55,549 bases of DNA from Chloroflexota bacterium. Lineage in GTDB: Bacteria > Chloroflexota > Chloroflexia > QHBQ01. Made by a program: the position numbers and the translations under genes. The number at the start of each line of letters is the position of its first letter. The stretch's first letter is position 1. This document shows, one piece after another, positions 1 through 55,549 of this stretch. Where the stretch lies: NCBI GenBank assembly GCA_043754535.1, contig JAYUUN010000022.1, forward strand, positions 1-55,549, in the 5' to 3' direction. The notes below the pieces were generated by a model. That model was not told the origin of the DNA. It worked only from the letters and a program-made list of their open reading frames with translations, and searched no databases.

Positions 1-159
1 GACATTCAAGTACAAGAGATGGGCCAGTCTGGATCGCTGATTACCTTGACAAGAGAACGCTTTACTGTCAGCAATCCCACTCACCTTCAGCTAGCTGCCT
101 ATGCCTCATCTGTTCTCAGCGAAGCTAGGGTACTCGACCCTGTTACATATTCTACGTAG
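1..159 (+). CDS. C-terminal fragment of a probable Imm52-family immunity protein (5' end outside window)
   Basis: Frame 1 reads DIQVQEMGQSGSLITLTRERFTVSNPTHLQLAAYASSVLSEARVLDPVTYST* (TAG 157-159). It resembles the Imm52 C-terminal pattern G-x-LI-x-LT-x-ERF-x3-NP-x-H (recalled, not searched). AT-richer than neighbours. Confidence 0.55.
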   Translation, partial: DIQVQEMGQSGSLITLTRERFTVSNPTHLQLAAYASSVLSEARVLDPVTYST

Positions 160-334
160 GGATAGGTAAGGATGGCAGAACATGGCCACTAACACTCTGA
201 TATGCGCTGTCACTCAGCTTGGTAAGTGGCGACTTGCTCACAATGGTAAGCAGATCAGTAAGACCTGCCATGCAATCCATGAGCAGTTTGGCAGCTGGGC
301 TGAACTGATGGCGGTCCCTGGTGGGACTGGCTTA

Positions 335-343
335 TGCTATAAT
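335..343 (+). promoter_or_regulatory. Extended -10 promoter (TGcTATAAT) for ppk1
   Basis: TG-c-TATAAT about 45 nt upstream of ATG 388. Confidence 0.6.
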
Positions 344-387
344 GAAATAACGAGGCAGGCACAACCTACGGCAAGGAGCAGGGACTG

Positions 388-2643
388 ATGGTACGACAGC
401 GCACCAGTGCCACGAGCGAAGTGGAGCAGGCGGGGCAGGCAGAGCAGAAGGGGCAGGTAGCAGAAGCAACGCAGCCGCGCACCCAGACCGGCGCAGACGC
501 GCCCACCAACGACTCGATCTACTTCAACCGTGAACTTAGCTGGTTGGAGTTTAACAGCCGCGTGCTGGACGAGTCGCTCGGCGACCGCCACCCGTTGTTG
601 GAGCGGATCAAGTTCCTGGCGATCTTCCACTCCAACCTCGACGAGTTCTTCATGGTGCGGATCAGCGGCATCCTGCGCCAGTACCAAGCGGGGGTGGCTG
701 ACCGCAGCCCCGACGGGATGACCCCCGCCGACGAACTGCTCACCCTGCGCAGCCGCACCCTTGCCGCCCTTGAGCAGGCGACCACGCACTGGCAGCAGAC
801 GCTCTGCCCAGCCCTTGCCCAGCACGGCATCCAGGTGTTGGAGTACCGCGACCTCAACCGCGAACAACGCCGCTACTTGAAAGACTATTTTGACCGCGAA
901 ATCTTCCCGGTCTGCACCCCACTCGCGGTTGACCCCGGCCATCCCTTCCCCCATATCTCCAACCTCAGCCTCAACCTGGCGGTTAACCTGGAAGACCCGG
1001 ATGGTGGACAACACTTCGCCCGCGTCAAGGTGCCGCTAGGGGTGATCAGCCGCTTGCTGGTGCTGCCATCCGGACTCTCCGAGCCTACCAATGACGGGCA
1101 GACTGGCCCGATTCGGCTGATCTGGCTTGAGCAAGTGTTGGCCGCCCACCTGTCTTCCCTCTTTCCCAGCATGGAGATCGTCGAGGCCCATCCCTTCCGC
1201 GTCACCCGCGATGCCGACGTGACGATCCAGGAGCTTGAGGCCGATGACCTGTTGGAGACGATTGAGGAGAGTATCAACCGCCGTCGCTTCGGCTCAGTTG
1301 TCGCCCTGTTCGTCAACCCGACCATGCCTGCTAACATCCGCTCGCTGCTGATCGAGAACTTGGAAGTGACCGCCGCTGAGTTGTACGTGGTGGAGGGTGC
1401 GCTCGGCCTCAGTGACTTGATGGAGGTTTACAAGCAGGATCGCCCTGCCCTCAAAGACCCTAGCCTCAACCCGCTGACCCCGCCAGACTTGCGCGGCGGC
1501 AACATCTTTGATGCAATCAAGAGCAAAGACATCCTGCTCCACCATCCCTTCGACTCGTTCAACCCCGTGGTGGAGTTCATCCGCCAGGCGGCCACCGACC
1601 CACAGGTGTTGGCGATCAAGCAGACCCTCTACCGGGTGGGCAGCAACTCACCCATCGTCGGCGCGTTGTTGGAGGCGGCGGAGTACGGCAAGCAGGTAGC
1701 GGTGCTAGTTGAGTTGAAGGCCCGCTTTGACGAGGAGAACAACATTGAGTGGGCGCGGGCGTTGGAGCAGGCTGGTGTACACGTCACCTACGGCCTAATT
1801 GGGCTGAAGACGCACTGCAAGGTGGCCCTCGTCGTTCGCAAGGAGCGTGATGGCATCCACCGCTACCTGCACATAGGTAGTGGCAACTACAACCCCTCCA
1901 CTTCGCGCCTCTACACCGACCTCGGCCTCTTTACCTGCAACGAACATTTTGGGGCTGATGCGTCTGACCTCTTTAACTTCCTGACTGGCTACTCCAAGCA
2001 GACTTACTACCGCAAGTTCCTGGTCGCCCCAGTCAACCTGCGCCAGGGTATCCGCGAACGCATCCTGCGCGAGATCGCCAGCCACCGCCAGCAAGGGGGT
2101 GGGCGATTGATCTTCAAGATGAACGCCCTGGTTGACCCAGCCCTGATCGAGGATTTGTACGCCGCCAGTGCCGCTGGGGTGCAGGTTGACCTGATCATTC
2201 GCGGTATCTGCTGCCTGCGGCCAGGGGTGGCGGGCCTGAGCGAGAACATACGGGTGGTTAGCATCGTCGGTCGCTTCCTCGAACACTCGCGCATCTACTA
2301 CTTCGCCAACGGGGGGGACAGCGAAGTGTACTTCGGTTCGGCAGACCTGATGCCACGTAACCTCGACTACCGGGTGGAGGTGTTGGTGCCGGTAGAGAAC
2401 GCCGGGCTGAAGGGGCAAATCCTGCATGACTTCCTCGAACTTTACCTGCGCGACAATGTGAGTGCGCGGCTGCTGCAACCGGACGGCAGCTACCTGCGCC
2501 GCCAACCAGCAGTGGGGGAGCCAGTGGTAGACTCGCAGTACGAACTGATCCGCCACCCCAGCGAAGCCGAGCGGGTCGCCGTCGAACTGGCCCGCCCCAA
2601 GTCGCTGCAAGACCGCTATGGCCGGGTGGACACAACCAACTGA
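388..2643 (+). CDS. ppk1: Polyphosphate kinase 1
   Basis: Motifs YFNRELSWLEFN, NLDEFFMVR, HPFPHISN, DILLHHPFDSF, IKQTLYR, VELKARFDEENNI, KTHCK, GSGNYN, SIVGRFLEHSRI, GSADLMPRNL. Confidence 0.97.
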   Translation: MVRQRTSATSEVEQAGQAEQKGQVAEATQPRTQTGADAPTNDSIYFNRELSWLEFNSRVLDESLGDRHPLLERIKFLAIFHSNLDEFFMVRISGILRQYQAGVADRSPDGMTPADELLTLRSRTLAALEQATTHWQQTLCPALAQHGIQVLEYRDLNREQRRYLKDYFDREIFPVCTPLAVDPGHPFPHISNLSLNLAVNLEDPDGGQHFARVKVPLGVISRLLVLPSGLSEPTNDGQTGPIRLIWLEQVLAAHLSSLFPSMEIVEAHPFRVTRDADVTIQELEADDLLETIEESINRRRFGSVVALFVNPTMPANIRSLLIENLEVTAAELYVVEGALGLSDLMEVYKQDRPALKDPSLNPLTPPDLRGGNIFDAIKSKDILLHHPFDSFNPVVEFIRQAATDPQVLAIKQTLYRVGSNSPIVGALLEAAEYGKQVAVLVELKARFDEENNIEWARALEQAGVHVTYGLIGLKTHCKVALVVRKERDGIHRYLHIGSGNYNPSTSRLYTDLGLFTCNEHFGADASDLFNFLTGYSKQTYYRKFLVAPVNLRQGIRERILREIASHRQQGGGRLIFKMNALVDPALIEDLYAASAAGVQVDLIIRGICCLRPGVAGLSENIRVVSIVGRFLEHSRIYYFANGGDSEVYFGSADLMPRNLDYRVEVLVPVENAGLKGQILHDFLELYLRDNVSARLLQPDGSYLRRQPAVGEPVVDSQYELIRHPSEAERVAVELARPKSLQDRYGRVDTTN

Positions 2644-2669
2644 GCATATACCAGGGGAGTCTAGTCTAG

Positions 2670-4301
2670 ATGAGTGTTCTTGTTGCGGATCGCCTTGAGC
2701 GACCATCTTCTGCCTTGAGCCGGAGTGATTGGCGCAATCTCCTGCTGATCGGGGCGGGTTGGTTGCTGTGCGTGCTGCTGATGCCGCCCACCCGCAACTT
2801 CGCCTACGCAGACGACTGGGACTACGCCCGCTTTGTGCAAGGATTGCTTGATGGGCAACCCCCTGCTCTACCCGACTTTACACAGGCGACGTTGCTTTCA
2901 CACGCAGCCTGGGGCTTGTTGTTCAGCAAGCTGTTTGGGTACAGCTTTACTACCCTCACCTGGTCAGTACTTGTTCTTAGCTTGGTCGCGCTAATCGCCT
3001 TCTACCTGCTGCTGCGGCAACTTGGTTTTGCCTCTAATCTTAGTCTGCTGGGAGTGGCTGTCCTAGCTGTCAACCCGCTGTTCTTCAACTACAGCTACAG
3101 CTTCATGACTGACATCACCTTCCTCAGCCTCATGCTGCTTAGTAGCTTGTGCTACATCCGCGCTGTCACCAGCGACGCGCAACTGGCGAGCGGGGCCGAC
3201 CTGAAGCCTGTGGTGATAGGCAATGCGAGCTACAGCTGGCTAGTACTCGGCAGCCTGTTTGCCCGCCTCGCTTTCCTCGTGCGCCAGTTTGGGCTGGCTT
3301 TGCCAGTAGCGATGTTGTGGCTGCTCTGGAGCGGGCGTTTGCGCTGGCAACACCTGCTGGCCGTCGGCTTGCTACCAGCTGTCACTGCTGGTAGCTACCT
3401 GCTTTGGTCGCGTGGCTTTCCTCTCAACTCAGCAGGCGTACACCAGCAGGATATGCTAGGCGAGCTATTTAGCAACCCTGGCACTGCTTTGGGCTTCCGT
3501 ACTATAACCCTGCTCTACTTCCCCCCCATCATCGGTCTAACTATCTTTCTGTTTGGCAGGGTACGCCATTGGTGGCTGGTGCTTTGCTGGTTTGTTGTGC
3601 TGCTTCTGGCAACTTACACCGTGCAGCGGCTTCTACCCCGAGACACCGATGGTCCTCCCCTTGGCCTCGATAGCTATCAATGGTTTTGGTTGCTGGGCAT
3701 CGGACTGGCAGCCTGGTGGCTAGCTAATCTAAGTGAACTAGCTCACCTGATTTTGAGCAAACCCGCTTCAATAAAGCAGCCTCGTCCAGTCCACTTTATT
3801 TACTTGCTCACCTTGATTATGCTACTTGGTACCTTTGTGGTTAGTCGTTACCTTTACGAGCGATACTACCTGCCAATGCTACCGGGCGTGATCGTCGCTG
3901 GCTTGCTGTCCAGCCACTACCTGGTCGGTCGGCGGCTACTTGTTACCTGGCTGTTGGTCGCTCTGGTCGGTCTTTATAGCGTAATAGACCACCTTGATAT
4001 CTATGCGTACGAAGCTACACAGTGGGATGCTGGCCTCAACCTGGTACGCTCAGGAGTACCGATCAACCAAATCTACAGTGGCTTCGCCTGGAATGGCTAC
4101 TTCATGTATGACGAAGGGTTGCGCTCCAAAGCTGGTAAACCGCTATCTGCCTCTGATCCCTACCCGCCCCTCCTGGTAATCGACCGCAAGTACCTGGTTA
4201 CGGATGCTCTGAAGCGTGGCTATCGCCTCAAGCAGAGATATCCCTACCGCAGCCTTCTTAGTTTTGGCGAACGGTACGTTCTTGTCTTGGAGAGGGAGTA
4301 G
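2670..4301 (+). CDS. GT-C fold (ArnT/PMT-like, GT39-type) membrane glycosyltransferase, paralogue 1
   Basis: Polytopic membrane protein; acidic DDW motif in first external loop (NFAYADDWDY); NPLF..YSYSFMTD; RQ motif; YERYYLP. Confidence 0.8.
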   Translation: MSVLVADRLERPSSALSRSDWRNLLLIGAGWLLCVLLMPPTRNFAYADDWDYARFVQGLLDGQPPALPDFTQATLLSHAAWGLLFSKLFGYSFTTLTWSVLVLSLVALIAFYLLLRQLGFASNLSLLGVAVLAVNPLFFNYSYSFMTDITFLSLMLLSSLCYIRAVTSDAQLASGADLKPVVIGNASYSWLVLGSLFARLAFLVRQFGLALPVAMLWLLWSGRLRWQHLLAVGLLPAVTAGSYLLWSRGFPLNSAGVHQQDMLGELFSNPGTALGFRTITLLYFPPIIGLTIFLFGRVRHWWLVLCWFVVLLLATYTVQRLLPRDTDGPPLGLDSYQWFWLLGIGLAAWWLANLSELAHLILSKPASIKQPRPVHFIYLLTLIMLLGTFVVSRYLYERYYLPMLPGVIVAGLLSSHYLVGRRLLVTWLLVALVGLYSVIDHLDIYAYEATQWDAGLNLVRSGVPINQIYSGFAWNGYFMYDEGLRSKAGKPLSASDPYPPLLVIDRKYLVTDALKRGYRLKQRYPYRSLLSFGERYVLVLERE

Positions 4302-4352
4302 CCGCCAATGCCAACCGATAAACCAGTTGCCAGTACTGTTAAGGATAGATAA

Positions 4353-5990
4353 TTGTTCGAACCAGCAAGGCACTCCACACAAGCTACAATTCGCCAGTGG
4401 TTCACTATTGACCGCCGCAATCTCCTGCTGATCGTAGCGGGCTGGTTGCTGTGCGTGCTGCTGATGCCGCCTACGCGCAACTTCGCCTACGTGGACGACT
4501 GGGTTTACTCCCAGGCAGCAGAGCGGATCTGGAGTGGGCAAGGCTTTATTCCCCCAGACTATGTTAGCCCCACCCTGGTTGCTCATGCGTACTGGGGAGC
4601 AGCCTTCGCATGGCTGTTTGGCTTCAACTTCACCACTCTAACCTGGGCAACGCTGGTCTTGAGCTTGATCGCCCTGATCAGCTTCTACCTGTTGCTACGT
4701 TTGTTCGGCTTTAGTCCCTACCTCAGCTTGGTTGGCACGGCTGTGCTAGCAGTAAATCCCCTATTCATCACCTACAGTTATACCTATATGACCGATATCA
4801 CCTTCCTCAGCCTTATGCTGCTTAGTAGCTTGTGCTACACCCGTGCTGTCACTAGCAACGCGCAACTGGTGAGTGGGGACGACCTAAAGCCTGTGGCGAT
4901 AGGCAATGTGAGCTACAGCTGGCTAGTACTCGGCAGCCTGTTTGCCAGCCTGGCCTTCCTGGTACGCCAGTTCGGCTTGGCTTTGCCAGTGGCTATGTTG
5001 TTGTGGCTGCTGTGGAGCAGGCGTTTGCGCTGGCAACAGCTGCTAGCTGCCGGCTTGCTCCCAGCGGTGACAGCTGGTAGCTACCTACTCTGGTCGCGGG
5101 GCTTTCCTCTCAACTCAGCAGGCGTGTACCAGCAGACTGTGCAAGGCGAGTGGCTGAATAACCCCTTGGTAGCCTTGCAGTTCCGCCTTAACACTGTGCT
5201 TTACGGCTTGCCCTTGCTTGGTTTGACCATCCCCCTGTTCGTTAGGGTGCGGCACTGGTGGCTGGCACTACCATGGTTCACCATGATCGCTCTGGCTATC
5301 TATGCGCTGCCCCTGATTATCTCCCAGGAAGGATCGGTGCCAAACACGTTGTCAAGCTACAAGCCACTTTGGTTGCTCGGTGCTGCCCTAGCTGCCTGGC
5401 TGCTGGCAAGTTTGAGCGAACGTACCTACTCCATGCTCGCCCGCCTGCAAACAGATTGGCGGCCACCACCTGTTTACTTCCTCTACATTCTCACCTTGCT
5501 GCTGCTGGTTGGTACCTTCTTCGTCAGTCGCTACTGGTACCCTCGTTACTCCCTCCCTCTGCTACCCGCCTTGATTGTGCTGGCTCTGCTGTTCTGCCGC
5601 TCATACGCAGCCCGTCTGCAAGGCTTGAGCTGGGCGATAATTGTTCTGGTCGCTCTCTATAGCAGTGTCAACCACCTCGAAAGTTACGCTTTCACCCGCC
5701 TTAGCTGGCAGGCTGCTAGCAACCTGGTGAACGAAGGAGTGTCGCTCGACCACCTGGATGGTGGCTATGCGTGGAACGGGTACTATATGTACGACGAGTC
5801 CATGCGCCGTTTGCGCGGTCAACCACTGCACGCACCAGACGCTTATCCCCCCGACCTGGTAATCGATCCACAGTACCGGCTGGCTATCGCTATCCAACCA
5901 GGCTACCGCGTTGTGCAGAGCTACTCTTATTTCAGCCCACTCTCTGGCTTCCGCGACAACACGCTGCTGGTGCTGAGGCGGCAAGAGTAA
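4353..5990 (+). CDS. GT-C fold membrane glycosyltransferase, paralogue 2
   Basis: Tandem paralogue of 2670..4301 (NFAYVDDWVY, YTYMTD, RQFG, YPRYSLP); TTG start with AAGGA upstream. Confidence 0.8.
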   Translation: MFEPARHSTQATIRQWFTIDRRNLLLIVAGWLLCVLLMPPTRNFAYVDDWVYSQAAERIWSGQGFIPPDYVSPTLVAHAYWGAAFAWLFGFNFTTLTWATLVLSLIALISFYLLLRLFGFSPYLSLVGTAVLAVNPLFITYSYTYMTDITFLSLMLLSSLCYTRAVTSNAQLVSGDDLKPVAIGNVSYSWLVLGSLFASLAFLVRQFGLALPVAMLLWLLWSRRLRWQQLLAAGLLPAVTAGSYLLWSRGFPLNSAGVYQQTVQGEWLNNPLVALQFRLNTVLYGLPLLGLTIPLFVRVRHWWLALPWFTMIALAIYALPLIISQEGSVPNTLSSYKPLWLLGAALAAWLLASLSERTYSMLARLQTDWRPPPVYFLYILTLLLLVGTFFVSRYWYPRYSLPLLPALIVLALLFCRSYAARLQGLSWAIIVLVALYSSVNHLESYAFTRLSWQAASNLVNEGVSLDHLDGGYAWNGYYMYDESMRRLRGQPLHAPDAYPPDLVIDPQYRLAIAIQPGYRVVQSYSYFSPLSGFRDNTLLVLRRQE

Positions 5991-6356
5991 GCAGCAACCT
6001 AGCCTCATCTCTCTACTACGCAGATCAGCATCGCACCAAGCAGCAGCCACCCTCACCACTTGTGCAACTCATCAGGTTGGGGTTGCTCTACTGTCCATCA
6101 GCTAAACTCTTGCAGGGTGGTATGACCAGCAGCTACAACCTTGTTGTAGTGCAAGGGCGGCACGAGTCTGCAAATCGATGGTGTTGGCTACTAGCGCGCC
6201 GCGCAAACTTGTTGTATAATACATACGCCCTCAAAGGATTCGGCTGTGGCAGCCTGATACAGAAGATAGAGATGAAAGATTTGTTGGACTTGTGCCAGTC
6301 GGTGTGGAAGTGGTGGGCGGCCTGAACCAACTGGCCTCTAGCGAGAGGATATAGCG

Positions 6357-9300
6357 ATGAAGCAGCGACGGATCTATAGTCTGGGCAGCACTGTGCTGTT
6401 GCTCACCATGCTCAGTGGTATCATATTTAACTTCAGTCCAGTAGCGGCTAGCCCTACTGTTGGCAATAGTGTTGCTGGCAAGCAGGCCGCCCCCTGGCAG
6501 CCTTCGGTACGAGCCGCCAACCGCATCGTTGGCAGTGGTGTTGGTTTTGCGCCGAACGCCAGCAGCGGCAATATCCTGGCCGACAACAACTGGTGGGGCT
6601 GCAATGCTGGCCCGAACGCGCCCGGCTGCGACACCGCTACCGCCGTCGCGCCTTCGGTGCTGACCGCTACCCGTTGGCTGACCCTCAGCCTCAATCTGCC
6701 CTCCTACCTGCCAGTCGGCAGCAACACGGTCGTCGCTGGCAACCTGACAGTCAACAACCTGGGCCAGAACACCACTAGTGCTGGCAACGTGCCGAACGGT
6801 ACCCCCATGCTGTTCACCACCACTGTTGGCAGCATCTTGCCCGCCAATACCACCACCAGCGGTGGCAAGGGCTATAGCACCTACAACCCCGGTGCTGCCC
6901 CAATCGGTACGGTAGTGACGATCTGCGCCAAGGTGGACAACCAGACTACCTGCAACAATGCAGTGGTGGGCGGCCCCCCTGCGACTACTTATGCTGACGA
7001 TGACTGGGCAGGCCTTGCAGCAGGGGTTGACCCCGACGGGGCGGGGCCAGCGATAGCCATTGGCTACGACGCTTTCATCAGCCCGCAAATTGCCGTTAAC
7101 GTCGTGACTAGCAGCGGTCGCACCATCATCTACAGTGGCGTTTACAACGAGCAGGTGTTGATCTCCAAGCCACTGACCTTTAGTGGCGTGATCAGCGCAA
7201 CCGGGGCAACCAGCGGTAGCGCACCCAACCTGCGCCTGCCCAGCCCTGGCATCCCCTACAATGTCAACGGCACCGACTTGTACAGCACAGTGACAGTCAC
7301 TGGCACTGGCACCACGGTGACGATCACCGGCTTCCTGATCAACGCCATCTCCACTTGTGGCAACCTCAACCAGGGTGTCGCTTTGTTCGGCAACGCCCAG
7401 GCCACGATCAGCGGCAACCAGATCGCTAGCGTGCGCAACAACCCCCTGGATGGCTGCCAGCAGGGGGTTGGCATCCGTGTTGGTTCGGCAGCCCTAAGCC
7501 AAGCCGCCAACGCTACTATCAGTGGCAACACCTTCAGCGACATCCAGAAGAACGCCTTTGCGATTGACGGCCCTGGCAGCAGTGCCGATATCATTGGCAA
7601 CGTGCTGACTGGAACCGGTACCACCCCGCTGATCGCGCAGAATGGGGTGCAGATTTCGCGGGGCGCAACAGGTCGCGTCCTCAGCAATACGATCAGCGGC
7701 TATGCCTACAACGGCCCCAGCTTCCCGGCGGTGGGTGCTACCTCAATCATCATCTACAATGCCGACCAGAACACCCCTGTGGTGGTCAATGGCAACACGG
7801 TCACTGGCGCGCAGCTAGGCATCTTTGGTACCCGCGACGACGGTCTGTTCTCTAGCGTTTTCACTCGCCGCAACATCCTCTATGGTCGGCAGCAGAGCCA
7901 AGACACCGGTGTGTACTTCGACTCGACCCAGATCGGCTCTAGCGTCTATGACAGCGACATCTACCACATGGACGACGGTATCCACCTGGAACCACAGGTG
8001 GTAGCGATCACTGGTACGCTGATCCACCAGAACAACCGCGGTATCTTCCTCTACGAAGGCAGTTCGAGCGGCAACACTATCATCTTCAACCGCATCGTCA
8101 GCAATACCAATCGTGGCATCGAGTTTGGCCCGCTTACGTTGCCCCAGGCCAAGCAGAGTCGCCAACTTCGCCCGCAGCCTTTGTTCGACGACGGCAAGGC
8201 TGCCCGCCACCCAGCTACGATCAGGCGCGCCCCACTACCCAACGGTGGCCCTGGCGGTGGCGAAGATTACCCCAACAACTGGTGGGGCTGCAACGCTGGC
8301 CCGAACCAGCCCGGCTGCGACAGCTTCGTTACCAGCGATAGCACCTTCACTGTCACGAACTGGCTGACTCTCGGCCTTGCTACTACGCCGCTCATCTTGC
8401 CAGTAAACAGCACTGCTAATCTGACAGGCACCTTGCGCTTCAACTCAACCGGGGCGAACACCTTCCCGCTGGGCTACCTGCGCAACAATACCCCAATGCT
8501 CTTTACCGCCACTGTCGGTAGCCTCAATCCTGTCAATACTGGCACCAACCAGGCTCAGGGCTACAGCCTCTACACGGCTCCTGCCGCCCCCGGCCCAGCC
8601 CAGGTCTGCGTGCGGGTAGATAACCAAAGCGTCTGCAACAACCTGACGATCCAGGGCTTGCCCACCAGCACTGCGACTAGCACTGCCAGCCCCACTCCAA
8701 CCGCCAGCCCGACGGCAACCGCCAGCCCGACCGCTAGCAGCACGCCGACTGGCACGATCAGCACGGTTGTGATCCGCCCCTCCACCGAAGCAAGCCTCGG
8801 CTGGGCTACCTTCGACCAGAACACCGCCACCCACGCTTACGTCAACGGCCCTGCTCCCGCGCCATTTGGGGTCGGCAGCTTCCAGATGCAGACGGGTGGT
8901 GGCACTGGCGGCACGAATGGTGGCAAGAACTGGGTTGGTACCAACAACTTCACTGGTACCCTGCTCAGCAACATCACCACGATGAGCTATCGCACCTATG
9001 TGCAGCAGACTAGCAGTCCTAATATCGCCCCGGTGATTGAGATGAAGGTTGACACCGACACTAACGGCACGCGGGATGCTACCCTGGTCTTTGAGCCAGT
9101 CTACTCGGCTGGGTCGCAGGGGCCAATCGTGCCAGGGGTTTGGCAGACCTGGAACGCCCGTGCCGGTCTGTGGCGGGTGGTAGTCAGCAGCCCGAACACC
9201 CAGGTTACCTGCCCTGGTGGCAACTTCCTGCCCAACACCTACTTCACCTACAGTAGCTTCACTACTGCCTGCCCGGCGGCAACCATGGTGCAGTGGTTCC

Positions 9301-10343
9301 CCCGCGCCGATGGTTACGGTCTTAGCCTCAGCGACGGCCAGAACTCTGGCGGCATCTGGGCGGACTTCATCGGCTACGTAGACGGCTTTGAGATCGGCAT
9401 CAGTAACGCCCGCACGATCCACGACTTCGAGCCTGACTTGCCCACCCCCACCATCACAGCCACCAGCACCGCTACGCCCTCAGCCACCGCAACCCTGAGC
9501 GTCACACTGACTAGCAGTCCCACCAGGACCGGCACCAGCACCGCTACGCCCTCGGCTACCGCGACCCTGACTGGCACCACTGCCACCGCGACCCTGACTG
9601 GCACGGCGGCAACCGCCACCGCTACCGTGACTGGTACGGCGGCAACCGCCACCGCTACCGTGACTGGTACGGGGGCAACCGCCACCGCTACCGTGACTGG
9701 CACAGCGGCTACCGCTAGCCCAACGGCGGCTGGTGGTACGCCTTCGCCCAGCCCCACCCTCTGCACAGTTTACTACCCCGACGTGCCAACTGAGAACTTC
9801 TTCTTCGGCTACATCCGCTATCTCACCTGTCGCGGCATCGTCAGCGGCTACGCAGATGGCTACTTCCGGCCCAACAACCCGATCACCCGCGCCGAGTTCA
9901 GTAAGATGGTAACGCTGGCCTTCAGCATCCCACGCACAACCCCGGCTGTGCGGAGCTTCAGCGACGTGCCAACCAATTACTGGGCCTACGGCTACATTGA
10001 GAGCCTGACAGCGGCGGGTGTGATCAACGGCCAGAACGCAGCCCAGTGTGCAGCGGCTGGCGTGGCCGCCCCCTGCTTCCGCCCGAACAACCCGATCAGC
10101 CGCGCCGAACTGGTGAAGATGGTCGTAGTTGCCTCTGGCACCGCCGCCCAGACCAGTACCACCGCCTACCCCGATGTACCCCCCAGCTACTGGGCCTACA
10201 GCTACATCCAGACAGCGACAGCCCGTCAGTGGGTAGGTGGCTTCCCTGATAACAGCTTCCGCCCGAACGCACTGGCTACCCGCGCCGAACTATCGAAGGT
10301 CGTCTACCTCGCGCTTAACTTCCCCCTGGGGGTTAGTCGCTAG
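6357..10343 (+). CDS. Large secreted surface protein: parallel beta-helix, duplicated NNWWGC/Ig-like module, Thr-rich stalks, C-terminal SLH domains
   Basis: Signal peptide; PbH1-like repeats (ATISGN, IIGNV, VLSNTI); SLH motifs YPDV..GIVSGYADGYFRPNNPITRAEF, FSDV..TRAEL. Confidence 0.85.
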   Translation: MKQRRIYSLGSTVLLLTMLSGIIFNFSPVAASPTVGNSVAGKQAAPWQPSVRAANRIVGSGVGFAPNASSGNILADNNWWGCNAGPNAPGCDTATAVAPSVLTATRWLTLSLNLPSYLPVGSNTVVAGNLTVNNLGQNTTSAGNVPNGTPMLFTTTVGSILPANTTTSGGKGYSTYNPGAAPIGTVVTICAKVDNQTTCNNAVVGGPPATTYADDDWAGLAAGVDPDGAGPAIAIGYDAFISPQIAVNVVTSSGRTIIYSGVYNEQVLISKPLTFSGVISATGATSGSAPNLRLPSPGIPYNVNGTDLYSTVTVTGTGTTVTITGFLINAISTCGNLNQGVALFGNAQATISGNQIASVRNNPLDGCQQGVGIRVGSAALSQAANATISGNTFSDIQKNAFAIDGPGSSADIIGNVLTGTGTTPLIAQNGVQISRGATGRVLSNTISGYAYNGPSFPAVGATSIIIYNADQNTPVVVNGNTVTGAQLGIFGTRDDGLFSSVFTRRNILYGRQQSQDTGVYFDSTQIGSSVYDSDIYHMDDGIHLEPQVVAITGTLIHQNNRGIFLYEGSSSGNTIIFNRIVSNTNRGIEFGPLTLPQAKQSRQLRPQPLFDDGKAARHPATIRRAPLPNGGPGGGEDYPNNWWGCNAGPNQPGCDSFVTSDSTFTVTNWLTLGLATTPLILPVNSTANLTGTLRFNSTGANTFPLGYLRNNTPMLFTATVGSLNPVNTGTNQAQGYSLYTAPAAPGPAQVCVRVDNQSVCNNLTIQGLPTSTATSTASPTPTASPTATASPTASSTPTGTISTVVIRPSTEASLGWATFDQNTATHAYVNGPAPAPFGVGSFQMQTGGGTGGTNGGKNWVGTNNFTGTLLSNITTMSYRTYVQQTSSPNIAPVIEMKVDTDTNGTRDATLVFEPVYSAGSQGPIVPGVWQTWNARAGLWRVVVSSPNTQVTCPGGNFLPNTYFTYSSFTTACPAATMVQWFPRADGYGLSLSDGQNSGGIWADFIGYVDGFEIGISNARTIHDFEPDLPTPTITATSTATPSATATLSVTLTSSPTRTGTSTATPSATATLTGTTATATLTGTAATATATVTGTAATATATVTGTGATATATVTGTAATASPTAAGGTPSPSPTLCTVYYPDVPTENFFFGYIRYLTCRGIVSGYADGYFRPNNPITRAEFSKMVTLAFSIPRTTPAVRSFSDVPTNYWAYGYIESLTAAGVINGQNAAQCAAAGVAAPCFRPNNPISRAELVKMVVVASGTAAQTSTTAYPDVPPSYWAYSYIQTATARQWVGGFPDNSFRPNALATRAELSKVVYLALNFPLGVSR
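9595..9716 (+). repeat. 33-bp coding tandem repeat (about 3.7 copies; TGTAATATATV)
   Basis: tgactgg recurs at 9595, 9628, 9661, 9694. Confidence 0.9.
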
Positions 10344-10396
10344 CTCACCATAACTTCTCCACTCTCGCCAGACGGGTGTGGGGGCAAGTATAATCA

Positions 10397-10433
10397 AAAG
10401 GGGACGCAGGCCAACTTGGTCTGTGTCCCCTTT
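10397..10433 (+). terminator. Stem-loop, probable intrinsic terminator after SLH gene 1
   Basis: aaaggggacgcaggcc-aactt-ggtctgtgtccccttt; a TATAAT lies just upstream at 10389-10394. Confidence 0.6.
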
Positions 10434-10479
10434 GCGTTCTAGTTAGTAATAGGATAGAATGGGGCTGGAGGATGATGAA

Positions 10480-13101
10480 ATGAAAAGAACAACAAGCCAT
10501 ACCGTTGCCAGCCTCGTGCTGGCAGTTACCATGTTCAGTTTGCTGCTTGGCACGCTAGCAGTTGCCCCTGCTACCGCCGCCCAGCCTGCCGCCAGTCCTG
10601 CCAGCCCTACCGCCCCGCCACCACTGAGCAGCGGGCGACGGCTGCCACGTCCCGCCGCCAATCTCCCGCCGCATCTCGCTGCGCCCAGCAATGCTGCCAG
10701 GCCAGTGGGGGGTTTCGGCTACCTGAGCGGCAACGTGCAAGACAGCTACGGTCAGCCCCTATCCGCTACCCTGCGCATCGGTGCTGCTCTCACTCTGACA
10801 ACAGAGCCTGGTAGCATCGGCTCCTACAGTGTCACCCTGCCTACTGGTAGCTACAGCTTTGCCGTTAGCGCGAGCGGCTGCTACCTGCCCCTGACCCAGA
10901 CCGTCACGGTAGTTCCAGGCAGCAATGTGGTGAGCTTTACCCTGCCGGATGCCCCCGCCGACGCTTTCGGCTACAACTGCTTCGAGTCGGCGGGCGGCTA
11001 CCTGCCCGCCAGCAATCGCGTGCTGGCAAACAACTTCAACCAGGAGCAGCGGCCCTTCACCCTGACCATGCCGCTCAACTACTACGGCCAGATTTACTAC
11101 ACTGGCACGATCACTGGCAAAGGCTACATCCAGATTGGCAGCACGATCAGCGGCACCGCTGCCCTCGCCAGCAACCCCTGCCTGCCAAATGCCAGCCAGC
11201 CCAACGGCGTAGTGGCCGCCAACTGGGACGACCTGGTGGGCGACAGCAGTAATCCCACCGCTGGAGTCTTCACCGACGTGATCGGCAGCAGCCCCGACCG
11301 CTTCTTCATCGTCGAGTGGCGAGGGGTGGCTCACGCGGGCCAACCTGGTATCACCTCCACCTTTCAGCTACAGGTTAGTGAAGGCACCGGCGATGTCCTT
11401 TACATCTACCGCCAGATGAACGGGCGGAGCAACGGCAGCGAAGCCAGTGCGGGCATCGAGAGCTATACGGGTGGCAGTGGCTTGCAGATACGCTGCAATG
11501 CTGCCAGCAGCGTCGGCCCCAACTACCTCTACAGCGGCCTTAGCATCAACCTCTACAGCCCCATCTACGCCATCCCAACCAACACGCCGACCAGCACTGC
11601 CCCGGCCAGTCCCACCATTATGCCCACCGCCACCGCCAGCCCAATCCCAACCAGTACTGTCACCAACACTGCCAGTGCGACGAACACCAGCAGCCCTGTT
11701 GTCCCTACCGCCACGCCCGCGCCCGCCACCTGCCTCAGCGAGGGCTTCGCCAACGTGGGGAGCCTGGTCGGCAGCGGCTGGGTAATCCAGAACAACAGCC
11801 AGCCGCTTGGTAGTAGCAGTTGGTTCCAGGGTGATAGTGCGAGCTTCCCGGCCCAGGCTGGTGCCGCCGATGCCTACGCCGCCGCCAACTTCAGCAGCGT
11901 CGGCGGCACCAGCGGCACGATCAGCACCTGGCTGCTCACTCCCCCACGCCCGCTCAATAATGGCGACACGCTGCGCTTCTGGAGCCGCACCGTTGACGCA
12001 CCAGCCTTCCCTGATCGCCTCGAAGTGCGCCTCAGCAGCAACGGTAGCAGCAGCAACGTGGGTAGCATCGCCAGCAGTGTGGGCAACTTCACCACCACCC
12101 TGCTGACGATCAACCCCGCCCTCACTGTTGGTGGCTACCCCAGCACCTGGACGGCTTACTCGGCGACGATCAGCGGCCTTGCAGGGCCAAGTAACGGGCG
12201 GGTGGGCTTCCGCTACTTCGTCACTGGGGCTGGCTCCAGCGGCGCAAACGGTGACTACATCGGCCTCGACAGCCTCAGCCTCTGCCCCATAGCCACTACG
12301 CCGACCGCAACGGCCACGGCCACGGCCACTGGGGTAGCAACAAACACTGCCACTAGCACGAGTACGTTCACCGCCACTGCCACTAGCACGAGTACGCTTA
12401 CCGCCACTGCCACGAGTACATCCAGCCTCACTGCCACCGCTACGCTGACGTTGACCGCGACAGCCACAGCGACGTTGATGGTAACCAGCACTGCCACTAG
12501 CACGGCCAGCCCCTGCCTGCTCACCTTTAGCGATGTGCCAACCAACAACATCTTCTACGGCGACATCCAGTTCCTTGCCTGTCGCGGCATCGTCAGCGGC
12601 GCAAATGGTCTGTTCCGACCAAACGACACTGCCAGGCGTGGCGAGTTCGCCAAAATTGCAGTGCTAGCCTTCGCCATCCCCAACTTCACCCCGACCGTGT
12701 CGACCTTCAACGACGTGGCGATCAGCAGCATCTTCTACGGTTACATTGAGGCCGCTGCCCACGCGGTGGTAGTCAACGGCTTGAGCAGCAGCCAGTGCGC
12801 CGTCCTGGGCGTGCAACCGCCCTGCTATGGCCCCAACGTCAATATCAGTAGGGTGCAGGTGGCCGCTATCGTACAAAGAGCGCGGGCATACCCGCCCGTC
12901 ACCCCTGGTGCCGCCACCTTTAGCGATCTGCCTGCTACTGGCTTCGGCTACAACGCGGTTGAAACGCTGGCTAGTCGGGCGATCATCAGCGGGGCTGCCT
13001 GCTTGCCACCCGCCACTGGCCTCTGCTTCCGCCCCAACGACAACATCCGCCGAGGTGAACTCGCTAAAGTCGTCCACCGGGCAATGAGCAGCCAGCCCTA
13101 A
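10480..13101 (+). CDS. Secreted SLH-domain protein with carboxypeptidase-regulatory-like, nidogen-like and cleaved-adhesin (choice-of-anchor J-like) domains
   Basis: GGAGGA RBS then ATG 10480; signal peptide; GYLSGNVQD..G.Y.V.LPTGSY; AANWDDL..FIVEW..TFQ; EGF..GWVIQNNS..STWLLTP..FPDRLEVRLS..GFRY..YIGLD; C-terminal SLH (FSDV, FRPND..RRGE). Confidence 0.85.
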   Translation: MKRTTSHTVASLVLAVTMFSLLLGTLAVAPATAAQPAASPASPTAPPPLSSGRRLPRPAANLPPHLAAPSNAARPVGGFGYLSGNVQDSYGQPLSATLRIGAALTLTTEPGSIGSYSVTLPTGSYSFAVSASGCYLPLTQTVTVVPGSNVVSFTLPDAPADAFGYNCFESAGGYLPASNRVLANNFNQEQRPFTLTMPLNYYGQIYYTGTITGKGYIQIGSTISGTAALASNPCLPNASQPNGVVAANWDDLVGDSSNPTAGVFTDVIGSSPDRFFIVEWRGVAHAGQPGITSTFQLQVSEGTGDVLYIYRQMNGRSNGSEASAGIESYTGGSGLQIRCNAASSVGPNYLYSGLSINLYSPIYAIPTNTPTSTAPASPTIMPTATASPIPTSTVTNTASATNTSSPVVPTATPAPATCLSEGFANVGSLVGSGWVIQNNSQPLGSSSWFQGDSASFPAQAGAADAYAAANFSSVGGTSGTISTWLLTPPRPLNNGDTLRFWSRTVDAPAFPDRLEVRLSSNGSSSNVGSIASSVGNFTTTLLTINPALTVGGYPSTWTAYSATISGLAGPSNGRVGFRYFVTGAGSSGANGDYIGLDSLSLCPIATTPTATATATATGVATNTATSTSTFTATATSTSTLTATATSTSSLTATATLTLTATATATLMVTSTATSTASPCLLTFSDVPTNNIFYGDIQFLACRGIVSGANGLFRPNDTARRGEFAKIAVLAFAIPNFTPTVSTFNDVAISSIFYGYIEAAAHAVVVNGLSSSQCAVLGVQPPCYGPNVNISRVQVAAIVQRARAYPPVTPGAATFSDLPATGFGYNAVETLASRAIISGAACLPPATGLCFRPNDNIRRGELAKVVHRAMSSQP
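12346..12440 (+). repeat. 30-bp coding tandem repeat (about 3 copies; TATSTSTxTA)
   Basis: actgccac recurs at 12346, 12376, 12406. Confidence 0.85.
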
Positions 13102-13108
13102 CCTTGCC

Positions 13109-13136
13109 GTGGGGCGGTCAACCCGACCGCCCCTAC
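13109..13136. terminator. GC-rich palindrome after SLH gene 2 (terminator or GTAG-type REP-like element)
   Basis: ggggcggtc-aaccc-gaccgcccc; minus strand begins GTAGGGGCG. Confidence 0.5.
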
Positions 13137-13205
13137 CCCGCTAAGGACAACCTGGCTGCTGCTAATTGGTTGTTAATCCAAATGGGCTATCCAGCTTTTG
13201 CCAGA

Positions 13206-13216
13206 TGTGCTATAAT
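13206..13216 (+). promoter_or_regulatory. Extended -10 promoter (TGTGcTATAAT), probably giving a leaderless mRNA
   Basis: TATAAT ends 6 nt before ATG 13223; no SD. Confidence 0.65.
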
Positions 13217-13222
13217 CTGCTC

Positions 13223-14176
13223 ATGAGCGACCCAGCCCTTAGTGTAATTATGGTCAGCTACAACACTTGTGCAGTTTTGCGCCAGGCGTTGCGGAGCGTC
13301 TTTGCCAGCAGCACCTCCTTCCCCTTCGCGGTCTGGGTGGTGGACAATGCTTCCCAGGACGGTAGCGCAGAGATGGTGGCAAACGAGTTCCAGCCCCAAC
13401 ACGCCAATCTGCACCTGATCCGCAGCCCGCGCAATGGTGGCTTCTCCTACGGCAACAACCTCGCCCTCAGCGAGTTTAGTGCGGCAGGTCGTGCAACTGG
13501 TCAGCCAGGTGCGGTAGCAAACATCGTCAGCAAGTACGTGCTGCTGCTCAACCCTGATACGATCCTGCCGCCCGATGCGCTAGCCGCAATGGTCGCTTTC
13601 ATGGACGCACACCCCCAGGCTGGTATTGCTGGGCCGAAGATGGTGCGCCCCAACGGGCAGCTAGACCTGGCGTGCAGGCGTGGCTTCCCTACCCCGCTCA
13701 ACTCGATCTACAAGTTGGCTGGCCTCAGCAAGCTCTTTCCCCACTCGCGTCGCTTCGCCAGCTACAACATGACCTTTGCTGACCCTGACACCTTGACCGA
13801 GGTGGACGCGGTGATGGGCGCGTTTATGCTGCTACGGGCTGAAGCGATCAACCAGGTCGGGTTGATGGATGACAGCTTCTTCATGTATGGCGAGGACTTG
13901 GACTGGGCCTACCGCATCAAGCAGCACGGCTGGCAGGTCTACTACAATCCCGCCGTGCGGGTGATCCACTACAAAGGTGAGAGTACGCGGCGTAGTAGCT
14001 ATCGCATGATTATACAGTTCTACCGCAGTATGAGCATCTTCCACCACAAGCATTATGCCGGCACTACCTTCTTCCTGCTCAACTGGCTGATCGCCATCGG
14101 CATCTGGGGCAAGGCTGGCCTGGCACTGGTGCAGAACTTGCTCCGCCCCAGCAGCAGGAAGCGAGTAGCTTTATGA
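13223..14176 (+). CDS. GT2 family glycosyltransferase (WbbL-like)
   Basis: LSVIMVSYNT, VVDNASQDGS, NGGFSYGNN, LLLNPD, GAFMLLR, FFMYGEDLDW. Last codons are GCT TTA TGA (TTA 14171-14173). Confidence 0.92.
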   Translation: MSDPALSVIMVSYNTCAVLRQALRSVFASSTSFPFAVWVVDNASQDGSAEMVANEFQPQHANLHLIRSPRNGGFSYGNNLALSEFSAAGRATGQPGAVANIVSKYVLLLNPDTILPPDALAAMVAFMDAHPQAGIAGPKMVRPNGQLDLACRRGFPTPLNSIYKLAGLSKLFPHSRRFASYNMTFADPDTLTEVDAVMGAFMLLRAEAINQVGLMDDSFFMYGEDLDWAYRIKQHGWQVYYNPAVRVIHYKGESTRRSSYRMIIQFYRSMSIFHHKHYAGTTFFLLNWLIAIGIWGKAGLALVQNLLRPSSRKRVAL

Positions 14177-15696
14177 GCCAGACGATCAACCGCCCACCTG
14201 CCCTTGATGAGCAACCCCCCGAACCGGCCCGCCGCCGAGAGGCCCGCACCCGCCCCTATCTAACCCCCGGCCCCGCTCCAGGGCGCGCCCCCGACTGGTT
14301 GCATATCCTCTTTGTGATTGCCCAGCTTGTCCTCGACCTGTTGGCGGTCGGCTTTGCCTTCTATCTCGCCTATACGCTGCGCTCTGAGAGCCTGCGCGAC
14401 TTCAATCCACCCACCGCCGACACCTACACTGCCATGCTGGTCGTCGCCGAGATAGCCTTGCTGGGGGTGTTCAATCTCTCTGGCCTCTACACCTTGCGGC
14501 GTGGTACCTCGCGCATTGACGAGTTCTACAAGCTGGTTGCCTCTGTCACCAGCGGCACGTTCGTTGCGCTGGCCGCCAACTTTCTCTTGTTGGGCGACCG
14601 CTTCATCTACTCGCGGCAAACCCTGATCCTCGGCTGGCTGCTCTGCATCGTCCTGGTTAGCGCAGTCCGCTTCGCCTATGGCGGGCTGGTGGGTGTGTTG
14701 CGGCGGCGGGGCATGGCCCGCCAGCGGTTGCTGGTGGTTGGCAGTGGTCAGGCAGCGCGGCTCGTCTGGGATCGGATCAACGGCGTGCCTACCCTGGGCT
14801 ATGAAGTGGTTGGTTTCCTCGAAGGTGAGCATGACCGTGATGAGGGCGACAGCCGCGACCCGGTAGTACGTGAACGCATCCTCGGCTACATGGATGAAGT
14901 CGCCAGTATCGTGCGCGCCTACAATATTGACGAAGTGATCGTTGCCCTGCCCGGCTACGACCCGCAGGATGTGCTGGACATAGTGAGCGCACTGGGCAAC
15001 CAGCAGGTGGGCATCCGCTTCTACCCTGACATCTTGCAACTGATCATTGACAACCACGCTGGGCCGACCGACCTCAACGGCTTGCCTCTCTACAGCGTGC
15101 GCGACGTGACCCTACGCGGTACCAATCGGCTGATCAAGCGCGCCTTCGACATCATTTTTAGCAGCATAGTGCTGGTGCTAACCTCGCCGATCATGTTCAT
15201 CACCGCTGTGCTGATCAAGCTAGAGTCGCCCGGCCCGGTCTTCTTCGTCCAAGAGCGAGTGGGGTTGGACGGTAAGCCGATCCTGGTGATCAAGTTCCGC
15301 TCGATGCGCCAGGATGCGGAGCGGCTTGGCAAGTGGACTACGCAGAACGACCCTCGGCGCACTAGGATCGGTTCGCTGATCCGCCGCCTCTCGATTGACG
15401 AGTTGCCGCAGTTCGTCAATGTGATCCTGGGGGAGATGAGCGTGGTCGGACCCCGCCCAGAGCAACCGCAGTTCGTGGCCGAGCGAGGCCGGGTCAACCC
15501 CCTCTATCGCCTGCGTCACAAGGAGAAGGCAGGCATTACCGGCCTGGCCCAGGTCAACGGCTTGCGTGGGGACACCGACATTGAGGAGCGCACCCGCTTC
15601 GATTTGCTCTATGTGGAGAACTGGTCGGTGCTGCTCGACCTGAAGATCATCGCCCGCACGATAGTGCAAATCTTCACCGGGCGTAACGCCTACTAA
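14173..15696 (+). CDS. Undecaprenyl-phosphate sugar-1-phosphate transferase (WcaJ/WbaP-like priming glycosyltransferase)
   Basis: 4 N-terminal TMs; KRAFDI, FFVQERVG, KFRSM, SIDELPQ, GEMSVVGPRPE, GITGLAQV, YVENWS..LDLKI. Confidence 0.93.
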   Translation: MSQTINRPPALDEQPPEPARRREARTRPYLTPGPAPGRAPDWLHILFVIAQLVLDLLAVGFAFYLAYTLRSESLRDFNPPTADTYTAMLVVAEIALLGVFNLSGLYTLRRGTSRIDEFYKLVASVTSGTFVALAANFLLLGDRFIYSRQTLILGWLLCIVLVSAVRFAYGGLVGVLRRRGMARQRLLVVGSGQAARLVWDRINGVPTLGYEVVGFLEGEHDRDEGDSRDPVVRERILGYMDEVASIVRAYNIDEVIVALPGYDPQDVLDIVSALGNQQVGIRFYPDILQLIIDNHAGPTDLNGLPLYSVRDVTLRGTNRLIKRAFDIIFSSIVLVLTSPIMFITAVLIKLESPGPVFFVQERVGLDGKPILVIKFRSMRQDAERLGKWTTQNDPRRTRIGSLIRRLSIDELPQFVNVILGEMSVVGPRPEQPQFVAERGRVNPLYRLRHKEKAGITGLAQVNGLRGDTDIEERTRFDLLYVENWSVLLDLKIIARTIVQIFTGRNAY

Positions 15697-15719
15697 CCAC
15701 GCCCTTGAGGAGCAAGACT

Positions 15720-16244
15720 ATGCACGAGCAGGAGCGGGAGCAGCAGCGGATCGCGGCCCTGACCACCACATTGCTGCACGCCCCCGACAGCTTCAGCCGG
15801 GTACACGCCGCTGGTTATTTGGCTAGCTTGAGCCAGCCGCCGGCCACTGCCTTTGCTGCCCTGGTTGCTGCCCTCGGCAATGTGGATCAGGAGGTGCAGG
15901 TGGCGGCAGCCCGCGCCCTCGGCAGCTATGGGCCACGCGCAGTAGACCACCTGCTCCCCCTGCTTGCGGGCGATCCGTACCTGGCGATGGCGGCAGCCGA
16001 GGGGCTGGGGCAAATTGGCGACGAGCGGGCGGTTGCACCCCTGGCTCTGGCTTTGCAAGCAGCCCATGCCTACCACTATGACATTGCGGGCGCACTGGCT
16101 CAGATTGGGCCGCCAGCAGTGCCAGCCCTGCGCCGCCTGCTAGCCGTCCCTGACGTGGAGGTGCGTCACTGGGCTGGCCGCGCCCTGCAAGATATCATAA
16201 GCAAGCACCCCATATTGAGTGTGGGGATGGAGGATGAAAGTTGA
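15720..16244 (+). CDS. HEAT (PBS lyase-like) repeat protein
   Basis: GAGGAG RBS; repeats VQVAAARALG, AAAEGLGQIGDERAVAPL, ALAQIGPPAVPAL. Confidence 0.8.
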   Translation: MHEQEREQQRIAALTTTLLHAPDSFSRVHAAGYLASLSQPPATAFAALVAALGNVDQEVQVAAARALGSYGPRAVDHLLPLLAGDPYLAMAAAEGLGQIGDERAVAPLALALQAAHAYHYDIAGALAQIGPPAVPALRRLLAVPDVEVRHWAGRALQDIISKHPILSVGMEDES

Positions 16245-16681
16245 GCAGCAAGGCAGCAGAGCAGTTGGCTAAGTACCAGGGCTGGGCCGCTCTCCCCCTG
16301 CGGGCTATGCTGGCCGCCAGCTTCATTGCGCATGGCAGGCCGAAAGTGTATGGCAGCAGCGCAGACGCGAAGTTTGGTGCAGGGGTCGCGGACGTGGCGG
16401 AGCTATTGCGGGCGCAGGGTACCCCCGCTCCTCGCTTGATGGCTTGGGTCGTCACCCTGGTAGAGTACGGCGGCGGGTTTGCGCTCGCCCTCGGCCTCTG
16501 CACCCGCCTGGTCGCGCTGCTATTGGCCTTCACCATGCTGGTGGCGATAGGGCAGGTCAAGTTCAGGCAAGGCTTCGTTGGTGGCTACGAGTACGACCTC
16601 AGCCTGCTAGCCGCCTGCCTCGCCCTGGCAATCAGCGGCGGCGGCCCCCTCTCCCTGGATCGCGCCCTACACCTGCCCTGA
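16241..16681 (+). CDS. DoxX family membrane protein
   Basis: LPLR..F..HG..K, E..GG..L.LGL.TR, GGYEY, GGG.LSLD; TTGA start/stop overlap. Confidence 0.9.
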   Translation: MSSKAAEQLAKYQGWAALPLRAMLAASFIAHGRPKVYGSSADAKFGAGVADVAELLRAQGTPAPRLMAWVVTLVEYGGGFALALGLCTRLVALLLAFTMLVAIGQVKFRQGFVGGYEYDLSLLAACLALAISGGGPLSLDRALHLP

Positions 16682-16913
16682 AAGCCACCTGCAACAGCCA
16701 TATCGCGGGCAAGCGGCCTTGCGTGCCTTGCGAGTTTATGCTATGCTTGGCCTACTGGTCGGCCCCTTCACCTCGGCTTCGCTTACTCAGGTGGTGATGC
16801 TGACCGCAGTGACGACGGTCGGCCTCAATGATTTTCGGTAACCGACGCTGGTGGTAGAAGGCTAATCAACACTGGGCCACGCCACTCCAGGGGTGGCTGG
16901 CCGGAGGATGAAG

Positions 16914-18338
16914 ATGGCGATTGAGATGCAGCCGCTTTACGCACAGGGCTTTGCGCCGCTAGAGCAGGAGTTTACGCTGGACGAACTGCCTGTAGCTGGG
17001 CGGATACCGGGCTGGTTGCGCGGGATGTTGGTTCGCAACGGCCCCGCCCGCTTCGACCTGCCGCAGCAGAGCTTGCGTCACTGGTTCGACGGGCAAGCGA
17101 TGCTGCATAAGTTTGCCTTCAGCGGCGGCAAGGTCAGCTACGCCAACAAGTTCGTGGTCAGCCCCGCCTACGAATACGCTGAGCGCGAGGGCAAGCTTGG
17201 CTACCTGGAGTTCGCCAGCGACCCCTGCCGCTCGATCTTCAAGCGGTTTACTACTATGTTTGACCAGGAGGGCGGCTACAACACCAACGTCAGCATTGGC
17301 AAGGTGGCCGACAAGTTCGTGGCTTGGACGGAGCTACCGCTGCCGATTGAGTTTGACCCGCAGACGCTAGCGACCGTCGGCCTCGTCCGCTTCGATGACA
17401 AGCTAGTGGGGGTAGTTAGCACCCCGCACCCGCACGCTGACCGCAACGGTGACGGCATCAACAATATGGTTAAGTTTGGCGCGCCCAGTGCCTATAACCT
17501 CTTTCGTACTGCCGCCCATGAGGCCAAGCGCACCCTGATCGCCAGCCTGCCGACCATGCGCCCTGCCTATATGCACAGCTTCAGCATCACTGAACACTAT
17601 GCGATCCTGGCCGAGTACCCGCTCTACTTCAACTCGCTGGGCCTGCTCCTCAGCGGCAAGGCGGTCGCCGAAAACATGGATTGGCAGCCAGAGCGTGGGA
17701 TGAACTTCCTGGTAGTTGAGCTGGCGAGTGGCAAGCTAGTGGGCAAATATCGTAGCAACCCCTTCTTCTGCTTCCACCACGTCAACGCCTATGAGGAGGG
17801 TGACGAGATCGTAGTTGATCTGCTCGCCTTCCCCGACCCTTCGATCATCCAGGCTCTCTACCTCGAACCGTTGCGTCACCCACAGGCTGAGGTTACTCCC
17901 GTGCCGCTGCCTACCCTGCGCCGCTACCGCGTGCCGTTGGCGGGGACGACGGTGCAGGCCGAGACGCTGACCGAGGTGAGCATGGAATTGCCGCGCATCA
18001 ACTACGCCTATAATGGCCGCCCCTATCGCTACGCCTACGCCCAGGGCTTGAGCGACCAACGCCCGCACGACTTCCTCAATCAGCTAGTCAAGGCTGACGT
18101 GCAGCAGCGTAGCACCCAGACCTGGTTCGTCCCTGGCTGCTACCCTGGTGAGCCGGTCTTCGTTGCGGCACCCAACGCACAAGCCGAGGATGATGGCGTG
18201 ATCCTCTCCGTCGTCCTGGACAGCGAGCAGGCTAACTCCTTCCTGCTCGTCCTCGATGCCAGCAGCTTCACCGAACTTGGCCGCGCCACCGTGCCGCACC
18301 ACATCCCCTTCGGCTTCCACGGGATATACTTTGGCTAG
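16914..18338 (+). CDS. Carotenoid oxygenase (RPE65/CCD) family protein
   Basis: GRIPGWLRGMLVRNGP, HWFDG, PHPH, YMHSF, FHHVNAYE, ELPRIN, PGEPVFV, EDDGVILSVV, IPFGFHG (four Fe-binding His). Confidence 0.93.
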   Translation: MAIEMQPLYAQGFAPLEQEFTLDELPVAGRIPGWLRGMLVRNGPARFDLPQQSLRHWFDGQAMLHKFAFSGGKVSYANKFVVSPAYEYAEREGKLGYLEFASDPCRSIFKRFTTMFDQEGGYNTNVSIGKVADKFVAWTELPLPIEFDPQTLATVGLVRFDDKLVGVVSTPHPHADRNGDGINNMVKFGAPSAYNLFRTAAHEAKRTLIASLPTMRPAYMHSFSITEHYAILAEYPLYFNSLGLLLSGKAVAENMDWQPERGMNFLVVELASGKLVGKYRSNPFFCFHHVNAYEEGDEIVVDLLAFPDPSIIQALYLEPLRHPQAEVTPVPLPTLRRYRVPLAGTTVQAETLTEVSMELPRINYAYNGRPYRYAYAQGLSDQRPHDFLNQLVKADVQQRSTQTWFVPGCYPGEPVFVAAPNAQAEDDGVILSVVLDSEQANSFLLVLDASSFTELGRATVPHHIPFGFHGIYFG

Positions 18339-18378
18339 GCGCGGTCGGAGACCACTCGCCTAAGCCACTGCTAGCCAA

Positions 18379-18798
18379 CTACTTGTAGTAGCACTCCCAC
18401 CAACTCTGGTGGCTCTGCTGCCAGGCGGCGGCAGTGGCGTAGATTTGGGCCTGCGCGTTGTAGATTGAGTAGTTGCGGTAGGGATTCCAGTTGCCCCCCC
18501 AGGTGGCCGGGCTGTACTGGTACAGGCCGATGTAGGGGCCGCTGGCATTGTATGCGTCAGACCGCGCACTGGACTCGCAGAGCAGCACCCGCCACATCTT
18601 GTCCTCCGACTCGCTGTAAGGGTACCGCTTGTGGGCATCAGCGATCCAGGTCCGATACTGGCTATGCTGGTCAGCTATCCCCGTAGGGCTGAAAGCCGGT
18701 AGGCTGTTGGTCGAGCCGTCTGGCCCGAAGTTGTTGGCATTACTGGCGATGATCAAGATGACAAAGGCTAGTAGGCCGATGATGATGAAGCGTTGCAT
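18379..18798 (-). CDS. Small secreted lysozyme-like (Rpf/SLT-type transglycosylase) protein
   Basis: N-terminal TM/signal; CESS motif followed by NASG..GLYQY..ATW and C-terminal W..C; AGGAGG RBS; TGcTATAAT on minus strand at about 18822-18830. Confidence 0.7.
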   Translation of the reverse strand: MQRFIIIGLLAFVILIIASNANNFGPDGSTNSLPAFSPTGIADQHSQYRTWIADAHKRYPYSESEDKMWRVLLCESSARSDAYNASGPYIGLYQYSPATWGGNWNPYRNYSIYNAQAQIYATAAAWQQSHQSWWECYYK

Positions 18799-18883
18799 TT
18801 GCGCTCCTCCTTTCGTCACCGATTATAGCACAAATGCAACAGATGCAACGTCACTATTGCGCCTAACCATTGGAGGAGCCAGT

Positions 18884-19636
18884 TTGCTGCAAGCAAAACG
18901 CATTCAGGCGATCATCTTCGACCTGGGCGACACCCTGATCCGCACCCCGATCAGCCAGTATGAAGACGACCACTTCTACGCTGAGACTGCCCGGCAGTTG
19001 CGCCTGGCCCGCCCAGATGTGGCCCTTGACGCAGAGCAACTGCGTCACCACCAGGGGTTGGTTGGTCAAATGATCGCCGACTCCTACTACGAGGAGCAAC
19101 CATCAGCCCGCCTGGAGTACGACGCGGCAACCACGATGGCTCTGGCGATGCGCCAGGTCGCCCCACAGTACGCTGATGATGCGGCCTTGCAGCGCACGAT
19201 CTACGATATTGGCCGTGGGTTGATCTACAGCCCGGCGGTGGTCAGCCCCTACACCTATGCGGTGCTGGACGATCTGCGTGGACGCGGCTATCGTCTCGGT
19301 CTCTGCTCCAACTACTTCGGCTACGCTGACGTGGTGCTGGATAGTACGCGCGAGATCGGCATTGCCGGGCGGCTAGACGCTTGCGTGTTCTCTTGCGAAG
19401 TGGGCTGGCGCAAGCCGAACCCCCGCATCTACACTGCGATCTGCGCAAAGCTGGCAGTCGCGCCCACCAACTGCCTGTTCGTCGGCGACCGCCTGCTAGA
19501 GGATATACATAGCCCACAAGAGTTGGGGATGCAAACCGTCCTCAGTCATGAGTACCGCCAGGAGCAGCCAGTGGCTAGCACGCCCCCGCCCGATCTGCTG
19601 ATCGAGCGGCTAGATCAACTGTTGGCTGCTTTGTTA
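18884..19636 (+). CDS. HAD-superfamily hydrolase (standard code would extend to 19753)
   Basis: GGAGG RBS plus TTG; FDLGDTL, CSN, KPNP.IY, FVGDR..EDI. The domain ends ERLDQLLAAL, followed by in-frame TTA at 19634. Confidence 0.85.
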
Positions 19637-19644
19637 GCTGCTGC

Positions 19645-20460
19645 TCAATATTCTACCAACACGCCCACGCTGAGTTGCTGGGCGAGGGCAAGGAGCTTAC
19701 GGATGCGGGCCAGCCCATTGAGTGTCACCGAGTCGCGCACGGCATCGCGCTGATCGAGGGTGGTCAGCGGGTCCTTGATCAGGCGCACCGCCTCCTCTAG
19801 CCAGCTAGTGACAAAGTGGTAGAAGGAGGTGACCATGTCTGCGCTGATCTCGCGCAGAAAGAGCAGTTGCCAAATCTGGTCGGCCCCGATGTCGTAGTAG
19901 CGACCAGTGCGTGGATAGGGCAGGCGGAAGGGCTGCTCTGGCGCGTCGAAGTAGACCCCACGCAGGGTAGTCTGACCGAGGAAGCGCGTCCCCTTCGGCG
20001 CACCGCTGCCCCGCTTGCCGCGCAGGGTAAAGATGCTGAGGCCGGTGATCTTGCGTTGCTCCTCCAGGATCAGGTTGAGGAAGCTACGAGCTGGTTCGAG
20101 GTCGTCGGTTGCCATTGCTAGGCGGTGAACGAGTAGGCTGAGGACAAGTTCGCTGGTTTCGTCAATTGGGTATTCGAGGCTAGCCCAGCAGCCGACTGCC
20201 ACCGGGTCGCGGTCGAGGCGGGCGACGAAGTTGGCGGGGCAGGTTAGACAGCTAGGCTGGGCTGCGCGCAAGGGAGCTAGGGCGCGATCCATATCCGCCG
20301 GGTTGATGCCGTACTCCTTGCTCGCCTCTTTGACCGAGAGCGGGCCGGTACGACGGGCAGCCCGTACCCGACGTTCCATCTTGCTAAGTTGGTGTAGCCA
20401 GGTGGTGCCGTACTGCTGTTTTGGCTGGCAACGGTAGTCGAGCATGAAGTCTGCGGCCAT
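19645..20460 (-). CDS. Hypothetical protein with Cys motifs (DYRCQPKQ, CLTCPAN, GCW..LEYPI), possibly metal-binding
   Basis: 271-aa ORF; GGAGG RBS; codon usage like neighbours. Confidence 0.7.
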   Translation of the reverse strand: MAADFMLDYRCQPKQQYGTTWLHQLSKMERRVRAARRTGPLSVKEASKEYGINPADMDRALAPLRAAQPSCLTCPANFVARLDRDPVAVGCWASLEYPIDETSELVLSLLVHRLAMATDDLEPARSFLNLILEEQRKITGLSIFTLRGKRGSGAPKGTRFLGQTTLRGVYFDAPEQPFRLPYPRTGRYYDIGADQIWQLLFLREISADMVTSFYHFVTSWLEEAVRLIKDPLTTLDQRDAVRDSVTLNGLARIRKLLALAQQLSVGVLVEY

Positions 20461-21212
20461 CTATCTTCGTCCTCCCCAAACGCTCTCACTGCAATGTTGG
20501 CGGCAGACAGTGCCTCACGCACCGCCTGCACCGTCGCCAGGGCCAGCGGGCTGTCACCATGCACGCAGATCGTGTCAGCCCGCAAGTGGTATAGGCTGCC
20601 ATCATGGGCCAGCACCGTCCCCTCTTGCACGATCCGCACTGCCTGAGCAGCGGCGGCGGCTGGTGACAGTATAGCATCTTTTTGCGTGCGAGATCGCAAT
20701 CTGCCATTCGGTTCATAAGCGCGGTCGGCGAAGGCTTCCTCGGCCACGCGCAGCCCCGCTGCTCTGGCTATCTCCACCAGTGGCGAACCAGCCAGGGCAA
20801 CCACGCGCAGGTAGCTGGCAAACTGCTGCACAGTGGCGACGAACAAGCCCGCGATCCGCTCGTCGTGCATCGCCTGATTGTACAACGCGCCATGCAGCTT
20901 CACGTGACTTGCCGCCCAACCTGCGTCGTCGCAGAGGGCAGCGAAGGCCGCAAGCTGGTAGCGTAGCAGCCCGCGTAGCTCGCCGTCAGCCAGGTGCAAC
21001 TCGCGGCGACCAAAGTGGGCGCGGTCATCGTAGCCAGGATGTGCGCCGACCGCCACCCCCTGCTGCCTTGCCAGCCTGATAGTGCGCGCCGCCACCGCTG
21101 GGCCACCCGCGTGCAGCCCACAGCAGACATTGGCCGAGGTGCAGTAAGGCATTAGTTCTGCGTCCAGCCCACCCTCTAGCTCACCCATATCGCAGTTGAG
21201 GTCGATATGCAT
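20385..21212 (-). CDS. pxpA: 5-oxoprolinase subunit A (LamB/YcsF); standard code would extend to 20277
   Basis: IDLNCDMGE, SANVCCGLHAG, GAHPGY.D..FGRR, HVKLHGALYN, EAFADRAY, DTICVHGD. Confidence 0.92.
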
Positions 21213-21246
21213 AGGCATATGCGGCGCAAGCCCACTCAACTTGCCC

Positions 21247-22263
<1,017 letters not shown>

Positions 22264-22392
22264 CTTACATTCCCCTCTCAGCTTGTTTGTGCGCGTGTTG
22301 CGTCAAACAAAGTAGTCCTGTTTTGCCAGCCTGGTTCAGTTTGCTGTATTATAGCACAGGTTGCCCACCAACCCTAGCAGGGAGGATGTTAG

Positions 22393-22722
22393 ATGAACGA
22401 AATGGTACTGCTCTACATCGTCTGCGGCGGACAGGCCGAAGCAGAGGCGATCAGTCGCGCCCTGCTAGCCGAGCGGCTGATCGCCTGCGCCAACTTGCAC
22501 CCCATCAGCTCGCTCTACTGCTGGCAGGGGGAGACCGTCAGCGAGGGCGAGGTGGTGCTACTTGCCAAGACGCTCCGCCACCCTGCCCTGCTTTCCTTGA
22601 TCGAGGAGCGGGTGCGCGCCCTGCACAGCTACGCAATCCCCTGCATCATGCAACTGCCCGTTGCTCAGGTCAATGCCGACTACCTGCGTTGGATCGTAGA
22701 GCAAGTGGCTGTTGCACAATAA
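22393..22722 (+). CDS. cutA: Divalent-cation tolerance protein CutA
   Basis: LLAERLIACAN..ISSLYCWQG..E..KT..LHSY..PCI..YLRW. Confidence 0.92.
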   Translation: MNEMVLLYIVCGGQAEAEAISRALLAERLIACANLHPISSLYCWQGETVSEGEVVLLAKTLRHPALLSLIEERVRALHSYAIPCIMQLPVAQVNADYLRWIVEQVAVAQ

Positions 22723-22735
22723 ACAAGCAGTGCTG

Positions 22736-24484
22736 CTACCTGTACCGCTCTGCCAGCCAGCCGCGCCATCCCATCTCGAAGTCATCCAGACCGAGGCCGA
22801 AAGCCTGGATGAAGGCTTCATCCACGCCGTTGCCAGCCACCAAGTAGTGCAGCATTGCATTGAAGCGATCCATGCCGTAGAGTTCAACCAGGTAGGCCAC
22901 CCCACTGTAGGCCTGCTCGTAGGCAAGGTTGACTTGGCCGCCTGCCACCTGCTGGAAGGATGGGAACGCAGCCCAGGCGAAGAAACGGTCGCCGCGCAGT
23001 GCTTCGCGTAGGATGGTGGGGCGGCTGGCCTGCTCACTGCCAAGCGGCGCAACCCGCTCCGCCTCGTAGACCGCCAGCCCTTCGTTCAACCAGTCGGGGC
23101 TGTTCCCCCGCGTCAGGCCCATGCTGTTCTGCACTGCGTGGGTAAACTCGTGGGCCAGCAGGTTGAGGTAAGCCTGGGTCGGCGCGCCGTTGTAGGCAGC
23201 CTTGATGCTCTCGCCCGCCATGCTCCAGCCGCCTACCCAGGTTGGCAGCGATAGGCGCACGCTATCTTGCAGCAAGGCAGCACTGGGGTAGAACTTGACC
23301 TCGGTCACGCCCGCCGGAGCTACATCCAGGTCGCCAGTGATCGTGGCATAGGCACGCTCAGCGACAGCGACCATCGCTTTTGCCACCGTTGCATTGGCCG
23401 CAAAGTAGGCGACCTGGAAGTGGGGCGTAGCGAGGTATTGGAAGGCGAGATCGCTGTAGTACCACTGGCCTGCTAGCTTGCGAAAGAGTACCTGGCTGCT
23501 AACTACGTGCGCGCCGCCCAGGTCGTGCCGTTCAGTCAGCGTGGCGGTCGCCCAGCTACCGTCCGCGCCCAGGCTCAGTCGGTCAAGAGTGAGGGCGAAG
23601 TAGGTGGGCTGATGGGCAAAGAGGTCATCGAACCAGACCGTCTGCTCGTGCAAGAGCAACGGCTTCTGCGGGTCAACTGTCGCACGGAAGGCGGCAGCAT
23701 CGCGCAGGTGGACTGCATCACCCCGCTGGGCGACCAACAGGCGGATGGCTAGCTCGGCCCCTCCACGCTCGTCTTCCACTGGCGCAGGGGTCTCCTCAGT
23801 TGGTGGCTGTCCAGCAGTTGGTGGTTTGGTTGCTGGCGCACTCTGCGTCGTCGGGCTGGGCTGCTCTATGATCAGGTCAGGTGGCTCGTCCGCCGTCCTG
23901 CTATCCCCTGGGTTGACTGGTGGCGTGGCTTTGCGAGCAGGGCTGCGGGCAGCAGTGGGGTGGGCTGTGGTAGTCGGCAGTTTGGCGACTCGCAGTGGGG
24001 TGGTCGTAGCTGGCGGTGCCGTCGGTGCTGTGGTCGGCGGCTTCGCAGCCAGTGCGCTGGGCGAAACGTAGGCGCGCTGAGGGAGGATCAGGTCGGGTGG
24101 GGGTGTGAGTAGCAGGGTGATAGTGTCCACTGTCGGGCTGGCAGGTGGCCGCTGTGTCGGCGTGAAGCCAGGGGGGAGCAACCGCACGGAGGCCGCCTGC
24201 CCACTGACCACGATTGGCGCAACGACCGGGGATAGCGGGACAACAGGCAGCATCGGCGGGGGACTACCCGCCTGCACTAGCAGCGCGAGGGCCAGCAACA
24301 GTGCGGCCAGCAATTGGCGGGGTGGGTGGCTGGTCGGGGTTGCCAGCCGCGTCGTACTGACCTCTACGCCAGCGGGCGGCACAAGCTGGCAGGCAGCATA
24401 CCGGTCGGGTAGGTAGCCGAGGCGGGTGGTGGCTTGGGGCGGCTGCGGCAGGCGGGCAGCCTCCGTTGGGGCGTGGTTGACCAT
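22736..24484 (-). CDS. Peptidase MA (gluzincin-like) domain protein with Pro/Thr-rich stalk and TM segment
   Basis: LAHEFTH...WLNEGLAVY...AY.QAYSGVAYL; start uncertain. Confidence 0.8.
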   Translation of the reverse strand: MVNHAPTEAARLPQPPQATTRLGYLPDRYAACQLVPPAGVEVSTTRLATPTSHPPRQLLAALLLALALLVQAGSPPPMLPVVPLSPVVAPIVVSGQAASVRLLPPGFTPTQRPPASPTVDTITLLLTPPPDLILPQRAYVSPSALAAKPPTTAPTAPPATTTPLRVAKLPTTTAHPTAARSPARKATPPVNPGDSRTADEPPDLIIEQPSPTTQSAPATKPPTAGQPPTEETPAPVEDERGGAELAIRLLVAQRGDAVHLRDAAAFRATVDPQKPLLLHEQTVWFDDLFAHQPTYFALTLDRLSLGADGSWATATLTERHDLGGAHVVSSQVLFRKLAGQWYYSDLAFQYLATPHFQVAYFAANATVAKAMVAVAERAYATITGDLDVAPAGVTEVKFYPSAALLQDSVRLSLPTWVGGWSMAGESIKAAYNGAPTQAYLNLLAHEFTHAVQNSMGLTRGNSPDWLNEGLAVYEAERVAPLGSEQASRPTILREALRGDRFFAWAAFPSFQQVAGGQVNLAYEQAYSGVAYLVELYGMDRFNAMLHYLVAGNGVDEAFIQAFGLGLDDFEMGWRGWLAERYR

Positions 24485-24593
24485 AAGTTTGCTTCTCACA
24501 CTGCGGCCCCTCCCCTCGTGGTGCGCCCTCAGCTTGTGCCAGGGGTGGCCCGCCCTTACCCAGGACAAGCCAGGTTATAGTTTCTACCCCTCT

Positions 24594-24622
24594 ATTGTAT
24601 CACCAACGCAGCAATCTTGCAA
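24594..24622 (-). promoter_or_regulatory. sigma70-type promoter for the peptidase gene
   Basis: TTGCAA-17 bp-TACAAT with TG extension; lies inside the post-TTA tail of the MFS ORF. Confidence 0.6.
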
Positions 24623-24660
24623 TAGCGCAATAGCTTGCGAAAGAGCATAAGCGGCCAAGC

Positions 24661-26046
24661 TAACGCTGACTGGAACTCACCATCGATCTCGTCCTCCACC
24701 TTCTTCTCGTTCACTTTGGTCAGCAGCAAGATGCCAATCAGGTAGTAGATCGCGGCACCGACCATGATCGCGCTGTAGGTGGCGACTGGGTTGAGGTTGG
24801 GGTTGAGGATGCTGGCGATCACCGTGCCGAAAACCGGGGAGAGTGCCTGCGCCCCCGCCGTCGCCAGGTTGCTGACCCCCATGTACTTGCCTGCCTGACT
24901 GCGCGGGATCAGGTCTGTGACCATCGCCCAATCCACTGCGGTGAACATCCCGAAAAAGAGGCCAGTGAAGGTGCTGAGGATGGTTAGTAGGGTGAAGTCA
25001 CGGAAGAAGACCAGGGCGAGCGCGCCAAGAATGCCGAACACCCCACTGAGGGCGATCAGCGGCTTGCGCCCATAGCGGTCGGTGAGGAAGCCGCTGATGA
25101 TCGCTGAGATAAAGCTGAAGCTGATCACGATCACCTGGATGATCGTGTAGCCTGCATTCGCGTCGGGCAAGATCAGGCCAAAGAAGTTGTAGTTCTTCAG
25201 CTTGATTACATCTTGGATGTAGTAGAGGGCGTAGGTGGTGATCGTGGTGAAGCCCATCAGGCTGAACAGGCGGGCGATCAGTAGCCAGACGAAATCGGGA
25301 TACCGTTTGGCGTTGATGCTGACGATAGAGGTTAGCCGCTGGCCGAAGCTGATCCGTGGGCTGGGCGGTAGCTGGTCTGTTGCTTGCTCGCGCAGCAGCA
25401 GGATGTTGACCAGCCCACCGAGGGCAACGATGATGATCACCCCCAGGCTCGCCCCGGCCAGGTCGTTGCGGCTGAGGCTGATACCCATGTAGATAGCAGA
25501 GCCGATCTGCCCGAACATCTGCGCCGCCCCTAGTGCGCCGCTGGCCTTGCCACGATCCTCCGCTAGCACGCGGTCGGGCAGCAGGCCGTGATAGGGGCCA
25601 AAGGCGACGTTGGAGAACAACTGGGTGAGGCCATAGAAGAAAAGAAGCCACCACCAGCCAAGTAGGACAGAGAGGGTCAGTCCTAGCACGCTGATCAGGG
25701 TCAAGGTCGTGCCAATGAAGACGAAGGGAACGCGCTTGCCCACCTTTGACCGCCAGCCGTCGCTGATCGCCCCGAACATGGGCTGGGCGAAGGCGGCGAT
25801 GATCAGTCCAGGGAAGGTGATCCAGCCGAGCGCAGTGAGCTTGTTGTCGGCAACGGTCAGGCCGAACAGCCGTAGCCCTTCGGCGGGCAGCAGCCGCTCG
25901 TTGAGGTTTGGTATGATGAACTGGCCTATGGCACCCCAAAGTACGGTGAAGGCAAACTGGTAGGCGCAGAACCAGAGGTAGTCCAGCCCGCGCATCTTGT
26001 GGGCGGCTGGGTTGACCTTCGCCATTGGTTGGTTAGCAGTGGTCAC
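24661..26046 (-). CDS. MFS transporter (12 TM, sugar-type); standard code would extend to 24592
   Basis: QPMFGAISDGWRSKVGKRVPF, LPD.V..EDRGKASG, GFLTDRYGRK, DWAM..D. Acidic tail ends DGEFQSA, then TTA. Confidence 0.88.
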
Positions 26047-26278
26047 GATTTTCCCTTTCTGCGACGTTGCATAAGCTGGTACTTATACAATACCACAGGT
26101 TGTGATCAAAAGCAAGGGCTGGGGTTCAGAGTCTGAGCTGCACCCGCTCTACACGGTAGTATCTGTTTGCGTAAGTGGTGCAGCGGCCCACTATTACATC
26201 CCAAGGCTGATAGTCCCAGCCCTGAGGTGCTGTAAAATAGAGAGGCGGTGCTGTCAACAGAGATCTGGGAGGCCACCC

Positions 26279-27205
26279 ATGCTGTCCATCAAACCCCAAC
26301 TCAGCGATGCAGCGGTGCGGGACTTGCTCACCGAACGCTTCGCTCCTCCCACTGGCGAACTGCGGGCGTTGGCAGGCGGCCAGATTGCTCAAACTATCAC
26401 CTTTACCGCCAACGGTCAGGCTTACGTTCTCCGCATCAACCCACCCACCTTCCCCGATTTTGAGAAGGATGCCTACGTATATCGCCACTACGCCAGCCCA
26501 CGCCTGCCGATCCCTCCCATCTATCAGCTTGGCACGGTGGATGGGCTGCCCTACGCCATCTCCCCAATGATGCCCGGCAAGAACATGATCGACTTGCCTG
26601 CCGCCGAGATCGCCAGCTACATCCCTGCCTTGATCGAAACGCTGGACGCGATCCATGCTAGTGACGTGAGTAGTAGCACGGGCTACGGTGCCTTCGATGG
26701 GCGGGGGGTTGCCCGCTATCATAGCTGGCGGGCATTCGTGACCAGCGTGGGCGACGAGCATGAGCCAGGCACCTTCTTCGGTAACTGGCATAGCCTGTTC
26801 GACGAGACCTTTCTGGAGCGCGACGTGTGGGCGCGCATCTACGCAGCGATGCTGTCGCTGCTCGACTACTGCCCAGAGGATCGCTGGCTGCTGCACGCCG
26901 ATTACGCCTTCGGCAACGTGTTGGTGCAGGCCGGGCAGATCACAGCGGTGCTAGACTGGGCGAACGCTATGTACGGAGACTTCCTCTGCGACGTAGCATG
27001 GCTCCACCATGTGTTGCCTGACCACCAGGTACTGGACCGCTGCGCCGCCTACTACGCAGCGCAGGGCAGACCTATAGCGAACTATGCAGAGCGACTACTT
27101 TGCTACAGGTGTCTGATCACCCTCGACTCGATGCGCTACTGTGCCAAAGTGGGACGTGAGGCCGACTACATCTCCATACGCGATCAAACGCTGGCTGTTC
27201 TTTAG
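26279..27205 (+). CDS. Aminoglycoside phosphotransferase (APH/kinase-like) family protein
   Basis: GGAGG RBS; YVLRI, F.KD, LLHADY..GNVL, VLDW. Confidence 0.85.
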   Translation: MLSIKPQLSDAAVRDLLTERFAPPTGELRALAGGQIAQTITFTANGQAYVLRINPPTFPDFEKDAYVYRHYASPRLPIPPIYQLGTVDGLPYAISPMMPGKNMIDLPAAEIASYIPALIETLDAIHASDVSSSTGYGAFDGRGVARYHSWRAFVTSVGDEHEPGTFFGNWHSLFDETFLERDVWARIYAAMLSLLDYCPEDRWLLHADYAFGNVLVQAGQITAVLDWANAMYGDFLCDVAWLHHVLPDHQVLDRCAAYYAAQGRPIANYAERLLCYRCLITLDSMRYCAKVGREADYISIRDQTLAVL

Positions 27206-27213
27206 CTGCTGGC

Positions 27214-27813
27214 TTACACCCCCACGGTCAGCCCTGCCACCGCCGCCCTGCCTCCCTCGGTGATAAACTCGCCGCGTACCCGCTCGGTCAGTACCGCCGC
27301 AAAGTCGTATTCCAGCAGTCGTGCGCTGAGGCTGGCGACCTCGTCCTCCGCCAAGGGGTATTCTACGGTAGTGATCAACTTGCCCTCGTCGCTGGCTAGG
27401 TAGTCACTGGCGAAGATCACGCTGTCTGCGCCGCTATAGTGCAGGTAGTGGCGGTGCTTGCCCGGCTGCTCGATCACGAGCAGGTCGCTAGTCGCGTCGG
27501 CCCGACGCAGCACCTTGCAGCCAAATGCTTCCTGGTAGGCAGCCAGGCCGTGATAGGCTCTCTCAGTCAGGAACAGCAAATCTACCCCACCTAGCGCGTC
27601 CAAAGCCTCAAACAGGTCGTCGCTCAAGTCAGGCAGCCCCACCAGCACCTTGCTGCTAGCAACAACGAAGTAAGCGAGTCGCTGCCAGCCTCCATCCTCA
27701 TCCTCACCCTGACCATGCTGGTAGATGGCGTAGACGTGCGGCGGTATTAGCAGGCTCATGTTCGCTGCCCGCAGCAGGAACTGCGTCTCGCGGGAGTTCT
27801 CCTCGCCCAGCAT
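27214..27813 (-). CDS. Hypothetical protein, degenerate metallo-beta-lactamase-like fold
   Basis: AAGGAG RBS; LGGVDLLFLT, FGCKV, PG.H, VIFASD resemble an MBL fold lacking the HxHxDH motif. Confidence 0.55.
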   Translation of the reverse strand: MLGEENSRETQFLLRAANMSLLIPPHVYAIYQHGQGEDEDGGWQRLAYFVVASSKVLVGLPDLSDDLFEALDALGGVDLLFLTERAYHGLAAYQEAFGCKVLRRADATSDLLVIEQPGKHRHYLHYSGADSVIFASDYLASDEGKLITTVEYPLAEDEVASLSARLLEYDFAAVLTERVRGEFITEGGRAAVAGLTVGV

Positions 27814-29381
27814 AACGCGCTCTCCTTCTCTGCTTCGCTGCCCCGCCGCAGCAGGAAGATGGCTGGCAGGATCGCTACCACTGCCACGATGGCCGCCGCC
27901 CTAAACTCCTCGGTGTAAATCTGGACAAAGGCGGCAACCACCGCCTGCCCGTTCAGGCCCGCGTTCAGGTTGGCGAGACGTACCAGGCCCCAGGCTTGCA
28001 GCAGCGGCAGGGCAAGGGTCATCCCTGTCAGGCGGGCGAAGGTGACGGTGGCGGCGGCGATGCCTGCCCGGTCGCGGGGCATGGAGTTGATCGCGCTAGC
28101 TGAAGTGGGGGCGATCAGCAGGCCAAAGCCCAGGCCGATCAAGCCCAGGTGTAGCCAGGTCGCCACCGGGTCGTAGACGCTGGCCGCACCCCAACCAGAG
28201 AGTAGCCAGAAGCCCGCCGCCACTGCCAGCAAGCCCGCGACCGCCACCACAGGGTAGGTTAGCCGTTCGCTGAACAGGCCACCGAGGATTGCGCCGAGGG
28301 GAATGAAGGCGGTCATGTGCAGCAGCAACAAGCCCCCCTCCACCGCTCCGTCATGCCCAGCCACGCCAGTGAACACCACATTGCCGAGCAGGGCGAGGTT
28401 CAGTTGGGCAACGATCAGGGCCGCTCCGATCAGCAGATTGACCAGGTTTGCGCTGACGAAACCACGAATGGTGAAGTCGCGCAGTGGCAACAGCGGGTCG
28501 TGACCTACCCGCTCGACGACCAGAAAGAGAACGAGGGCCAGGATCGCGCCGCCCGCAAACCAGGGGAACAGTTCGGTGGCGAACAGGCGGATCGGCGGTA
28601 GCTCTGTCTTCTGCGAGAGGGCGAGGGTAAGCAGCAACAGCGTGCCGCCGAGCAGCAGCCCTCCCAACCAGTCTACCTTTGCCTGCGACTTGACGTTGGC
28701 TGGTACCAGGCGTAGGAGCAGGAAGATAGCACCCAGGCTGAGGGGGATATTGAGCAGGAATATCCAGTGCCAGTCCTTGATCGCTAGCCCCAGGCCGCCA
28801 ACCCCGAAGTTTAGCTGGCTACCCCTGAGCAGGTTGACGACCGCCACCCCATAGAAGGGGCCAAGCACGCCGCCCGCCTCGGCTACCGCCCCGATCATCC
28901 CCAGGGCGAAACTGCGCCGTCGGGGAGCAAACAAGTCGCGCACCATTGCCATGCCAATGGGCAGCACCGCCCCGCCGCCAACCGCCTGCACCACGCGGAA
29001 GCCTAGCAGCCAGCCAAGACCAGTGTCCACCCCAAACACGTCGCTGCCAGACAGCGCACAGCCAAGCGAGCCGATGATAAAGAGGATCATAGAGGCGACA
29101 TAGGTGCGGCGGTGGCCGAATATGTCGGCGATGCGCCCTAGCAGCGGCAGGGCCAGGGTGTAACCCAGCAGGTAGGCGGTGACGATCCAGCCCGCCTGAT
29201 CAAGGTTGTTGATCGGGATACCCAGGTCGTTGATCACCTTCGGCAGCACGGTGACGATCACCGTCTGGTCGAGGGCGGCCAGGAAGATGCCGACGCAAAT
29301 CACCGCCAGGGTGAGGATCGGTCGCCGATTTCCGCTGACCGCCTCTACCCCTGCCTCCCGCTCCAAAGCCGCGCTGGACAA
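27813..29381 (-). CDS. MFS drug:H+ antiporter (DHA2/EmrB-like, 14 TM); standard code would extend to 27756
   Basis: FLAALDQTVI, WIVTAYLL, GRIADIFGHRR, RVVQAVGGG, WIFLLNIP. Confidence 0.9.
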
Positions 29382-29420
29382 GCTACACCCCCAGATTAAA
29401 TAAAGAGCGCAAGCCTGCCG

Positions 29421-30146
29421 CTACTTGCAGATCAGGTCTGCGGTCGGCACGTCTACCTTCACCGACTTGTCGTAGTCGCTCAGGCGAATATCGTAGGTTG
29501 CGTCGGGCTTGTCGGTCTTGCTGATTGGGCCGCTCAGCAGCACGCGGCGCAGGCGGTACTCGCCCCTGCTGATCCAGATATCCACCTTGAGGCTCGCCCC
29601 AGAGTTCGCGTCGGTGGTTAGAGCCTTCAGTTGGTCAGCACTGATCTGCCCGCTCAGGTGGTAGCTGTTGTCTTCCTTCTCGTCCTTGCCGATCAGCTTG
29701 AGGTCAGCGAGGTTGGAGAGGATGTCCACCGTCGCCTTCGCTGGGTCGAGGGCGAGGGTGGGGAAGGGTTGCCAGCAGTTAGAGATGCCATTGATCAACA
29801 GGAACTGCTTGTCGCTGCCACCGTTGACGTAGTTGGCCTGTACGTTGATCGGGAAGCCAGCACCGCTGTAGCTGGCGTTGATCTTTGCGCTAACCAGGGT
29901 GGGGCGGGTGAAGTCGCCTTCACTGCCTGTCACTGCGATTTTGATCCCCGCGCTAGGGGTTTGGCCCACTACCTTGAGGGTGAAGTGGAAGCTATTTAGC
30001 TGTTTGGTGCTGGTGATCGCCCGGCTGATGATCGCGGGGCCGTCGAGGTTCTGGTTGTTGCTGTCGTCGCCGCCGCAAGCCAGCAGCAGGGTGCAGAGGC
30101 TCAGGCTGAACAGGGCGGCTAGCAGTAGCCCACGTTGGTTGCTCAA
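29421..30146 (-). CDS. LppX/LprAFG-like lipoprotein
   Basis: AAGGAGG RBS plus TTG; lipobox LLAC; SFHFTL..., YHLSG, VDIWI, LSDYDKSVKV. Confidence 0.75.
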   Translation of the reverse strand: MSNQRGLLLAALFSLSLCTLLLACGGDDSNNQNLDGPAIISRAITSTKQLNSFHFTLKVVGQTPSAGIKIAVTGSEGDFTRPTLVSAKINASYSGAGFPINVQANYVNGGSDKQFLLINGISNCWQPFPTLALDPAKATVDILSNLADLKLIGKDEKEDNSYHLSGQISADQLKALTTDANSGASLKVDIWISRGEYRLRRVLLSGPISKTDKPDATYDIRLSDYDKSVKVDVPTADLICK

Positions 30147-30215
30147 GAGATCGTTCCTCCTTCGCATAGAGGATACCACGCCATGCACCTGCTGATCAAG
30201 GTGCAAGGCTGTGGG

Positions 30216-30251
30216 CAACAAAGTGGGCAGCACGCCTGGCGCACTGCCCAC
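30216..30251 (-). terminator. Intrinsic terminator after the DUF3352-like gene
   Basis: Minus strand gtgggcagtgcgcc-a-ggcgtgctgcccac-tttgtt. Confidence 0.65.
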
Positions 30252-30273
30252 CCCTGCCCCTCTAAAGGGTCGC

Positions 30274-32244
30274 TTACTTCTGGATGTTGAAGAACATCTT
30301 GATCTGCTGGCTGCCCTTGTCTGTCTGCTGGGTGGTCAGACCCCAGGCATGGAAAGGGGCAATCAGCGGCTTGAAGTTGGTGTTGTAGCTGTCGTTGTTA
30401 CTGCCCATCACCGCTTCAGCGAACTGGCGCAGGGTGCCAATGTTGACGTAGAGGCGGCCCGTATCTGGCTTGAGCAGACCCGCGAAGGCCGTCTTATAGT
30501 CAGCATTGCTGGTTACCTTGTCGCCCTGGCCGAAGCCGTCAATCGCGCTCTTGCCCACTGCCAAGTAGAACTTGCCATCCTTGAGGCCGTAGAACATAGC
30601 CGGGCTGGACTGGCCGCTGCTGAAGGGGACGCTGTAGATGTCGCCGTCCTTGCTCATCGTGATGCCACTATCTGGGTTGGCGGCCATCTGCTTCTCAAGC
30701 AGCGCGCTAATCTTGGCAATGCCCGCCTTAGCCTTGTCGCTGTCGCTGACGCTGAGGACGAAAGCACCCTGCGCTGGGAAGCTGATGCTGCCACCAGGGG
30801 CGACGTAGAGGGCGTACTCGCCGTCCATCCAGGAAAGGATATCCTCATCGAGGTCGAGGCCAGTCGATTCCTTAAGTTGGCTCTTGATCTGGTCGCTGCT
30901 CATGCTGGTAGTGCTAGCACCAGGGCAGGCCTTGAGTTGGTAGTCGAGGCTCTTGAGGCCGTACTGTACGGCACCCTTGATGTCCTGCCCACCGAGGACG
31001 ACCCAGCTACCAGCAGGAGCCTGCTCAAAGAGAGCGCGGCTGTCCATCGCCTTCGGGGTGTAGAGCATATTCTGCATCTCGGCAGGCAGCTTGCTGGTGT
31101 CTATCGAGCTAACCAGGTCAATCTCCACGCCGTTGTCACGCGGGGTGAAGCTGGACATGAAGTTGCCGTCGTAGTTGTCAAGCTGCTTCATCATGCAGTC
31201 CACTTGCGCCTGGCTGCTGCCAGTGGTGCCGAGGCTAGCCATGTTCGCCATGTAGGAGTTCATGCCCATGCCGAGCAGGTCAATGCTCTGGCCGAGGTTG
31301 AGGTAGAAGGTGACGGTGCGACCAGCGGGTAGCTTGGCGGCAGAAGCCTTGTACTGCGCGCTGCTGTCGAGCGAGAGGTTGGCATCCTTGTTCGCGTTGA
31401 GAACCTTCTTGATCAGCTCCTTGTTGGCACTGACGATACCCTCGCGGCCAACCAGGGTCGCGTAGTAGCTCTGGTCGTCGGTGGTCAGCTTGTAGATGGC
31501 GTTGCCGCTGTAATCCTCATCCTTGGTCGCCTTGCCGAGGTCGCTAGTCTGGCTCTCCAGCTTGCTGAGGAAGCCGCTGCCGTTGGCCTTCGCCACGTCG
31601 AGGTCAACAATGGCGAACACGCTGTCGTTGGCAAACTTGATGCTGGCACAGGCATCGGCGTTGGTGGTGCTGTTGCTGCCCATCATCTGCTTGAGCTTGG
31701 CTGCGTCTGCGACCACACCAATGGTGACATTGCCATTGAACAAATCCTTGACTGTGCCAGCCTTAGTAAAGAGGCTGGTGCTGACACTGCACTGCTTGGA
31801 CGCATCGGGCATAGCCGCGCTGCTGTCGCTAGCACTGCTGTTGATCTTGGCCCACAGTGTCTTGAAGCCCGGCTGGGCCTCAAAGGTCTCACGTAGCTTG
31901 GCTAGGCTGGCCTCAGCAGTGCCGCCCGGCTTCGCATCGTAGGTGACGAAAGCGAGCGTATCCTTGGGCATTAGCTTGCTGTGGGTAGTGGCCGCCAATA
32001 CGCCGCCCTTGTTGATGAAGAACCAGGCACCAGCCCCAGCCGCTGCAACTAGCAGCAGGGTAAGCAGGATCGCTGGCATGGGATTGCCCCGCCGAGCGGT
32101 TGCCACCGCTGCGCCCTGGGGTGCTGCTGCGTAATCGTACTGCGGTTGAGTGTTACCAGCTTGTGGCTGCCCATAGCCGCTCTGGTCGGTGGGGCGAGCG
32201 TACTGCTCGTTGCCTGGCTGGTTTGGATCGTAGTTACTTGCCAC
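30274..32244 (-). CDS. Membrane-anchored DUF3352-like protein
   Basis: Gln/Pro-rich N-terminus, one TM, MPKDTLAFV, GLDLDEDILSWMDGEYAL, G.LYVN. Confidence 0.7.
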   Translation of the reverse strand: MASNYDPNQPGNEQYARPTDQSGYGQPQAGNTQPQYDYAAAPQGAAVATARRGNPMPAILLTLLLVAAAGAGAWFFINKGGVLAATTHSKLMPKDTLAFVTYDAKPGGTAEASLAKLRETFEAQPGFKTLWAKINSSASDSSAAMPDASKQCSVSTSLFTKAGTVKDLFNGNVTIGVVADAAKLKQMMGSNSTTNADACASIKFANDSVFAIVDLDVAKANGSGFLSKLESQTSDLGKATKDEDYSGNAIYKLTTDDQSYYATLVGREGIVSANKELIKKVLNANKDANLSLDSSAQYKASAAKLPAGRTVTFYLNLGQSIDLLGMGMNSYMANMASLGTTGSSQAQVDCMMKQLDNYDGNFMSSFTPRDNGVEIDLVSSIDTSKLPAEMQNMLYTPKAMDSRALFEQAPAGSWVVLGGQDIKGAVQYGLKSLDYQLKACPGASTTSMSSDQIKSQLKESTGLDLDEDILSWMDGEYALYVAPGGSISFPAQGAFVLSVSDSDKAKAGIAKISALLEKQMAANPDSGITMSKDGDIYSVPFSSGQSSPAMFYGLKDGKFYLAVGKSAIDGFGQGDKVTSNADYKTAFAGLLKPDTGRLYVNIGTLRQFAEAVMGSNNDSYNTNFKPLIAPFHAWGLTTQQTDKGSQQIKMFFNIQK

Positions 32245-32308
32245 GAAGAACGTCCCCTTTCTTGAATACAGGCTGCAAAGCTGCTGGCCTGACTTACCTC
32301 ATAACCTA

Positions 32309-32337
32309 ATTATACATAGAATGCGCCGCCTTGACAA
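32309..32337 (-). promoter_or_regulatory. sigma70 promoter for the DUF3352-like gene
   Basis: TTGTCA-17 bp-TATAAT; adjacent palindrome atgcta-ctt-tagcat at 32337-32351. Confidence 0.65.
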
Positions 32338-32701
32338 TGCTACTTTAGCATCAGATGCCTCTACCTGCTGGGGCTGAGGCTGCTATACAGCACTGCTTGC
32401 CATACCCTATACGTTACTGGATGACAGTTTGTTGCAAGGCAGCAGGGGTCGCGCTATTGCTGACCTGCCGATAGGACAGGTGGCAAGAGCTTTTTGTTGC
32501 AGCCCTTGACCATCGTCCTCTCGTCTTATTATACCCGATCCACGAGTCTGAGCGGAGGTTGGGACAGCGGGAAGCAAGTGCAAGTTGTCACTTTGTGCTA
32601 TAATCGCACCGATGAACGGGCTGTCAGCAACCACAAAGGAGCGGCGAATTGCCGAGCGCATCGCTGCCGCCGTTGCCGGAGCGCGCCGCCCGACATTGAC
32701 G

Positions 32702-32731
32702 TTGACGACTAACCGCCCTGGCGCGTATAAT
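32702..32731 (+). promoter_or_regulatory. sigma70 promoter for the Trm112-GT4-GT-C operon
   Basis: TTGACG-18 bp-TATAAT. Confidence 0.65.
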
Positions 32732-32763
32732 GGCACGGAAACCTGAACAAGGAGAAAGTGTGC

Positions 32764-32979
32764 GTGGACGACAACCAAAAGAGCGACGAGGAGCAGCAGT
32801 TGCCTGCTGACCTGTTGGCGATCCTGGCCTACCCTGGTACGAACATCCCAGTGGTGCAAGAGGGCAACTACGTGGTTTGCCACGAGAAAGGGGTACGCTT
32901 CCCCATCGAGAACGGTATCCCAGTGATGCTGTTGGAGCGGGCCGAGCCGCTGGCCGAAGCAGCCAGCCCCCAGGTTTAG
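32764..32979 (+). CDS. Trm112/YcaR-like protein
   Basis: LLAILAYP...C....RFPIENGIPVMLLERA; AAGGAG RBS. Confidence 0.85.
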   Translation: MDDNQKSDEEQQLPADLLAILAYPGTNIPVVQEGNYVVCHEKGVRFPIENGIPVMLLERAEPLAEAASPQV

Positions 32980-32991
32980 CGAACGTAGCTG

Positions 32992-34191
32992 ATGCCCAAT
33001 CAACAGGCGGGGCTGCACCTCTGCTTCTATTATCCACAGATCAAGAAATTGAGTGGGGCTGAGCGGCTGATCCTGCGCCTGGCCGCGCACCTGGCTGCCC
33101 AGCCAGAGGTGGCGGCGGTAAGTATCGTTACTCACTACTTCGCGCCAGAGTGTGAGCCAGAGCTTGGCCCCGGCGTGCAGGTGATCAGCAGGCAGCGGCG
33201 GTTGGATCGCTTCGCCAGCCACTACCTCAACGCTGGGTTGGAGTACCTGCAAGGGCCAACCCTCCTACGTGACGTGCCGCGTGACAGCGATGTAGTTTGC
33301 TTCTTCGGCCCGCCCAGCCTACCCAGCCTGTTCCTCGCTCGTAGCCTCAGCCACATCTGGCGCAAGCGGCCCTGCCTCTACTTCTGCTACGAACCACCAC
33401 GGGTAATCTACAGCGACACCGCTGCTGTTGTGCTGCGGCTGGGCGCGCTCGGTTGGCTGGCCCGCCCCCTACTTGCTCTCTACAAGCGGCTGGATCGCGC
33501 CTTTGTACAGCGAGCCGACCGGGTGCTGGCTAATGGTGATTTCGGCGCAGAGTTGATCCGCCGCGCCTACCACCGCCGCGCCCGTGTGATCACGCATGGC
33601 GTAGACTTCGCACCCGCTAGCCTTTCTGCCGTTGCTGACCTGCGCGCTCACCTCAAGCTGCCGTCGGGGCTGCCGGTCGTTCTCACCGTCAACCATCTGC
33701 ACCCGCGCAAACGGATCGACCTTTTTATACAGACCATCGCTGCCATGCAGCAGCCTGCACTTGGCCTGGTAGTTGGCACTGGCCCAGAGGCGGCGGCGTT
33801 GCAGGCGCAGGTGGGGCGGCTCGGTTTGCAGGAGCGGGTGCTATTTTGCGGCTTCCTGACCGAGGACGAGTTGCCCGCTGCCTACGCCCTGGCTGATCTC
33901 TATCTGCACACTGGCAAGCAGGAGAGCTTTGGCCTCAGCGTGATCGAGGCATTGGCTGCTGGCAAGCCAGTCATCAGCGTGGCCGAGGGTGGCCCCTGCG
34001 ACACAGTGAGGGAGGGGCAGAGCGGCTATCTGCGAGCGGCGGACGCGCCTGCACTGGCCGCAGCCTGCGACCAACTGCTGATAGACAGGGTGGCGCGAGC
34101 GGCAATGGGCCACTTTGCGAGCGACGACATAGCCCGCCGCTTTAGCTGGCAGCAGGGGGCGCGGGACTTCCTCGCCAACTTTGGCCTCTAA
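32992..34191 (+). CDS. GT4 family glycosyltransferase
   Basis: SGAER, RKRID, ESFGLSVIEALAAGKPVI, FSW. Confidence 0.92.
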   Translation: MPNQQAGLHLCFYYPQIKKLSGAERLILRLAAHLAAQPEVAAVSIVTHYFAPECEPELGPGVQVISRQRRLDRFASHYLNAGLEYLQGPTLLRDVPRDSDVVCFFGPPSLPSLFLARSLSHIWRKRPCLYFCYEPPRVIYSDTAAVVLRLGALGWLARPLLALYKRLDRAFVQRADRVLANGDFGAELIRRAYHRRARVITHGVDFAPASLSAVADLRAHLKLPSGLPVVLTVNHLHPRKRIDLFIQTIAAMQQPALGLVVGTGPEAAALQAQVGRLGLQERVLFCGFLTEDELPAAYALADLYLHTGKQESFGLSVIEALAAGKPVISVAEGGPCDTVREGQSGYLRAADAPALAAACDQLLIDRVARAAMGHFASDDIARRFSWQQGARDFLANFGL

Positions 34192-36274
34192 GCTGGCGAC
34201 CAGTAAACACCCCTACTTGCTCGCTTTCGGCGGTTATCTGCTGCTGGCGGTCGGCTTCACCTGGCCGCTGCTGCTGCACCTGGATAGCGTGGCTGGGAGA
34301 GGCGGCGACGCTTACCAGAACCTTTGGAACATCTGGTGGGTGCGCGAGGCTCTGTTCAGCGGCCAGTCGTTCTACCACTCAAATCTAATCCTCTATCCCG
34401 AAGGTACCAGCCTCTACCTGCACACCCTGACTCCCTACAATGGTATTATCAGTGCGCCGCTGCAACTGTTGCTGCCACTACCAGTAGTCTACAATCTGCT
34501 CTGCCTGCTGGCGGTCAGTCTGGCTGGGCTGGGGATGTACCTGCTGGCAGCAGACCTGTGTGGTCAGGGAGGGCTGATCCCCTTCTTCGCAGGGGCAGTC
34601 TACGCCCTGTCACCCTACGAGTTCGCTCACCTGAGCATCGGCCACCTGAACCTGATCTCCATTGAGTGGCTGCCCTTCTACCTGTGGGCTTTGCTGCGGG
34701 CGATCAGCTTGCCGCCCGGCTCCCCATTTGCTAGTCTGCGCCAACCCGGCCTAGAACTGCGCTGGGTGCTGGCAGCGGCAATCTGCCTGATCCTCACTGC
34801 GCTATGCGACTGGCAGTACGCCTTCTACCTTGCCCTGATCAGTGGGCCGCTGGTAGTTTGGCAGGCAGTGCGCCAGCGACGCTGGTGGGTGCTGTTCAAC
34901 GCAGCGGCAGTGGCGGCCCTGGCCGGGGTGGTACTCGCCCCCATCGTTCGTGGTTTGCTGGGCGAAAGCGGCAGCGGCGAGTTTATCGCCCCGCCCGTTG
35001 AGCAGACCAAACAGTTCTCGGCTGACCTGGCCGCCTTCTTCCTGCCCGGCCCCTTGCACCCACTGTGGGGGGCTGATAGCGATTGGTGGGACAGCCACTT
35101 CAAGGCTGGGTTTGGCGAAAGCCCCACCTACCTCGGCTATCTTCCACTGCTGTTGGCGGGGGTCGCGGTCATGCTGTGCTGGCGGCGAGCCTGGTTCTGG
35201 GCGGTGACGGCTGCTGTCGCCCTATTCGTCAGCCTCGGCCCCCAACTGCACGTCGCTGGCGAGGTGAAGGCCGATCTCCCCTACTTCCTCAACCAGATAC
35301 CGGCCCTCAGTATGTACCGGATGCCTGTGCGCTTCGTGGTGGTGGTGATGCTCTGCCTGGCAGTGCTGGCGGCGATTGGCCTGGCCCACTCGTTGGCGGG
35401 GCGCAGCCTGCGGCTACGGCGGACGGTGGCTGCGGTTGCGTTGCTGATCTTGTTGGTCGAGTATCTGCCCACGCCCTTCCCCTTCGCCTCGGCCCAGCAG
35501 CCCGCCTTCTACAGCCAGATCGCGGCGGACGGGGGCGGTTATGCGGTGATCGAGCTGCCAATCAACCTGGCGCAAGGTCGCTACGTCTACGCTCAGACCG
35601 TTCACCAGAAGCCGCTGGTGGGTGGCTACCTGGCCCGCTTCAAGCACTACCGCACGATAGAGGACGTACCTGGCTTCCGCGAACTCTACTACCTGGACGC
35701 GGTGCCGCCCGACATCTTTGCCAGCCCAGCAATGGCGCAACTGGCGGCCCTGCGCTACTGGGGGGTGCGCTACCTGATTGTCCATCCCGCCAAGTTTAGT
35801 GGAGCGCGGGCTGCCGCTTTGCAGGTTGCACTGGCCGCTCTCGCCGAACCAACAGTGCGCTATCAAGACGAGCAGATCACCGTTTATACGGTCAAGGCGG
35901 GCGTGACGCTACCCTTCCTCAGCCTGGGCGACGGTTGGGGTGGCAGTTTCGGCGGGCTACGCGAAGGGGATGGTAGCGCACCGCTACAACGCTCGTTCAG
36001 CGGCACCGCCAGCCTCCAGGTGCGCTGGCTGGCTGGTGGTAGCTATAGCCTCAGCCTTGACGCGCAATCCATTGACAGGGGGCCGAACCAGCAGGCGACA
36101 TTGCGAGTGGAGTTGGACAGCCGTCCAGTGGGCGAGTTCGTGCTGGGCGATCAGGTGCAGACGGTCAGGGTGCCGCTGGCTCTGGTTGGGGCGCAGGGTG
36201 CGGGTGAGCTACGCCTGTTTGTCAGTAGTGGCAGCCTGGTAGTTAGCCGCGTTGCCGTGTCTGCACCGCATTGA
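34181..36274 (+). CDS. GT-C/YfhO-like polytopic membrane glycosyltransferase
   Basis: TWPL..GDAYQNLWNIWW, YPEG, YLG, LSLGP, RMPVRF, ELP..QTVHQKPLVGGY. Confidence 0.75.
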   Translation: MASKLATSKHPYLLAFGGYLLLAVGFTWPLLLHLDSVAGRGGDAYQNLWNIWWVREALFSGQSFYHSNLILYPEGTSLYLHTLTPYNGIISAPLQLLLPLPVVYNLLCLLAVSLAGLGMYLLAADLCGQGGLIPFFAGAVYALSPYEFAHLSIGHLNLISIEWLPFYLWALLRAISLPPGSPFASLRQPGLELRWVLAAAICLILTALCDWQYAFYLALISGPLVVWQAVRQRRWWVLFNAAAVAALAGVVLAPIVRGLLGESGSGEFIAPPVEQTKQFSADLAAFFLPGPLHPLWGADSDWWDSHFKAGFGESPTYLGYLPLLLAGVAVMLCWRRAWFWAVTAAVALFVSLGPQLHVAGEVKADLPYFLNQIPALSMYRMPVRFVVVVMLCLAVLAAIGLAHSLAGRSLRLRRTVAAVALLILLVEYLPTPFPFASAQQPAFYSQIAADGGGYAVIELPINLAQGRYVYAQTVHQKPLVGGYLARFKHYRTIEDVPGFRELYYLDAVPPDIFASPAMAQLAALRYWGVRYLIVHPAKFSGARAAALQVALAALAEPTVRYQDEQITVYTVKAGVTLPFLSLGDGWGGSFGGLREGDGSAPLQRSFSGTASLQVRWLAGGSYSLSLDAQSIDRGPNQQATLRVELDSRPVGEFVLGDQVQTVRVPLALVGAQGAGELRLFVSSGSLVVSRVAVSAPH

Positions 36275-37379
36275 GCCGCTCAATCTCAATCAGCAAGGCG
36301 AGACGGCTGGCGGCGGCATTCATCGTCGCAAGGTCGCCCAATTGGATCGTGTTCTCTGCGCGGAAGGTGGTCAGTTCGATCAGGCCGAAGCTCTGGCCGC
36401 GCACCCGCAGGGGCATGATAGCGCAGGCCCCCTCCTCTGCGCTCAGGCTGCCCGGCTGCTGGTTGAGATTGAGGTGTTCGAGCAGCAGAGGGGTAAGCAG
36501 GTGGGCGCGGAGGCGGTCTGTAATCTCGTCTAGGTGGTTGATGATGTAATCGCTCTGGATCAGTTGCACCACAGGGTCGCGGTTGTATAGGGCGGCCAGT
36601 CTCAGGCTGGGTTGACCATCACCTTCCACGCTTAGGTAGATTGTGCAGGTCGCCTTGCTCAGGTCGCCAAGCGTCTTAGCAATGCGGAGGATGATCTGCT
36701 CCAGCGGCAGTTCCCCAACTAGCAGTTCGTTGATCGTCTCCACTGCCTCGCGGCGGTTGACCGCTAGCTGGTTCTCATGCTCAAAGCGGGAGTAGAGCAT
36801 TGGGCCGCAGAGTAGCCCACAAACCACTTCCAGGTACTCGTACTCGTCCTCGTCCCAGGCGTTGGGGTGGTAGCTTTGGGCGTGCAGCCCGCCCAGCACT
36901 CGTCCGTCCACCATCACTGGGATGTCGCAGAGGGTACGCACTCGCGGTGGCGTGTTGCCGAGCGAAACAACAGTGTATTCATGCTCGTCCTCGACCCGCC
37001 AGTTGTTCTCGCGCTGCGGTCGCCCACTAAGGATCATCTGGCGCACCCGCACGGTCGCCAGCTTGTGCAGGTTCATCGGCCTGGTCAGCTTGCGCTCCTT
37101 GCTGTCCACCAAGGCATAGATATACTCGACTGTTGCCGCCTGCTCGTGGTAGAGCGAGATCAGGAGAGCGTCCAGGCTGAGGATTTCGCCCACCTTGCGG
37201 GCGACGAAGCGGCAGAGGGAGAGCAGCGAAGTGTGCCTCTGGGCATACTCGCTGATCTCGGTCAGGTTCTGTAGGCGCAGGTAATTGCGCTGCTCTCGGC
37301 GGCTGGCGAATGAAGCAGCGACTACTTTCTCCTCGTTCTGGTCGCTGCCAAAAGGCGCGTTGTTCTGCTCCTCTCGCAC
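36243..37379 (-). CDS. Tandem GAF-domain protein without an output domain
   Basis: IPVMVDGRVLGGLHAQSYHPNAWDEDE; MPLRVRGQSFGLIEL..AASRLALLIE. Confidence 0.75.
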   Translation of the reverse strand: MREEQNNAPFGSDQNEEKVVAASFASRREQRNYLRLQNLTEISEYAQRHTSLLSLCRFVARKVGEILSLDALLISLYHEQAATVEYIYALVDSKERKLTRPMNLHKLATVRVRQMILSGRPQRENNWRVEDEHEYTVVSLGNTPPRVRTLCDIPVMVDGRVLGGLHAQSYHPNAWDEDEYEYLEVVCGLLCGPMLYSRFEHENQLAVNRREAVETINELLVGELPLEQIILRIAKTLGDLSKATCTIYLSVEGDGQPSLRLAALYNRDPVVQLIQSDYIINHLDEITDRLRAHLLTPLLLEHLNLNQQPGSLSAEEGACAIMPLRVRGQSFGLIELTTFRAENTIQLGDLATMNAAASRLALLIEIERLNAVQTRQRG

Positions 37380-37469
37380 TCTGATCTCTCCTTACGCTGC
37401 TTCGCCGCATTATACACAGCAAGGTCATTGTAGCACACTTTGGGCAGCCCCATGCAGCCCCTAAATAGC

Positions 37470-37492
37470 AAAAACCCCAGCCCGCCGGGGTT
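37470..37492 (-). terminator. Intrinsic terminator after the response regulator
   Basis: Minus strand aaccccgg-cggg-ctggggtt-ttt. Confidence 0.75.
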
Positions 37493-37520
37493 CAGTGCGT
37501 GTGCTGAAGGATCAGCCGCC

Positions 37521-38231
37521 CTACCGCTGGACGGCGAAGCGGTAGCCTACCCCGCGCACAGTCTCCAGCAGGTGCGGGTCGCTAGGATCGTCCTCGATCT
37601 TCTCGCGCAGCCAACGCACGTGAACATCAACCGTGCGGCTGTCGCCCGCATATTCGTAGCCCCATACCTTATCCAGCAGGTGGTCACGGGAGAATACCTG
37701 ACCCTGGTTGAGGACGAGGAAGGCGAGCAGGTCGAACTCGCGAGGCTTCATGCTCAGTTCGGTGCCAGCACGAGTGACCATGTGCTGCCCAAGGTCAATA
37801 GCGATTGGCCCAGCACGCAGAACACTCTGGCGGGCGGCTGGTTGCGGTTGGTTGGTCGCTGGTTCGCTCTGTTCCGTACGGCGCAGCAAGGCTTTAACGC
37901 GGGCCAGCAGTTCGCGCAGGCTGAACGGCTTGGTTACATAGTCGTCGGCCCCTAGTTCTAGACCCAGTACCTTGTCTATCTCCTCGTCGCGGGCGGTGAG
38001 CATGATGATCGGTACCTTACTCTCCTTGCGGATCGTGCGGCAGACCTCCATGCCGTCCACCCCAGGCAGCATCAGGTCAAGCAGGATCAGGTTCGGCTTG
38101 CTACTGCGGGCGATTGCGACCGCCTCCCGGCCATCGCTGGCGGTGTGTACTTCATAGCCCGCCTTCACCAGGTTGTAGCGCAGGGTATCAAGGATCGTCG
38201 GCTCGTCGTCAACTACCAGGATTCTGTCCAA
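37521..38231 (-). CDS. OmpR/PhoB-family response regulator (WalR/RegX3-like)
   Basis: ILVVDDE, LDLMLP, IMLTAR, GADDYVTKPF, REFDLL, RTVDVHVRWLREKIE, TVRGVGY. Confidence 0.96.
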   Translation of the reverse strand: MDRILVVDDEPTILDTLRYNLVKAGYEVHTASDGREAVAIARSSKPNLILLDLMLPGVDGMEVCRTIRKESKVPIIMLTARDEEIDKVLGLELGADDYVTKPFSLRELLARVKALLRRTEQSEPATNQPQPAARQSVLRAGPIAIDLGQHMVTRAGTELSMKPREFDLLAFLVLNQGQVFSRDHLLDKVWGYEYAGDSRTVDVHVRWLREKIEDDPSDPHLLETVRGVGYRFAVQR

Positions 38232-38542
38232 CGCAATGCTCCTTCTTCGCCTACCGCTTGCGGCAAGGTAGAGTTGTCTAGCTCGCCTGTTTGCTTGCTG
38301 CGAACTGCTGGCCGCTGGCGGGTGGCGCAGTTGAACTCATGCTGAGTAGCAAAGGTTGCCATCGTTAAGCCCCTGTCTGCCAATCTGAGTTTGTTCGGTG
38401 TCTGGATTATCCTTATTATACCCTGCCGCGTTGCTGATTGGCAAGCTGGACTGGTTGCCCCTGGCGATCCTGAACTCCTGCCCTTCCACCGCCGCCCCTT
38501 TGCGGGTAAAATAGAGGGAGACAACTACGCAGGAGAGCTAGC

Positions 38543-39493
38543 TTGATTATCCGCAACGCCACCGCCACCGAACTGGAGAGCTACGCCCAGATCAGCGACG
38601 ACCCAGTACGCAACCGCAACTATCTTGGCTATGTGAAGGTGATGTTGCGCGAGGGCTATACCAACCCTGGCTGGCTGTTCGTCGCCGAAGCAGGGGGCAA
38701 GGTCGTGGCTCGTGCTGGCTACTGGTCGCTGCCGCACTTCCAGCAGCCGCAGCTACTCGACCTGCTGATCCTGCCCTGGGCAGGAGACTACTTGGCGGTG
38801 GGTAGCCAACTTTTGCAGGAGAGCCTGACGGCCCTGCATGAGCGGGGAGCCGAGCGGCTAGGCTTCGAACTCGATTTTGTGCCTGGCGACCCGGCAGCGG
38901 CCCGCGAGCGCAACCAGCAGGCGATCATCACTGCGGAGGCAGTGGGGTTCCAGCCCAGCCGCCAGACGCTGCGCTTTGAGCTAACCGATATGCACGCCCC
39001 GATCAGCCTGCCCAGCCGCCTGACCTTCCGCAACTTGACCACAACGGGCGAGGAGGCTTTTATCACGGCGATAGTGCGCGTCTCCGAAGGTAGCCTGGAT
39101 CGCAACGTGCAGGCCAGTCGAGCGCAGTTGGGGGCGCGGGCTGCCGCTGGCGAACACTTCATGGGGATGCAGGGCTTCAAGCACGAGCCGGGTTGGTGGC
39201 AACTGGCCTACCTGCCAGACGGTGACCTGGCTGGGCTAGTGATGCCCGCCCGCAATGATGGTGGCCCGATCATCGCCTACATTGGCGTGGTGCCAGAGCA
39301 GCGTGGCAAGGGCTACGTGGACGACTTGCTGGCGAAGGGGACAGCGATCCTGGCGGCCTCTGGTGCCTGGCGCATCCGGGCTGACACTGACACCCAGAAT
39401 GCGCCAATGGCCGCCGCCTTTCGTCGGGCGGGCTACAAGGGATTTGCCCGCCGCCACGAGTACACGATCCGCCTGCCCCACGATCTGCGCTGA
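38543..39493 (+). CDS. Tandem GNAT-family N-acetyltransferase
   Basis: YIGVVPEQRGKGY, DTD..NAPMAAAF.RAGY. Confidence 0.85.
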   Translation: MIIRNATATELESYAQISDDPVRNRNYLGYVKVMLREGYTNPGWLFVAEAGGKVVARAGYWSLPHFQQPQLLDLLILPWAGDYLAVGSQLLQESLTALHERGAERLGFELDFVPGDPAAARERNQQAIITAEAVGFQPSRQTLRFELTDMHAPISLPSRLTFRNLTTTGEEAFITAIVRVSEGSLDRNVQASRAQLGARAAAGEHFMGMQGFKHEPGWWQLAYLPDGDLAGLVMPARNDGGPIIAYIGVVPEQRGKGYVDDLLAKGTAILAASGAWRIRADTDTQNAPMAAAFRRAGYKGFARRHEYTIRLPHDLR

Positions 39494-39595
39494 TGCTAAC
39501 ACGAATCTGGTGCATAAACCCCTTGCGCTGCTTAGAACATTCAAGCTATAATGTGACATAACACCAGCCTCCAATTAGAGCTAACGAGAGCCAAC

Positions 39596-42142
39596 ATGAT
39601 CACCAGCCCTGTACTTGCCGAAGTTGCGGTCAACCGCGCCTTGCGGCCCACTGACAGCCGCCAGCTACTTGCCCCCCAGGGGGAGGAGCGCGCCCCAGAC
39701 CTGGCTGCCACCTTTCATTATCGGGTGGGGCAGGGGGCCGATGTACGCCTCGGCCACCACGTCTGGGTCAACTTCGCCAACAGCTATCTGCCGGGGATCG
39801 TGGTCGGCCTCGGCGGGCTGTCACCAGTGGCAGAGGAGCGGCTCAAGCCGGTTGGTGGCCTGCTGCACCCTCAGCCGATGCTTACTGGCGAGCAGATCGC
39901 CCTCGCCCGCTGGATTAGTCGCTACTATCACTGCGCCCTCTACGAAGCCCTCAGCCTGATGCTGCCTCGTGGCTTCGAGCAGAAGTTGACGACAGTAGCT
40001 GCCCTTAGCGAGCGCGGTCGGGTAGCGAATGCGGATCACGGGTTGGTTGGCAAGGGCCAGCGGGCGATCCTTGACCTGCTCAAGATGCACGGCTCGCTCA
40101 CGCACAAGGAGCTAGCCACCTACTACCGCCTGGCCCTGGGCGTGAAGGGGATAGAGGGCAGCGTAGAGCGCATCCGCGAGATCGTCAGCCAGTTGGTGAA
40201 CAAGGAACTGGTGCAGATCGAAGTAAAGCTGGAAGCTGCCAACGTCAAGGCCCGCATTGCCCGCTTCATACGCCTCACCTACCGCGAGGAGGGGCGCGTT
40301 GGCACGGCGCAGAAGCGCGCATTGGCGGCGGTCGAACGCTGTGCCGACGGGGATGGCTGGGCCGATGCAAAGGAGGTCATCCTCCGCGCCCCAGCTACCC
40401 TGGAGACCCTACGCGGCCTGGTCGCTCGTGGCTTGCTGGAGATGCAGGAGCGCGAGTCGCGCCGCGATCCCCTCGCCCGCACCGCCAGCACTGCGCTGCA
40501 AGAGGTGATGCACTCCTCCTCGGCCACCGCCCTCGACCTCACCCCCCAGCAGGCAGACGCGGTGCAGGCGATCACTGCCGCCCTCGACGGCCAAGCCAGC
40601 CCGCCGGGGCAGACCTACCTCCTACACGGTGTAACTGGCAGCGGCAAAACGGAGGTTTACCTGCAAGCGATCAGCCACCTGTTGGCGGCGGGCGGTCAGG
40701 CCATCGTTCTGGTTCCCGAAATATCGCTCACCCCCCAGACGGTCAGCCGCTTCACCGCTCGCTTCCCCGGTCGCGTTGCCGTGTTGCATAGCGGCCTGAG
40801 CGACGGCGAACGGCACGACGAGTGGCAGCGGATTGCCAGGGGTCAGGCTGACATCGTGATCGGCGCGCGCTCGGCCATCTTTGCTCCCCTTACTCGCCTA
40901 CAACTGATTGTTATTGATGAAGAACACGACCAGTCGTATAAGCAAGGTGACGGCGTGCGCTATCAGACCCGCGCTGTCGCCCAGCAGCGGGCGGTCTTGC
41001 TCGGCCCCACCGCCTTGGTCGTCCTCGGCTCAGCCACACCCGACGTTGGCAGCTACCAGCAAACGATGACTGGGCAGGCTGGTTTGTTGGAGATGCCAAA
41101 GCGGGTGGGCGACTTCCAGTTGCCGCCAGTCCAGGTGGTAGATATGCGGGCAGAGCTACGCAGCGGTAACCTCAGTATGTTCAGCCGCGCCCTGCACGGC
41201 GGGATCGTGCAGACACTGGCGGACGGCAAGCAGGCGATCCTCTTTCTCAACCGACGAGGCAGCGCAACCTTCGTCATGTGCCGTGACTGCGGCCATGTCG
41301 CCGCTTGCTACGCCTGCGAGGTACCCTACGCCTACCACGCTGACGAGAATACGCTGATCTGCCACCGCTGCGACCGCCGCGCCCGCCCGCCCGAAGCCTG
41401 CCCGCTCTGCCACAGCCGCCGCATCAAGCACTTTGGCGCGGGTACGCAGAAGGTAGTTGAGGAGGTGCAGAGCCTCTTTCCTGCTGCTCGCGTGCTACGC
41501 TGGGATCGGGACAGCAGTGGCGGGCGGGATGCCCACGACCGTCTGTTGGGCAGCTTTGTGCGTGGCGAGGCGGACATCATGGTGGGGACGCAGATGATCG
41601 CCAAAGGGCTGGACATCGCCGCCGTCACCCTGGTTGGGGTGGTCAGTGCCGATACCAGCCTCTACCTGCCCGATCTGCGCGCCGCAGAGCGCACCTTCCA
41701 GCTACTAACCCAGGTGGCGGGCCGGGCTGGGCGGCGTGGTGATCCCGCCACCGTCATCTTCCAGACCTACACCCCCGAACACTATGCCATCGAAGCGGCC
41801 AGCCACCATGACTACGCCAGCTTCTATCGCCAGGAAATCTTCTTCCGCCAGGACAAACGCTACCCCCCCTTCAGCCAACTGGTCAGCTTCGTCTACAGCG
41901 GCACCGACGAGGCGGAGTGCAAGCAGGAGGCTGCCAACTTCGCCAGGGTGCTTGAGCGGCGGCTGAAGCGGGTGAGCAGCAAAGCCGACCTGATCGGCCC
42001 CGCCCCTGCCTTCATCCGCAAACACAATGGCCGCTACCGCTGGCAGATCATCGCCCGTGCCACCAACCTGCAACCGTTGCTCAACGGCCTGCTGATCCCC
42101 CAGGGCTGGATAGTTGACGTTGACCCCGCCAGTGTGCTATAA
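39596..42142 (+). CDS. priA: Primosomal protein N'
   Basis: LHGVTGSGKTEVY, LVPEISLTPQ, GARSA, DEEHD, FLNRRG, four CxxC, GTQMIAKG, QVAGRAGR; TATAAT at 39547. Confidence 0.97.
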   Translation: MITSPVLAEVAVNRALRPTDSRQLLAPQGEERAPDLAATFHYRVGQGADVRLGHHVWVNFANSYLPGIVVGLGGLSPVAEERLKPVGGLLHPQPMLTGEQIALARWISRYYHCALYEALSLMLPRGFEQKLTTVAALSERGRVANADHGLVGKGQRAILDLLKMHGSLTHKELATYYRLALGVKGIEGSVERIREIVSQLVNKELVQIEVKLEAANVKARIARFIRLTYREEGRVGTAQKRALAAVERCADGDGWADAKEVILRAPATLETLRGLVARGLLEMQERESRRDPLARTASTALQEVMHSSSATALDLTPQQADAVQAITAALDGQASPPGQTYLLHGVTGSGKTEVYLQAISHLLAAGGQAIVLVPEISLTPQTVSRFTARFPGRVAVLHSGLSDGERHDEWQRIARGQADIVIGARSAIFAPLTRLQLIVIDEEHDQSYKQGDGVRYQTRAVAQQRAVLLGPTALVVLGSATPDVGSYQQTMTGQAGLLEMPKRVGDFQLPPVQVVDMRAELRSGNLSMFSRALHGGIVQTLADGKQAILFLNRRGSATFVMCRDCGHVAACYACEVPYAYHADENTLICHRCDRRARPPEACPLCHSRRIKHFGAGTQKVVEEVQSLFPAARVLRWDRDSSGGRDAHDRLLGSFVRGEADIMVGTQMIAKGLDIAAVTLVGVVSADTSLYLPDLRAAERTFQLLTQVAGRAGRRGDPATVIFQTYTPEHYAIEAASHHDYASFYRQEIFFRQDKRYPPFSQLVSFVYSGTDEAECKQEAANFARVLERRLKRVSSKADLIGPAPAFIRKHNGRYRWQIIARATNLQPLLNGLLIPQGWIVDVDPASVL

Positions 42143-42181
42143 ATTAGCCACATTCGGCCCTATCAGCGAGGTAGAGAGGCT

Positions 42182-42458
42182 ATGGCTAAACCAGTGGATC
42201 AGGTGAAGCAGGAGCAGGTCAGGAGTTGCGACAAGTGTGGCGGTACTATGGTCTCCTGTACGACCTCGGCAAGGCATGATGGCCGCCTGAACCATTTCAG
42301 CTTCTACCTGTTTCCCCCTTGCCAGAAGAAAAGCTTCCTCTGGGGGAGTGTAGCCTTGCCCCGACGTTATTCAGAGGCTTATGCCTGGGCTTGAGCAGGG
42401 TGGCTACGTTGAGCTTTACGCCACTGATGTGAAGAAGCTGCGCTCGCAAGCTGACTAA
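42182..42458 (+). pseudogene. Frameshifted small zinc-ribbon-like gene
   Basis: N-terminal CDKCGGTM..AYA ends TGA at 42394; +1 frame continues GGYVELYATDVKKLRSQAD* to 42458. Confidence 0.5.
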
Positions 42459-42484
42459 ATCCAAAATGGAGAACGAACTGGTCT

Positions 42485-43075
42485 ATGGCAATCCTTGATA
42501 TTGTACAGGACGGCGACCTGGTGCTGGCGAAGAAATGCACGCGGGTGACCACCTTTGATGCAAAGCTGCGTAAGCTGGTGGATGATATGTTTGAGACGAT
42601 GTACTACGCAAACGGCGTGGGCCTGGCCGCCAACCAGATCGGCCTGCCGTTGCGCCTGATCGTGATCGACGTGCCGCCCGATGCAGAGGACAGGCAGCGT
42701 GGCTTCAAGATTGCGATGGCGAACCCAGAGATCGTCAGGCTGGAAGGGGAGGAGACTACCCCCGAAGGCTGCCTCAGCGTCAAGGGCTGGGTGGGCGATG
42801 TGCAGCGGGGCTACAGGGTAGAGGTCAAGGGGTTGGCCCTGATGCCTAATGGTCAGTGGAAGGAGCAGAAGGTCAAGGCCCATGGCTTTCTCGCCCGCGC
42901 GTTCCAGCACGAGTGCGATCACCTCAATGGGGTTCTCTACACCAGCCGTGTAACCGACATTACCACGCTGCACAAAATAGAGCGCAGCGAAGAAGAAGTT
43001 GAGCAACTACGCCAACAACTCAGCGAACTACGCGAGAGCGCAAATGCGGGTGCGGCAAAGGACACAGGTGCGTTA
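42485..43075 (+). CDS. def: Peptide deformylase (ends at TTA; fused to the next gene under the standard code)
   Basis: GVGLAANQIG, EGCLS, QHECDHLNG. Confidence 0.93.
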
Positions 43076-43885
43076 ATGGCAAGTCTACGTGTGATGAGTT
43101 TTAACATCCGGGGGGCGAACTACCCTGACGGCGTGAACGCCTGGCCTGCCCGTGCTGCCCTCAATGTCGCTACTATCCAGCAGTATGGCCCTGACCTGAT
43201 CGGTTTGCAAGAGGTGCAGGCCGACAACCTGACCTACTATCGCCAGCACCTACCAGCCTACCAGTTCGCCCCTGGCCCACAGTACAACAACACCGAACCC
43301 TACGACTATGTGGCCCTCGCCTGGCGACCAGAGCGGCTGCAACTGCTGCACGCGGGCGGCTTTTGGCTCAGTCCCCAGCCCGCGCACTACTCCGGGCCAG
43401 CCTGGGGGGCAGTGCAGGTGCGCTCGGCAAACTGGGCGCGCTTTGAACTGGTGCAGGGCGGTCAGCAGTTCGTCCACCTCAACACTCACCTCGACTACAT
43501 CAGCGAGCAGGCCCAGGTGGAGGGAACGAAGCTGATCCTCAGCCAACTGGCGGGGGTGCGCGGCGGCCTACCCGCCCTCGTCACTGGCGACTTCAACTGC
43601 AACCCCGACAGCGAACCGCACGCTCTATTCCTTGCTGCTGGCTACCAGGACAGCTACATCACGCTTGGCAATCGTGACGACTTGGCTGACCCCACCAGCT
43701 ATACAACCCATTACTTTCTCGGCGACGGCTACCGCCCGCAGGACTTCCATGGCTCTGGGCGTATAGACTGGCTGCTAACCAGGGGCGCACTCACGCCCAC
43801 CAGCTACGCCGTGGCCCGTGATGCCCAGCCGCCAGCCTACCCCAGCGACCACTATCCTGTGCTGGTAGAGTTCAGTCTCGGCTGA
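43076..43885 (+). CDS. Endonuclease/exonuclease/phosphatase (EEP) family protein
   Basis: ATG directly after TTA; LRVMSFNIR, DLIGLQEV, NTHLD, TGDFN, RIDW, SDHYPV. Confidence 0.9.
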   Translation: MASLRVMSFNIRGANYPDGVNAWPARAALNVATIQQYGPDLIGLQEVQADNLTYYRQHLPAYQFAPGPQYNNTEPYDYVALAWRPERLQLLHAGGFWLSPQPAHYSGPAWGAVQVRSANWARFELVQGGQQFVHLNTHLDYISEQAQVEGTKLILSQLAGVRGGLPALVTGDFNCNPDSEPHALFLAAGYQDSYITLGNRDDLADPTSYTTHYFLGDGYRPQDFHGSGRIDWLLTRGALTPTSYAVARDAQPPAYPSDHYPVLVEFSLG

Positions 43886-43898
43886 AGCGAGCGCGAAC

Positions 43899-44411
43899 CT
43901 ACCGTCGCGCCCGCTGGTAGCGGTAGGCAAACACGCCGATCAGCACGGCGGCAATCACCAGGTAGCGGAAGGCAGCCACCCGCCAGCCCCCCGCGGCAAC
44001 GAACACGCCCAGGAAAGCGACGAATACCCCGCCTACGATCCAGGCCGCCTGCTGCCAGCCAGGGAAGAACTGGTTGGGACCGGGCTGGCGCGCCTTGACC
44101 TCGGCGTAATGCTCGTCGCAGTAGGTAGCATCGTTGAACTTGTTGATGCAAAGCAGGCAGCAGGGCTTCGCGCAGAGGTCGCAGGCGGCTAGCGCGGGCG
44201 CGTCGGGGTGGACAGCGCAGCGGGCATTGAAGGCAGTCGCCCCCTCGAAGGCCGCTGGCACCTCGCGTTGAGCCGCCACGCCGTAGTGCAACTGGCAGAG
44301 ATGCTGCCCGCGATAGTAGTTGATGCAAATCACGCACAAGGCATTGCGACACACCTGGCAGCGGCCTATCGCTCTGTTATCAGCGTGACGGTAGCAATTA
44401 GCTCCAAACAT
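43899..44411 (-). CDS. Tandem B-box-type zinc-finger membrane protein
   Basis: Two C-x2-H-x8-C-x2-C-x4-C-x2-C...C-x2-H units plus 2 C-terminal TMs; GAGGTG RBS. Confidence 0.75.
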   Translation of the reverse strand: MFGANCYRHADNRAIGRCQVCRNALCVICINYYRGQHLCQLHYGVAAQREVPAAFEGATAFNARCAVHPDAPALAACDLCAKPCCLLCINKFNDATYCDEHYAEVKARQPGPNQFFPGWQQAAWIVGGVFVAFLGVFVAAGGWRVAAFRYLVIAAVLIGVFAYRYQRARR

Positions 44412-44452
44412 AGCTCACCTCTCCTGATTCGCCTGCGAATAGTAGCCAGCCT

Positions 44453-46246
44453 TTAATCCTCAAAGTAGCCGAAGCGTTCAGGGTCGGCGCGCAGGTCGAA
44501 GCCGTTCGCCAACGCTTCGGCGGCCACTTCGATCCCCCGGCGCACCATCGCGGTGCTGAGCGGGTGCTGCTCTGGGGCGAAGGAGAGCAGACTGGCGGCG
44601 ACCCCCAGCGTGATACGCGCTAGACCTTCCTCACCAGCGAGGGCTAGCCACTCGGCCATGCGCCCCAGGCGGGCAACGCAGGCGGTCAGCCGCTCTCCCC
44701 CGAAGCTTGCAGCGATCAAGCGGCGGGTAGCAGTACGCAGGGCTGCATCAAGCTGCTCCTGCTTGCGCTTGCTGGGCTTGCCGCGACGTGGCATCAGGGC
44801 CAGAATCTGCTCTACCTCGTCGTAGAGGGCTGGGCTTTCGATGAACCAGCCGACAAAGTAGCTGCTCTCTAGCAGTGCCAGCACCGCTTCTTCCACCTCC
44901 TGCGGCGAGTAGAGGCGGGGGGTAGGGGGCAGGGCGACGCTCACTGGCTGCGGCGGCGCAAACTGCCAGATCGTCTGGCTGAACAACTGGTAGCCAAGTG
45001 GCAGGCTGCGCTCCTTCGCCCAAGTCTGTGTGTGGGCGGCCAGTAGCAGGCAGCGAGCGTAGTCGAAGTCTACCTCAAGGTGTGGCACGTCGCCCACATC
45101 GTCGTCCTCCAACTCTGCGTCGGCTAGCAACTCCGCAAGGTTGGGGTCGGCGGCGGCAGGGTTGATAGCCACCAGTTCGCGCAGACTGTCGCGTATCTCG
45201 CGGTTGAGGTTGTTGGGGGCAAGGTCTTGCAGCAGCCCATTGTGCTGGCTGCCGAGCGGCGCGGGCGGCGGCAGGGCAGCGGTAGGGTAGCGTATCTGGC
45301 CTAGCGCATCCTTCACGCCAAGCTCCTCGTGCAAAAGAACGTTGAGCAACTCGTACTCGTCGCCGTCTGGCACCGCCAGCCAGAGCATCTGGGTGCCACG
45401 ACCATCAAGTAGGCTGAGGAACGCGCGGCTGCCAGTCGGCGGCGAGACAGGGCTGGGCGATGGCGCGCCGAGGGGGGTGGACAGGCGCAGCTTGCGGATT
45501 GCCCGCTCCACTGGGGCGCGTTGGTCGGGCGGCAATAGGGGAGCTAGCGAGAACAGAGCGGCGGCGGCGGCGGCACTACGCCCTCCAGACCGCTCTTGGG
45601 CGATCCGCAGCAACTCCTCCACCGCCTCCGCCTTCAGGTCGGTGGTCTGGGCGAACAGGCGCAGCGGCAGCACTCCCAGGCTGCCCTCCATGTCGTGCAA
45701 GCTGCTGAAGAAGATTTCGTGGACTTCGGGTGGGCTAGCCAGCACACTGTCCATGTAGTCGAGCAGCAGGCCGGGGCTGGCTACTGCCTCCTCCAGGCTG
45801 ACTTCGAGCGAGCGGCGGGCGGCAGTGGCTGGGTCGCGTAGGGTCGCCATGAAACTATCGGAGAGCGGTTCGCCACTATGCTGGGCGAGGACGCTGGCGC
45901 AGGCTAGCCGCTGCAAGTCGGGCCGCTGGCGGTCGTGGCTGGCTCGTTGCAAGCCGTCAACCAGTACGTGCTGCACGCCGGGCAGCGCAGCCCCGATCAG
46001 TAGCAGGCTGCATTGTAGCACGCTAGCACGATAGTCGTTCAGCCGCTCCAGCAAGACAGCCAGCACAGAGCGTGCGCTGCCACTGTGCGCCGCTTCGTAG
46101 GCCAGCAAGGTGATCCCCGGGGCGGTTGGTGCGGTGCTGAATAGCACTTCGAGAGCAGCATCGGCCTTTTGCCGCTCGGCCAACACACGGTCGAGGCGGG
46201 CTGGCTCTGGCAGCTTGCGGCGGCTGTCGGGCGGCTGGCTCATCAT
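44453..46246 (-). CDS. Hypothetical protein (597 aa)
   Basis: Long ORF; TGATG coupling with the upstream gene. Confidence 0.7.
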   Translation of the reverse strand: MMSQPPDSRRKLPEPARLDRVLAERQKADAALEVLFSTAPTAPGITLLAYEAAHSGSARSVLAVLLERLNDYRASVLQCSLLLIGAALPGVQHVLVDGLQRASHDRQRPDLQRLACASVLAQHSGEPLSDSFMATLRDPATAARRSLEVSLEEAVASPGLLLDYMDSVLASPPEVHEIFFSSLHDMEGSLGVLPLRLFAQTTDLKAEAVEELLRIAQERSGGRSAAAAAALFSLAPLLPPDQRAPVERAIRKLRLSTPLGAPSPSPVSPPTGSRAFLSLLDGRGTQMLWLAVPDGDEYELLNVLLHEELGVKDALGQIRYPTAALPPPAPLGSQHNGLLQDLAPNNLNREIRDSLRELVAINPAAADPNLAELLADAELEDDDVGDVPHLEVDFDYARCLLLAAHTQTWAKERSLPLGYQLFSQTIWQFAPPQPVSVALPPTPRLYSPQEVEEAVLALLESSYFVGWFIESPALYDEVEQILALMPRRGKPSKRKQEQLDAALRTATRRLIAASFGGERLTACVARLGRMAEWLALAGEEGLARITLGVAASLLSFAPEQHPLSTAMVRRGIEVAAEALANGFDLRADPERFGYFED

Positions 46247-48987
46247 CAGTGGATGTCGGGGGCGGTGCTGGCGGGAAGATCGCGGGTGAGAGCCGCAGGG
46301 TCGCTGCTGGCAGGCAGGTCGCCCAACAGAGCATCCGGCTGTTGGGCCTTCAGTTGAGCTTCGGCCCTGCGCTCCAGCCTGTCAGCCTCACGGTAATCGC
46401 TGCTCACTCGCTCAAGCAGGGGGCTAGCTACTGCCTCGTCGTACCAGCCCCGCACCTCAGTCGCCAGCGCAGCGGCTGGCAGCAGCGAACCTACGAGCGT
46501 ATCGGCAGCCAGGCGGGCAGACAGGGCGTGGTAATCACCCACGTAACGCTCTGTGCTAGCGTAATCTCGTACTTCATAGCTGCTGGCGACCTCATCCAGC
46601 AGCGTAAAGAGGCGGGCGTTGCTGTCCAACTCGCCTGCCAGGTCAGCCAGTGGCGGGCAACCACTAGCCTGCGCTGCCGTGCGGGCGGCGATAGTCAGCC
46701 GTTGCAGGTCAGCTTGCTGCGCCTGCCATTCACTGCGTAGCGCACTTGGGGACTGGGCCAGCCGCAACCGCTCCTCACGCCCACTGCTAACTGCTGCTGC
46801 TCCATCCCACGCGTAGTAGTTAGCCAAGAATTGCCAGAGTGGGCTACCCCTAGCCAGAGCCGCCCGATAGAGGTTTAGGTCGTCGTGCAGCAGAACCGCT
46901 ACCTGACCCTTCTTGGCCCTGTACTGAGTTTGCCACTCTGCCCCGGCTGCTTCTACTTGCCCATCGCTGGCTGCTTCGAGGGCCAGGTCTACTCTGGTGA
47001 TCGTCTGCTGCATCTGGGTGCTGACTACTACCGCCTGACGCATGGTGGCAGGGTCGCTAGCCCTGCTGTACTGGCGCAGGCTACTGCTCAAGCCCGCCAG
47101 GGTGAGCGACCCACGACTGGCATCGCGCAGGTTGATTGCAGGCTGGCGGTAGCTGCTAACCTGTGGGGTTGCCTCTACATTAGGTAGAGGAGTGCTGGCG
47201 GGCGTACCCGGCCCAGGGGTGGGGGTCGGCTTCTTGCCCGTCAGGTTGTTATACTGTTCGATTGCCCACTTACCAATATGGGCGCGGGGAATGGCGAAGT
47301 CGCCTACTTTGGTCGGCACCTTGTCCGGCCAGGTGTCGGCGGCAAGGTCGTAGATCGTGTAGAGCAAGCCGAGGGAGATCGCGCTGTAGATGACGAAGCG
47401 GATCAAGCTGGCGATGAAGCCGCCCACTTTCCGCCCTGCGCTCACTTTGGCTGGACCAACGGAGGCTAGCAAGGTCTGCCCCTCGTTGGCGGGGCCAAAC
47501 TTGGGACGGTTAGTTTGGCCCTTGCCCGTTGGCATCGCCTCTACGTTGCCGCGCCCCAGTTCAAGCAAATCCACTGGCAGTTGACAGTTGGGGCAGCGGT
47601 CACCCCGTGGGTCGTGCGGCACCGTGGTATCCACGTACTCACCGCAGCGTGGGCAGCGGGTGTAGAACTGGAAACGACAGTTGGGGCAGGAGAGAGCGTT
47701 CTCCGAAGCGGGCTGACGGCAGTTGGGGCAGGGGAAGGTAGCGACCGCTCGTGGGCCTGCTGGCGCACTGACTGCCCCACCGCTGTCGCTGATCATACCG
47801 CCGCCACCCACACCGCCATTGACGATTGGCGGACGGGCAATCAGCAGTGGTGACGAGGGTTGTGGTACCTCTACTGGCTGCTGATCGGCAGCCGCAAAAG
47901 AGAGACCACCGCCACTCAGCCCAGCACGGGCGGCTAGGCCACTTGCTGGTGGGGTTGCCTCGCGGGCATCCTCAAAGTTGTTGGCTCCGCCAAAAGGCCG
48001 ATTGACCACGCCGCCAAACACCCCGCTGCTGCCGCGTTCCGCTGGGGGGCCGAAGGGCGAAGGCGGTGTGGGGGCAAAGCTGCTGAAGCTGGCCTCCGCT
48101 GGGCTGGCGATTGGGGGAGCGGGCGGTGGACTGCTACCTTCACTCTGGCTGCCGCCCGCGCCGCCAAACAGGTTACGCAGCGAGTCGAACTCACTGGCCG
48201 GGGGGGGTTGGCCGAGCGACTCCGGGACTAGCTTGCCGCTGCTGGTTAGGCGGGTAGCTGGTCGCTCCTGCGTTGGTTGGGCAAAGGGGTCGCCAAAGGG
48301 TGAGGGGTTGACCGCAGGCTGAGCAAAGGGCGACTGGCGAGCGGTATCCGCAGGTGGTGCGCCGAAGGGTGCGGCGGGTGCGCTGGCAAAGGGCGAAGCG
48401 GGGGGTGGGCTAGCGAAGGGTGAAGCGGCCACGCTATCCCCAGCCAGGGTGAAGGGTGCTACAGGTGGCTGGTTGGCGAAGGGTGAAGCTGGCGGCGCAC
48501 TGGCAAAAGGCGAAGCGGGCTGAGCGAAGGGCGACGCAGGGGTATTAGCAAAGGGCGCGTCGTTCAGGCGGGCGACTGTCTCCTCGTCAAATATCACTGC
48601 GCCACTGCCGTCGCTGCCATTAGAGGCCTGGTTGGGGGCAGGCGGGTTGAGTGGGCCGTTGCCAAAGCTCGCTCCAAAAGGGCCATTACCCAAGCTAGTG
48701 GCTGGCTCCTCCACCGGGCTGGGCCGCAAGGCACCCTGTTCTTGCAGATGGCTTAGACCCTTGAGGGCAGCGGCGTTGTTCGGGTTGAGGGTGAGGACAT
48801 TTTCGAGGCAGGTGACCGCGTCGGCAGGGTCGTCCACCACGCCACTGAGCCAGAGCCATGCCTGCTCGCTACGCTCGTCTAGCTCTAGCACTTGTTGCAG
48901 CAAGCTACTAGCCTGGGCGCGGTCGCCACGTCGGGCGGCAGCCATACCTTGCTGCAACAAATCGTTTGCCTCTGAGTTGCTCGCCAT
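46246..48987 (-). CDS. TPR + Pro-rich + double zinc ribbon + TM + helical extracytoplasmic domain protein
   Basis: AWLWLSGV..CLENVLTLNPNN (TPR); ASPFA repeats; CPNC/CPNC/CPRC/CPNC; one TM; GGAG RBS. Confidence 0.8.
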   Translation of the reverse strand: MASNSEANDLLQQGMAAARRGDRAQASSLLQQVLELDERSEQAWLWLSGVVDDPADAVTCLENVLTLNPNNAAALKGLSHLQEQGALRPSPVEEPATSLGNGPFGASFGNGPLNPPAPNQASNGSDGSGAVIFDEETVARLNDAPFANTPASPFAQPASPFASAPPASPFANQPPVAPFTLAGDSVAASPFASPPPASPFASAPAAPFGAPPADTARQSPFAQPAVNPSPFGDPFAQPTQERPATRLTSSGKLVPESLGQPPPASEFDSLRNLFGGAGGSQSEGSSPPPAPPIASPAEASFSSFAPTPPSPFGPPAERGSSGVFGGVVNRPFGGANNFEDAREATPPASGLAARAGLSGGGLSFAAADQQPVEVPQPSSPLLIARPPIVNGGVGGGGMISDSGGAVSAPAGPRAVATFPCPNCRQPASENALSCPNCRFQFYTRCPRCGEYVDTTVPHDPRGDRCPNCQLPVDLLELGRGNVEAMPTGKGQTNRPKFGPANEGQTLLASVGPAKVSAGRKVGGFIASLIRFVIYSAISLGLLYTIYDLAADTWPDKVPTKVGDFAIPRAHIGKWAIEQYNNLTGKKPTPTPGPGTPASTPLPNVEATPQVSSYRQPAINLRDASRGSLTLAGLSSSLRQYSRASDPATMRQAVVVSTQMQQTITRVDLALEAASDGQVEAAGAEWQTQYRAKKGQVAVLLHDDLNLYRAALARGSPLWQFLANYYAWDGAAAVSSGREERLRLAQSPSALRSEWQAQQADLQRLTIAARTAAQASGCPPLADLAGELDSNARLFTLLDEVASSYEVRDYASTERYVGDYHALSARLAADTLVGSLLPAAALATEVRGWYDEAVASPLLERVSSDYREADRLERRAEAQLKAQQPDALLGDLPASSDPAALTRDLPASTAPDIH

Positions 48988-49014
48988 CGCTCGTCTCCTC
49001 CGCTAGTCTCTCCG

Positions 49015-49671
49015 CTAGAGCCGCACCCGTCGGGGTTGGAAGCGGTACTTCTCGCTCTGGATGATCGCCATTACTTCGCGGGCGGCGCGATCCTGCTGCC
49101 CCTCGTGGTTGGTAACAACGTAGTCAAACTGGGGCATGGTCAACAACTCTTGCTTGGCAGCAGCCAGGCGGCGTTGCAAGCTCGCCTCATCCTCCGTACG
49201 CCGTTGGCGCAGGCGATGTTCCAGCGTCACCGCGTCGGGTGGGGCGAGAAAGATGAGTATCGCTTCAGGGGCGATCTCGCGCACATGGGCTGCCCCCTGC
49301 ACATCGATCCGCAGGATCACATCGCGCCCACCATCCAGTGCGCCACGCACCTCCCGCTTCGGCACGCCATAGTAGTTGCCGTAAACCTGCGCCCGCTCAA
49401 TAAACTCGCCGTGCGCTACCCACTCGTCGTAGGTGGCGAGGTCGAGGAAGTGGTAGTCTACTCCGTTGTGCTCGTTAGGGCGCGGCGCACGCGTGGTAGC
49501 CGTTACCGGGAAGTGGAAAGGGTAGGCAAGTTCGCGCATCCGGTGCAGCAACTCGTCCTTACCCACCCCGCTTGGCCCGCTGAGGACAGCCAGTTGCGAG
49601 CAGGGGGACTGGTTGACCCGCGCCCAGGCCATCATTTCATCAAATACTACTCCCGGCTGATCAGCAGCCAT
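49015..49671 (-). CDS. gmk: Guanylate kinase
   Basis: LSGPSGVGK, TTRAPRPNE.NGVDYHF, GNYYG, IDVQGA, FDYVVTN. Confidence 0.96.
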   Translation of the reverse strand: MAADQPGVVFDEMMAWARVNQSPCSQLAVLSGPSGVGKDELLHRMRELAYPFHFPVTATTRAPRPNEHNGVDYHFLDLATYDEWVAHGEFIERAQVYGNYYGVPKREVRGALDGGRDVILRIDVQGAAHVREIAPEAILIFLAPPDAVTLEHRLRQRRTEDEASLQRRLAAAKQELLTMPQFDYVVTNHEGQQDRAAREVMAIIQSEKYRFQPRRVRL

Positions 49672-49740
49672 TGTCGCTCCGTTGGCTAAAGGTTATAATG
49701 AGGGGACTGCCTTTTTGGTTATTTGCGAGAGGAACCTGTA

Positions 49741-51693
49741 ATGTCATTCGATAGCCTGACCATCGCCGCCGTTGCCGATCAACTGAATCAGGAAGTATGC
49801 CCTGCCCGTGTGCAGCGGGTGCTGACCGTCGGCCCTGCTGCCATTGGGCTGGAACTATACAGCCCTGTCACCCGTCAGCGTCGGCAACTGCTGCTCTCTG
49901 TAGACGCAACCCAGGGGCGGGTGCTGCTCACCAACACCCCTCTTACCCGTGACCCCGCCCTTCGTGACAGCCCGCTGCTGCTGCTGCTCCGCAAGTACGT
50001 GCGTGGCGGTCGGCTCCTCAGCGTCGAGCAGCCAGGCCTGGAACGGGTGCTGGTGATTAGTATAGCCAAAACCTTCCCACTTGGCAAGCTGGATAGTAAC
50101 GATTATAACAGTTCTGTCAACCCCGATGACGAGGAAGATGAGGTGGACGAGGGCGAGACTCACACCGTGCGCCTGGTGGTTGAGGTGATGAGCCGCCACA
50201 GCAATCTGGTGCTGGTCGATGAGGGTGGGGTGATCCTTGAGTGCCTCAAGCGCATCCCCGCTGCGATCAACCGCTTCCGCACTGTGCTGCCCCACCATCC
50301 CTACGTTGCCCCACCGATGCAGGAGAAGGCCGACTTCTTCGCGCTGGCCGAGAGCCAGTTTGCCGAAGTAGTAGCGACAGCAGCCAGCAGCCCCGATACC
50401 ATGCCTGCTTCGGGGAAGGGAGAGGGCAGCGGCAAGAGCAAGAGCCTGAAGCTGGCGGACGCACTGGTTACCAGCCTGCGCGGGATCAGCCCACAGAGCG
50501 GACGTGAGATCGTCTTTCGCGCCAGTGGTAATGCTGCTACCCCGCTAGTCGGGTTCGAGGGCTGGCCCAGCCTCTACGCTGCCACCAGCGATCTGCTCGG
50601 CCTCAGCGAGACTGGGCGGTGGGCGCACTGTGTGGTCAGCGTGCCAGGCGAGGAAGGGCAGGAGCGGGTGACAGCGTACGCGCCATATCGCCTAAGCCAC
50701 CTAGCGGCAAGCGGCAGGCTAGGGTCGGTGCCGACGATCAGTGAGGCCATTGAGGCTTACTACAAGACCCAGGCGCAGACGGTCGCGCACGAGCAACTGA
50801 AGGAGCAACTGCGCGGTCAGCTTGAGCGTAAGCGCGACCGCCTGCGTGGTCTGCGCTATTCCCTACAAACGCAGTTGACCAAAGTAGACAACATCGAGCT
50901 AACCCGCTACCGAGGCGATGCGATCTTCGCCTACGGTCACGCGCTGCTGCCTGGGGCAACCAGCCTGCGCGCCCCTGCCCAGGACGGTGAGGGCGAGATC
51001 GAAATCAAGCTAGACCCCCGTCGTACCGCTGCCGAGAACGCGCAGGGCTACTTTAAGGACTACCGCAAACTGGTACACGCCCGTGCTGCCCTGCCAGAGC
51101 GGATCGCGGCGGCGGAGGTAGAGCTTGCTTACTTCGACGAGGTAGCCGCCATGCTGGACGTGGCCCAGGGCTATGACGAGATCACCCTGATCTCCCGCGA
51201 GGTGGCCGACATCGGTAAGCCGCCGAAGGAGGAGAAGGCGGGCAAGGACGGTAAGAAGGGTGGCAAGTTCCAGCCAAAGAAGGCGGGCAAGGGCGGCAAG
51301 GATGAGACCCCTCCTGGGGTAGGCAAGCTGCTGCGCCTGCTCTCCCCTGACGGCGTGGAGGTATACGTGGGTAAGAGCGTGCGCCAGAACGACTACCTGA
51401 CCTTCAAGCTAGCCAGCCCAGAGGACATCTGGCTGCACGCCCGTGGGGTGCGCGGCGCACACGTGATCATCAAGATGCGTGGCCTGCCTGCTGTTCCGCC
51501 CCGCACCCTCCAGTTCGCGGCTGGCCTGGCCGCCGGGCGCAGCGAGGCACGCAGCGAGAGTTATGCTGAGGTGCAATACAGTCCAGTGCGCCAGCTACGC
51601 AAGCCGAAGGGTGGCGCGCTGGGGGCGGTGCTGGTCAACGCCGAGCAGACGATCCGCGTTGCCCCGCTAGAGGTGCCGAAGGAGCGACCCTGA
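49741..51693 (+). CDS. rqcH: NFACT-family ribosome quality control protein RqcH (FbpA-like)
   Basis: MSFD, LLRKY, ERV, E.MSRHSN, NAQGYFKDYRK, VGKS..QND.LT, W.HARG..GAHV; TATAAT at 49694. Confidence 0.9.
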   Translation: MSFDSLTIAAVADQLNQEVCPARVQRVLTVGPAAIGLELYSPVTRQRRQLLLSVDATQGRVLLTNTPLTRDPALRDSPLLLLLRKYVRGGRLLSVEQPGLERVLVISIAKTFPLGKLDSNDYNSSVNPDDEEDEVDEGETHTVRLVVEVMSRHSNLVLVDEGGVILECLKRIPAAINRFRTVLPHHPYVAPPMQEKADFFALAESQFAEVVATAASSPDTMPASGKGEGSGKSKSLKLADALVTSLRGISPQSGREIVFRASGNAATPLVGFEGWPSLYAATSDLLGLSETGRWAHCVVSVPGEEGQERVTAYAPYRLSHLAASGRLGSVPTISEAIEAYYKTQAQTVAHEQLKEQLRGQLERKRDRLRGLRYSLQTQLTKVDNIELTRYRGDAIFAYGHALLPGATSLRAPAQDGEGEIEIKLDPRRTAAENAQGYFKDYRKLVHARAALPERIAAAEVELAYFDEVAAMLDVAQGYDEITLISREVADIGKPPKEEKAGKDGKKGGKFQPKKAGKGGKDETPPGVGKLLRLLSPDGVEVYVGKSVRQNDYLTFKLASPEDIWLHARGVRGAHVIIKMRGLPAVPPRTLQFAAGLAAGRSEARSESYAEVQYSPVRQLRKPKGGALGAVLVNAEQTIRVAPLEVPKERP

Positions 51694-51694
51694 G

Positions 51695-52462
51695 TTATTT
51701 GACGAACCTTGAGAGAACCACGCCCAGTTCGTAGAGCAGGTACATAGGCACCGCCACGATGGTCTGATTTACCGGGTCGGGGGTGGGGGTGAGGATCGCC
51801 GCGATCACGAAGCAGACCACGATCATCACCCGTCGCGCCTTGACTAGCAGGCGGGTGTTGACCAGGTGCAACCGAGCGAGGATGTAGATGATCATTGGCA
51901 TTTGGAAGACGAGGCCGCCGACAAAGACGAAATTGGAGACGAAGCCCACAAACTTGCCTATCGGCAACTGCACCTCAATGCGCGCCGAGCCAAATCCCAG
52001 GAGGAAATCTAGCGCAGAGGGCAGCACCAGGAAGTAGACGAAAGCCGCCCCACTAAGGAACAAGATGCTGATGAAGGGCAGGACGCGAAAGAGCATCCCC
52101 TTCTCATCTTTGGTCAGGCCAGGGGTGATGAAGGCAAAAAGCTGGTAGAATATCACTGGCAAGGCGATCACGATACCAACGACGAGCGAGACCTGGAAGT
52201 AGGTGACGAAACGCTCGGTTGGCTCGAACGAGGAGATATGCACTGGCGTACCGTTGCTGGTTCGTGCAGGGGCCAGATCAAGCAGGCGGTTGACTAGCCA
52301 ATCCACAAAGGTAAAGCTGATTATTATACCAATCACCAGAGCGAGGCAGGCCTTGATCAGCCGGTCGCGCAATTCGCGCAGGTGGCCGACAAAGCTCATT
52401 GTGCCGTCGGGGTTCTGGTAAGCTTTCGGTTTGCGGCTGGGCAGCCTGAAGGGTACGCGCAA
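51695..52462 (-). CDS. tatC: Twin-arginine translocase subunit TatC
   Basis: MSF..HLRELR.RL, YQLFAFITPGL, FQMP, AAILTPTPDP, LYE. Confidence 0.96.
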   Translation of the reverse strand: MRVPFRLPSRKPKAYQNPDGTMSFVGHLRELRDRLIKACLALVIGIIISFTFVDWLVNRLLDLAPARTSNGTPVHISSFEPTERFVTYFQVSLVVGIVIALPVIFYQLFAFITPGLTKDEKGMLFRVLPFISILFLSGAAFVYFLVLPSALDFLLGFGSARIEVQLPIGKFVGFVSNFVFVGGLVFQMPMIIYILARLHLVNTRLLVKARRVMIVVCFVIAAILTPTPDPVNQTIVAVPMYLLYELGVVLSRFVK

Positions 52463-52583
52463 GGTTGATTACTCCCCGCTCTGCGGTTTGCCCGCAGGTG
52501 GTCTAGCTCTATTGTACCCTGTTTTGGCCCAGAATAGTATTAAAAGCCGGTGAAATGTGGGCTAAGCCTTTCTTTCTCTCCCC

Positions 52584-53438
52584 CTATGCGGTTGGGGTTA
52601 GGGGCAGCGGAGCGGCAGCTAGCGCGCGCAAGACTGTCTCTGGCACTGCTCGTGCCTCCCCCAGCGGGTTGACCCATCGCCAATTAGAGTGGCTGCGGGC
52701 GACCAACTGCTCACCCCGCCGAATCTCCTGCTGACGATCCAGGTAGTTGACGCTGGTGCTACTCAGCCAGCTATTGACGGTAAGCTCATCCCCCAGGCAG
52801 GCGGTGTTCAGGTACTCCACGTCGTAGCTGCTGGCTAGCAGGCCACCTTGCGAGCTGACCTGCTCAAGCTCCAGCCCCTGTGCGCTCAAGATTGCCCAGG
52901 TCGCATCGTCTAGCAGGTCGAGATAGCGAGCGTTGTTGAGGTGCTGCTGGCCGTCGAGCAGGCTGTAGCCGATGCTGGCCGTGCTGCTGTACGGGGCAGT
53001 AGCTGGATTGGCGGGCCAGTCGGGGAGGTCGCTGGGGGCGAGTGGTTCGCGGCCAGGGAACCAAATCTCGTTGAAATCGGCGGGCAGGCGGCTGGGGCGC
53101 AAGGTTGTTTCGTCCAGATAGACCCAGAGCGAATGCGCTTCGGCTACCAGCCGCCCATGCTCGTCGCTGAACTCGTAGGCACGCTGGGCAGTGCTGCGCC
53201 CCAATCCCCTCCCCCAGGTCTTTACCGCTAGCCGTTCTGCATAGCCCACTGCCTGGTGGACGAACAGGCGGCTGCGACGGATCACCCAGGGGTGCGGCCC
53301 CCAACCTGCGTCCCGCGCATCACGGGTGGCCGCCTCTTGGGTGTAGCAGAGGTAGACGGAGGGGCGCAGCCAACCTGCCGCGTCGCACTCGTCGTAGCGC
53401 ACTGCGAAATCGGTAGTGAACACTCGGCCAGCACTCAT
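52584..53438 (-). CDS. Acyl-ACP thioesterase (double hot-dog fold)
   Basis: VRYDECDAAG, QEAA, WVIRR, LD..QHLNNARY; AGGAGGTG RBS. Confidence 0.88.
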   Translation of the reverse strand: MSAGRVFTTDFAVRYDECDAAGWLRPSVYLCYTQEAATRDARDAGWGPHPWVIRRSRLFVHQAVGYAERLAVKTWGRGLGRSTAQRAYEFSDEHGRLVAEAHSLWVYLDETTLRPSRLPADFNEIWFPGREPLAPSDLPDWPANPATAPYSSTASIGYSLLDGQQHLNNARYLDLLDDATWAILSAQGLELEQVSSQGGLLASSYDVEYLNTACLGDELTVNSWLSSTSVNYLDRQQEIRRGEQLVARSHSNWRWVNPLGEARAVPETVLRALAAAPLPLTPTA

Positions 53439-53585
53439 CAACTCACCTCCTATGCTCATTATAAACCATAGTGCAAACACTCTGCCACCCCCATGCGCAG
53501 TTTGGGCCGCAGCTTGTTCGCAAGCCTGCGATTGTGGTATGATCGGGGCAAAGCAAAGTTGCACACCACTCGATGAGGAGTATGA

Positions 53586-55549
53586 ATGACCACCCTGACT
53601 CGCAATGCCTGGCAGCCGCTTGCTGCCCCCACCGCCAGCCCCGACCTCGGCTGGTGGCTGACGATCCTCGAACGCGCCCTTGTTTCCAGGGCGATGGACG
53701 ACCTGGAACTCACCCCTGGCTACAAGCCCCAGCCGGAGAACCCTGCGGCAGGCAAGTTGCGCTTCCAGTTCTCGGCGAAGGGGCATGAGGTGCCGCAACT
53801 GATCGCCGCCAGTCTGCTCGACCACCCGCATGACGCAGCGACCGTCTACTATCGGTCACGACCCTTCATGCTCGGCATCGGCCTTAGCCCACAGACGGCC
53901 TTCGCCAGCAATATGCACAAGTTGAGCGGGGTCAGTGGCGGTCGCGACATCGGCGTGGTCTTCAACCACAAGCAGCCCGGTGGGGTCAGCGTACTACCTG
54001 CTAGCGGTGACGTGGGGGCGCAATACACCCCGGCAGCGGGCTGGGCGCAGGCGATCCGCTACCGCAGCGAGGAGCTTGGCGAGGCGGAGTGGAGCAGGGC
54101 CGTCGCTCTCTGTTTCGGCGGTGACGGCTCGACTGCCACCAACGGCTTCTGGGCTGCCCTCAACATAGTCACCACCCTGCAACTGCCAATGGTGATGATC
54201 CTTGAGGATAATGGCTACGCGCTGACTGTGCCAGCCCGCTACCAGACTTCGGGCGGTCAGTTGTTGGCTAACCTGAGCAACTTCCAGGGCGTAGGGCTGC
54301 ACTCGGTGGACGGAGCCGACGTGGTGAAGCTGCACGCCGCCCTGGCCCAGGCGGTGGGGGCCGCCCGCAGCAGCCATCAGCCACAGATCGTCCATGTTAC
54401 CGTTCCCCGCTTGACCGGTCATAGCTGGCAGGACAACCAGCGTTACCGCCCAGAGACGGAGTTGACCGCCGACAGCCAGCGTGACCCCCTGGTGGCCCTG
54501 CTATCCTATGTACAGCAGGCGGGGGCAAGCGAACAGGATATTGCCGCGATGCAGCAGCGCGCCCACGACCTGGTGCGTGTTGCTGCCGAGCAAGCCTGGG
54601 CCAGCCCCGACCCACAGGCCAGCGATGCACTGACCCATATGTTTGCCCCTAGCTCGGCTCTGGCGCAGAGCGAAGCAGCGGCCATCGGTGAGCGCATCAC
54701 AATGCAGAAGGCAATCGGCATCTGCCTGGCGGATGAGATGAGCCGTGACCGCAGCATCCTGGTCTTCGGCGAGGACGTGGGCAAGAGCGGCGGCGTGCAT
54801 CGAGTCACTGACGGGCTGCAAACCCGCTTCGGCGAAGGGCGGGTGTTCGACACCAGCCTGAGCGAGGAGGGTATCATGGGCCGCAGCATTGGCCTTACGT
54901 TGGCGGGCCTGCGCCCAGTGCCAGAGCTACAGTTCCGCAAGTATGCCGATCCCGCCCATGAGCAAATCACCGACCTCGGTAGCTTGCGCTGGCGCACGCA
55001 CGGCAAGTTTGGCGGTCCAGTCGTCCTCCGCATTCCTGTTGGCTACCAGAAGATGGGTGGCGACCCCTGGCACGCTGTCACCGCCGAAGCAGTCTTCGCC
55101 CACCTACCGGGCTGGCAGATCGCCTACCCCGCCAACGCCGCCGACGCTGCTGGTCTGCTACGCACGGCCTTGCGCGGCGACAACCCAGTCATCTTTCTCG
55201 AACATCGCTTCCTCTACGATGGGGTAGAGGCGCGCCGTCCCTACCCTGGTGCCGACTACTGCCTCCCCTTCGGCCAGGCGAAACTGGTGCGCGAAGGGGA
55301 TGCGGCGGTGGTCGTGGCCTGGGGCGACAGCCTCCACCGCAGCTTGCGGGCTGCCGAACAGGTGGCAGCTAGCAGTGGTAGGCAGGTGGCAGTCCTCGAC
55401 CTCCGCACTATAGTTCCCTGGGATCGGGCTGCTGTGCTGGACGCTGTAAGCACCCGCGGTCGTCTGCTCGTCGTCCACGAGGACACGCACACGACTGGCA
55501 TGGGCGGCCAGATTGCCGCTGAGGTTGCCCGCCACGCCTTCAGCTACCT
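53586..55549 (+). CDS. 2-oxoacid dehydrogenase E1 alpha+beta fusion (3' end outside window)
   Basis: Not in the ORF track (no stop in window). GAGGAG RBS; FQFSAKGHE, YYRSRP, FGGDGSTATNGFW..DNGYA (ThDP motif), FGEDVGKSGGV, FDTSLSEEGI, PELQF, PVIFLEH, DLR. Confidence 0.92.
   Translation, partial: MTTLTRNAWQPLAAPTASPDLGWWLTILERALVSRAMDDLELTPGYKPQPENPAAGKLRFQFSAKGHEVPQLIAASLLDHPHDAATVYYRSRPFMLGIGLSPQTAFASNMHKLSGVSGGRDIGVVFNHKQPGGVSVLPASGDVGAQYTPAAGWAQAIRYRSEELGEAEWSRAVALCFGGDGSTATNGFWAALNIVTTLQLPMVMILEDNGYALTVPARYQTSGGQLLANLSNFQGVGLHSVDGADVVKLHAALAQAVGAARSSHQPQIVHVTVPRLTGHSWQDNQRYRPETELTADSQRDPLVALLSYVQQAGASEQDIAAMQQRAHDLVRVAAEQAWASPDPQASDALTHMFAPSSALAQSEAAAIGERITMQKAIGICLADEMSRDRSILVFGEDVGKSGGVHRVTDGLQTRFGEGRVFDTSLSEEGIMGRSIGLTLAGLRPVPELQFRKYADPAHEQITDLGSLRWRTHGKFGGPVVLRIPVGYQKMGGDPWHAVTAEAVFAHLPGWQIAYPANAADAAGLLRTALRGDNPVIFLEHRFLYDGVEARRPYPGADYCLPFGQAKLVREGDAAVVVAWGDSLHRSLRAAEQVAASSGRQVAVLDLRTIVPWDRAAVLDAVSTRGRLLVVHEDTHTTGMGGQIAAEVARHAFSY

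Follow-up and report, generated by a model that had tools for sequence, protein, structure and literature searches.

NCBI translation table 23, in which UUA is a stop codon, is that of labyrinthulean (Thraustochytrium) mitochondria. Termination at UUA with a modified RF2-type factor is described for labyrinthulean mitochondria and peDinoflagellate plastids, and the organellar UUA-reading factors carry Ala, Gly, or Cys in place of Ser204 of the SPF motif (PMC12574857). The same source describes both UUA and UUG as stops in the mitochondria of Marsupiomonadales and Pseudoscourfieldia, with mtRF1a implicated (PMC12574857). Among bacteria, unassigned codons are described for Micrococcus luteus (AGA and AUA) and Mycoplasma capricolum (CGG) (PMC4695839), and the rare TTA codon of Streptomyces is described as being read, at few sites, by the bldA tRNA-Leu(UAA) (PMC10732093). 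In the literature that we found, UUA as a stop is described for mitochondria and plastids only; here, genome comparisons make it likely that in one family of Chloroflexia, UUA is no longer leucine and serves as a fourth stop beside UAA, UAG, and UGA, which would place this reassignment in bacterial genomes.

The genome analyzed here (G000) is a 3.87-Mb draft from an uncultured Chloroflexia bacterium. It was compared with its congener G001 (93% nucleotide identity) and three genomes from a sister genus (G002, G003, and G004), giving five genomes for the family, and with G006 and G009 from two neighboring families. The genomes are metagenome assembled with completeness of 83 to 89%, and all inference is from DNA.

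In-frame TTA codons in the window

In the window (the whole 55,549-nucleotide stretch of DNA that was analyzed), TTA triplets occur in any frame 234 times on the plus strand and 197 times on the minus strand. Only 8 of these are in frame and none lies within a protein body, and the pattern therefore exceeds chance. A preliminary description had reported no in-frame TTA within protein bodies over about 41 coding sequences (~17,000 codons), and we obtained the same result over 38 open reading frames (ORFs; 16,862 codons) from a simple in-house caller with longest-ORF starts, which omitted the pxpA ORF (20277-21239) because of a 184-bp overlap. The six in-frame TTAs listed there (14171+, 19634+, 20387-, 24663-, 27815-, and 43073+) are all real; two more, at 18740(+) and 19697(+), were missing from the list and also lie outside protein bodies.

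All three junctions that had been claimed, in which a new gene starts on or directly behind the TTA (two TTATG, at 14171/14173 and 27815/27813, and one TTA-ATG, at 43073/43076), were found. The GT2 glycosyltransferase gene (13166-14173, plus strand) closes with a TTA (14171..14173) that has a TGA directly 3′ and whose final base is the A of the next ATG (gene at 14173-15696); the orthologs in G002 and G004 end in RKRVT and a stop, and in the G003 ortholog, a TTA occupies this position and 13 more codons precede a canonical stop. A second major facilitator superfamily (MFS) transporter gene (27813-29381, minus strand, 522 amino acids [aa]) ends in a TTA (27813..27815) that overlaps by one base the ATG of the gene at 27214-27813, so that, as proposed, the 58-bp overlap at 27756-27813 shrinks to 1 bp if TTA is a stop. 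Its G002 ortholog ends at about the same place; that in G004 (alignment from query residue 7) carries an in-frame TTA near that point (residue 514 of its frame), with the frame open for 217 more codons. The peptide deformylase gene def (42485-43075, plus strand) ends in a TTA (43073..43075), and the start codon, ATG, of the next gene, an EEP-family member at 43076-43885, comes directly 3′. Read through, the two form a fusion with Pfam matches to Pep_deformylase (residues 4 to 159) and Exo_endo_phos (204 to 456); with TTA as a stop, they separate into proteins of 196 and 269 aa, as the preliminary description had it. At exactly the same position, def has TTA in G001, TAG in G002, and TAA in G004, and in G003 the stop comes one residue later.

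Under table 23, the gene for the HAD hydrolase spans 18749-19636 (plus strand) and ends in a TTA at 19634..19636, and the G002 and G004 orthologs stop 2 residues beyond the aligned position. Treating this TTA as a stop removes the 109-bp convergent overlap (19645-19753) with the ORF at 19645-20460(-), as claimed. Of the two additional in-frame TTAs, 19697(+) lies 3′ of this gene end, and 18740..18742(+) lies in the 5′ extension of the same ORF, before the likely start, since residue 92 is the first within a Pfam domain, ortholog alignments begin at residues 53 to 92, and the table 23 ORF starts at 18749. On the minus strand, the other MFS transporter gene (24661-26046, 461 aa; TTA at 24661..24663) has three sister-genus orthologs that end 2 to 4 residues from the TTA and lack a counterpart of the 23-residue read-through tail, with the caveat that the Pfam MFS_1 match extends to residue 471, 9 residues beyond the TTA. 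The match is approximate rather than exact for pxpA (LamB/YcsF family; 20385-21239, minus strand; TTA at 20385..20387), whose tails are variable: the protein has 284 aa to the TTA versus 320 aa on read-through, and its orthologs end at approximately query residues 262 to 275, as estimated from alignment ends plus remaining codons. Here too, the claimed shortening of the overlap, from 184 to 76 bp, was reproduced.

Position of TTA and coding signal across genomes

TTA is the rarest codon in G000 (500 of 1,130,697 codons), with CTA counted 12,738 times and TTG 16,857 times (14.9 per 1,000). Under the standard code, the scarcity of TTA might simply reflect GC pressure and selection on codons, with the six sites in the window being chance or weakly selected C-terminal tails. 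The genome has a GC content of 61% and a GC3 of about 76%, so that A-ending codons are disfavored, and a rare TTA with a dedicated tRNA is well described in Streptomyces (PMC10732093). We nevertheless regard this explanation as almost negligible. The TTA/TTG ratio is 0.03 versus 0.22 for CTA/CTG, the cognate tRNA is absent, and G006, a standard-code genome (GC 71%) in which TTA is as rare as in G000 (0.60 per 1,000 codons), has a flat distribution of TTA across ORF deciles and keeps the coding signal downstream of TTA. In G000, by contrast, TTA is where the coding signature, the pattern of substitutions, and the homologs all end.

By ORF decile, 35% of the TTAs in G000 fall in the first decile, where ORF starts are overextended, and 40% in the last, with about 10% in deciles 3 to 8; the control codons CTA, TTG, ATA, TCA, TGT, and AAA are flat with about 10% in the last decile (AGA, 15%). 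The 40 codons leading up to a C-terminal TTA (181 genes) have a GC of.666/.470/.746 at codon positions 1/2/3, and the sequence beyond it has.606/.587/.592. Of six control codons, five (CTA, ATA, TCA, AAA, and TGT) keep the coding GC pattern downstream, and AGA shows a weaker one (.664 at position 3). At 17 terminal TTA sites compared with G001, substitutions by codon position number 31/22/101 upstream (1,972 nucleotides [nt], 0 gap columns) versus 58/42/34 downstream (1,290 nt, 8 gap columns); at these TTAs themselves, G001 has three sense codons (GTA, CTA, and TTG) and TAA just once. One exception, at codon 63 of 157 in C103 (minus strand), is a TTA that lies in a conserved coding context and corresponds to TTG in G001.

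The TTA pattern is common to all five family genomes examined and was not seen in the two neighboring families. G001 and G002 have U-shaped distributions like that of G000 (the 229 TTAs of G002 fall into deciles as 76, 20, 6, 7, 4, 2, 3, 0, 11, and 100), and the distribution in G009 is flat at 2.75 TTAs per 1,000 codons. Alignments to G000 proteins span 2 of 153 TTA sites for G002, neither opposite Leu, versus 70 of 130 for G009 (36 opposite Leu) and 15 of 36 for G006 (6 opposite Leu). Canonical stops of homologs fall no more than 5 codons from the TTA of G000 in 17 of 29 cases for G002, 10 of 13 for G006, and 8 of 16 for G009; they come equally near the canonical stop of the G000 ORF itself in just 2 of 29, 3 of 13, and 2 of 16, respectively. 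The six window sites are in line with this.

When G000 was re-called with TTA as a stop, 277 of 3,184 genes (~9%, about one in eleven) ended in TTA, and overlaps of at least 20 nt between neighbors fell from 322 to 219. Genome-wide, 15 called downstream genes start on the last base of a TTA. In G000, only 22 interior TTAs are flanked by coding sequence both upstream and downstream and stand over 40 codons away from the nearest ORF end, and 16 of them have a Shine-Dalgarno (SD)-like motif and an in-frame start within 25 codons. The six without this combination are C2, C3, C18, C128, C124, and C10; at C128, the alignment of the G002 homolog stops 8 residues ahead of the TTA.

Because coding constraint and homologs stop at TTA, new genes start behind it, and conserved bodies are nearly empty of it, TTA very probably marks the true end of coding regions. 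The checks proposed in the preliminary description gave absence of TTA from conserved bodies and its concentration at homolog C termini, TAA or TAG at orthologous positions in sister genomes, and fewer overlaps and fusions upon re-calling. Its interpretation of TTA as a fourth stop is supported, in that each proposed check that could be run matched its prediction, and we infer the reading by a release factor.

tRNA-Leu(UAA), rescue, and release factors

As had been predicted, ARAGORN and a tRNA-Leu covariance model found no tRNA-Leu(UAA) in G000 or G001; all five searched genomes of the two neighboring families have one. The sister genus keeps a single, divergent UAA-anticodon tRNA despite the same TTA pattern, and the syntenic locus in G000 contains no tRNA. 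This tRNA is 93 to 94% identical among the three genomes, with a conserved C31.A39 mismatch and a compensatory change at pair 29-41, and from its sequence looks maintained. The suggested loss of tRNA-Leu(UAA) thus holds for the genus of G000 but not for the sister genus, where the TTA pattern coexists with the tRNA; the pattern therefore does not depend on the loss, and in that genus UUA could be ambiguous.

If UUA were instead unassigned, ribosomes would stall without a tRNA and be freed by tmRNA or another rescue factor. The missing tRNA in the genus of G000 and the tmRNA gene in G000 fit this, and unassigned codons are known in bacteria (PMC4695839), but the codons so described vanish from genes and do not close them. 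The genes that end in TTA here make up ~9% of the total, peptide deformylase among them. In trans-translation, tmRNA tagging sends products to degradation, which would doom the products of all these genes. A one-base overlap of stop and start is typical of efficient termination-reinitiation, and the 15 such TTATG overlaps fit rescue poorly, as do the sister genus with its UAA-anticodon tRNA and the lack of a third, ArfB-type RF-1-domain protein in G000 searches. Stalling with rescue is accordingly improbable, and we think that termination at UUA is probably achieved by a release factor.

Termination might also be indirect, with a +1 slip at a hungry UUA placing an overlapping UAG or UAA before an ordinary release factor; for AGA/AGG in human mitochondria, a -1 shift was proposed. 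The base after the terminal TTAs of G000 (n = 210) is G in 115, T in 52, C in 26, and A in 17, so that 132 of them (63%) would permit a shift onto UAG or UAA, and C, the base preferred after TAG (539 of 1,133), comes next in 61 of the 115 TTAG cases. However, the other 78 sites are TTAT or TTAC, of which only 3 have a +1-frame stop within 3 codons (median, 17.5 codons); the purine share after TTA is near those after TAA (54%) and TGA (59%); TTATG accounts for two of the six sites in the window; and T is the commonest base after TTA in the sister genus (T 35, G 30, A 14, C 12). Such slippage is therefore very improbable.

For direct release at UUA, RF2 is the candidate that we favor, if only by a narrow margin over doubt, by correlation. 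Searches with the PCRF and RF-1 domains found one RF1 and one RF2 in G000 and no third RF-family gene, and all 14 relatives have exactly two PCRF-domain matches each. An extra paralog, one outcome envisaged in the preliminary description, thus did not appear, but changes in the codon-reading region did: in all 8 family sequences, RF2 has Met for Leu (HR-L-VR to HR-M-VR; Leu in 189 of 189 other RF2s) and, five residues downstream in the codon-reading loop, SPY for SPF (F in 183 of 189 others). SPY also occurs in other lineages, in 6 of the 189 RF2s and, together with Gln, in one further representative; a DNA pattern for RMVRISPYD had no match in 400 other Chloroflexota genomes. A His-to-Gln change was rejected as diagnostic, being common in RF2s (30 of 97 parsed).

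RF1 or an unrecognized factor or RNA might read UUA instead. The RF2 link is one of correlation, the Ser that the organellar UUA readers have replaced in SPF is still present in family RF2, the genomes are incomplete, and mtRF1a is implicated for UUR stops in some green-algal mitochondria (PMC12574857). We consider another reader unlikely, since the PxT loop of RF1 is unchanged (9 family sequences versus 113 others) with four conservative family-specific changes elsewhere, no third factor was found in G000 and each of the 14 relatives has just the two PCRF-domain matches, and the base after TTA resembles that after TGA, which only RF2 reads, in favoring G and then T (G>T>A>C for TGA), and not that after TAG, the RF1-only stop, where C is preferred.

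Were RF2 the reader, its HR-M-VR and SPY changes may broaden recognition at the second position from A or G to include U, paralleling what has been proposed for the modified RF2-type factors of labyrinthulean mitochondria and peDinoflagellate plastids. The cognate tRNA has been lost in the genus of G000, and compositional pressure together with tRNA loss, emptying genes of UUA, is a plausible first step.

Comparison with known systems

The Chloroflexia family resembles the UUA-stop organelles in changing the same codon from Leu to stop with canonical stops retained, in lacking UUA in gene bodies and having it at homologous termini, in having no cognate tRNA (here, in the genus of G000), and in combining a changed RF2-type codon-binding region with a normal-looking RF1 region. 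It differs in that a free-living bacterium is involved, with some 3,000 genes in close to 4 Mb instead of a few dozen genes, in that one genus still has a UAA-anticodon tRNA, and in its RF2, which keeps the Ser and changes the Phe of SPF to Tyr and an upstream Leu to Met. With Marsupiomonadales and Pseudoscourfieldia mitochondria, it shares a leucine-to-stop change, the lack of a gene for the cognate tRNA, and an altered release factor; there, both UUR codons are changed and mtRF1a is implicated, whereas here TTG is a common sense codon and the RF1 loop is unchanged.

As in Micrococcus luteus and Mycoplasma capricolum, a sense codon has been removed from a bacterial chromosome by what appear to be compositional pressure and tRNA loss, but in those species the codons vanish, and here the codon seems to be reused as a terminator in 277 of 3,184 genes. 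In Streptomyces, TTA is a sense codon within regulatory genes and is read by bldA. G000 is likewise GC rich with very few TTAs, and the sister genus has a single unusual UAA-anticodon tRNA; unlike in Streptomyces, TTA almost never lies within conserved protein sequence, and the genus of G000 has no such tRNA.

TTA codons at gene ends

The draft genome to which the window belongs (G000, with the window as its contig C22) comprises 3,872,131 bp in 132 contigs, with a GC content of 61.4% and a completeness of 88.9%. The relatives compared with it were a congener (G001), three genomes from the other genus examined in its family, the sister genus (G002 to G004), and genomes from two neighboring families of the same order, among which G006 and G009 were the main controls and G007, G012, and G015 supplied extra outgroup rows, no claim resting on them alone. 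The genomes compared are incomplete metagenome bins (the G000 and G001 drafts are 87 to 89% complete), and all gene calls are our own, made throughout with a crude ORF caller that uses codon log-odds and longest-ORF starts.

TTA was the rarest codon in the 2,980 ORFs called in G000, with 500 occurrences in 1,130,697 codons (0.44 per 1000), compared with 1,587 for AGA, the next rarest, 12,738 for CTA, and 16,857 for TTG. The preliminary description of the window had proposed that TTA (UUA) acts as a fourth stop codon and predicted that TTA would be missing from protein interiors genome-wide and would peak at the C termini of homologs. The position tabulation bore this out, as TTA was scarce in mid-ORF and spiked at ORF ends, with homolog stops nearby. 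The distribution was U-shaped, with 35% of TTAs in the first decile, 40% in the last, and about 10% in deciles 3 to 8. The first-decile excess arises because ORFs begin at the first possible start codon, where rare codons gather; the last-decile share of control codons was 9.5 to 11.7% (CTA, TTG, ATA, TCA, TGT, and AAA) or 14.9% (AGA).

In 181 G000 genes whose last 60 codons include a TTA, GC content at codon positions 1, 2, and 3 was.666,.470, and.746 upstream of this terminal TTA versus.606,.587, and.592 downstream. The coding GC pattern was retained downstream of five of six control codons and weakened to.664 at position 3 for AGA. Substitutions between G000 and G001, which share 93% nucleotide identity over 349 kb covering 17 terminal TTA sites, changed likewise: upstream, they numbered 31, 22, and 101 by codon position, with no gaps in 1,972 nt, and downstream 58, 42, and 34, the 1,290 nt containing 8 gap columns. 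By both measures, the sequence after TTA appears to be free of coding constraint. As a separate observation, AGA (1.4 per 1000 codons) combines the second-lowest frequency with a mild last-decile excess and a reduced downstream GC3, perhaps only a sign of weak constraint at C termini, and tRNA-Arg(UCU) is present.

When the 500 TTAs were classified by context, 194 had coding sequence before but none after, 103 had none before but coding sequence after (5' extensions), 115 had coding sequence on neither side, and 88 had it on both. Of the last group, 22 were separated from both ORF ends by more than 40 codons, and 16 of these 22 were gene junctions, with a Shine-Dalgarno (SD)-like motif and, within 25 codons, a start in the same frame, including the starts of what we take, from their N-terminal sequences, to be biotin-carboxylase-like and RNase PH-like genes. 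The remaining six, on contigs C2, C3, C18, C128, C124, and C10, had no such SD-plus-start combination within 25 codons and count against the stop reading; at the C128 site, the alignment of the G002 homolog ends 8 residues before the TTA. Another of the 16 junctions is on the minus strand of contig C1, where an ORF of 1,573 amino acids (reverse complement, 29369-34091) has an in-frame TTA as codon 783 of 1574, at the junction of its GT-C and GH35 parts, followed by GGAGG and an ATG 7 codons on. If TTA is a stop, this apparent fusion is two ordinary adjacent genes.

Re-calling genes with TTA as a stop had been expected to lower the number of overlaps, and it did so: neighbor overlaps of at least 20 nt fell from 322 to 219 and those of at least 50 nt from 225 to 151. 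In the new set, 277 of 3,184 genes ended in TTA, 1,216 in TAG, 961 in TGA, and 730 in TAA. A called downstream gene began on the last base of the TTA in 15 cases, like the TTATG junctions in the window. Gene callers using table 11 would misannotate about 9% of genes here through false C-terminal tails, overlaps, and fusions, of which the GT-C/GH35 protein is an example.

Homologous ends and distribution among relatives

In the window, where 38 ORFs with 16,862 codons were called, the six in-frame TTAs reported previously were all found with the ORF caller and the pxpA ORF, namely, in the genes for GT2 (14171, plus strand), HAD (19634, plus), PxpA (20387, minus), two MFS proteins (24663 and 27815, both minus), and Def (43073, plus). 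The junctions also read as claimed, with TTATG at 14171 and 27815 and TTA-ATG at 43073. Two further in-frame TTAs lie at 18740, upstream of the probable HAD start, and at 19697, downstream of 19634. The two strands carry 234 and 197 TTA triplets, few of them in frame, and in-frame TTA is therefore strongly avoided.

Canonical stops at the orthologous positions in sister genomes, another expectation of the preliminary description, were present, in def exactly so. The read-through product of def (466 aa) contains Pfam Pep_deformylase (residues 4-159) and Exo_endo_phos (204-456), with the TTA as residue 197. This TTA is kept in G001; TAG in G002 and TAA in G004 occupy the identical position after '...GDTG[AV]', and the stop in G003 lies one residue beyond it. 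The GT2 proteins of G002 and G004 end in 'RKRVT*'; in G003, the corresponding codon is TTA, and 13 unrelated codons come after it. The HAD orthologs stop 2 residues past the G000 TTA, and the orthologs of the first MFS protein (24663) end within 2-4 residues of its TTA, although the Pfam MFS_1 stretch overruns this TTA by 9 residues, which counts against the stop reading. For the second MFS protein (27815), the G002 ortholog ends at about the same place as the G000 TTA, and in G004 an in-frame TTA lies close to that position, after which the frame is open for 217 more codons. We estimate that pxpA orthologs, whose tails vary, end at about residues 262-275; the G000 protein would have 284 aa if it ended at the TTA and 320 aa with read-through.

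Genome-wide, a canonical stop of the homolog lay within 5 codons of the G000 TTA in 17 of 29 cases for G002, 10 of 13 for G006, and 8 of 16 for G009. The next canonical stop of G000 itself had a homolog stop this close in only 2 of 29, 3 of 13, and 2 of 16 cases, respectively; this comparison is conservative because many matches are paralogs. These counts, together with def, GT2, HAD, and both MFS genes, indicate that UUA stands where homologs have a termination codon. In G001, the 17 terminal TTAs of G000 corresponded to 13 TTAs, 1 TAA, and 3 sense codons (GTA, CTA, and TTG), the sense codons being evidence against the stop reading; canonical stops also changed to sense codons at a low rate between the two genomes (about 8/290). 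One TTA, codon 63 of 157 in a minus-strand ORF of contig C103 (reverse complement, 6427-6898), lies in conserved coding sequence that resembles a membrane protein; its counterpart in G001 is TTG, and it counts against the stop reading. It may represent a recent nonsense-like change, a polymorphism, or a rare sense reading.

The pattern was shared within the family. TTA frequency was 0.36 per 1000 codons in 400 kb of G001 and 0.66 in 400 kb of G002, both with U-shaped placement and with GC3 dropping across the terminal TTA (.764 to.598 and.747 to.576, respectively). In a larger G002 sample (1.16 Mb, 895 ORFs, and 330,073 codons), 229 TTAs, including 91 terminal sites, were distributed over the deciles as 76, 20, 6, 7, 4, 2, 3, 0, 11, and 100. 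Placement was flat in G009 (400 kb, 2.75 per 1000 codons, GC3.67 to.64) and in G006 (339 kb, GC 71%, 0.60 per 1000 codons, GC3.83 to.77). In a further comparison, proteins with an in-frame TTA from G002, G009, and G006 were aligned to those of G000, and a TTA was counted as spanned if the alignment covered at least 15 aa on both sides. Only 2 of 153 G002 sites were spanned, to Ala and Ile in gap-rich stretches, and 76 lay 3' of the aligned region, 49 of them within 10 residues. In G009, 70 of 130 sites were spanned, 36 to Leu, and 13 lay 3' of the aligned region; the corresponding numbers for G006 were 15 of 36, 6, and 3.

A standard code in which TTA is simply rare is excluded by the G006 control: TTA is about as rare there as in the family and still behaves as a sense codon. 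The change in TTA is thus a property of the family and not of GC content. Judged from these alignments and the junction counts, UUA is absent from conserved sense positions of proteins, codon 63 of the C103 ORF and the six interior TTAs excepted. CTA is unusually frequent in the family (10-11 per 1000 codons, versus 6.8 in G009 and 2.0 in G006), which fits a replacement of former TTA leucine codons through a single T-to-C change.

Leucine tRNAs and release factors

ARAGORN found 46 tRNAs in G000, with CAA, CAG, GAG, and UAG as the only Leu anticodons. A covariance model built from these four Leu tRNAs was searched against ten genomes, and the matches were typed with ARAGORN. Neither method recovered a UAA-anticodon Leu tRNA in the G000 or G001 drafts at their 87-89% completeness; the G001 set is judged incomplete because tRNA-Leu(UAG) is missing there too. 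tRNA-Leu(UAA) is present in each of the outgroup genomes G005, G006, G008, G009, and G011. The loss of tRNA-Leu(UAA) put forward in the preliminary description therefore appears to hold for the two members of this genus but not for the sister genus, which keeps a divergent UAA-anticodon Leu tRNA in all three genomes (G002, locus L143, c1502-1585; G003, L148, 1379-1461; and G004, L149, c1497-1580), a point against the stop reading.

This sister-genus tRNA scores 61-69 bits, versus 83-102 for the other Leu tRNAs of the group labeled f1, has the acceptor stem GGGGGTA rather than GCCGGAG, and carries a conserved C31.A39 mismatch. It is fast-evolving; a compensatory change distinguishes G002 from G003 at pair 29-41, and no other Leu tRNA of the order shares more than 66% identity with it. 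The gene downstream is presumably cysS, and the syntenic spacer in G000 (contig C57, ~33517-33617) contains no tRNA. It may be a remade tRNA-Leu(UAG), or this genus's tRNA-Leu(UAG) may be its ortholog with a changed anticodon, but identities are 62-66% to everything, and tblastx between the loci gave no match. In a genus without TTA inside conserved proteins, its role could be that of a read-through tRNA or a relic, among other possibilities. Leaky read-through would be expected to favor backup stops, but no in-frame excess followed the 91 terminal TTAs of G002: the next stop came within 3 codons in 19 of 91 cases, versus 155 of 799 after canonical stops (Fisher P = 0.78), and comparisons at 8 and 10 codons gave P values of 0.82 and 1.0. 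A rare sense TTA of the Streptomyces bldA type does not describe G000 either, as no tRNA-Leu(UAA) was found in its genus and its TTAs lie at gene ends or outside genes.

The apparent lack of the tRNA might also mean that UUA is unassigned and that stalled ribosomes are rescued. This is unlikely, since about 9% of genes, def among them, would then have their products tagged for degradation, and the same TTA pattern is seen in the sister genus despite its UAA-anticodon tRNA.

Two other tRNA predictions touch on stop codons. A 93-nt ARAGORN tRNA-Pyl(CUA) (C31:4032-4124; L126, 133-225) had no Rfam tRNA match at an E value of ≤1 and is probably a false positive, TAG being the commonest stop (1,250/2,980). 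tRNA-Sec(UCA) genes occur in G000, G001, and G006 (contig C84 of G000, c51665-51759; also L080 and L027), so that in this order UGA has a second reading, as selenocysteine, in some genes.

The preliminary description had supposed that a release factor reads UUA. Searches with the PCRF and RF-1 domains found one RF1 and one RF2 in G000, no third RF-1-domain protein or other release factor paralog, and exactly two PCRF-domain matches in each of 14 relatives. RF2 is changed at the SPF loop: it reads 'RISPYDSQHRRQTSF' (SPY) in all five family genomes and 'R[LI]SPFD..RRHTSF' (SPF) in all eight correctly extracted outgroup genomes (RF2 of G013 and G014 and RF1 of G006, G008, G010, and G014 were left out as wrong ORFs). 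We compared 8 family RF2s with 189 others, drawn from the 120 best word-index matches and from a set of 1.84 billion proteins, of which the 150 best representatives were taken. Leu, present in 189/189 others, is Met in 'HR-M-VRISP' of the family, and Phe of SPF is Tyr in the family (Phe in 183 and Tyr in 6 of the 189 others). SPY also occurs in lineages outside the family, which counts against the proposed reading. A DNA pattern for RMVRISPYD had no matches in an even sample of the phylum comprising 400 other Chloroflexota genomes. The His-to-Gln change (RRHTSF to RRQTSF) was rejected as diagnostic, Gln being common (30/97 parsed representatives). RF1, compared as a control between 9 family members and 113 others, shows four family changes (V to I, V to I, L to I, and G to A), all conservative and outside the PxT loop, which is canonical.

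All three families retain CTT TGA C as the +1 frameshift site of prfB. The SD-like element upstream of this site is CAGGCC in the family, versus GGAGG, AGGAG, or GAGGTG in the neighboring families (5' regions L035, L037, L038, and L040 versus L031, L033, L036, L039, L041, and L042), an alteration that might change RF2 autoregulation.

The base 3' of terminal TTAs was G in 115 cases, T in 52, C in 26, and A in 17. This context shares the G-then-T preference of the RF2-only stop TGA (G 357, T 212, A 176, and C 160), unlike that of the RF1-only stop TAG (C in 539/1,133). With a purine after 63% of terminal TTAs, an ordinary release factor could act at these sites if the ribosome slipped +1 at UUA onto UAG or UAA. 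Slippage is possible there but cannot be general, because 78 of the 210 sites are TTAY and a +1-frame stop follows within 3 codons in only 3 of these 78. In the model for human mitochondrial AGA/AGG, the frameshift creates a canonical stop at every such site, whereas the TTAY sites of G000 lack a nearby shifted stop. Correlation and analogy make RF2 the best candidate reader of UUA.

Proposed course and comparison with known codes

In the course that we consider most likely, GC pressure would have thinned TTA, in keeping with the high CTA. RF2 would then have gained the Met and Tyr changes and started release at UUA, after which TAA-to-TTA changes at gene ends would have become tolerable and spread to about 9% of genes. 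The tRNA would have decayed in the sister genus and been lost in this one; we infer the order of this step and the RF2 change. A tentative reading, and one that we consider rather doubtful as a whole, is that this Chloroflexia family is the first free-living cellular lineage known with a sense-to-stop change and that two stages are preserved, the sister genus as an intermediate whose broadened RF2 (Met/Tyr) already terminates at UUA beside a surviving, weakened tRNA(UAA) with its C31.A39 mismatch, and this genus as the end state with no tRNA. A sense-to-stop change in a bacterial genome of 4 Mb and about 3,000 genes would imply that even a large proteome can clear out a codon and pass it on to a release factor. 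It would also mean that a natural variant of RF2 exists which may recognize U as the second base of the codon, and that two stages, one with the tRNA and one lacking it, are available for testing codon-capture and ambiguous-intermediate models. Engineered codes with four stops or compressed codon sets would gain a natural template.

Natural changes of the bacterial code, as far as known to us, go from stop to sense or swap amino acids. A literature search for a bacterial UUA stop, with subscription journals outside its scope, gave full-text matches on UUA or UUR stops for mitochondria and plastids only. In a 2015 review, sense-to-nonsense changes are placed in mitochondria and the bacterial cases are unassigned codons only (PMC4695839). 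Unassigned codons of the Micrococcus luteus or Mycoplasma capricolum type are absent from genes and have no role at gene ends, unlike TTA here, at which the coding signal ends in about 210 to 277 G000 genes. The closer comparison is with organelles, whose UUA stops (a code of the NCBI table 23 type) have been ascribed to RF2-type factors mutated at the SPF serine (PMC12574857); Ser205 of SPF is described as contacting the second stop-codon base (PMC5776981). In those organellar UUA readers Ser204 is substituted, whereas the family RF2 keeps the Ser and has SPY together with a Leu-to-Met change five residues upstream. Retention of the Ser lowers the likelihood of the same molecular solution as in organelles, not that of the same code.

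Follow-up and report, generated by a model that had tools for sequence, protein, structure and literature searches.

In a family of Chloroflexia, the codon UUA has probably been reassigned from leucine to stop, with release factor 2 (RF2) as its likely reader. That proteins end at TTA in these organisms is, judging from their genomes, almost certain. With somewhat less assurance, we favor a broader reading in which all members of this family of free-living bacteria share a code with four stops (UAA, UAG, UGA and UUA). This code would be the first sense-to-stop change in a cellular genome, would rely on a new RF2 route (changes at D143 and L201 together with F207Y and H214Q), and would be preserved in two stages, with a decaying tRNA-Leu(UAA) in one genus and none in the other.

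The stretch of DNA that was analyzed, referred to as the window, comprises 55,549 nucleotides and represents contig C22 of G000, a MAG of 3.87 Mb with 61.4% GC and a completeness of 88.9%. Together with G001, it forms genus g1, while G002–G004 constitute genus g2; both genera make up family f1, for which the families f2 and f3 are sisters. The relatives were read in part (629 kb of G001, 534 kb of G002, 117 kb of G004 and 20 kb of G003), and four unpublished genomes (G007, G012, G015 and G034) were excluded from every count. In G000, 3,292 genes were called with a gene caller that was scored on amino-acid pairs and is hence blind to synonymous codons.

Distribution of TTA in and around genes

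Among the 126,500 leucine codons in these genes, 446 are TTA. In gene interiors, TTA is found 48 times in frame, compared with 5,146 and 2,992 times in the other two frames; some 2,500 in-frame occurrences would be expected from the frequencies of TTG and of CTA relative to CTG. Well-aligned interiors contain 3 TTA in 30,007 leucine codons, alongside two TAA, eight TAG and no TGA; inside genes, TTA is as scarce as nonsense codons. TTG, with 16,983 uses in the genome and 3,735 in the aligned interiors, is a common sense codon that also serves as a start. UUG is still leucine in G000, and TCA is a sense codon as well.

Two genes in the window had drawn attention to this pattern in the initial annotation, a GT-C type (PMT_2) membrane glycosyltransferase of 543 aa at 2670–4301 (forward strand, stop TAG) and its tandem paralog, a GT-C type membrane glycosyltransferase of 545 aa at 4353–5990 (forward strand, stop TAA). 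The 16 in-frame CTA codons listed for the former are exact, as is the lack of TTA in both: the first gene has 0 TTA and 16 CTA in 112 leucine codons and the second 0 TTA and 11 CTA in 104, while TTA exists in the two other frames of each (12 and 5 times in the first, 9 and 8 times in the second). The gene at 2670–4301 is an ordinary instance of the genome-wide pattern; the absence of TTA is a signal genome-wide, but a weak one in these two genes alone, as at the sister-family rate a gene has no TTA with P~0.3. The proposal that GC pressure does not account for the pattern holds, since genes of low GC content avoid TTA too (1 interior TTA in 388 leucine codons below 50% GC and 3 in 1,078 at 50–55% GC). 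Purifying selection against TTA is likewise real; its cause, however, is not a synonymous preference among leucine codons, but the role of TTA in marking gene ends. A specific conversion of TTA to CTA or TTG is not supported: in 24 columns in which sister-family TTA faces leucine, G000 has CTG 10, CTC 7, TTG 4 and CTA 3 times. The presumed enrichment of CTA does not withstand comparison with the genome in either gene (14.3% and 10.6% versus 10.2%; P=0.11 and 0.50) and hardly exists in the window (1,337 observed, 1,260–1,301 expected), where CTAG, also thought to be unusually common, is in fact under-represented (302 observed, 388–495 expected). At the level of the family, CTA is in excess (8.5–10.5% in G001, G002 and G004 compared with 4.4%), by more than the loss of TTA (1.3%).

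The TTA codons that do occur are concentrated toward gene ends. Of the 295 TTA found in 2,468 confident genes, 192 lie within the last 50 codons, 58 within the first 50 and 45 (15%) in between, even though this middle part holds 76% of the codons. Across the first TTA, the coding score per codon drops from +0.14 to −0.27, much as it does across canonical stops (+0.18 to −0.31), whereas it remains at +0.11 to +0.18 past the control codons CTA, ATA and AGA. The next canonical stop follows at a median distance of 18 codons beyond TTA and of 21 beyond a canonical stop, and the lengths are distributed in the same way. When 13 codons were tried as an extra stop, the gene scores added up to more with TTA alone (214,197 versus 212,891), and each of the 12 controls lowered the sum. 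With TTA set as a stop, it ends 252 of 2,973 genes in G000 (8.5%, or about one in 12). At 17 of 227 TTA ends, the codon overlaps the next start as TTATG, similar to TAATG and TGATG. TGA is a stop that is read by RF2 only, and it is the TGA context that the base 3' of TTA resembles most (chi2 24, compared with 64 for TAA and 154 for TAG), although the two still differ (P=3e-5). Beyond TTA lies either sequence that does not code or the beginning of a further gene. One TPR gene of 47% GC at C79:8293 holds five TTA and is a recent import or a mis-bin.

Such ends are also found in the window. The peptide deformylase gene def (42485–43075, forward strand, 196 aa) ends with TTA at 43073–43075, and the ATG of an exo/endonuclease/phosphatase (EEP) gene (43076–43885, forward strand) follows immediately, so that table 11 falsely fuses the two. 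This TTA-ATG junction has the same letters in contigs of four runs from four studies, one of which is possibly the source of the G000 DNA. An assembly error was rejected as the source of TTA ends, as they are common to G001 and the contigs of other runs. On the forward strand, a HAD hydrolase gene closes with TTA at 19634–19636, seven codons downstream of the end of its Pfam matches. On the reverse strand, the MFS transporter gene at 24661–26025 closes with TTA at 24661–24663, 23 codons before the table 11 stop, and another MFS gene at 27813–29366 closes with TTA at 27813–27815, overlapping the ATG of the ORF at 27214–27813 (TTATG). Finally, in the GT2 gene at 13166–14173 (forward strand), the last A of the closing TTA at 14171–14173 is the A of the next ATG (TTATG). 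An in-frame TGA follows, so that this site alone is not discriminating; the G004 ortholog has TAG at the TTA position.

Gene ends in homologs and relatives

Homology places protein ends at TTA as well. In ArgS of G000, the match to TIGR00456 runs to its last position (569/569) at residue 687, right before the TTA at codon 688. The terminal methionine is followed by TAA, TAG or TGA in 19 of 19 other relatives and by TTA in G000 and G001 (21 loci; three unpublished genomes were left out and one genome gave no match). Of 83 ORFs with a near-terminal TTA in the regions covered, 64 were compared with NCBIfam and 41 of them had matches; in 39, the listed stretches end upstream of TTA, and in the other two they extend up to it or one residue further.

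Where TTA lies further inside an ORF, it tends to separate unrelated sequences. Based on the best stretches listed, Pfam finds unrelated domains on either side of TTA in 14 of 31 such ORFs, domains on one side only in eight, a weak match across it in one and none in eight. The unrelated pairs include def and EEP, a thiamine-binding protein and AccC, a kinase and RNase PH, HD and ScpA, AsnC and LysE, and others. An ATG is found within 20 codons beyond 25 of 37 mid-ORF TTA, compared with 28% beyond CTA. In the 4,722-base ORF C1:32852-37573, TTA is codon 784, GGAGG and an ATG follow seven codons on, and GH35 starts at residue 801; a GT-C/GH35 fusion was therefore rejected in favor of two genes that are split by this TTA.

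At most four doubtful sites place TTA at a conserved leucine of a frame that is otherwise open. One is codon 220 of C62:37638, in an FG-GAP repeat protein with a 71% identical paralog; two others, codon 57 of C103:85234 and codon 17 of C40:24747, correspond to TTG in G001; and the TTA at the end of C9:6192 faces CTA in G001. As these exceptions are no more common than canonical nonsense codons, recent nonsense changes explain them, and a low level of read-through may occur.

The same picture emerges from the relatives. Aligned interiors contain 3 TTA in 16,604 leucine codons of G001, none in 7,273 of G002 and none in 1,792 of G003 and G004; for G002–G004 together, this amounts to 0 in 9,065. 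In the sister families, 22 of 2,009 leucine codons in aligned interiors are TTA, 17 of them opposite leucine. The TTA-stop pattern extends to all five genomes of family f1, whereas TTA is read as leucine in the sister families.

Orthologous ends point in the same direction. The TTA ends of G000 correspond in G001 (n=29) to 23 TTA, four canonical stops and two sense codons, and in G002 (n=13) to one TTA, six canonical stops and six sense codons. Conversely, G002 carries TTA at 8 of 96 canonical ends of G000. Sense codons in G002 face the TTA ends of G000 (6/13) about as often as its canonical ends (38/96). Between orthologs, TTA and canonical stops replace each other both ways. The tails 3' of TTA are non-coding and show frame-shifting indels between G000 and G001, for example after argS.

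tRNAs, release factors and alternative explanations

No tRNA-Leu(UAA) was found in G000 with ARAGORN, blastn or Rfam, in an 88.9% complete MAG that also lacks Ala-UGC, Thr-GGU and Pro-CGG, and none was found in G001, an incomplete MAG that is also without a match for Leu-UAG. In incomplete MAGs, this absence is a weak argument on its own. An initial tRNA pattern search yielded chance matches only, and a relaxed ARAGORN search that allowed introns gave many candidates, none of them usable. The 'tRNA-Pyl(CUA)' that ARAGORN reports at C31:4032 is not among the 44 Rfam tRNA matches and was treated as spurious. By contrast, G002–G004 (3/3) retain a tRNA-Leu(UAA) gene that is 93–94% conserved among them, with G27-U43 and a C31-A39 mismatch in its anticodon stem. 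Matches were obtained in 25 of 32 published outgroup genomes, and in all 25 the stem, read by eye, has five Watson-Crick pairs and no C31-A39. The g2 tRNA looks damaged.

The RF2 of the family differs in its codon-reading region. RF2 position 143 (E. coli numbering throughout), which presumably has a role at the second codon base, is D in 113/113 other RF2s, the next-best matches of one search, and E or A in 6/6 family proteins; position 201 is L in the same 113/113 and M in 7/7 family proteins. According to the alignment, the family has further changed F207 to Y and H214 to Q. The SPF motif at 205–207 touches the stop codon (PMC6742477), and an RF1 histidine that stacks on the second stop-codon base (PMC3974865) is taken here to correspond to H214. 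In organellar RF2, the reading of UUA has been tied to 'Ser204' (PMC12574857). The replacement of this residue by Ala, Gly or Cys was not found in the family, where both candidate serines, S205 and S216, are intact in 7/7 RF2s. H214Q, alone or with F207Y, was rejected as a sufficient cause, since both occur without a code change. H214Q is present in 50 of 400 Chloroflexota from outside the family; among 15 such genomes, sampled at 8–40 kb each, 10 use TTA in mid-gene, while five are GC-rich (66–74%) and uninformative. One genome, G203, has an RF2 with F207Y and H214Q, yet 13 mid-gene TTA. The codon-reading motifs of RF1 look ordinary, and G001–G004 still have the prfB frameshift site CTT-TGA-C.

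We suggest that the ribosome releases its product at UUA, most likely via RF2 with these family-specific changes in the codon region, and that little would compete with it, the tRNA-Leu(UAA) being not found in g1 and mismatched in its anticodon stem in g2. TTA may have become rare first, RF2 may then have gained the ability to read UUA, and stops may since have drifted among four codons.

If UUA were instead unassigned, ribosomes would pause there for want of an effective tRNA until slow near-cognate release by RF1 or RF2, or rescue, set them free; proteins would terminate at TTA all the same, and the changes in RF2 would be incidental. In addition to the tRNA not found in G000, this reading could draw on the rarity of TTA, which is the rarest stop and slightly scarcer in genes of high GC3 (5.8% in the top tenth), and on canonical stops that follow within three codons at 34 of 227 TTA ends (15%, versus 8–12% for the remaining stop codons), which may hint at a back-up function. 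It also has a precedent in the unassigned CGG of Mycoplasma capricolum (PMC8629427). We nevertheless consider it unlikely, as g2 ends genes with TTA even though the tRNA gene is present, TTA is preserved at most of the orthologous ends in G001, and the changes at RF2 residues that are otherwise invariant coincide with the altered code. Moreover, essential genes (argS, def, fmt, rnc and nuoF) end in TTA, and tmRNA tagging would destroy their products, while neither ArfA nor a third RF-1 family protein (ArfB) was found in the 88.9% complete G000.

It is less probable still that UUA is ambiguous, that is, mostly a stop with some regulated or leaky read-through as leucine, by the weak g2 tRNA or by near-cognates, such that fusions and tails would partly be made. 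The conservation of the g2 tRNA gene and the few TTA at conserved leucines are in line with this idea, but the interiors of G002–G004 are devoid of TTA, the tails are non-coding and disrupted by indels, and the tRNA was not found in G000.

That TTA is a rare but ordinary leucine codon, either bldA-like or purged by selection, as the initial annotation implied, is very improbable and already largely refuted. In Streptomyces, another GC-rich bacterium with very rare TTA, the codon is read as leucine inside genes by the bldA tRNA-Leu(UAA), whereas family f1 keeps it out of gene interiors and uses it to mark where genes end. Relaxed selection, AT-rich ends and overlap with antisense TAA could produce an end bias, and AGA and AAA are indeed enriched toward gene ends as well. 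However, the coding signal persists after AGA, ATA and CTA and not after TTA, antisense TAA stops account for just 8 of 177 TTA, the corresponding position in orthologs holds a canonical stop, and a leucine there would join genes as unrelated as def and EEP or those for the thiamine-binding protein and AccC. Finally, there is next to no likelihood of a +1 slip at a hungry TTA into an overlapping TAG or TAA (TTAG, TTAA). G does follow in 123 of 227 cases, in favor of such a slip, but A in only 8%, and the 85 TTA ends followed by C or T show an equal collapse of the coding score (+0.12 to −0.36).

Related codes and implications

The reassignment proposed here would result in the codon table of Thraustochytrium and other labyrinthulean mitochondria (NCBI table 23), which differs from table 11 only by TTA as a stop. 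There, too, an RF2-type factor has been implicated (PMC12574857). Here, the setting is a 3.9-Mb bacterial genome of 61% GC with some 3,300 genes and TTG starts, and RF2 residues other than 'Ser204' are changed; the family code would work like its organellar counterpart, but by a different molecular route. Further likenesses exist to the plastids of peDinoflagellates, in which UUA and UCA are stops. They share the restriction of UUA to gene ends, false fusions under the standard code and an altered RF2, and lack the cognate tRNA that was not found in g1 either (PMC12574857), but are organelles that encode some 64 genes, undergo RNA editing and also use UCA as a stop, a triplet that is sense in G000. 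The same paper calls them the first sense-to-stop change outside mitochondria. In the mitochondria of Marsupiomonadales and of Pycnococcus/Pseudoscourfieldia, UUA has likewise changed from leucine to stop (PMC12574857, PMC6821328); unlike in family f1, with its sense TTG and ordinary RF1 motifs, UUG is a stop there as well and mtRF1a is altered.

The known bacterial variants listed in PMC8629427 (UGA as Trp or Gly and reassigned Arg codons) are, as here, lineage-wide and come with matching tRNA changes, but are stop-to-sense or sense-to-sense changes. The screen in that study used Codetta, which, according to PMC9825746, cannot detect sense-to-stop changes; such codes escape the main screening tool. 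In the literature searched, which covered few subscription journals, we found no bacterial sense-to-stop change, but organellar ones only.

If our reading is correct, the code of release factors can expand in a full cell with thousands of genes, and the RF2 residues of the family are testable candidates for the reading of a pyrimidine at the second base. The code would also be a barrier of natural origin, at which genes arriving in the standard code and the proteins of phages are cut short, and it offers a natural model for recoded organisms that resist gene flow; among viral contigs, none was found to match the three of about 80 CRISPR spacers that were searched. In annotation, table 11 gives about 250 proteins per genome wrong C-termini, and at least 14 apparent fusions in G000 are two genes each.

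Open frames around TTA

Under the standard bacterial code (table 11), a frame of 1,573 aa that joins GT-C and GH35 is predicted on contig C1 of the Chloroflexia genome under study (G000:C1:32852-37573), with TTA as its codon 784 and a ribosome-binding site and ATG a short way 3' of this codon. The apparent fusion is likely an artefact of table 11, split by the TTA. On the same contig, a 2,811-base ORF is free of TTA (G000:C1:45467-48277). In the region of G000:C81:29237-31270, a B3/4 domain and then TyrRS are found in a single open frame 3' of a TTA; no TTA lies between the two, and this frame is possibly a real fusion.

An AT-richer stretch of 47-48% GC lies at the end of contig C79 (G000:C79:8293-10912). 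It carries a TPR gene with five TTA codons in frame, for which recent acquisition, with disruption by the host code, and mis-binned DNA are both candidate explanations.

Codon use and arginine tRNAs

Within the well-aligned inner parts of the compared genes, CTA is doubled in G000 and its family, and ATA, like TTA, is lowered, to 3-8% of Ile as against 14% in the sister families, which read TTA as Leu. Both ATA and CTA remain sense codons in G000 and its family. The Arg tRNAs of G000 have the anticodons GCG and UCG (C79:510-585, C111:49310-49383), and none with ACG was found in this genome; its CGN box is apparently decoded without inosine.

Variation in RF2 and ArgS

At the α5 tip of release factor 2 (RF2), AREGG replaces AGAGG throughout the order (families f1-f3), and this tip is also present in genomes in which TTA encodes Leu. 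The RRHTSF motif of RF2 is changed to RRQTSF or RRQTTF in 50 of 400 Chloroflexota genomes, from several families. In one family of high GC content (f43, >70%), TTA is too infrequent in the sampled DNA for its code to be judged.

ArgS of G000 (C105:9746-11809) comprises 687 aa, and the open frame in relatives spans 740-930 codons; these proteins exceed the 569-position model and contain insertions.

Genome-wide DNA features

Many palindromic and near-palindromic hexamers are nearly missing from the whole G000 genome, with observed/expected ratios of 0.00-0.02 for CGGCCG, GGGCCC, GRCGYC, GGCGCC, AGCGCT and CTCGAG. This scarcity points to heavy restriction-site avoidance. CRISPR arrays are present in the genome as well, six in all (C27, C31, C43, C50, C62, C112), and their repeats are of several types.

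Follow-up and report, generated by a model that had tools for sequence, protein, structure and literature searches.

UUA very probably ends translation in a family of Chloroflexia bacteria, dividing an apparent peptide deformylase fusion into two genes

We analyzed a window of 55,549 nucleotides (contig JAYUUN010000022.1, positions 1 to 55,549) from a Chloroflexia genome labeled G000 here (3.87 Mb, 61% GC, 88.9% complete). Positions 42485 to 43885 on the forward strand form a single frame of 466 aa under translation table 11. As an earlier note on this DNA had described, it encodes an entire peptide deformylase followed by an entire protein of the endonuclease/exonuclease/phosphatase (EEP) family, with Pfam matches at residues 4 to 159 (peptide deformylase) and 204 to 456 (Exo_endo_phos). 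The junction reads GGT GCG TTA ATG GCA AGT CTA CGT GTG ATG, and its TTA (43073 to 43075) and ATG (43076) are directly adjacent at the domain boundary. This TTA is the only one in the frame, so reading it as a stop codon yields just two products: a deformylase of 196 aa (def, 42485 to 43075, forward strand) and an EEP-family hydrolase of 269 aa whose own ATG abuts the TTA (43076 to 43885, forward strand). Within residues 1 to 196, the deformylase matches positions 2 to 153 of the 156 in PF01327, exceeds the cutoff for TIGR00079, and contains GLAANQ, EGCLS, and HECDH, which we take to be deformylase motifs. The downstream product matches the full PF03372 profile (1 to 225 of 225) and is an EEP hydrolase by profile, with a putative nuclease role and substrate.

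The start of the EEP gene at the junction Met agrees with its homologs, since five of the seven that we aligned begin in the column of this residue (Met198). Among the 120 matches listed of 1,011, homologs are mostly stand-alone proteins of 256 to 320 aa, and none of the other 119 combines a deformylase with an EEP domain, the natural fusion that the earlier note had named as the alternative. The Shine-Dalgarno-like motifs pointed out in that note are present within the 3′ end of def (43058 to 43069, forward strand; AAGGA at 43058 to 43062 and AGGT at 43066 to 43069), but they carry little weight, with a pairing energy of about −6.7 kcal/mol against an assumed anti-Shine-Dalgarno 9-mer that may not be the host's. 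Two assumed 16S 3′-end motifs had no match in the G000 assembly, and promoter, terminator, and Rfam scans of the locus returned nothing relevant. The junction occurs without substitution or indel in contigs from two sequencing runs of other studies (X7 and X9) and also agrees in X1 and X5, both flagged as possible source runs; an assembly slip at the junction is ruled out. Downstream of the EEP gene, the regions at 46249 to 48987 and 44453 to 46246 (minus strand) encode large proteins with weak TPR or zinc-ribbon matches or no Pfam match.

The family comprises five genomes in our collection: G000 and G001 in one genus (g1) and G002, G003, and G004 in a sister genus (g2). The def gene of G001, 97% identical to that of G000, ends in the same way (KDTGA-TTA-ATG). 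In g2, def ends in GDTGV-TAG (G002), GDTGA-TAA (G004), and GDTGVS-TGA (G003), and the tail of the G000 deformylase aligns in frame with these orthologs right to the TTA. Canonical stop codons thus align with the TTA in two genomes and lie one codon later in the third, which upholds the proposal that TTA is a stop at this junction. The EEP gene was found in G001 and, with this query, not found in G002 to G004 (assemblies 83 to 84% complete). Among the genomes found, G001 is the only one besides G000 with the joined frame, and it again has TTA; no relative was found that combines the joined frame with another sense codon at the junction. The earlier note considered this junction the cleanest single test of the codon's meaning. 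We disagree: because TTA-ATG also forms a TAATG overlap (+1-frame TAA at 43074), the junction alone is not the cleanest test, and the genome-wide tests decide instead.

In G000, TTA is nearly absent from gene interiors. Its frequency in the central parts of 1,166 long ORFs was 0.071 per 1,000, versus a background trinucleotide frequency of 4.14 per 1,000, and of the 435 TTA in ORFs with 300 or more codons, 320 lay in the first or last tenth. Low-GC ORFs contained 2 TTA in 8,732 codons versus 165 CTA and 169 TTG. Of 181 first in-frame TTA found, 121 could be scored, and the coding score past the codon was negative in 82% of these, compared with 8 to 17% in the same test for five other rare codons (AGA, TCA, TGT, CGA, and ATA), and the next table-11 stop followed TTA after a median of 19 codons versus 132 to 172 for other rare codons. 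The neighboring codons keep their meanings: UUG stays leucine (TTG at 14 per 1,000 mid-gene), TCA stays serine (1.9 per 1,000 mid-gene), and TAA, TAG, and UGA remain stops.

The 2,701 called genes of G000 end in TAG (1,031), TGA (816), TAA (635), or TTA (219), although the last count is not independent because the gene caller itself treats TTA as a stop. Five TTA ends lie in the window. Besides def, they belong to a GT2 glycosyltransferase (13205 to 14173, forward strand), whose ortholog in G004 has a TAG there; a HAD hydrolase (18884 to 19636, forward strand), with the next table-11 stop 39 codons on and, in its best G004 match (42% identity), a TAG two codons away; and two MFS transporters (24661 to 26025 and 27813 to 29366, both minus strand), each with TTA in G001 as well. 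The TTA overlaps the next start as TTATG at 15 of the 219 ends. A terminator scan was too sparse to be informative, with hits at 3 of the 219.

Comparisons within the family agree with these genome-wide patterns, extending the earlier note's proposal beyond the junction. We compared G000 with 716 kb of G002, which gave 413 ortholog pairs, 169 of them with ends within 1 aa. In 34 of these 169 co-terminal pairs, TTA in one genome stands opposite TAA, TAG, or TGA in the other (15 with TTA in G000 and 19 with TTA in G002), and in two pairs TTA stands opposite TTA. With TTA read as a stop, ends fell within 3 aa of each other in 20 of 28 and 25 of 34 cases; under table 11, the corresponding numbers were 3 and 5. 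Comparisons with G003 and G004 yielded the same kind of end swaps in fewer cases. Gap-free alignments of G000 with 376 kb of G001 covered 52,008 codons in 261 genes. From G000 to G001, we observed no change from TTG to TTA at 779 codons and none from CTA to TTA at 603, while twelve other third-position G-to-A changes, including the one involving rare AGA, occurred at 32 to 139 per 1,000. Had TTA been gained at those rates, about 65 to 70 synonymous changes to it would be expected. TTG to TTA was also absent between G004 and G002 (0 of 42). In 17 genes, substitutions at codon positions 1, 2, and 3 numbered 35, 29, and 149 before the TTA and 23, 25, and 24 after it, a loss of third-position bias that resembles the loss past TAA, TAG, and TGA.

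Protein family models place the gene ends similarly. When 94 TTA-ending genes of G001 to G004 were extended beyond the TTA, 56 had an NCBIfam match, and the top model stopped before the TTA in all 56 (e.g., cysS 490 of 490 and ClpB 853 of 853). A lower-ranked model crossed the TTA in two of the 56 proteins, one of them an NnrE|NnrD frame with TTA in G003 and TGA or TAA at the corresponding place in G000. Housekeeping genes with a TTA end include def (G000 and G001), cysS and ClpB (both in G002), and rpoA and tgt (both in G003). Separately, a G002 protein (L072:2715-3206) matches a Uxx-star family glutaredoxin-like (seleno)protein model, and the match ends three residues before a TTA.

Mid-gene TTA is rare throughout the family, at 0.05 to 0.14 per 1,000 in the five genomes (relatives sampled at 25 to 400 kb each), versus 2.2 to 3.0 per 1,000 in three genomes of similar GC from family f2 and 0.25 to 0.8 per 1,000 in two GC-richer genomes from family f3. 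The release factor genes of f2 and f3 carry TTA at leucine positions, and these sister families read TTA as leucine. Samples of 6 to 40 kb from 19 further genomes of the class had TTA inside aligned genes in 13; the remaining six, which are GC-rich, had none in small samples of 101 to 340 leucine codons. No G000 TTA fell in a conserved column in alignments with outgroups (16,786 columns), G003 (7,874), or G004 (13,353), and the conserved columns of g2 likewise held no genuine internal TTA. Two sets of apparent internal TTA matches against G002 (14 and 59) were Val/Gly repeat frames that we judged by inspection to be antisense shadows and dropped.

Table 11 produces other apparent fusions in G000. 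A frame of 1,221 codons (C107:21292-24954; L239:2293-5955) joins an SDR protein and two PmbA/TldD proteins with two TTA as separators. A frame of 1,573 aa on the minus strand of contig C1 (L242:856-5643) joins a membrane protein to a GH35 protein, with TTA after codon 783, an ATG six codons past it, GH35 beginning after the TTA, and g2 homolog matches ending there; it is probably two genes. Among 19 TTA candidates in G000 with coding sequence on both sides, many, the C107 frame included, have a plausible new start codon soon after. At least three TTA seem to be internal: C62:38295, in an FG-GAP/SLH gene whose paralog has Leu and which has no G001 match; C103:85513, in a membrane protein gene where G001 has TTG; and C90:396, in a gene whose product looks, on visual inspection, like a restriction-modification protein. 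These may be premature stops or candidates for read-through. Given one canonical premature stop per 52,008 codons in G001, a few disrupted genes are to be expected; leaky reading of the internal TTA as leucine is also conceivable.

The tRNA sets found differ between the two genera. Among 46 aragorn calls in G000, leucine tRNAs with CAA, CAG, UAG, and GAG anticodons were present, and searches of G000 and G001 (assemblies 87 to 89% complete) did not detect tRNA-Leu(UAA). The G000 calls also lacked Ala(UGC), Thr(GGU), and Pro(CGG), and its arginine tRNAs had GCG and UCG anticodons and none ACG. All three g2 genomes encode tRNA-Leu(UAA) according to Rfam (53 to 54 bits; G002:C96:14751-14834, G003:C600:1379-1461, and G004:C292:1497-1580), with a C31·A39 mismatch (4-bp stem and 9-nt loop) and, in G003, a compensatory stem change; matches for the CAA, CAG, UAG, and GAG tRNAs stand beside it. 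In G002, the cysS gene next to tRNA-Leu(UAA) itself ends in TTA. The syntenic interval of G000 (C57:32128-33588), bounded by the two genes whose g2 orthologs flank the tRNA, is assembled and contains an unrelated ORF and no tRNA-Leu(UAA). We rejected low-threshold Leu(taa) calls in G000, which lay inside genes or folded badly, and an aragorn call of tRNA-Pyl(CUA) on contig C31 with a broken T-arm and acceptor stem. G000 has tmRNA.

We examined the release factors of the family for a candidate reader of UUA. PF00472 matched RF1 and RF2 in each genome, with no ArfB-like third protein, and RF3 was not found above the cutoff in any of the five. The CTT-TGA shift site of prfB is kept in all four family genomes in which it is assembled. 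The family RF2 sequences form one branch (SH-aLRT 100 in a quick tree of 56 rows). We compared them, as partly redundant rows, with 118 other, mostly Chloroflexota sequences plus three solved ones, using Thermus thermophilus residue numbers from chain 4v4s_AY. Position 131 is E or A in 11 of 11 family rows versus D in 118 of 118 others, position 189 is M in 12 of 12 versus L in 118 of 118, and position 202 is Q in 12 of 12 versus H in 115 of 118 (Q in the other three). F195Y is a further family change, with Y also in 12 of the 118 others. We take D131 to be involved in reading the second codon base; our literature search found no passages on the role of RF2 D131/D143. Point changes in RF2 (E167K and F207T) can widen codon specificity, according to one study (PMC11903333), and another describes D329, behind R213, as bearing on codon specificity (PMC7530605). 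The family keeps S193 and S204 (the latter in 12 of 12 rows); from the numbering on 4v4s_AY, Ser204 would be the serine of RRHTSF. In RF1, every invariant residue of the recognition loop is kept; the family has lost an acidic residue at 141, where all 118 other sequences carry E or D, and in g1 the residue at loop position 194 is K.

Several candidate markers in RF2 were set aside. A change from L to F or Y in RSYV[L] is not family specific, as the solved RF2 9fy1 has F there. A change from TSF to TAF (RRHTAF, of the organellar Ser204Ala type) occurs in families f5, f12, f13, and f16 (L189-L218, L219-L237) and is common in Thermomicrobiales-like genomes. It does not mark UUA as a stop, because three RRHTAF genomes use TTA inside aligned genes (12 times in G102 and 6 times each in G086 and G150); small samples of four others (G106, G092, G089, and G185) contained no TTA. 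A single-sequence AlphaFold model of RF2 had a pLDDT of 42 and was also discarded.

From these comparisons of sequence, we consider it very likely (probability about 0.9) that TTA (UUA) terminates translation in this family and that def and the EEP gene are separate adjacent genes; the 466-aa fusion is most likely an artifact of table 11. For TTA to be a very rare leucine codon and the 466-aa protein a real, genus-specific fusion, one could cite the frame that is open in both g1 genomes, the tRNA-Leu(UAA) of the sister genus, and the few internal TTA. That reading is nonetheless extremely improbable given the ortholog stops at the junction, the absence of any further two-domain protein among the 120 matches listed of 1,011, the complete lack of the expected synonymous changes to TTA, and the sequence past TTA, which evolves as noncoding. 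It is hardly more plausible that ribosomes slip +1 at TTA onto an overlapping TAA or TAG (T-TAA-TG), or that a frameshift or assembly error affects the TAATG overlap. The junction does contain TAATG, and A or G comes next at 140 of the 219 TTA ends in G000, but T or C comes next at the other 79 and at 54% of the 76 TTA ends in g2, which are most often followed by T; in addition, the def tail stays in frame with its g2 orthologs and the contigs from other studies show no indel. UUA could instead be unassigned, with stalled ribosomes cleared by tmRNA, by drop-off, or by slow misreading through an unchanged release system. The tRNA-Leu(UAA) not found in g1, the tmRNA, and the unchanged Ser204 would fit such a state. 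However, tagging would be expected to destroy the products of def, cysS, ClpB, rpoA, and tgt, a back-up stop within 10 codons is as frequent after TTA as after TGA (0.34 versus 0.34), there is no ArfB-like protein among the PF00472 matches, and g2 has the tRNA yet the identical end pattern. We regard an unassigned UUA as very unlikely.

If TTA is a stop, its reader is probably RF2, as suggested by the family-wide RF2 changes, the ordinary RF1 loop, a TGA-like +4 base, and back-up stops that are no commoner than after TGA. The +4 base is G at 55% and C at 11% of TTA ends, compared with G at 40% and C at 16% for TGA and C at 47% for TAG. RF1-type factors have been proposed for UUR stops in some algal mitochondria (PMC12574857), and the family's loss of the acidic residue at 141 and, in g1, the K at 194 would also suit an RF1 reader; against this, the invariant RF1 loop residues are all kept, UUG remains leucine, the +4 context is unlike that of TAG, and the changes shared across the clade concentrate in the reading head of RF2, which makes RF1 a rather unlikely reader. 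A separate matter, which is compatible with UUA as a stop and concerns leakiness only, is whether UUA has a dual meaning, at least in g2: a stop in most instances, with some low-level or controlled leucine read-through by tRNA-Leu(UAA). Because this tRNA is encoded there, UUA could still be leucine in g2. The tRNA is conserved in three of three g2 genomes, and 9% of the TTA ends in g2 have a back-up stop right behind them, versus 4 to 6% of other stops, a difference based on only 76 cases. On the other side are the lack of genuine internal TTA in g2 conserved columns, the lack of TTG-to-TTA changes between G004 and G002, and the C31·A39 mismatch, which may weaken the tRNA. A dual meaning is thus possible but on balance unlikely.

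With UUA as a stop read by RF2, the changes D131E/A, L189M, F195Y, and H202Q, which lie in or beside codon-reading elements, would let RF2 accept U at the second position, and the altered factor would gain UUA in addition to UAA and UGA. At the locus, the 196-aa deformylase would be released and ribosomes would then reinitiate at the adjacent ATG. Historically, RF2 may have been altered in the family ancestor, with g2 retaining tRNA-Leu(UAA) with its C31·A39 mismatch and g1, the genus of G000, probably losing it.

The labyrinthulean mitochondrial code, which we take to be NCBI table 23, is one of the known codes with a UUA stop. Such stops occur in mitochondria of labyrinthuleans and Marsupiomonadales and in plastids of peDinoflagellates, the plastid case being described, in 2025, as the first sense-to-stop change outside mitochondria (PMC12574857). 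As in labyrinthulean mitochondria and peDinoflagellate plastids, UUA in this family has been all but lost inside genes and occupies their ends. The plastids, in which UUA and UCA are stops linked to RF2 Ser204 (PMC12574857), share with the family the false fusions that arise under table 11 and the implication of RF2. In contrast to the organellar codes, the code here would serve a bacterial chromosome (3.9 Mb in G000, where some 200 genes end in UUA), TCA is still serine, and Ser204 is kept (Ala, Gly, or Cys in organelles) while other RF2 residues are changed. Whereas peDinoflagellate plastomes encode no tRNA-Leu(UAA), g2 keeps it. The missing Ser204 change and, in g2, the missing tRNA loss set this family apart from the organellar UUA code. 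In Marsupiomonadales and Pseudoscourfieldia mitochondria, UUA has likewise changed from leucine to stop, but there UUG has become a stop as well and the altered factor is mtRF1a (PMC12574857), whereas here TTG is a common leucine codon and the RF1 loop is ordinary.

Leucine-codon control of the Streptomyces type, presumably that of bldA, is not matched in this family, since TTA stands at the ends of def, cysS, rpoA, and clpB and there is no synonymous gain of TTA. UUA in Streptomyces is described as rare and regulatory (PMC10732093); it is exceptionally rare in a GC-rich bacterium there as here, but in Streptomyces it is leucine inside genes, decoded by a stage-regulated tRNA, and here it marks the ends of genes, housekeeping genes included. 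Known bacterial variant codes include UGA read as Trp or Gly and the Arg-codon reassignments of the Codetta screen (PMC8629427). Like the change described here, these are lineage restricted and occur in uncultured bacteria, but they are stop-to-sense or sense-to-sense. Codetta cannot detect new stop codons (PMC8629427), which would explain its missing a change of this kind. Our literature search, which covered subscription journals thinly, found UUA stops in organelles only and none in bacteria; this would be the first sense-to-stop reassignment on a bacterial chromosome that it could find.

We tentatively propose that this free-living bacterial family may use a four-stop code (UAA, UAG, UGA, and UUA), reached by an RF2 route other than Ser204 and preserved in two stages: an ambiguous intermediate in g2, in which a working tRNA-Leu(UAA) would compete with RF2, and g1 without this tRNA. 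If UUA does end about 8% of the genes on a whole chromosome, a sense-to-stop change would be shown to be viable in a free-living cell. The presence of the tRNA in g2 and the failure to find it in g1 make it possible to test in which order the steps of codon reassignment occur, and the RF2 residues named above become candidates for second-base specificity. Annotating the family with table 11 creates false C-terminal tails and false fusions, the deformylase-EEP protein among them. For the bacteria themselves, the extra stop codon, if true, would truncate many incoming phage and plasmid genes.
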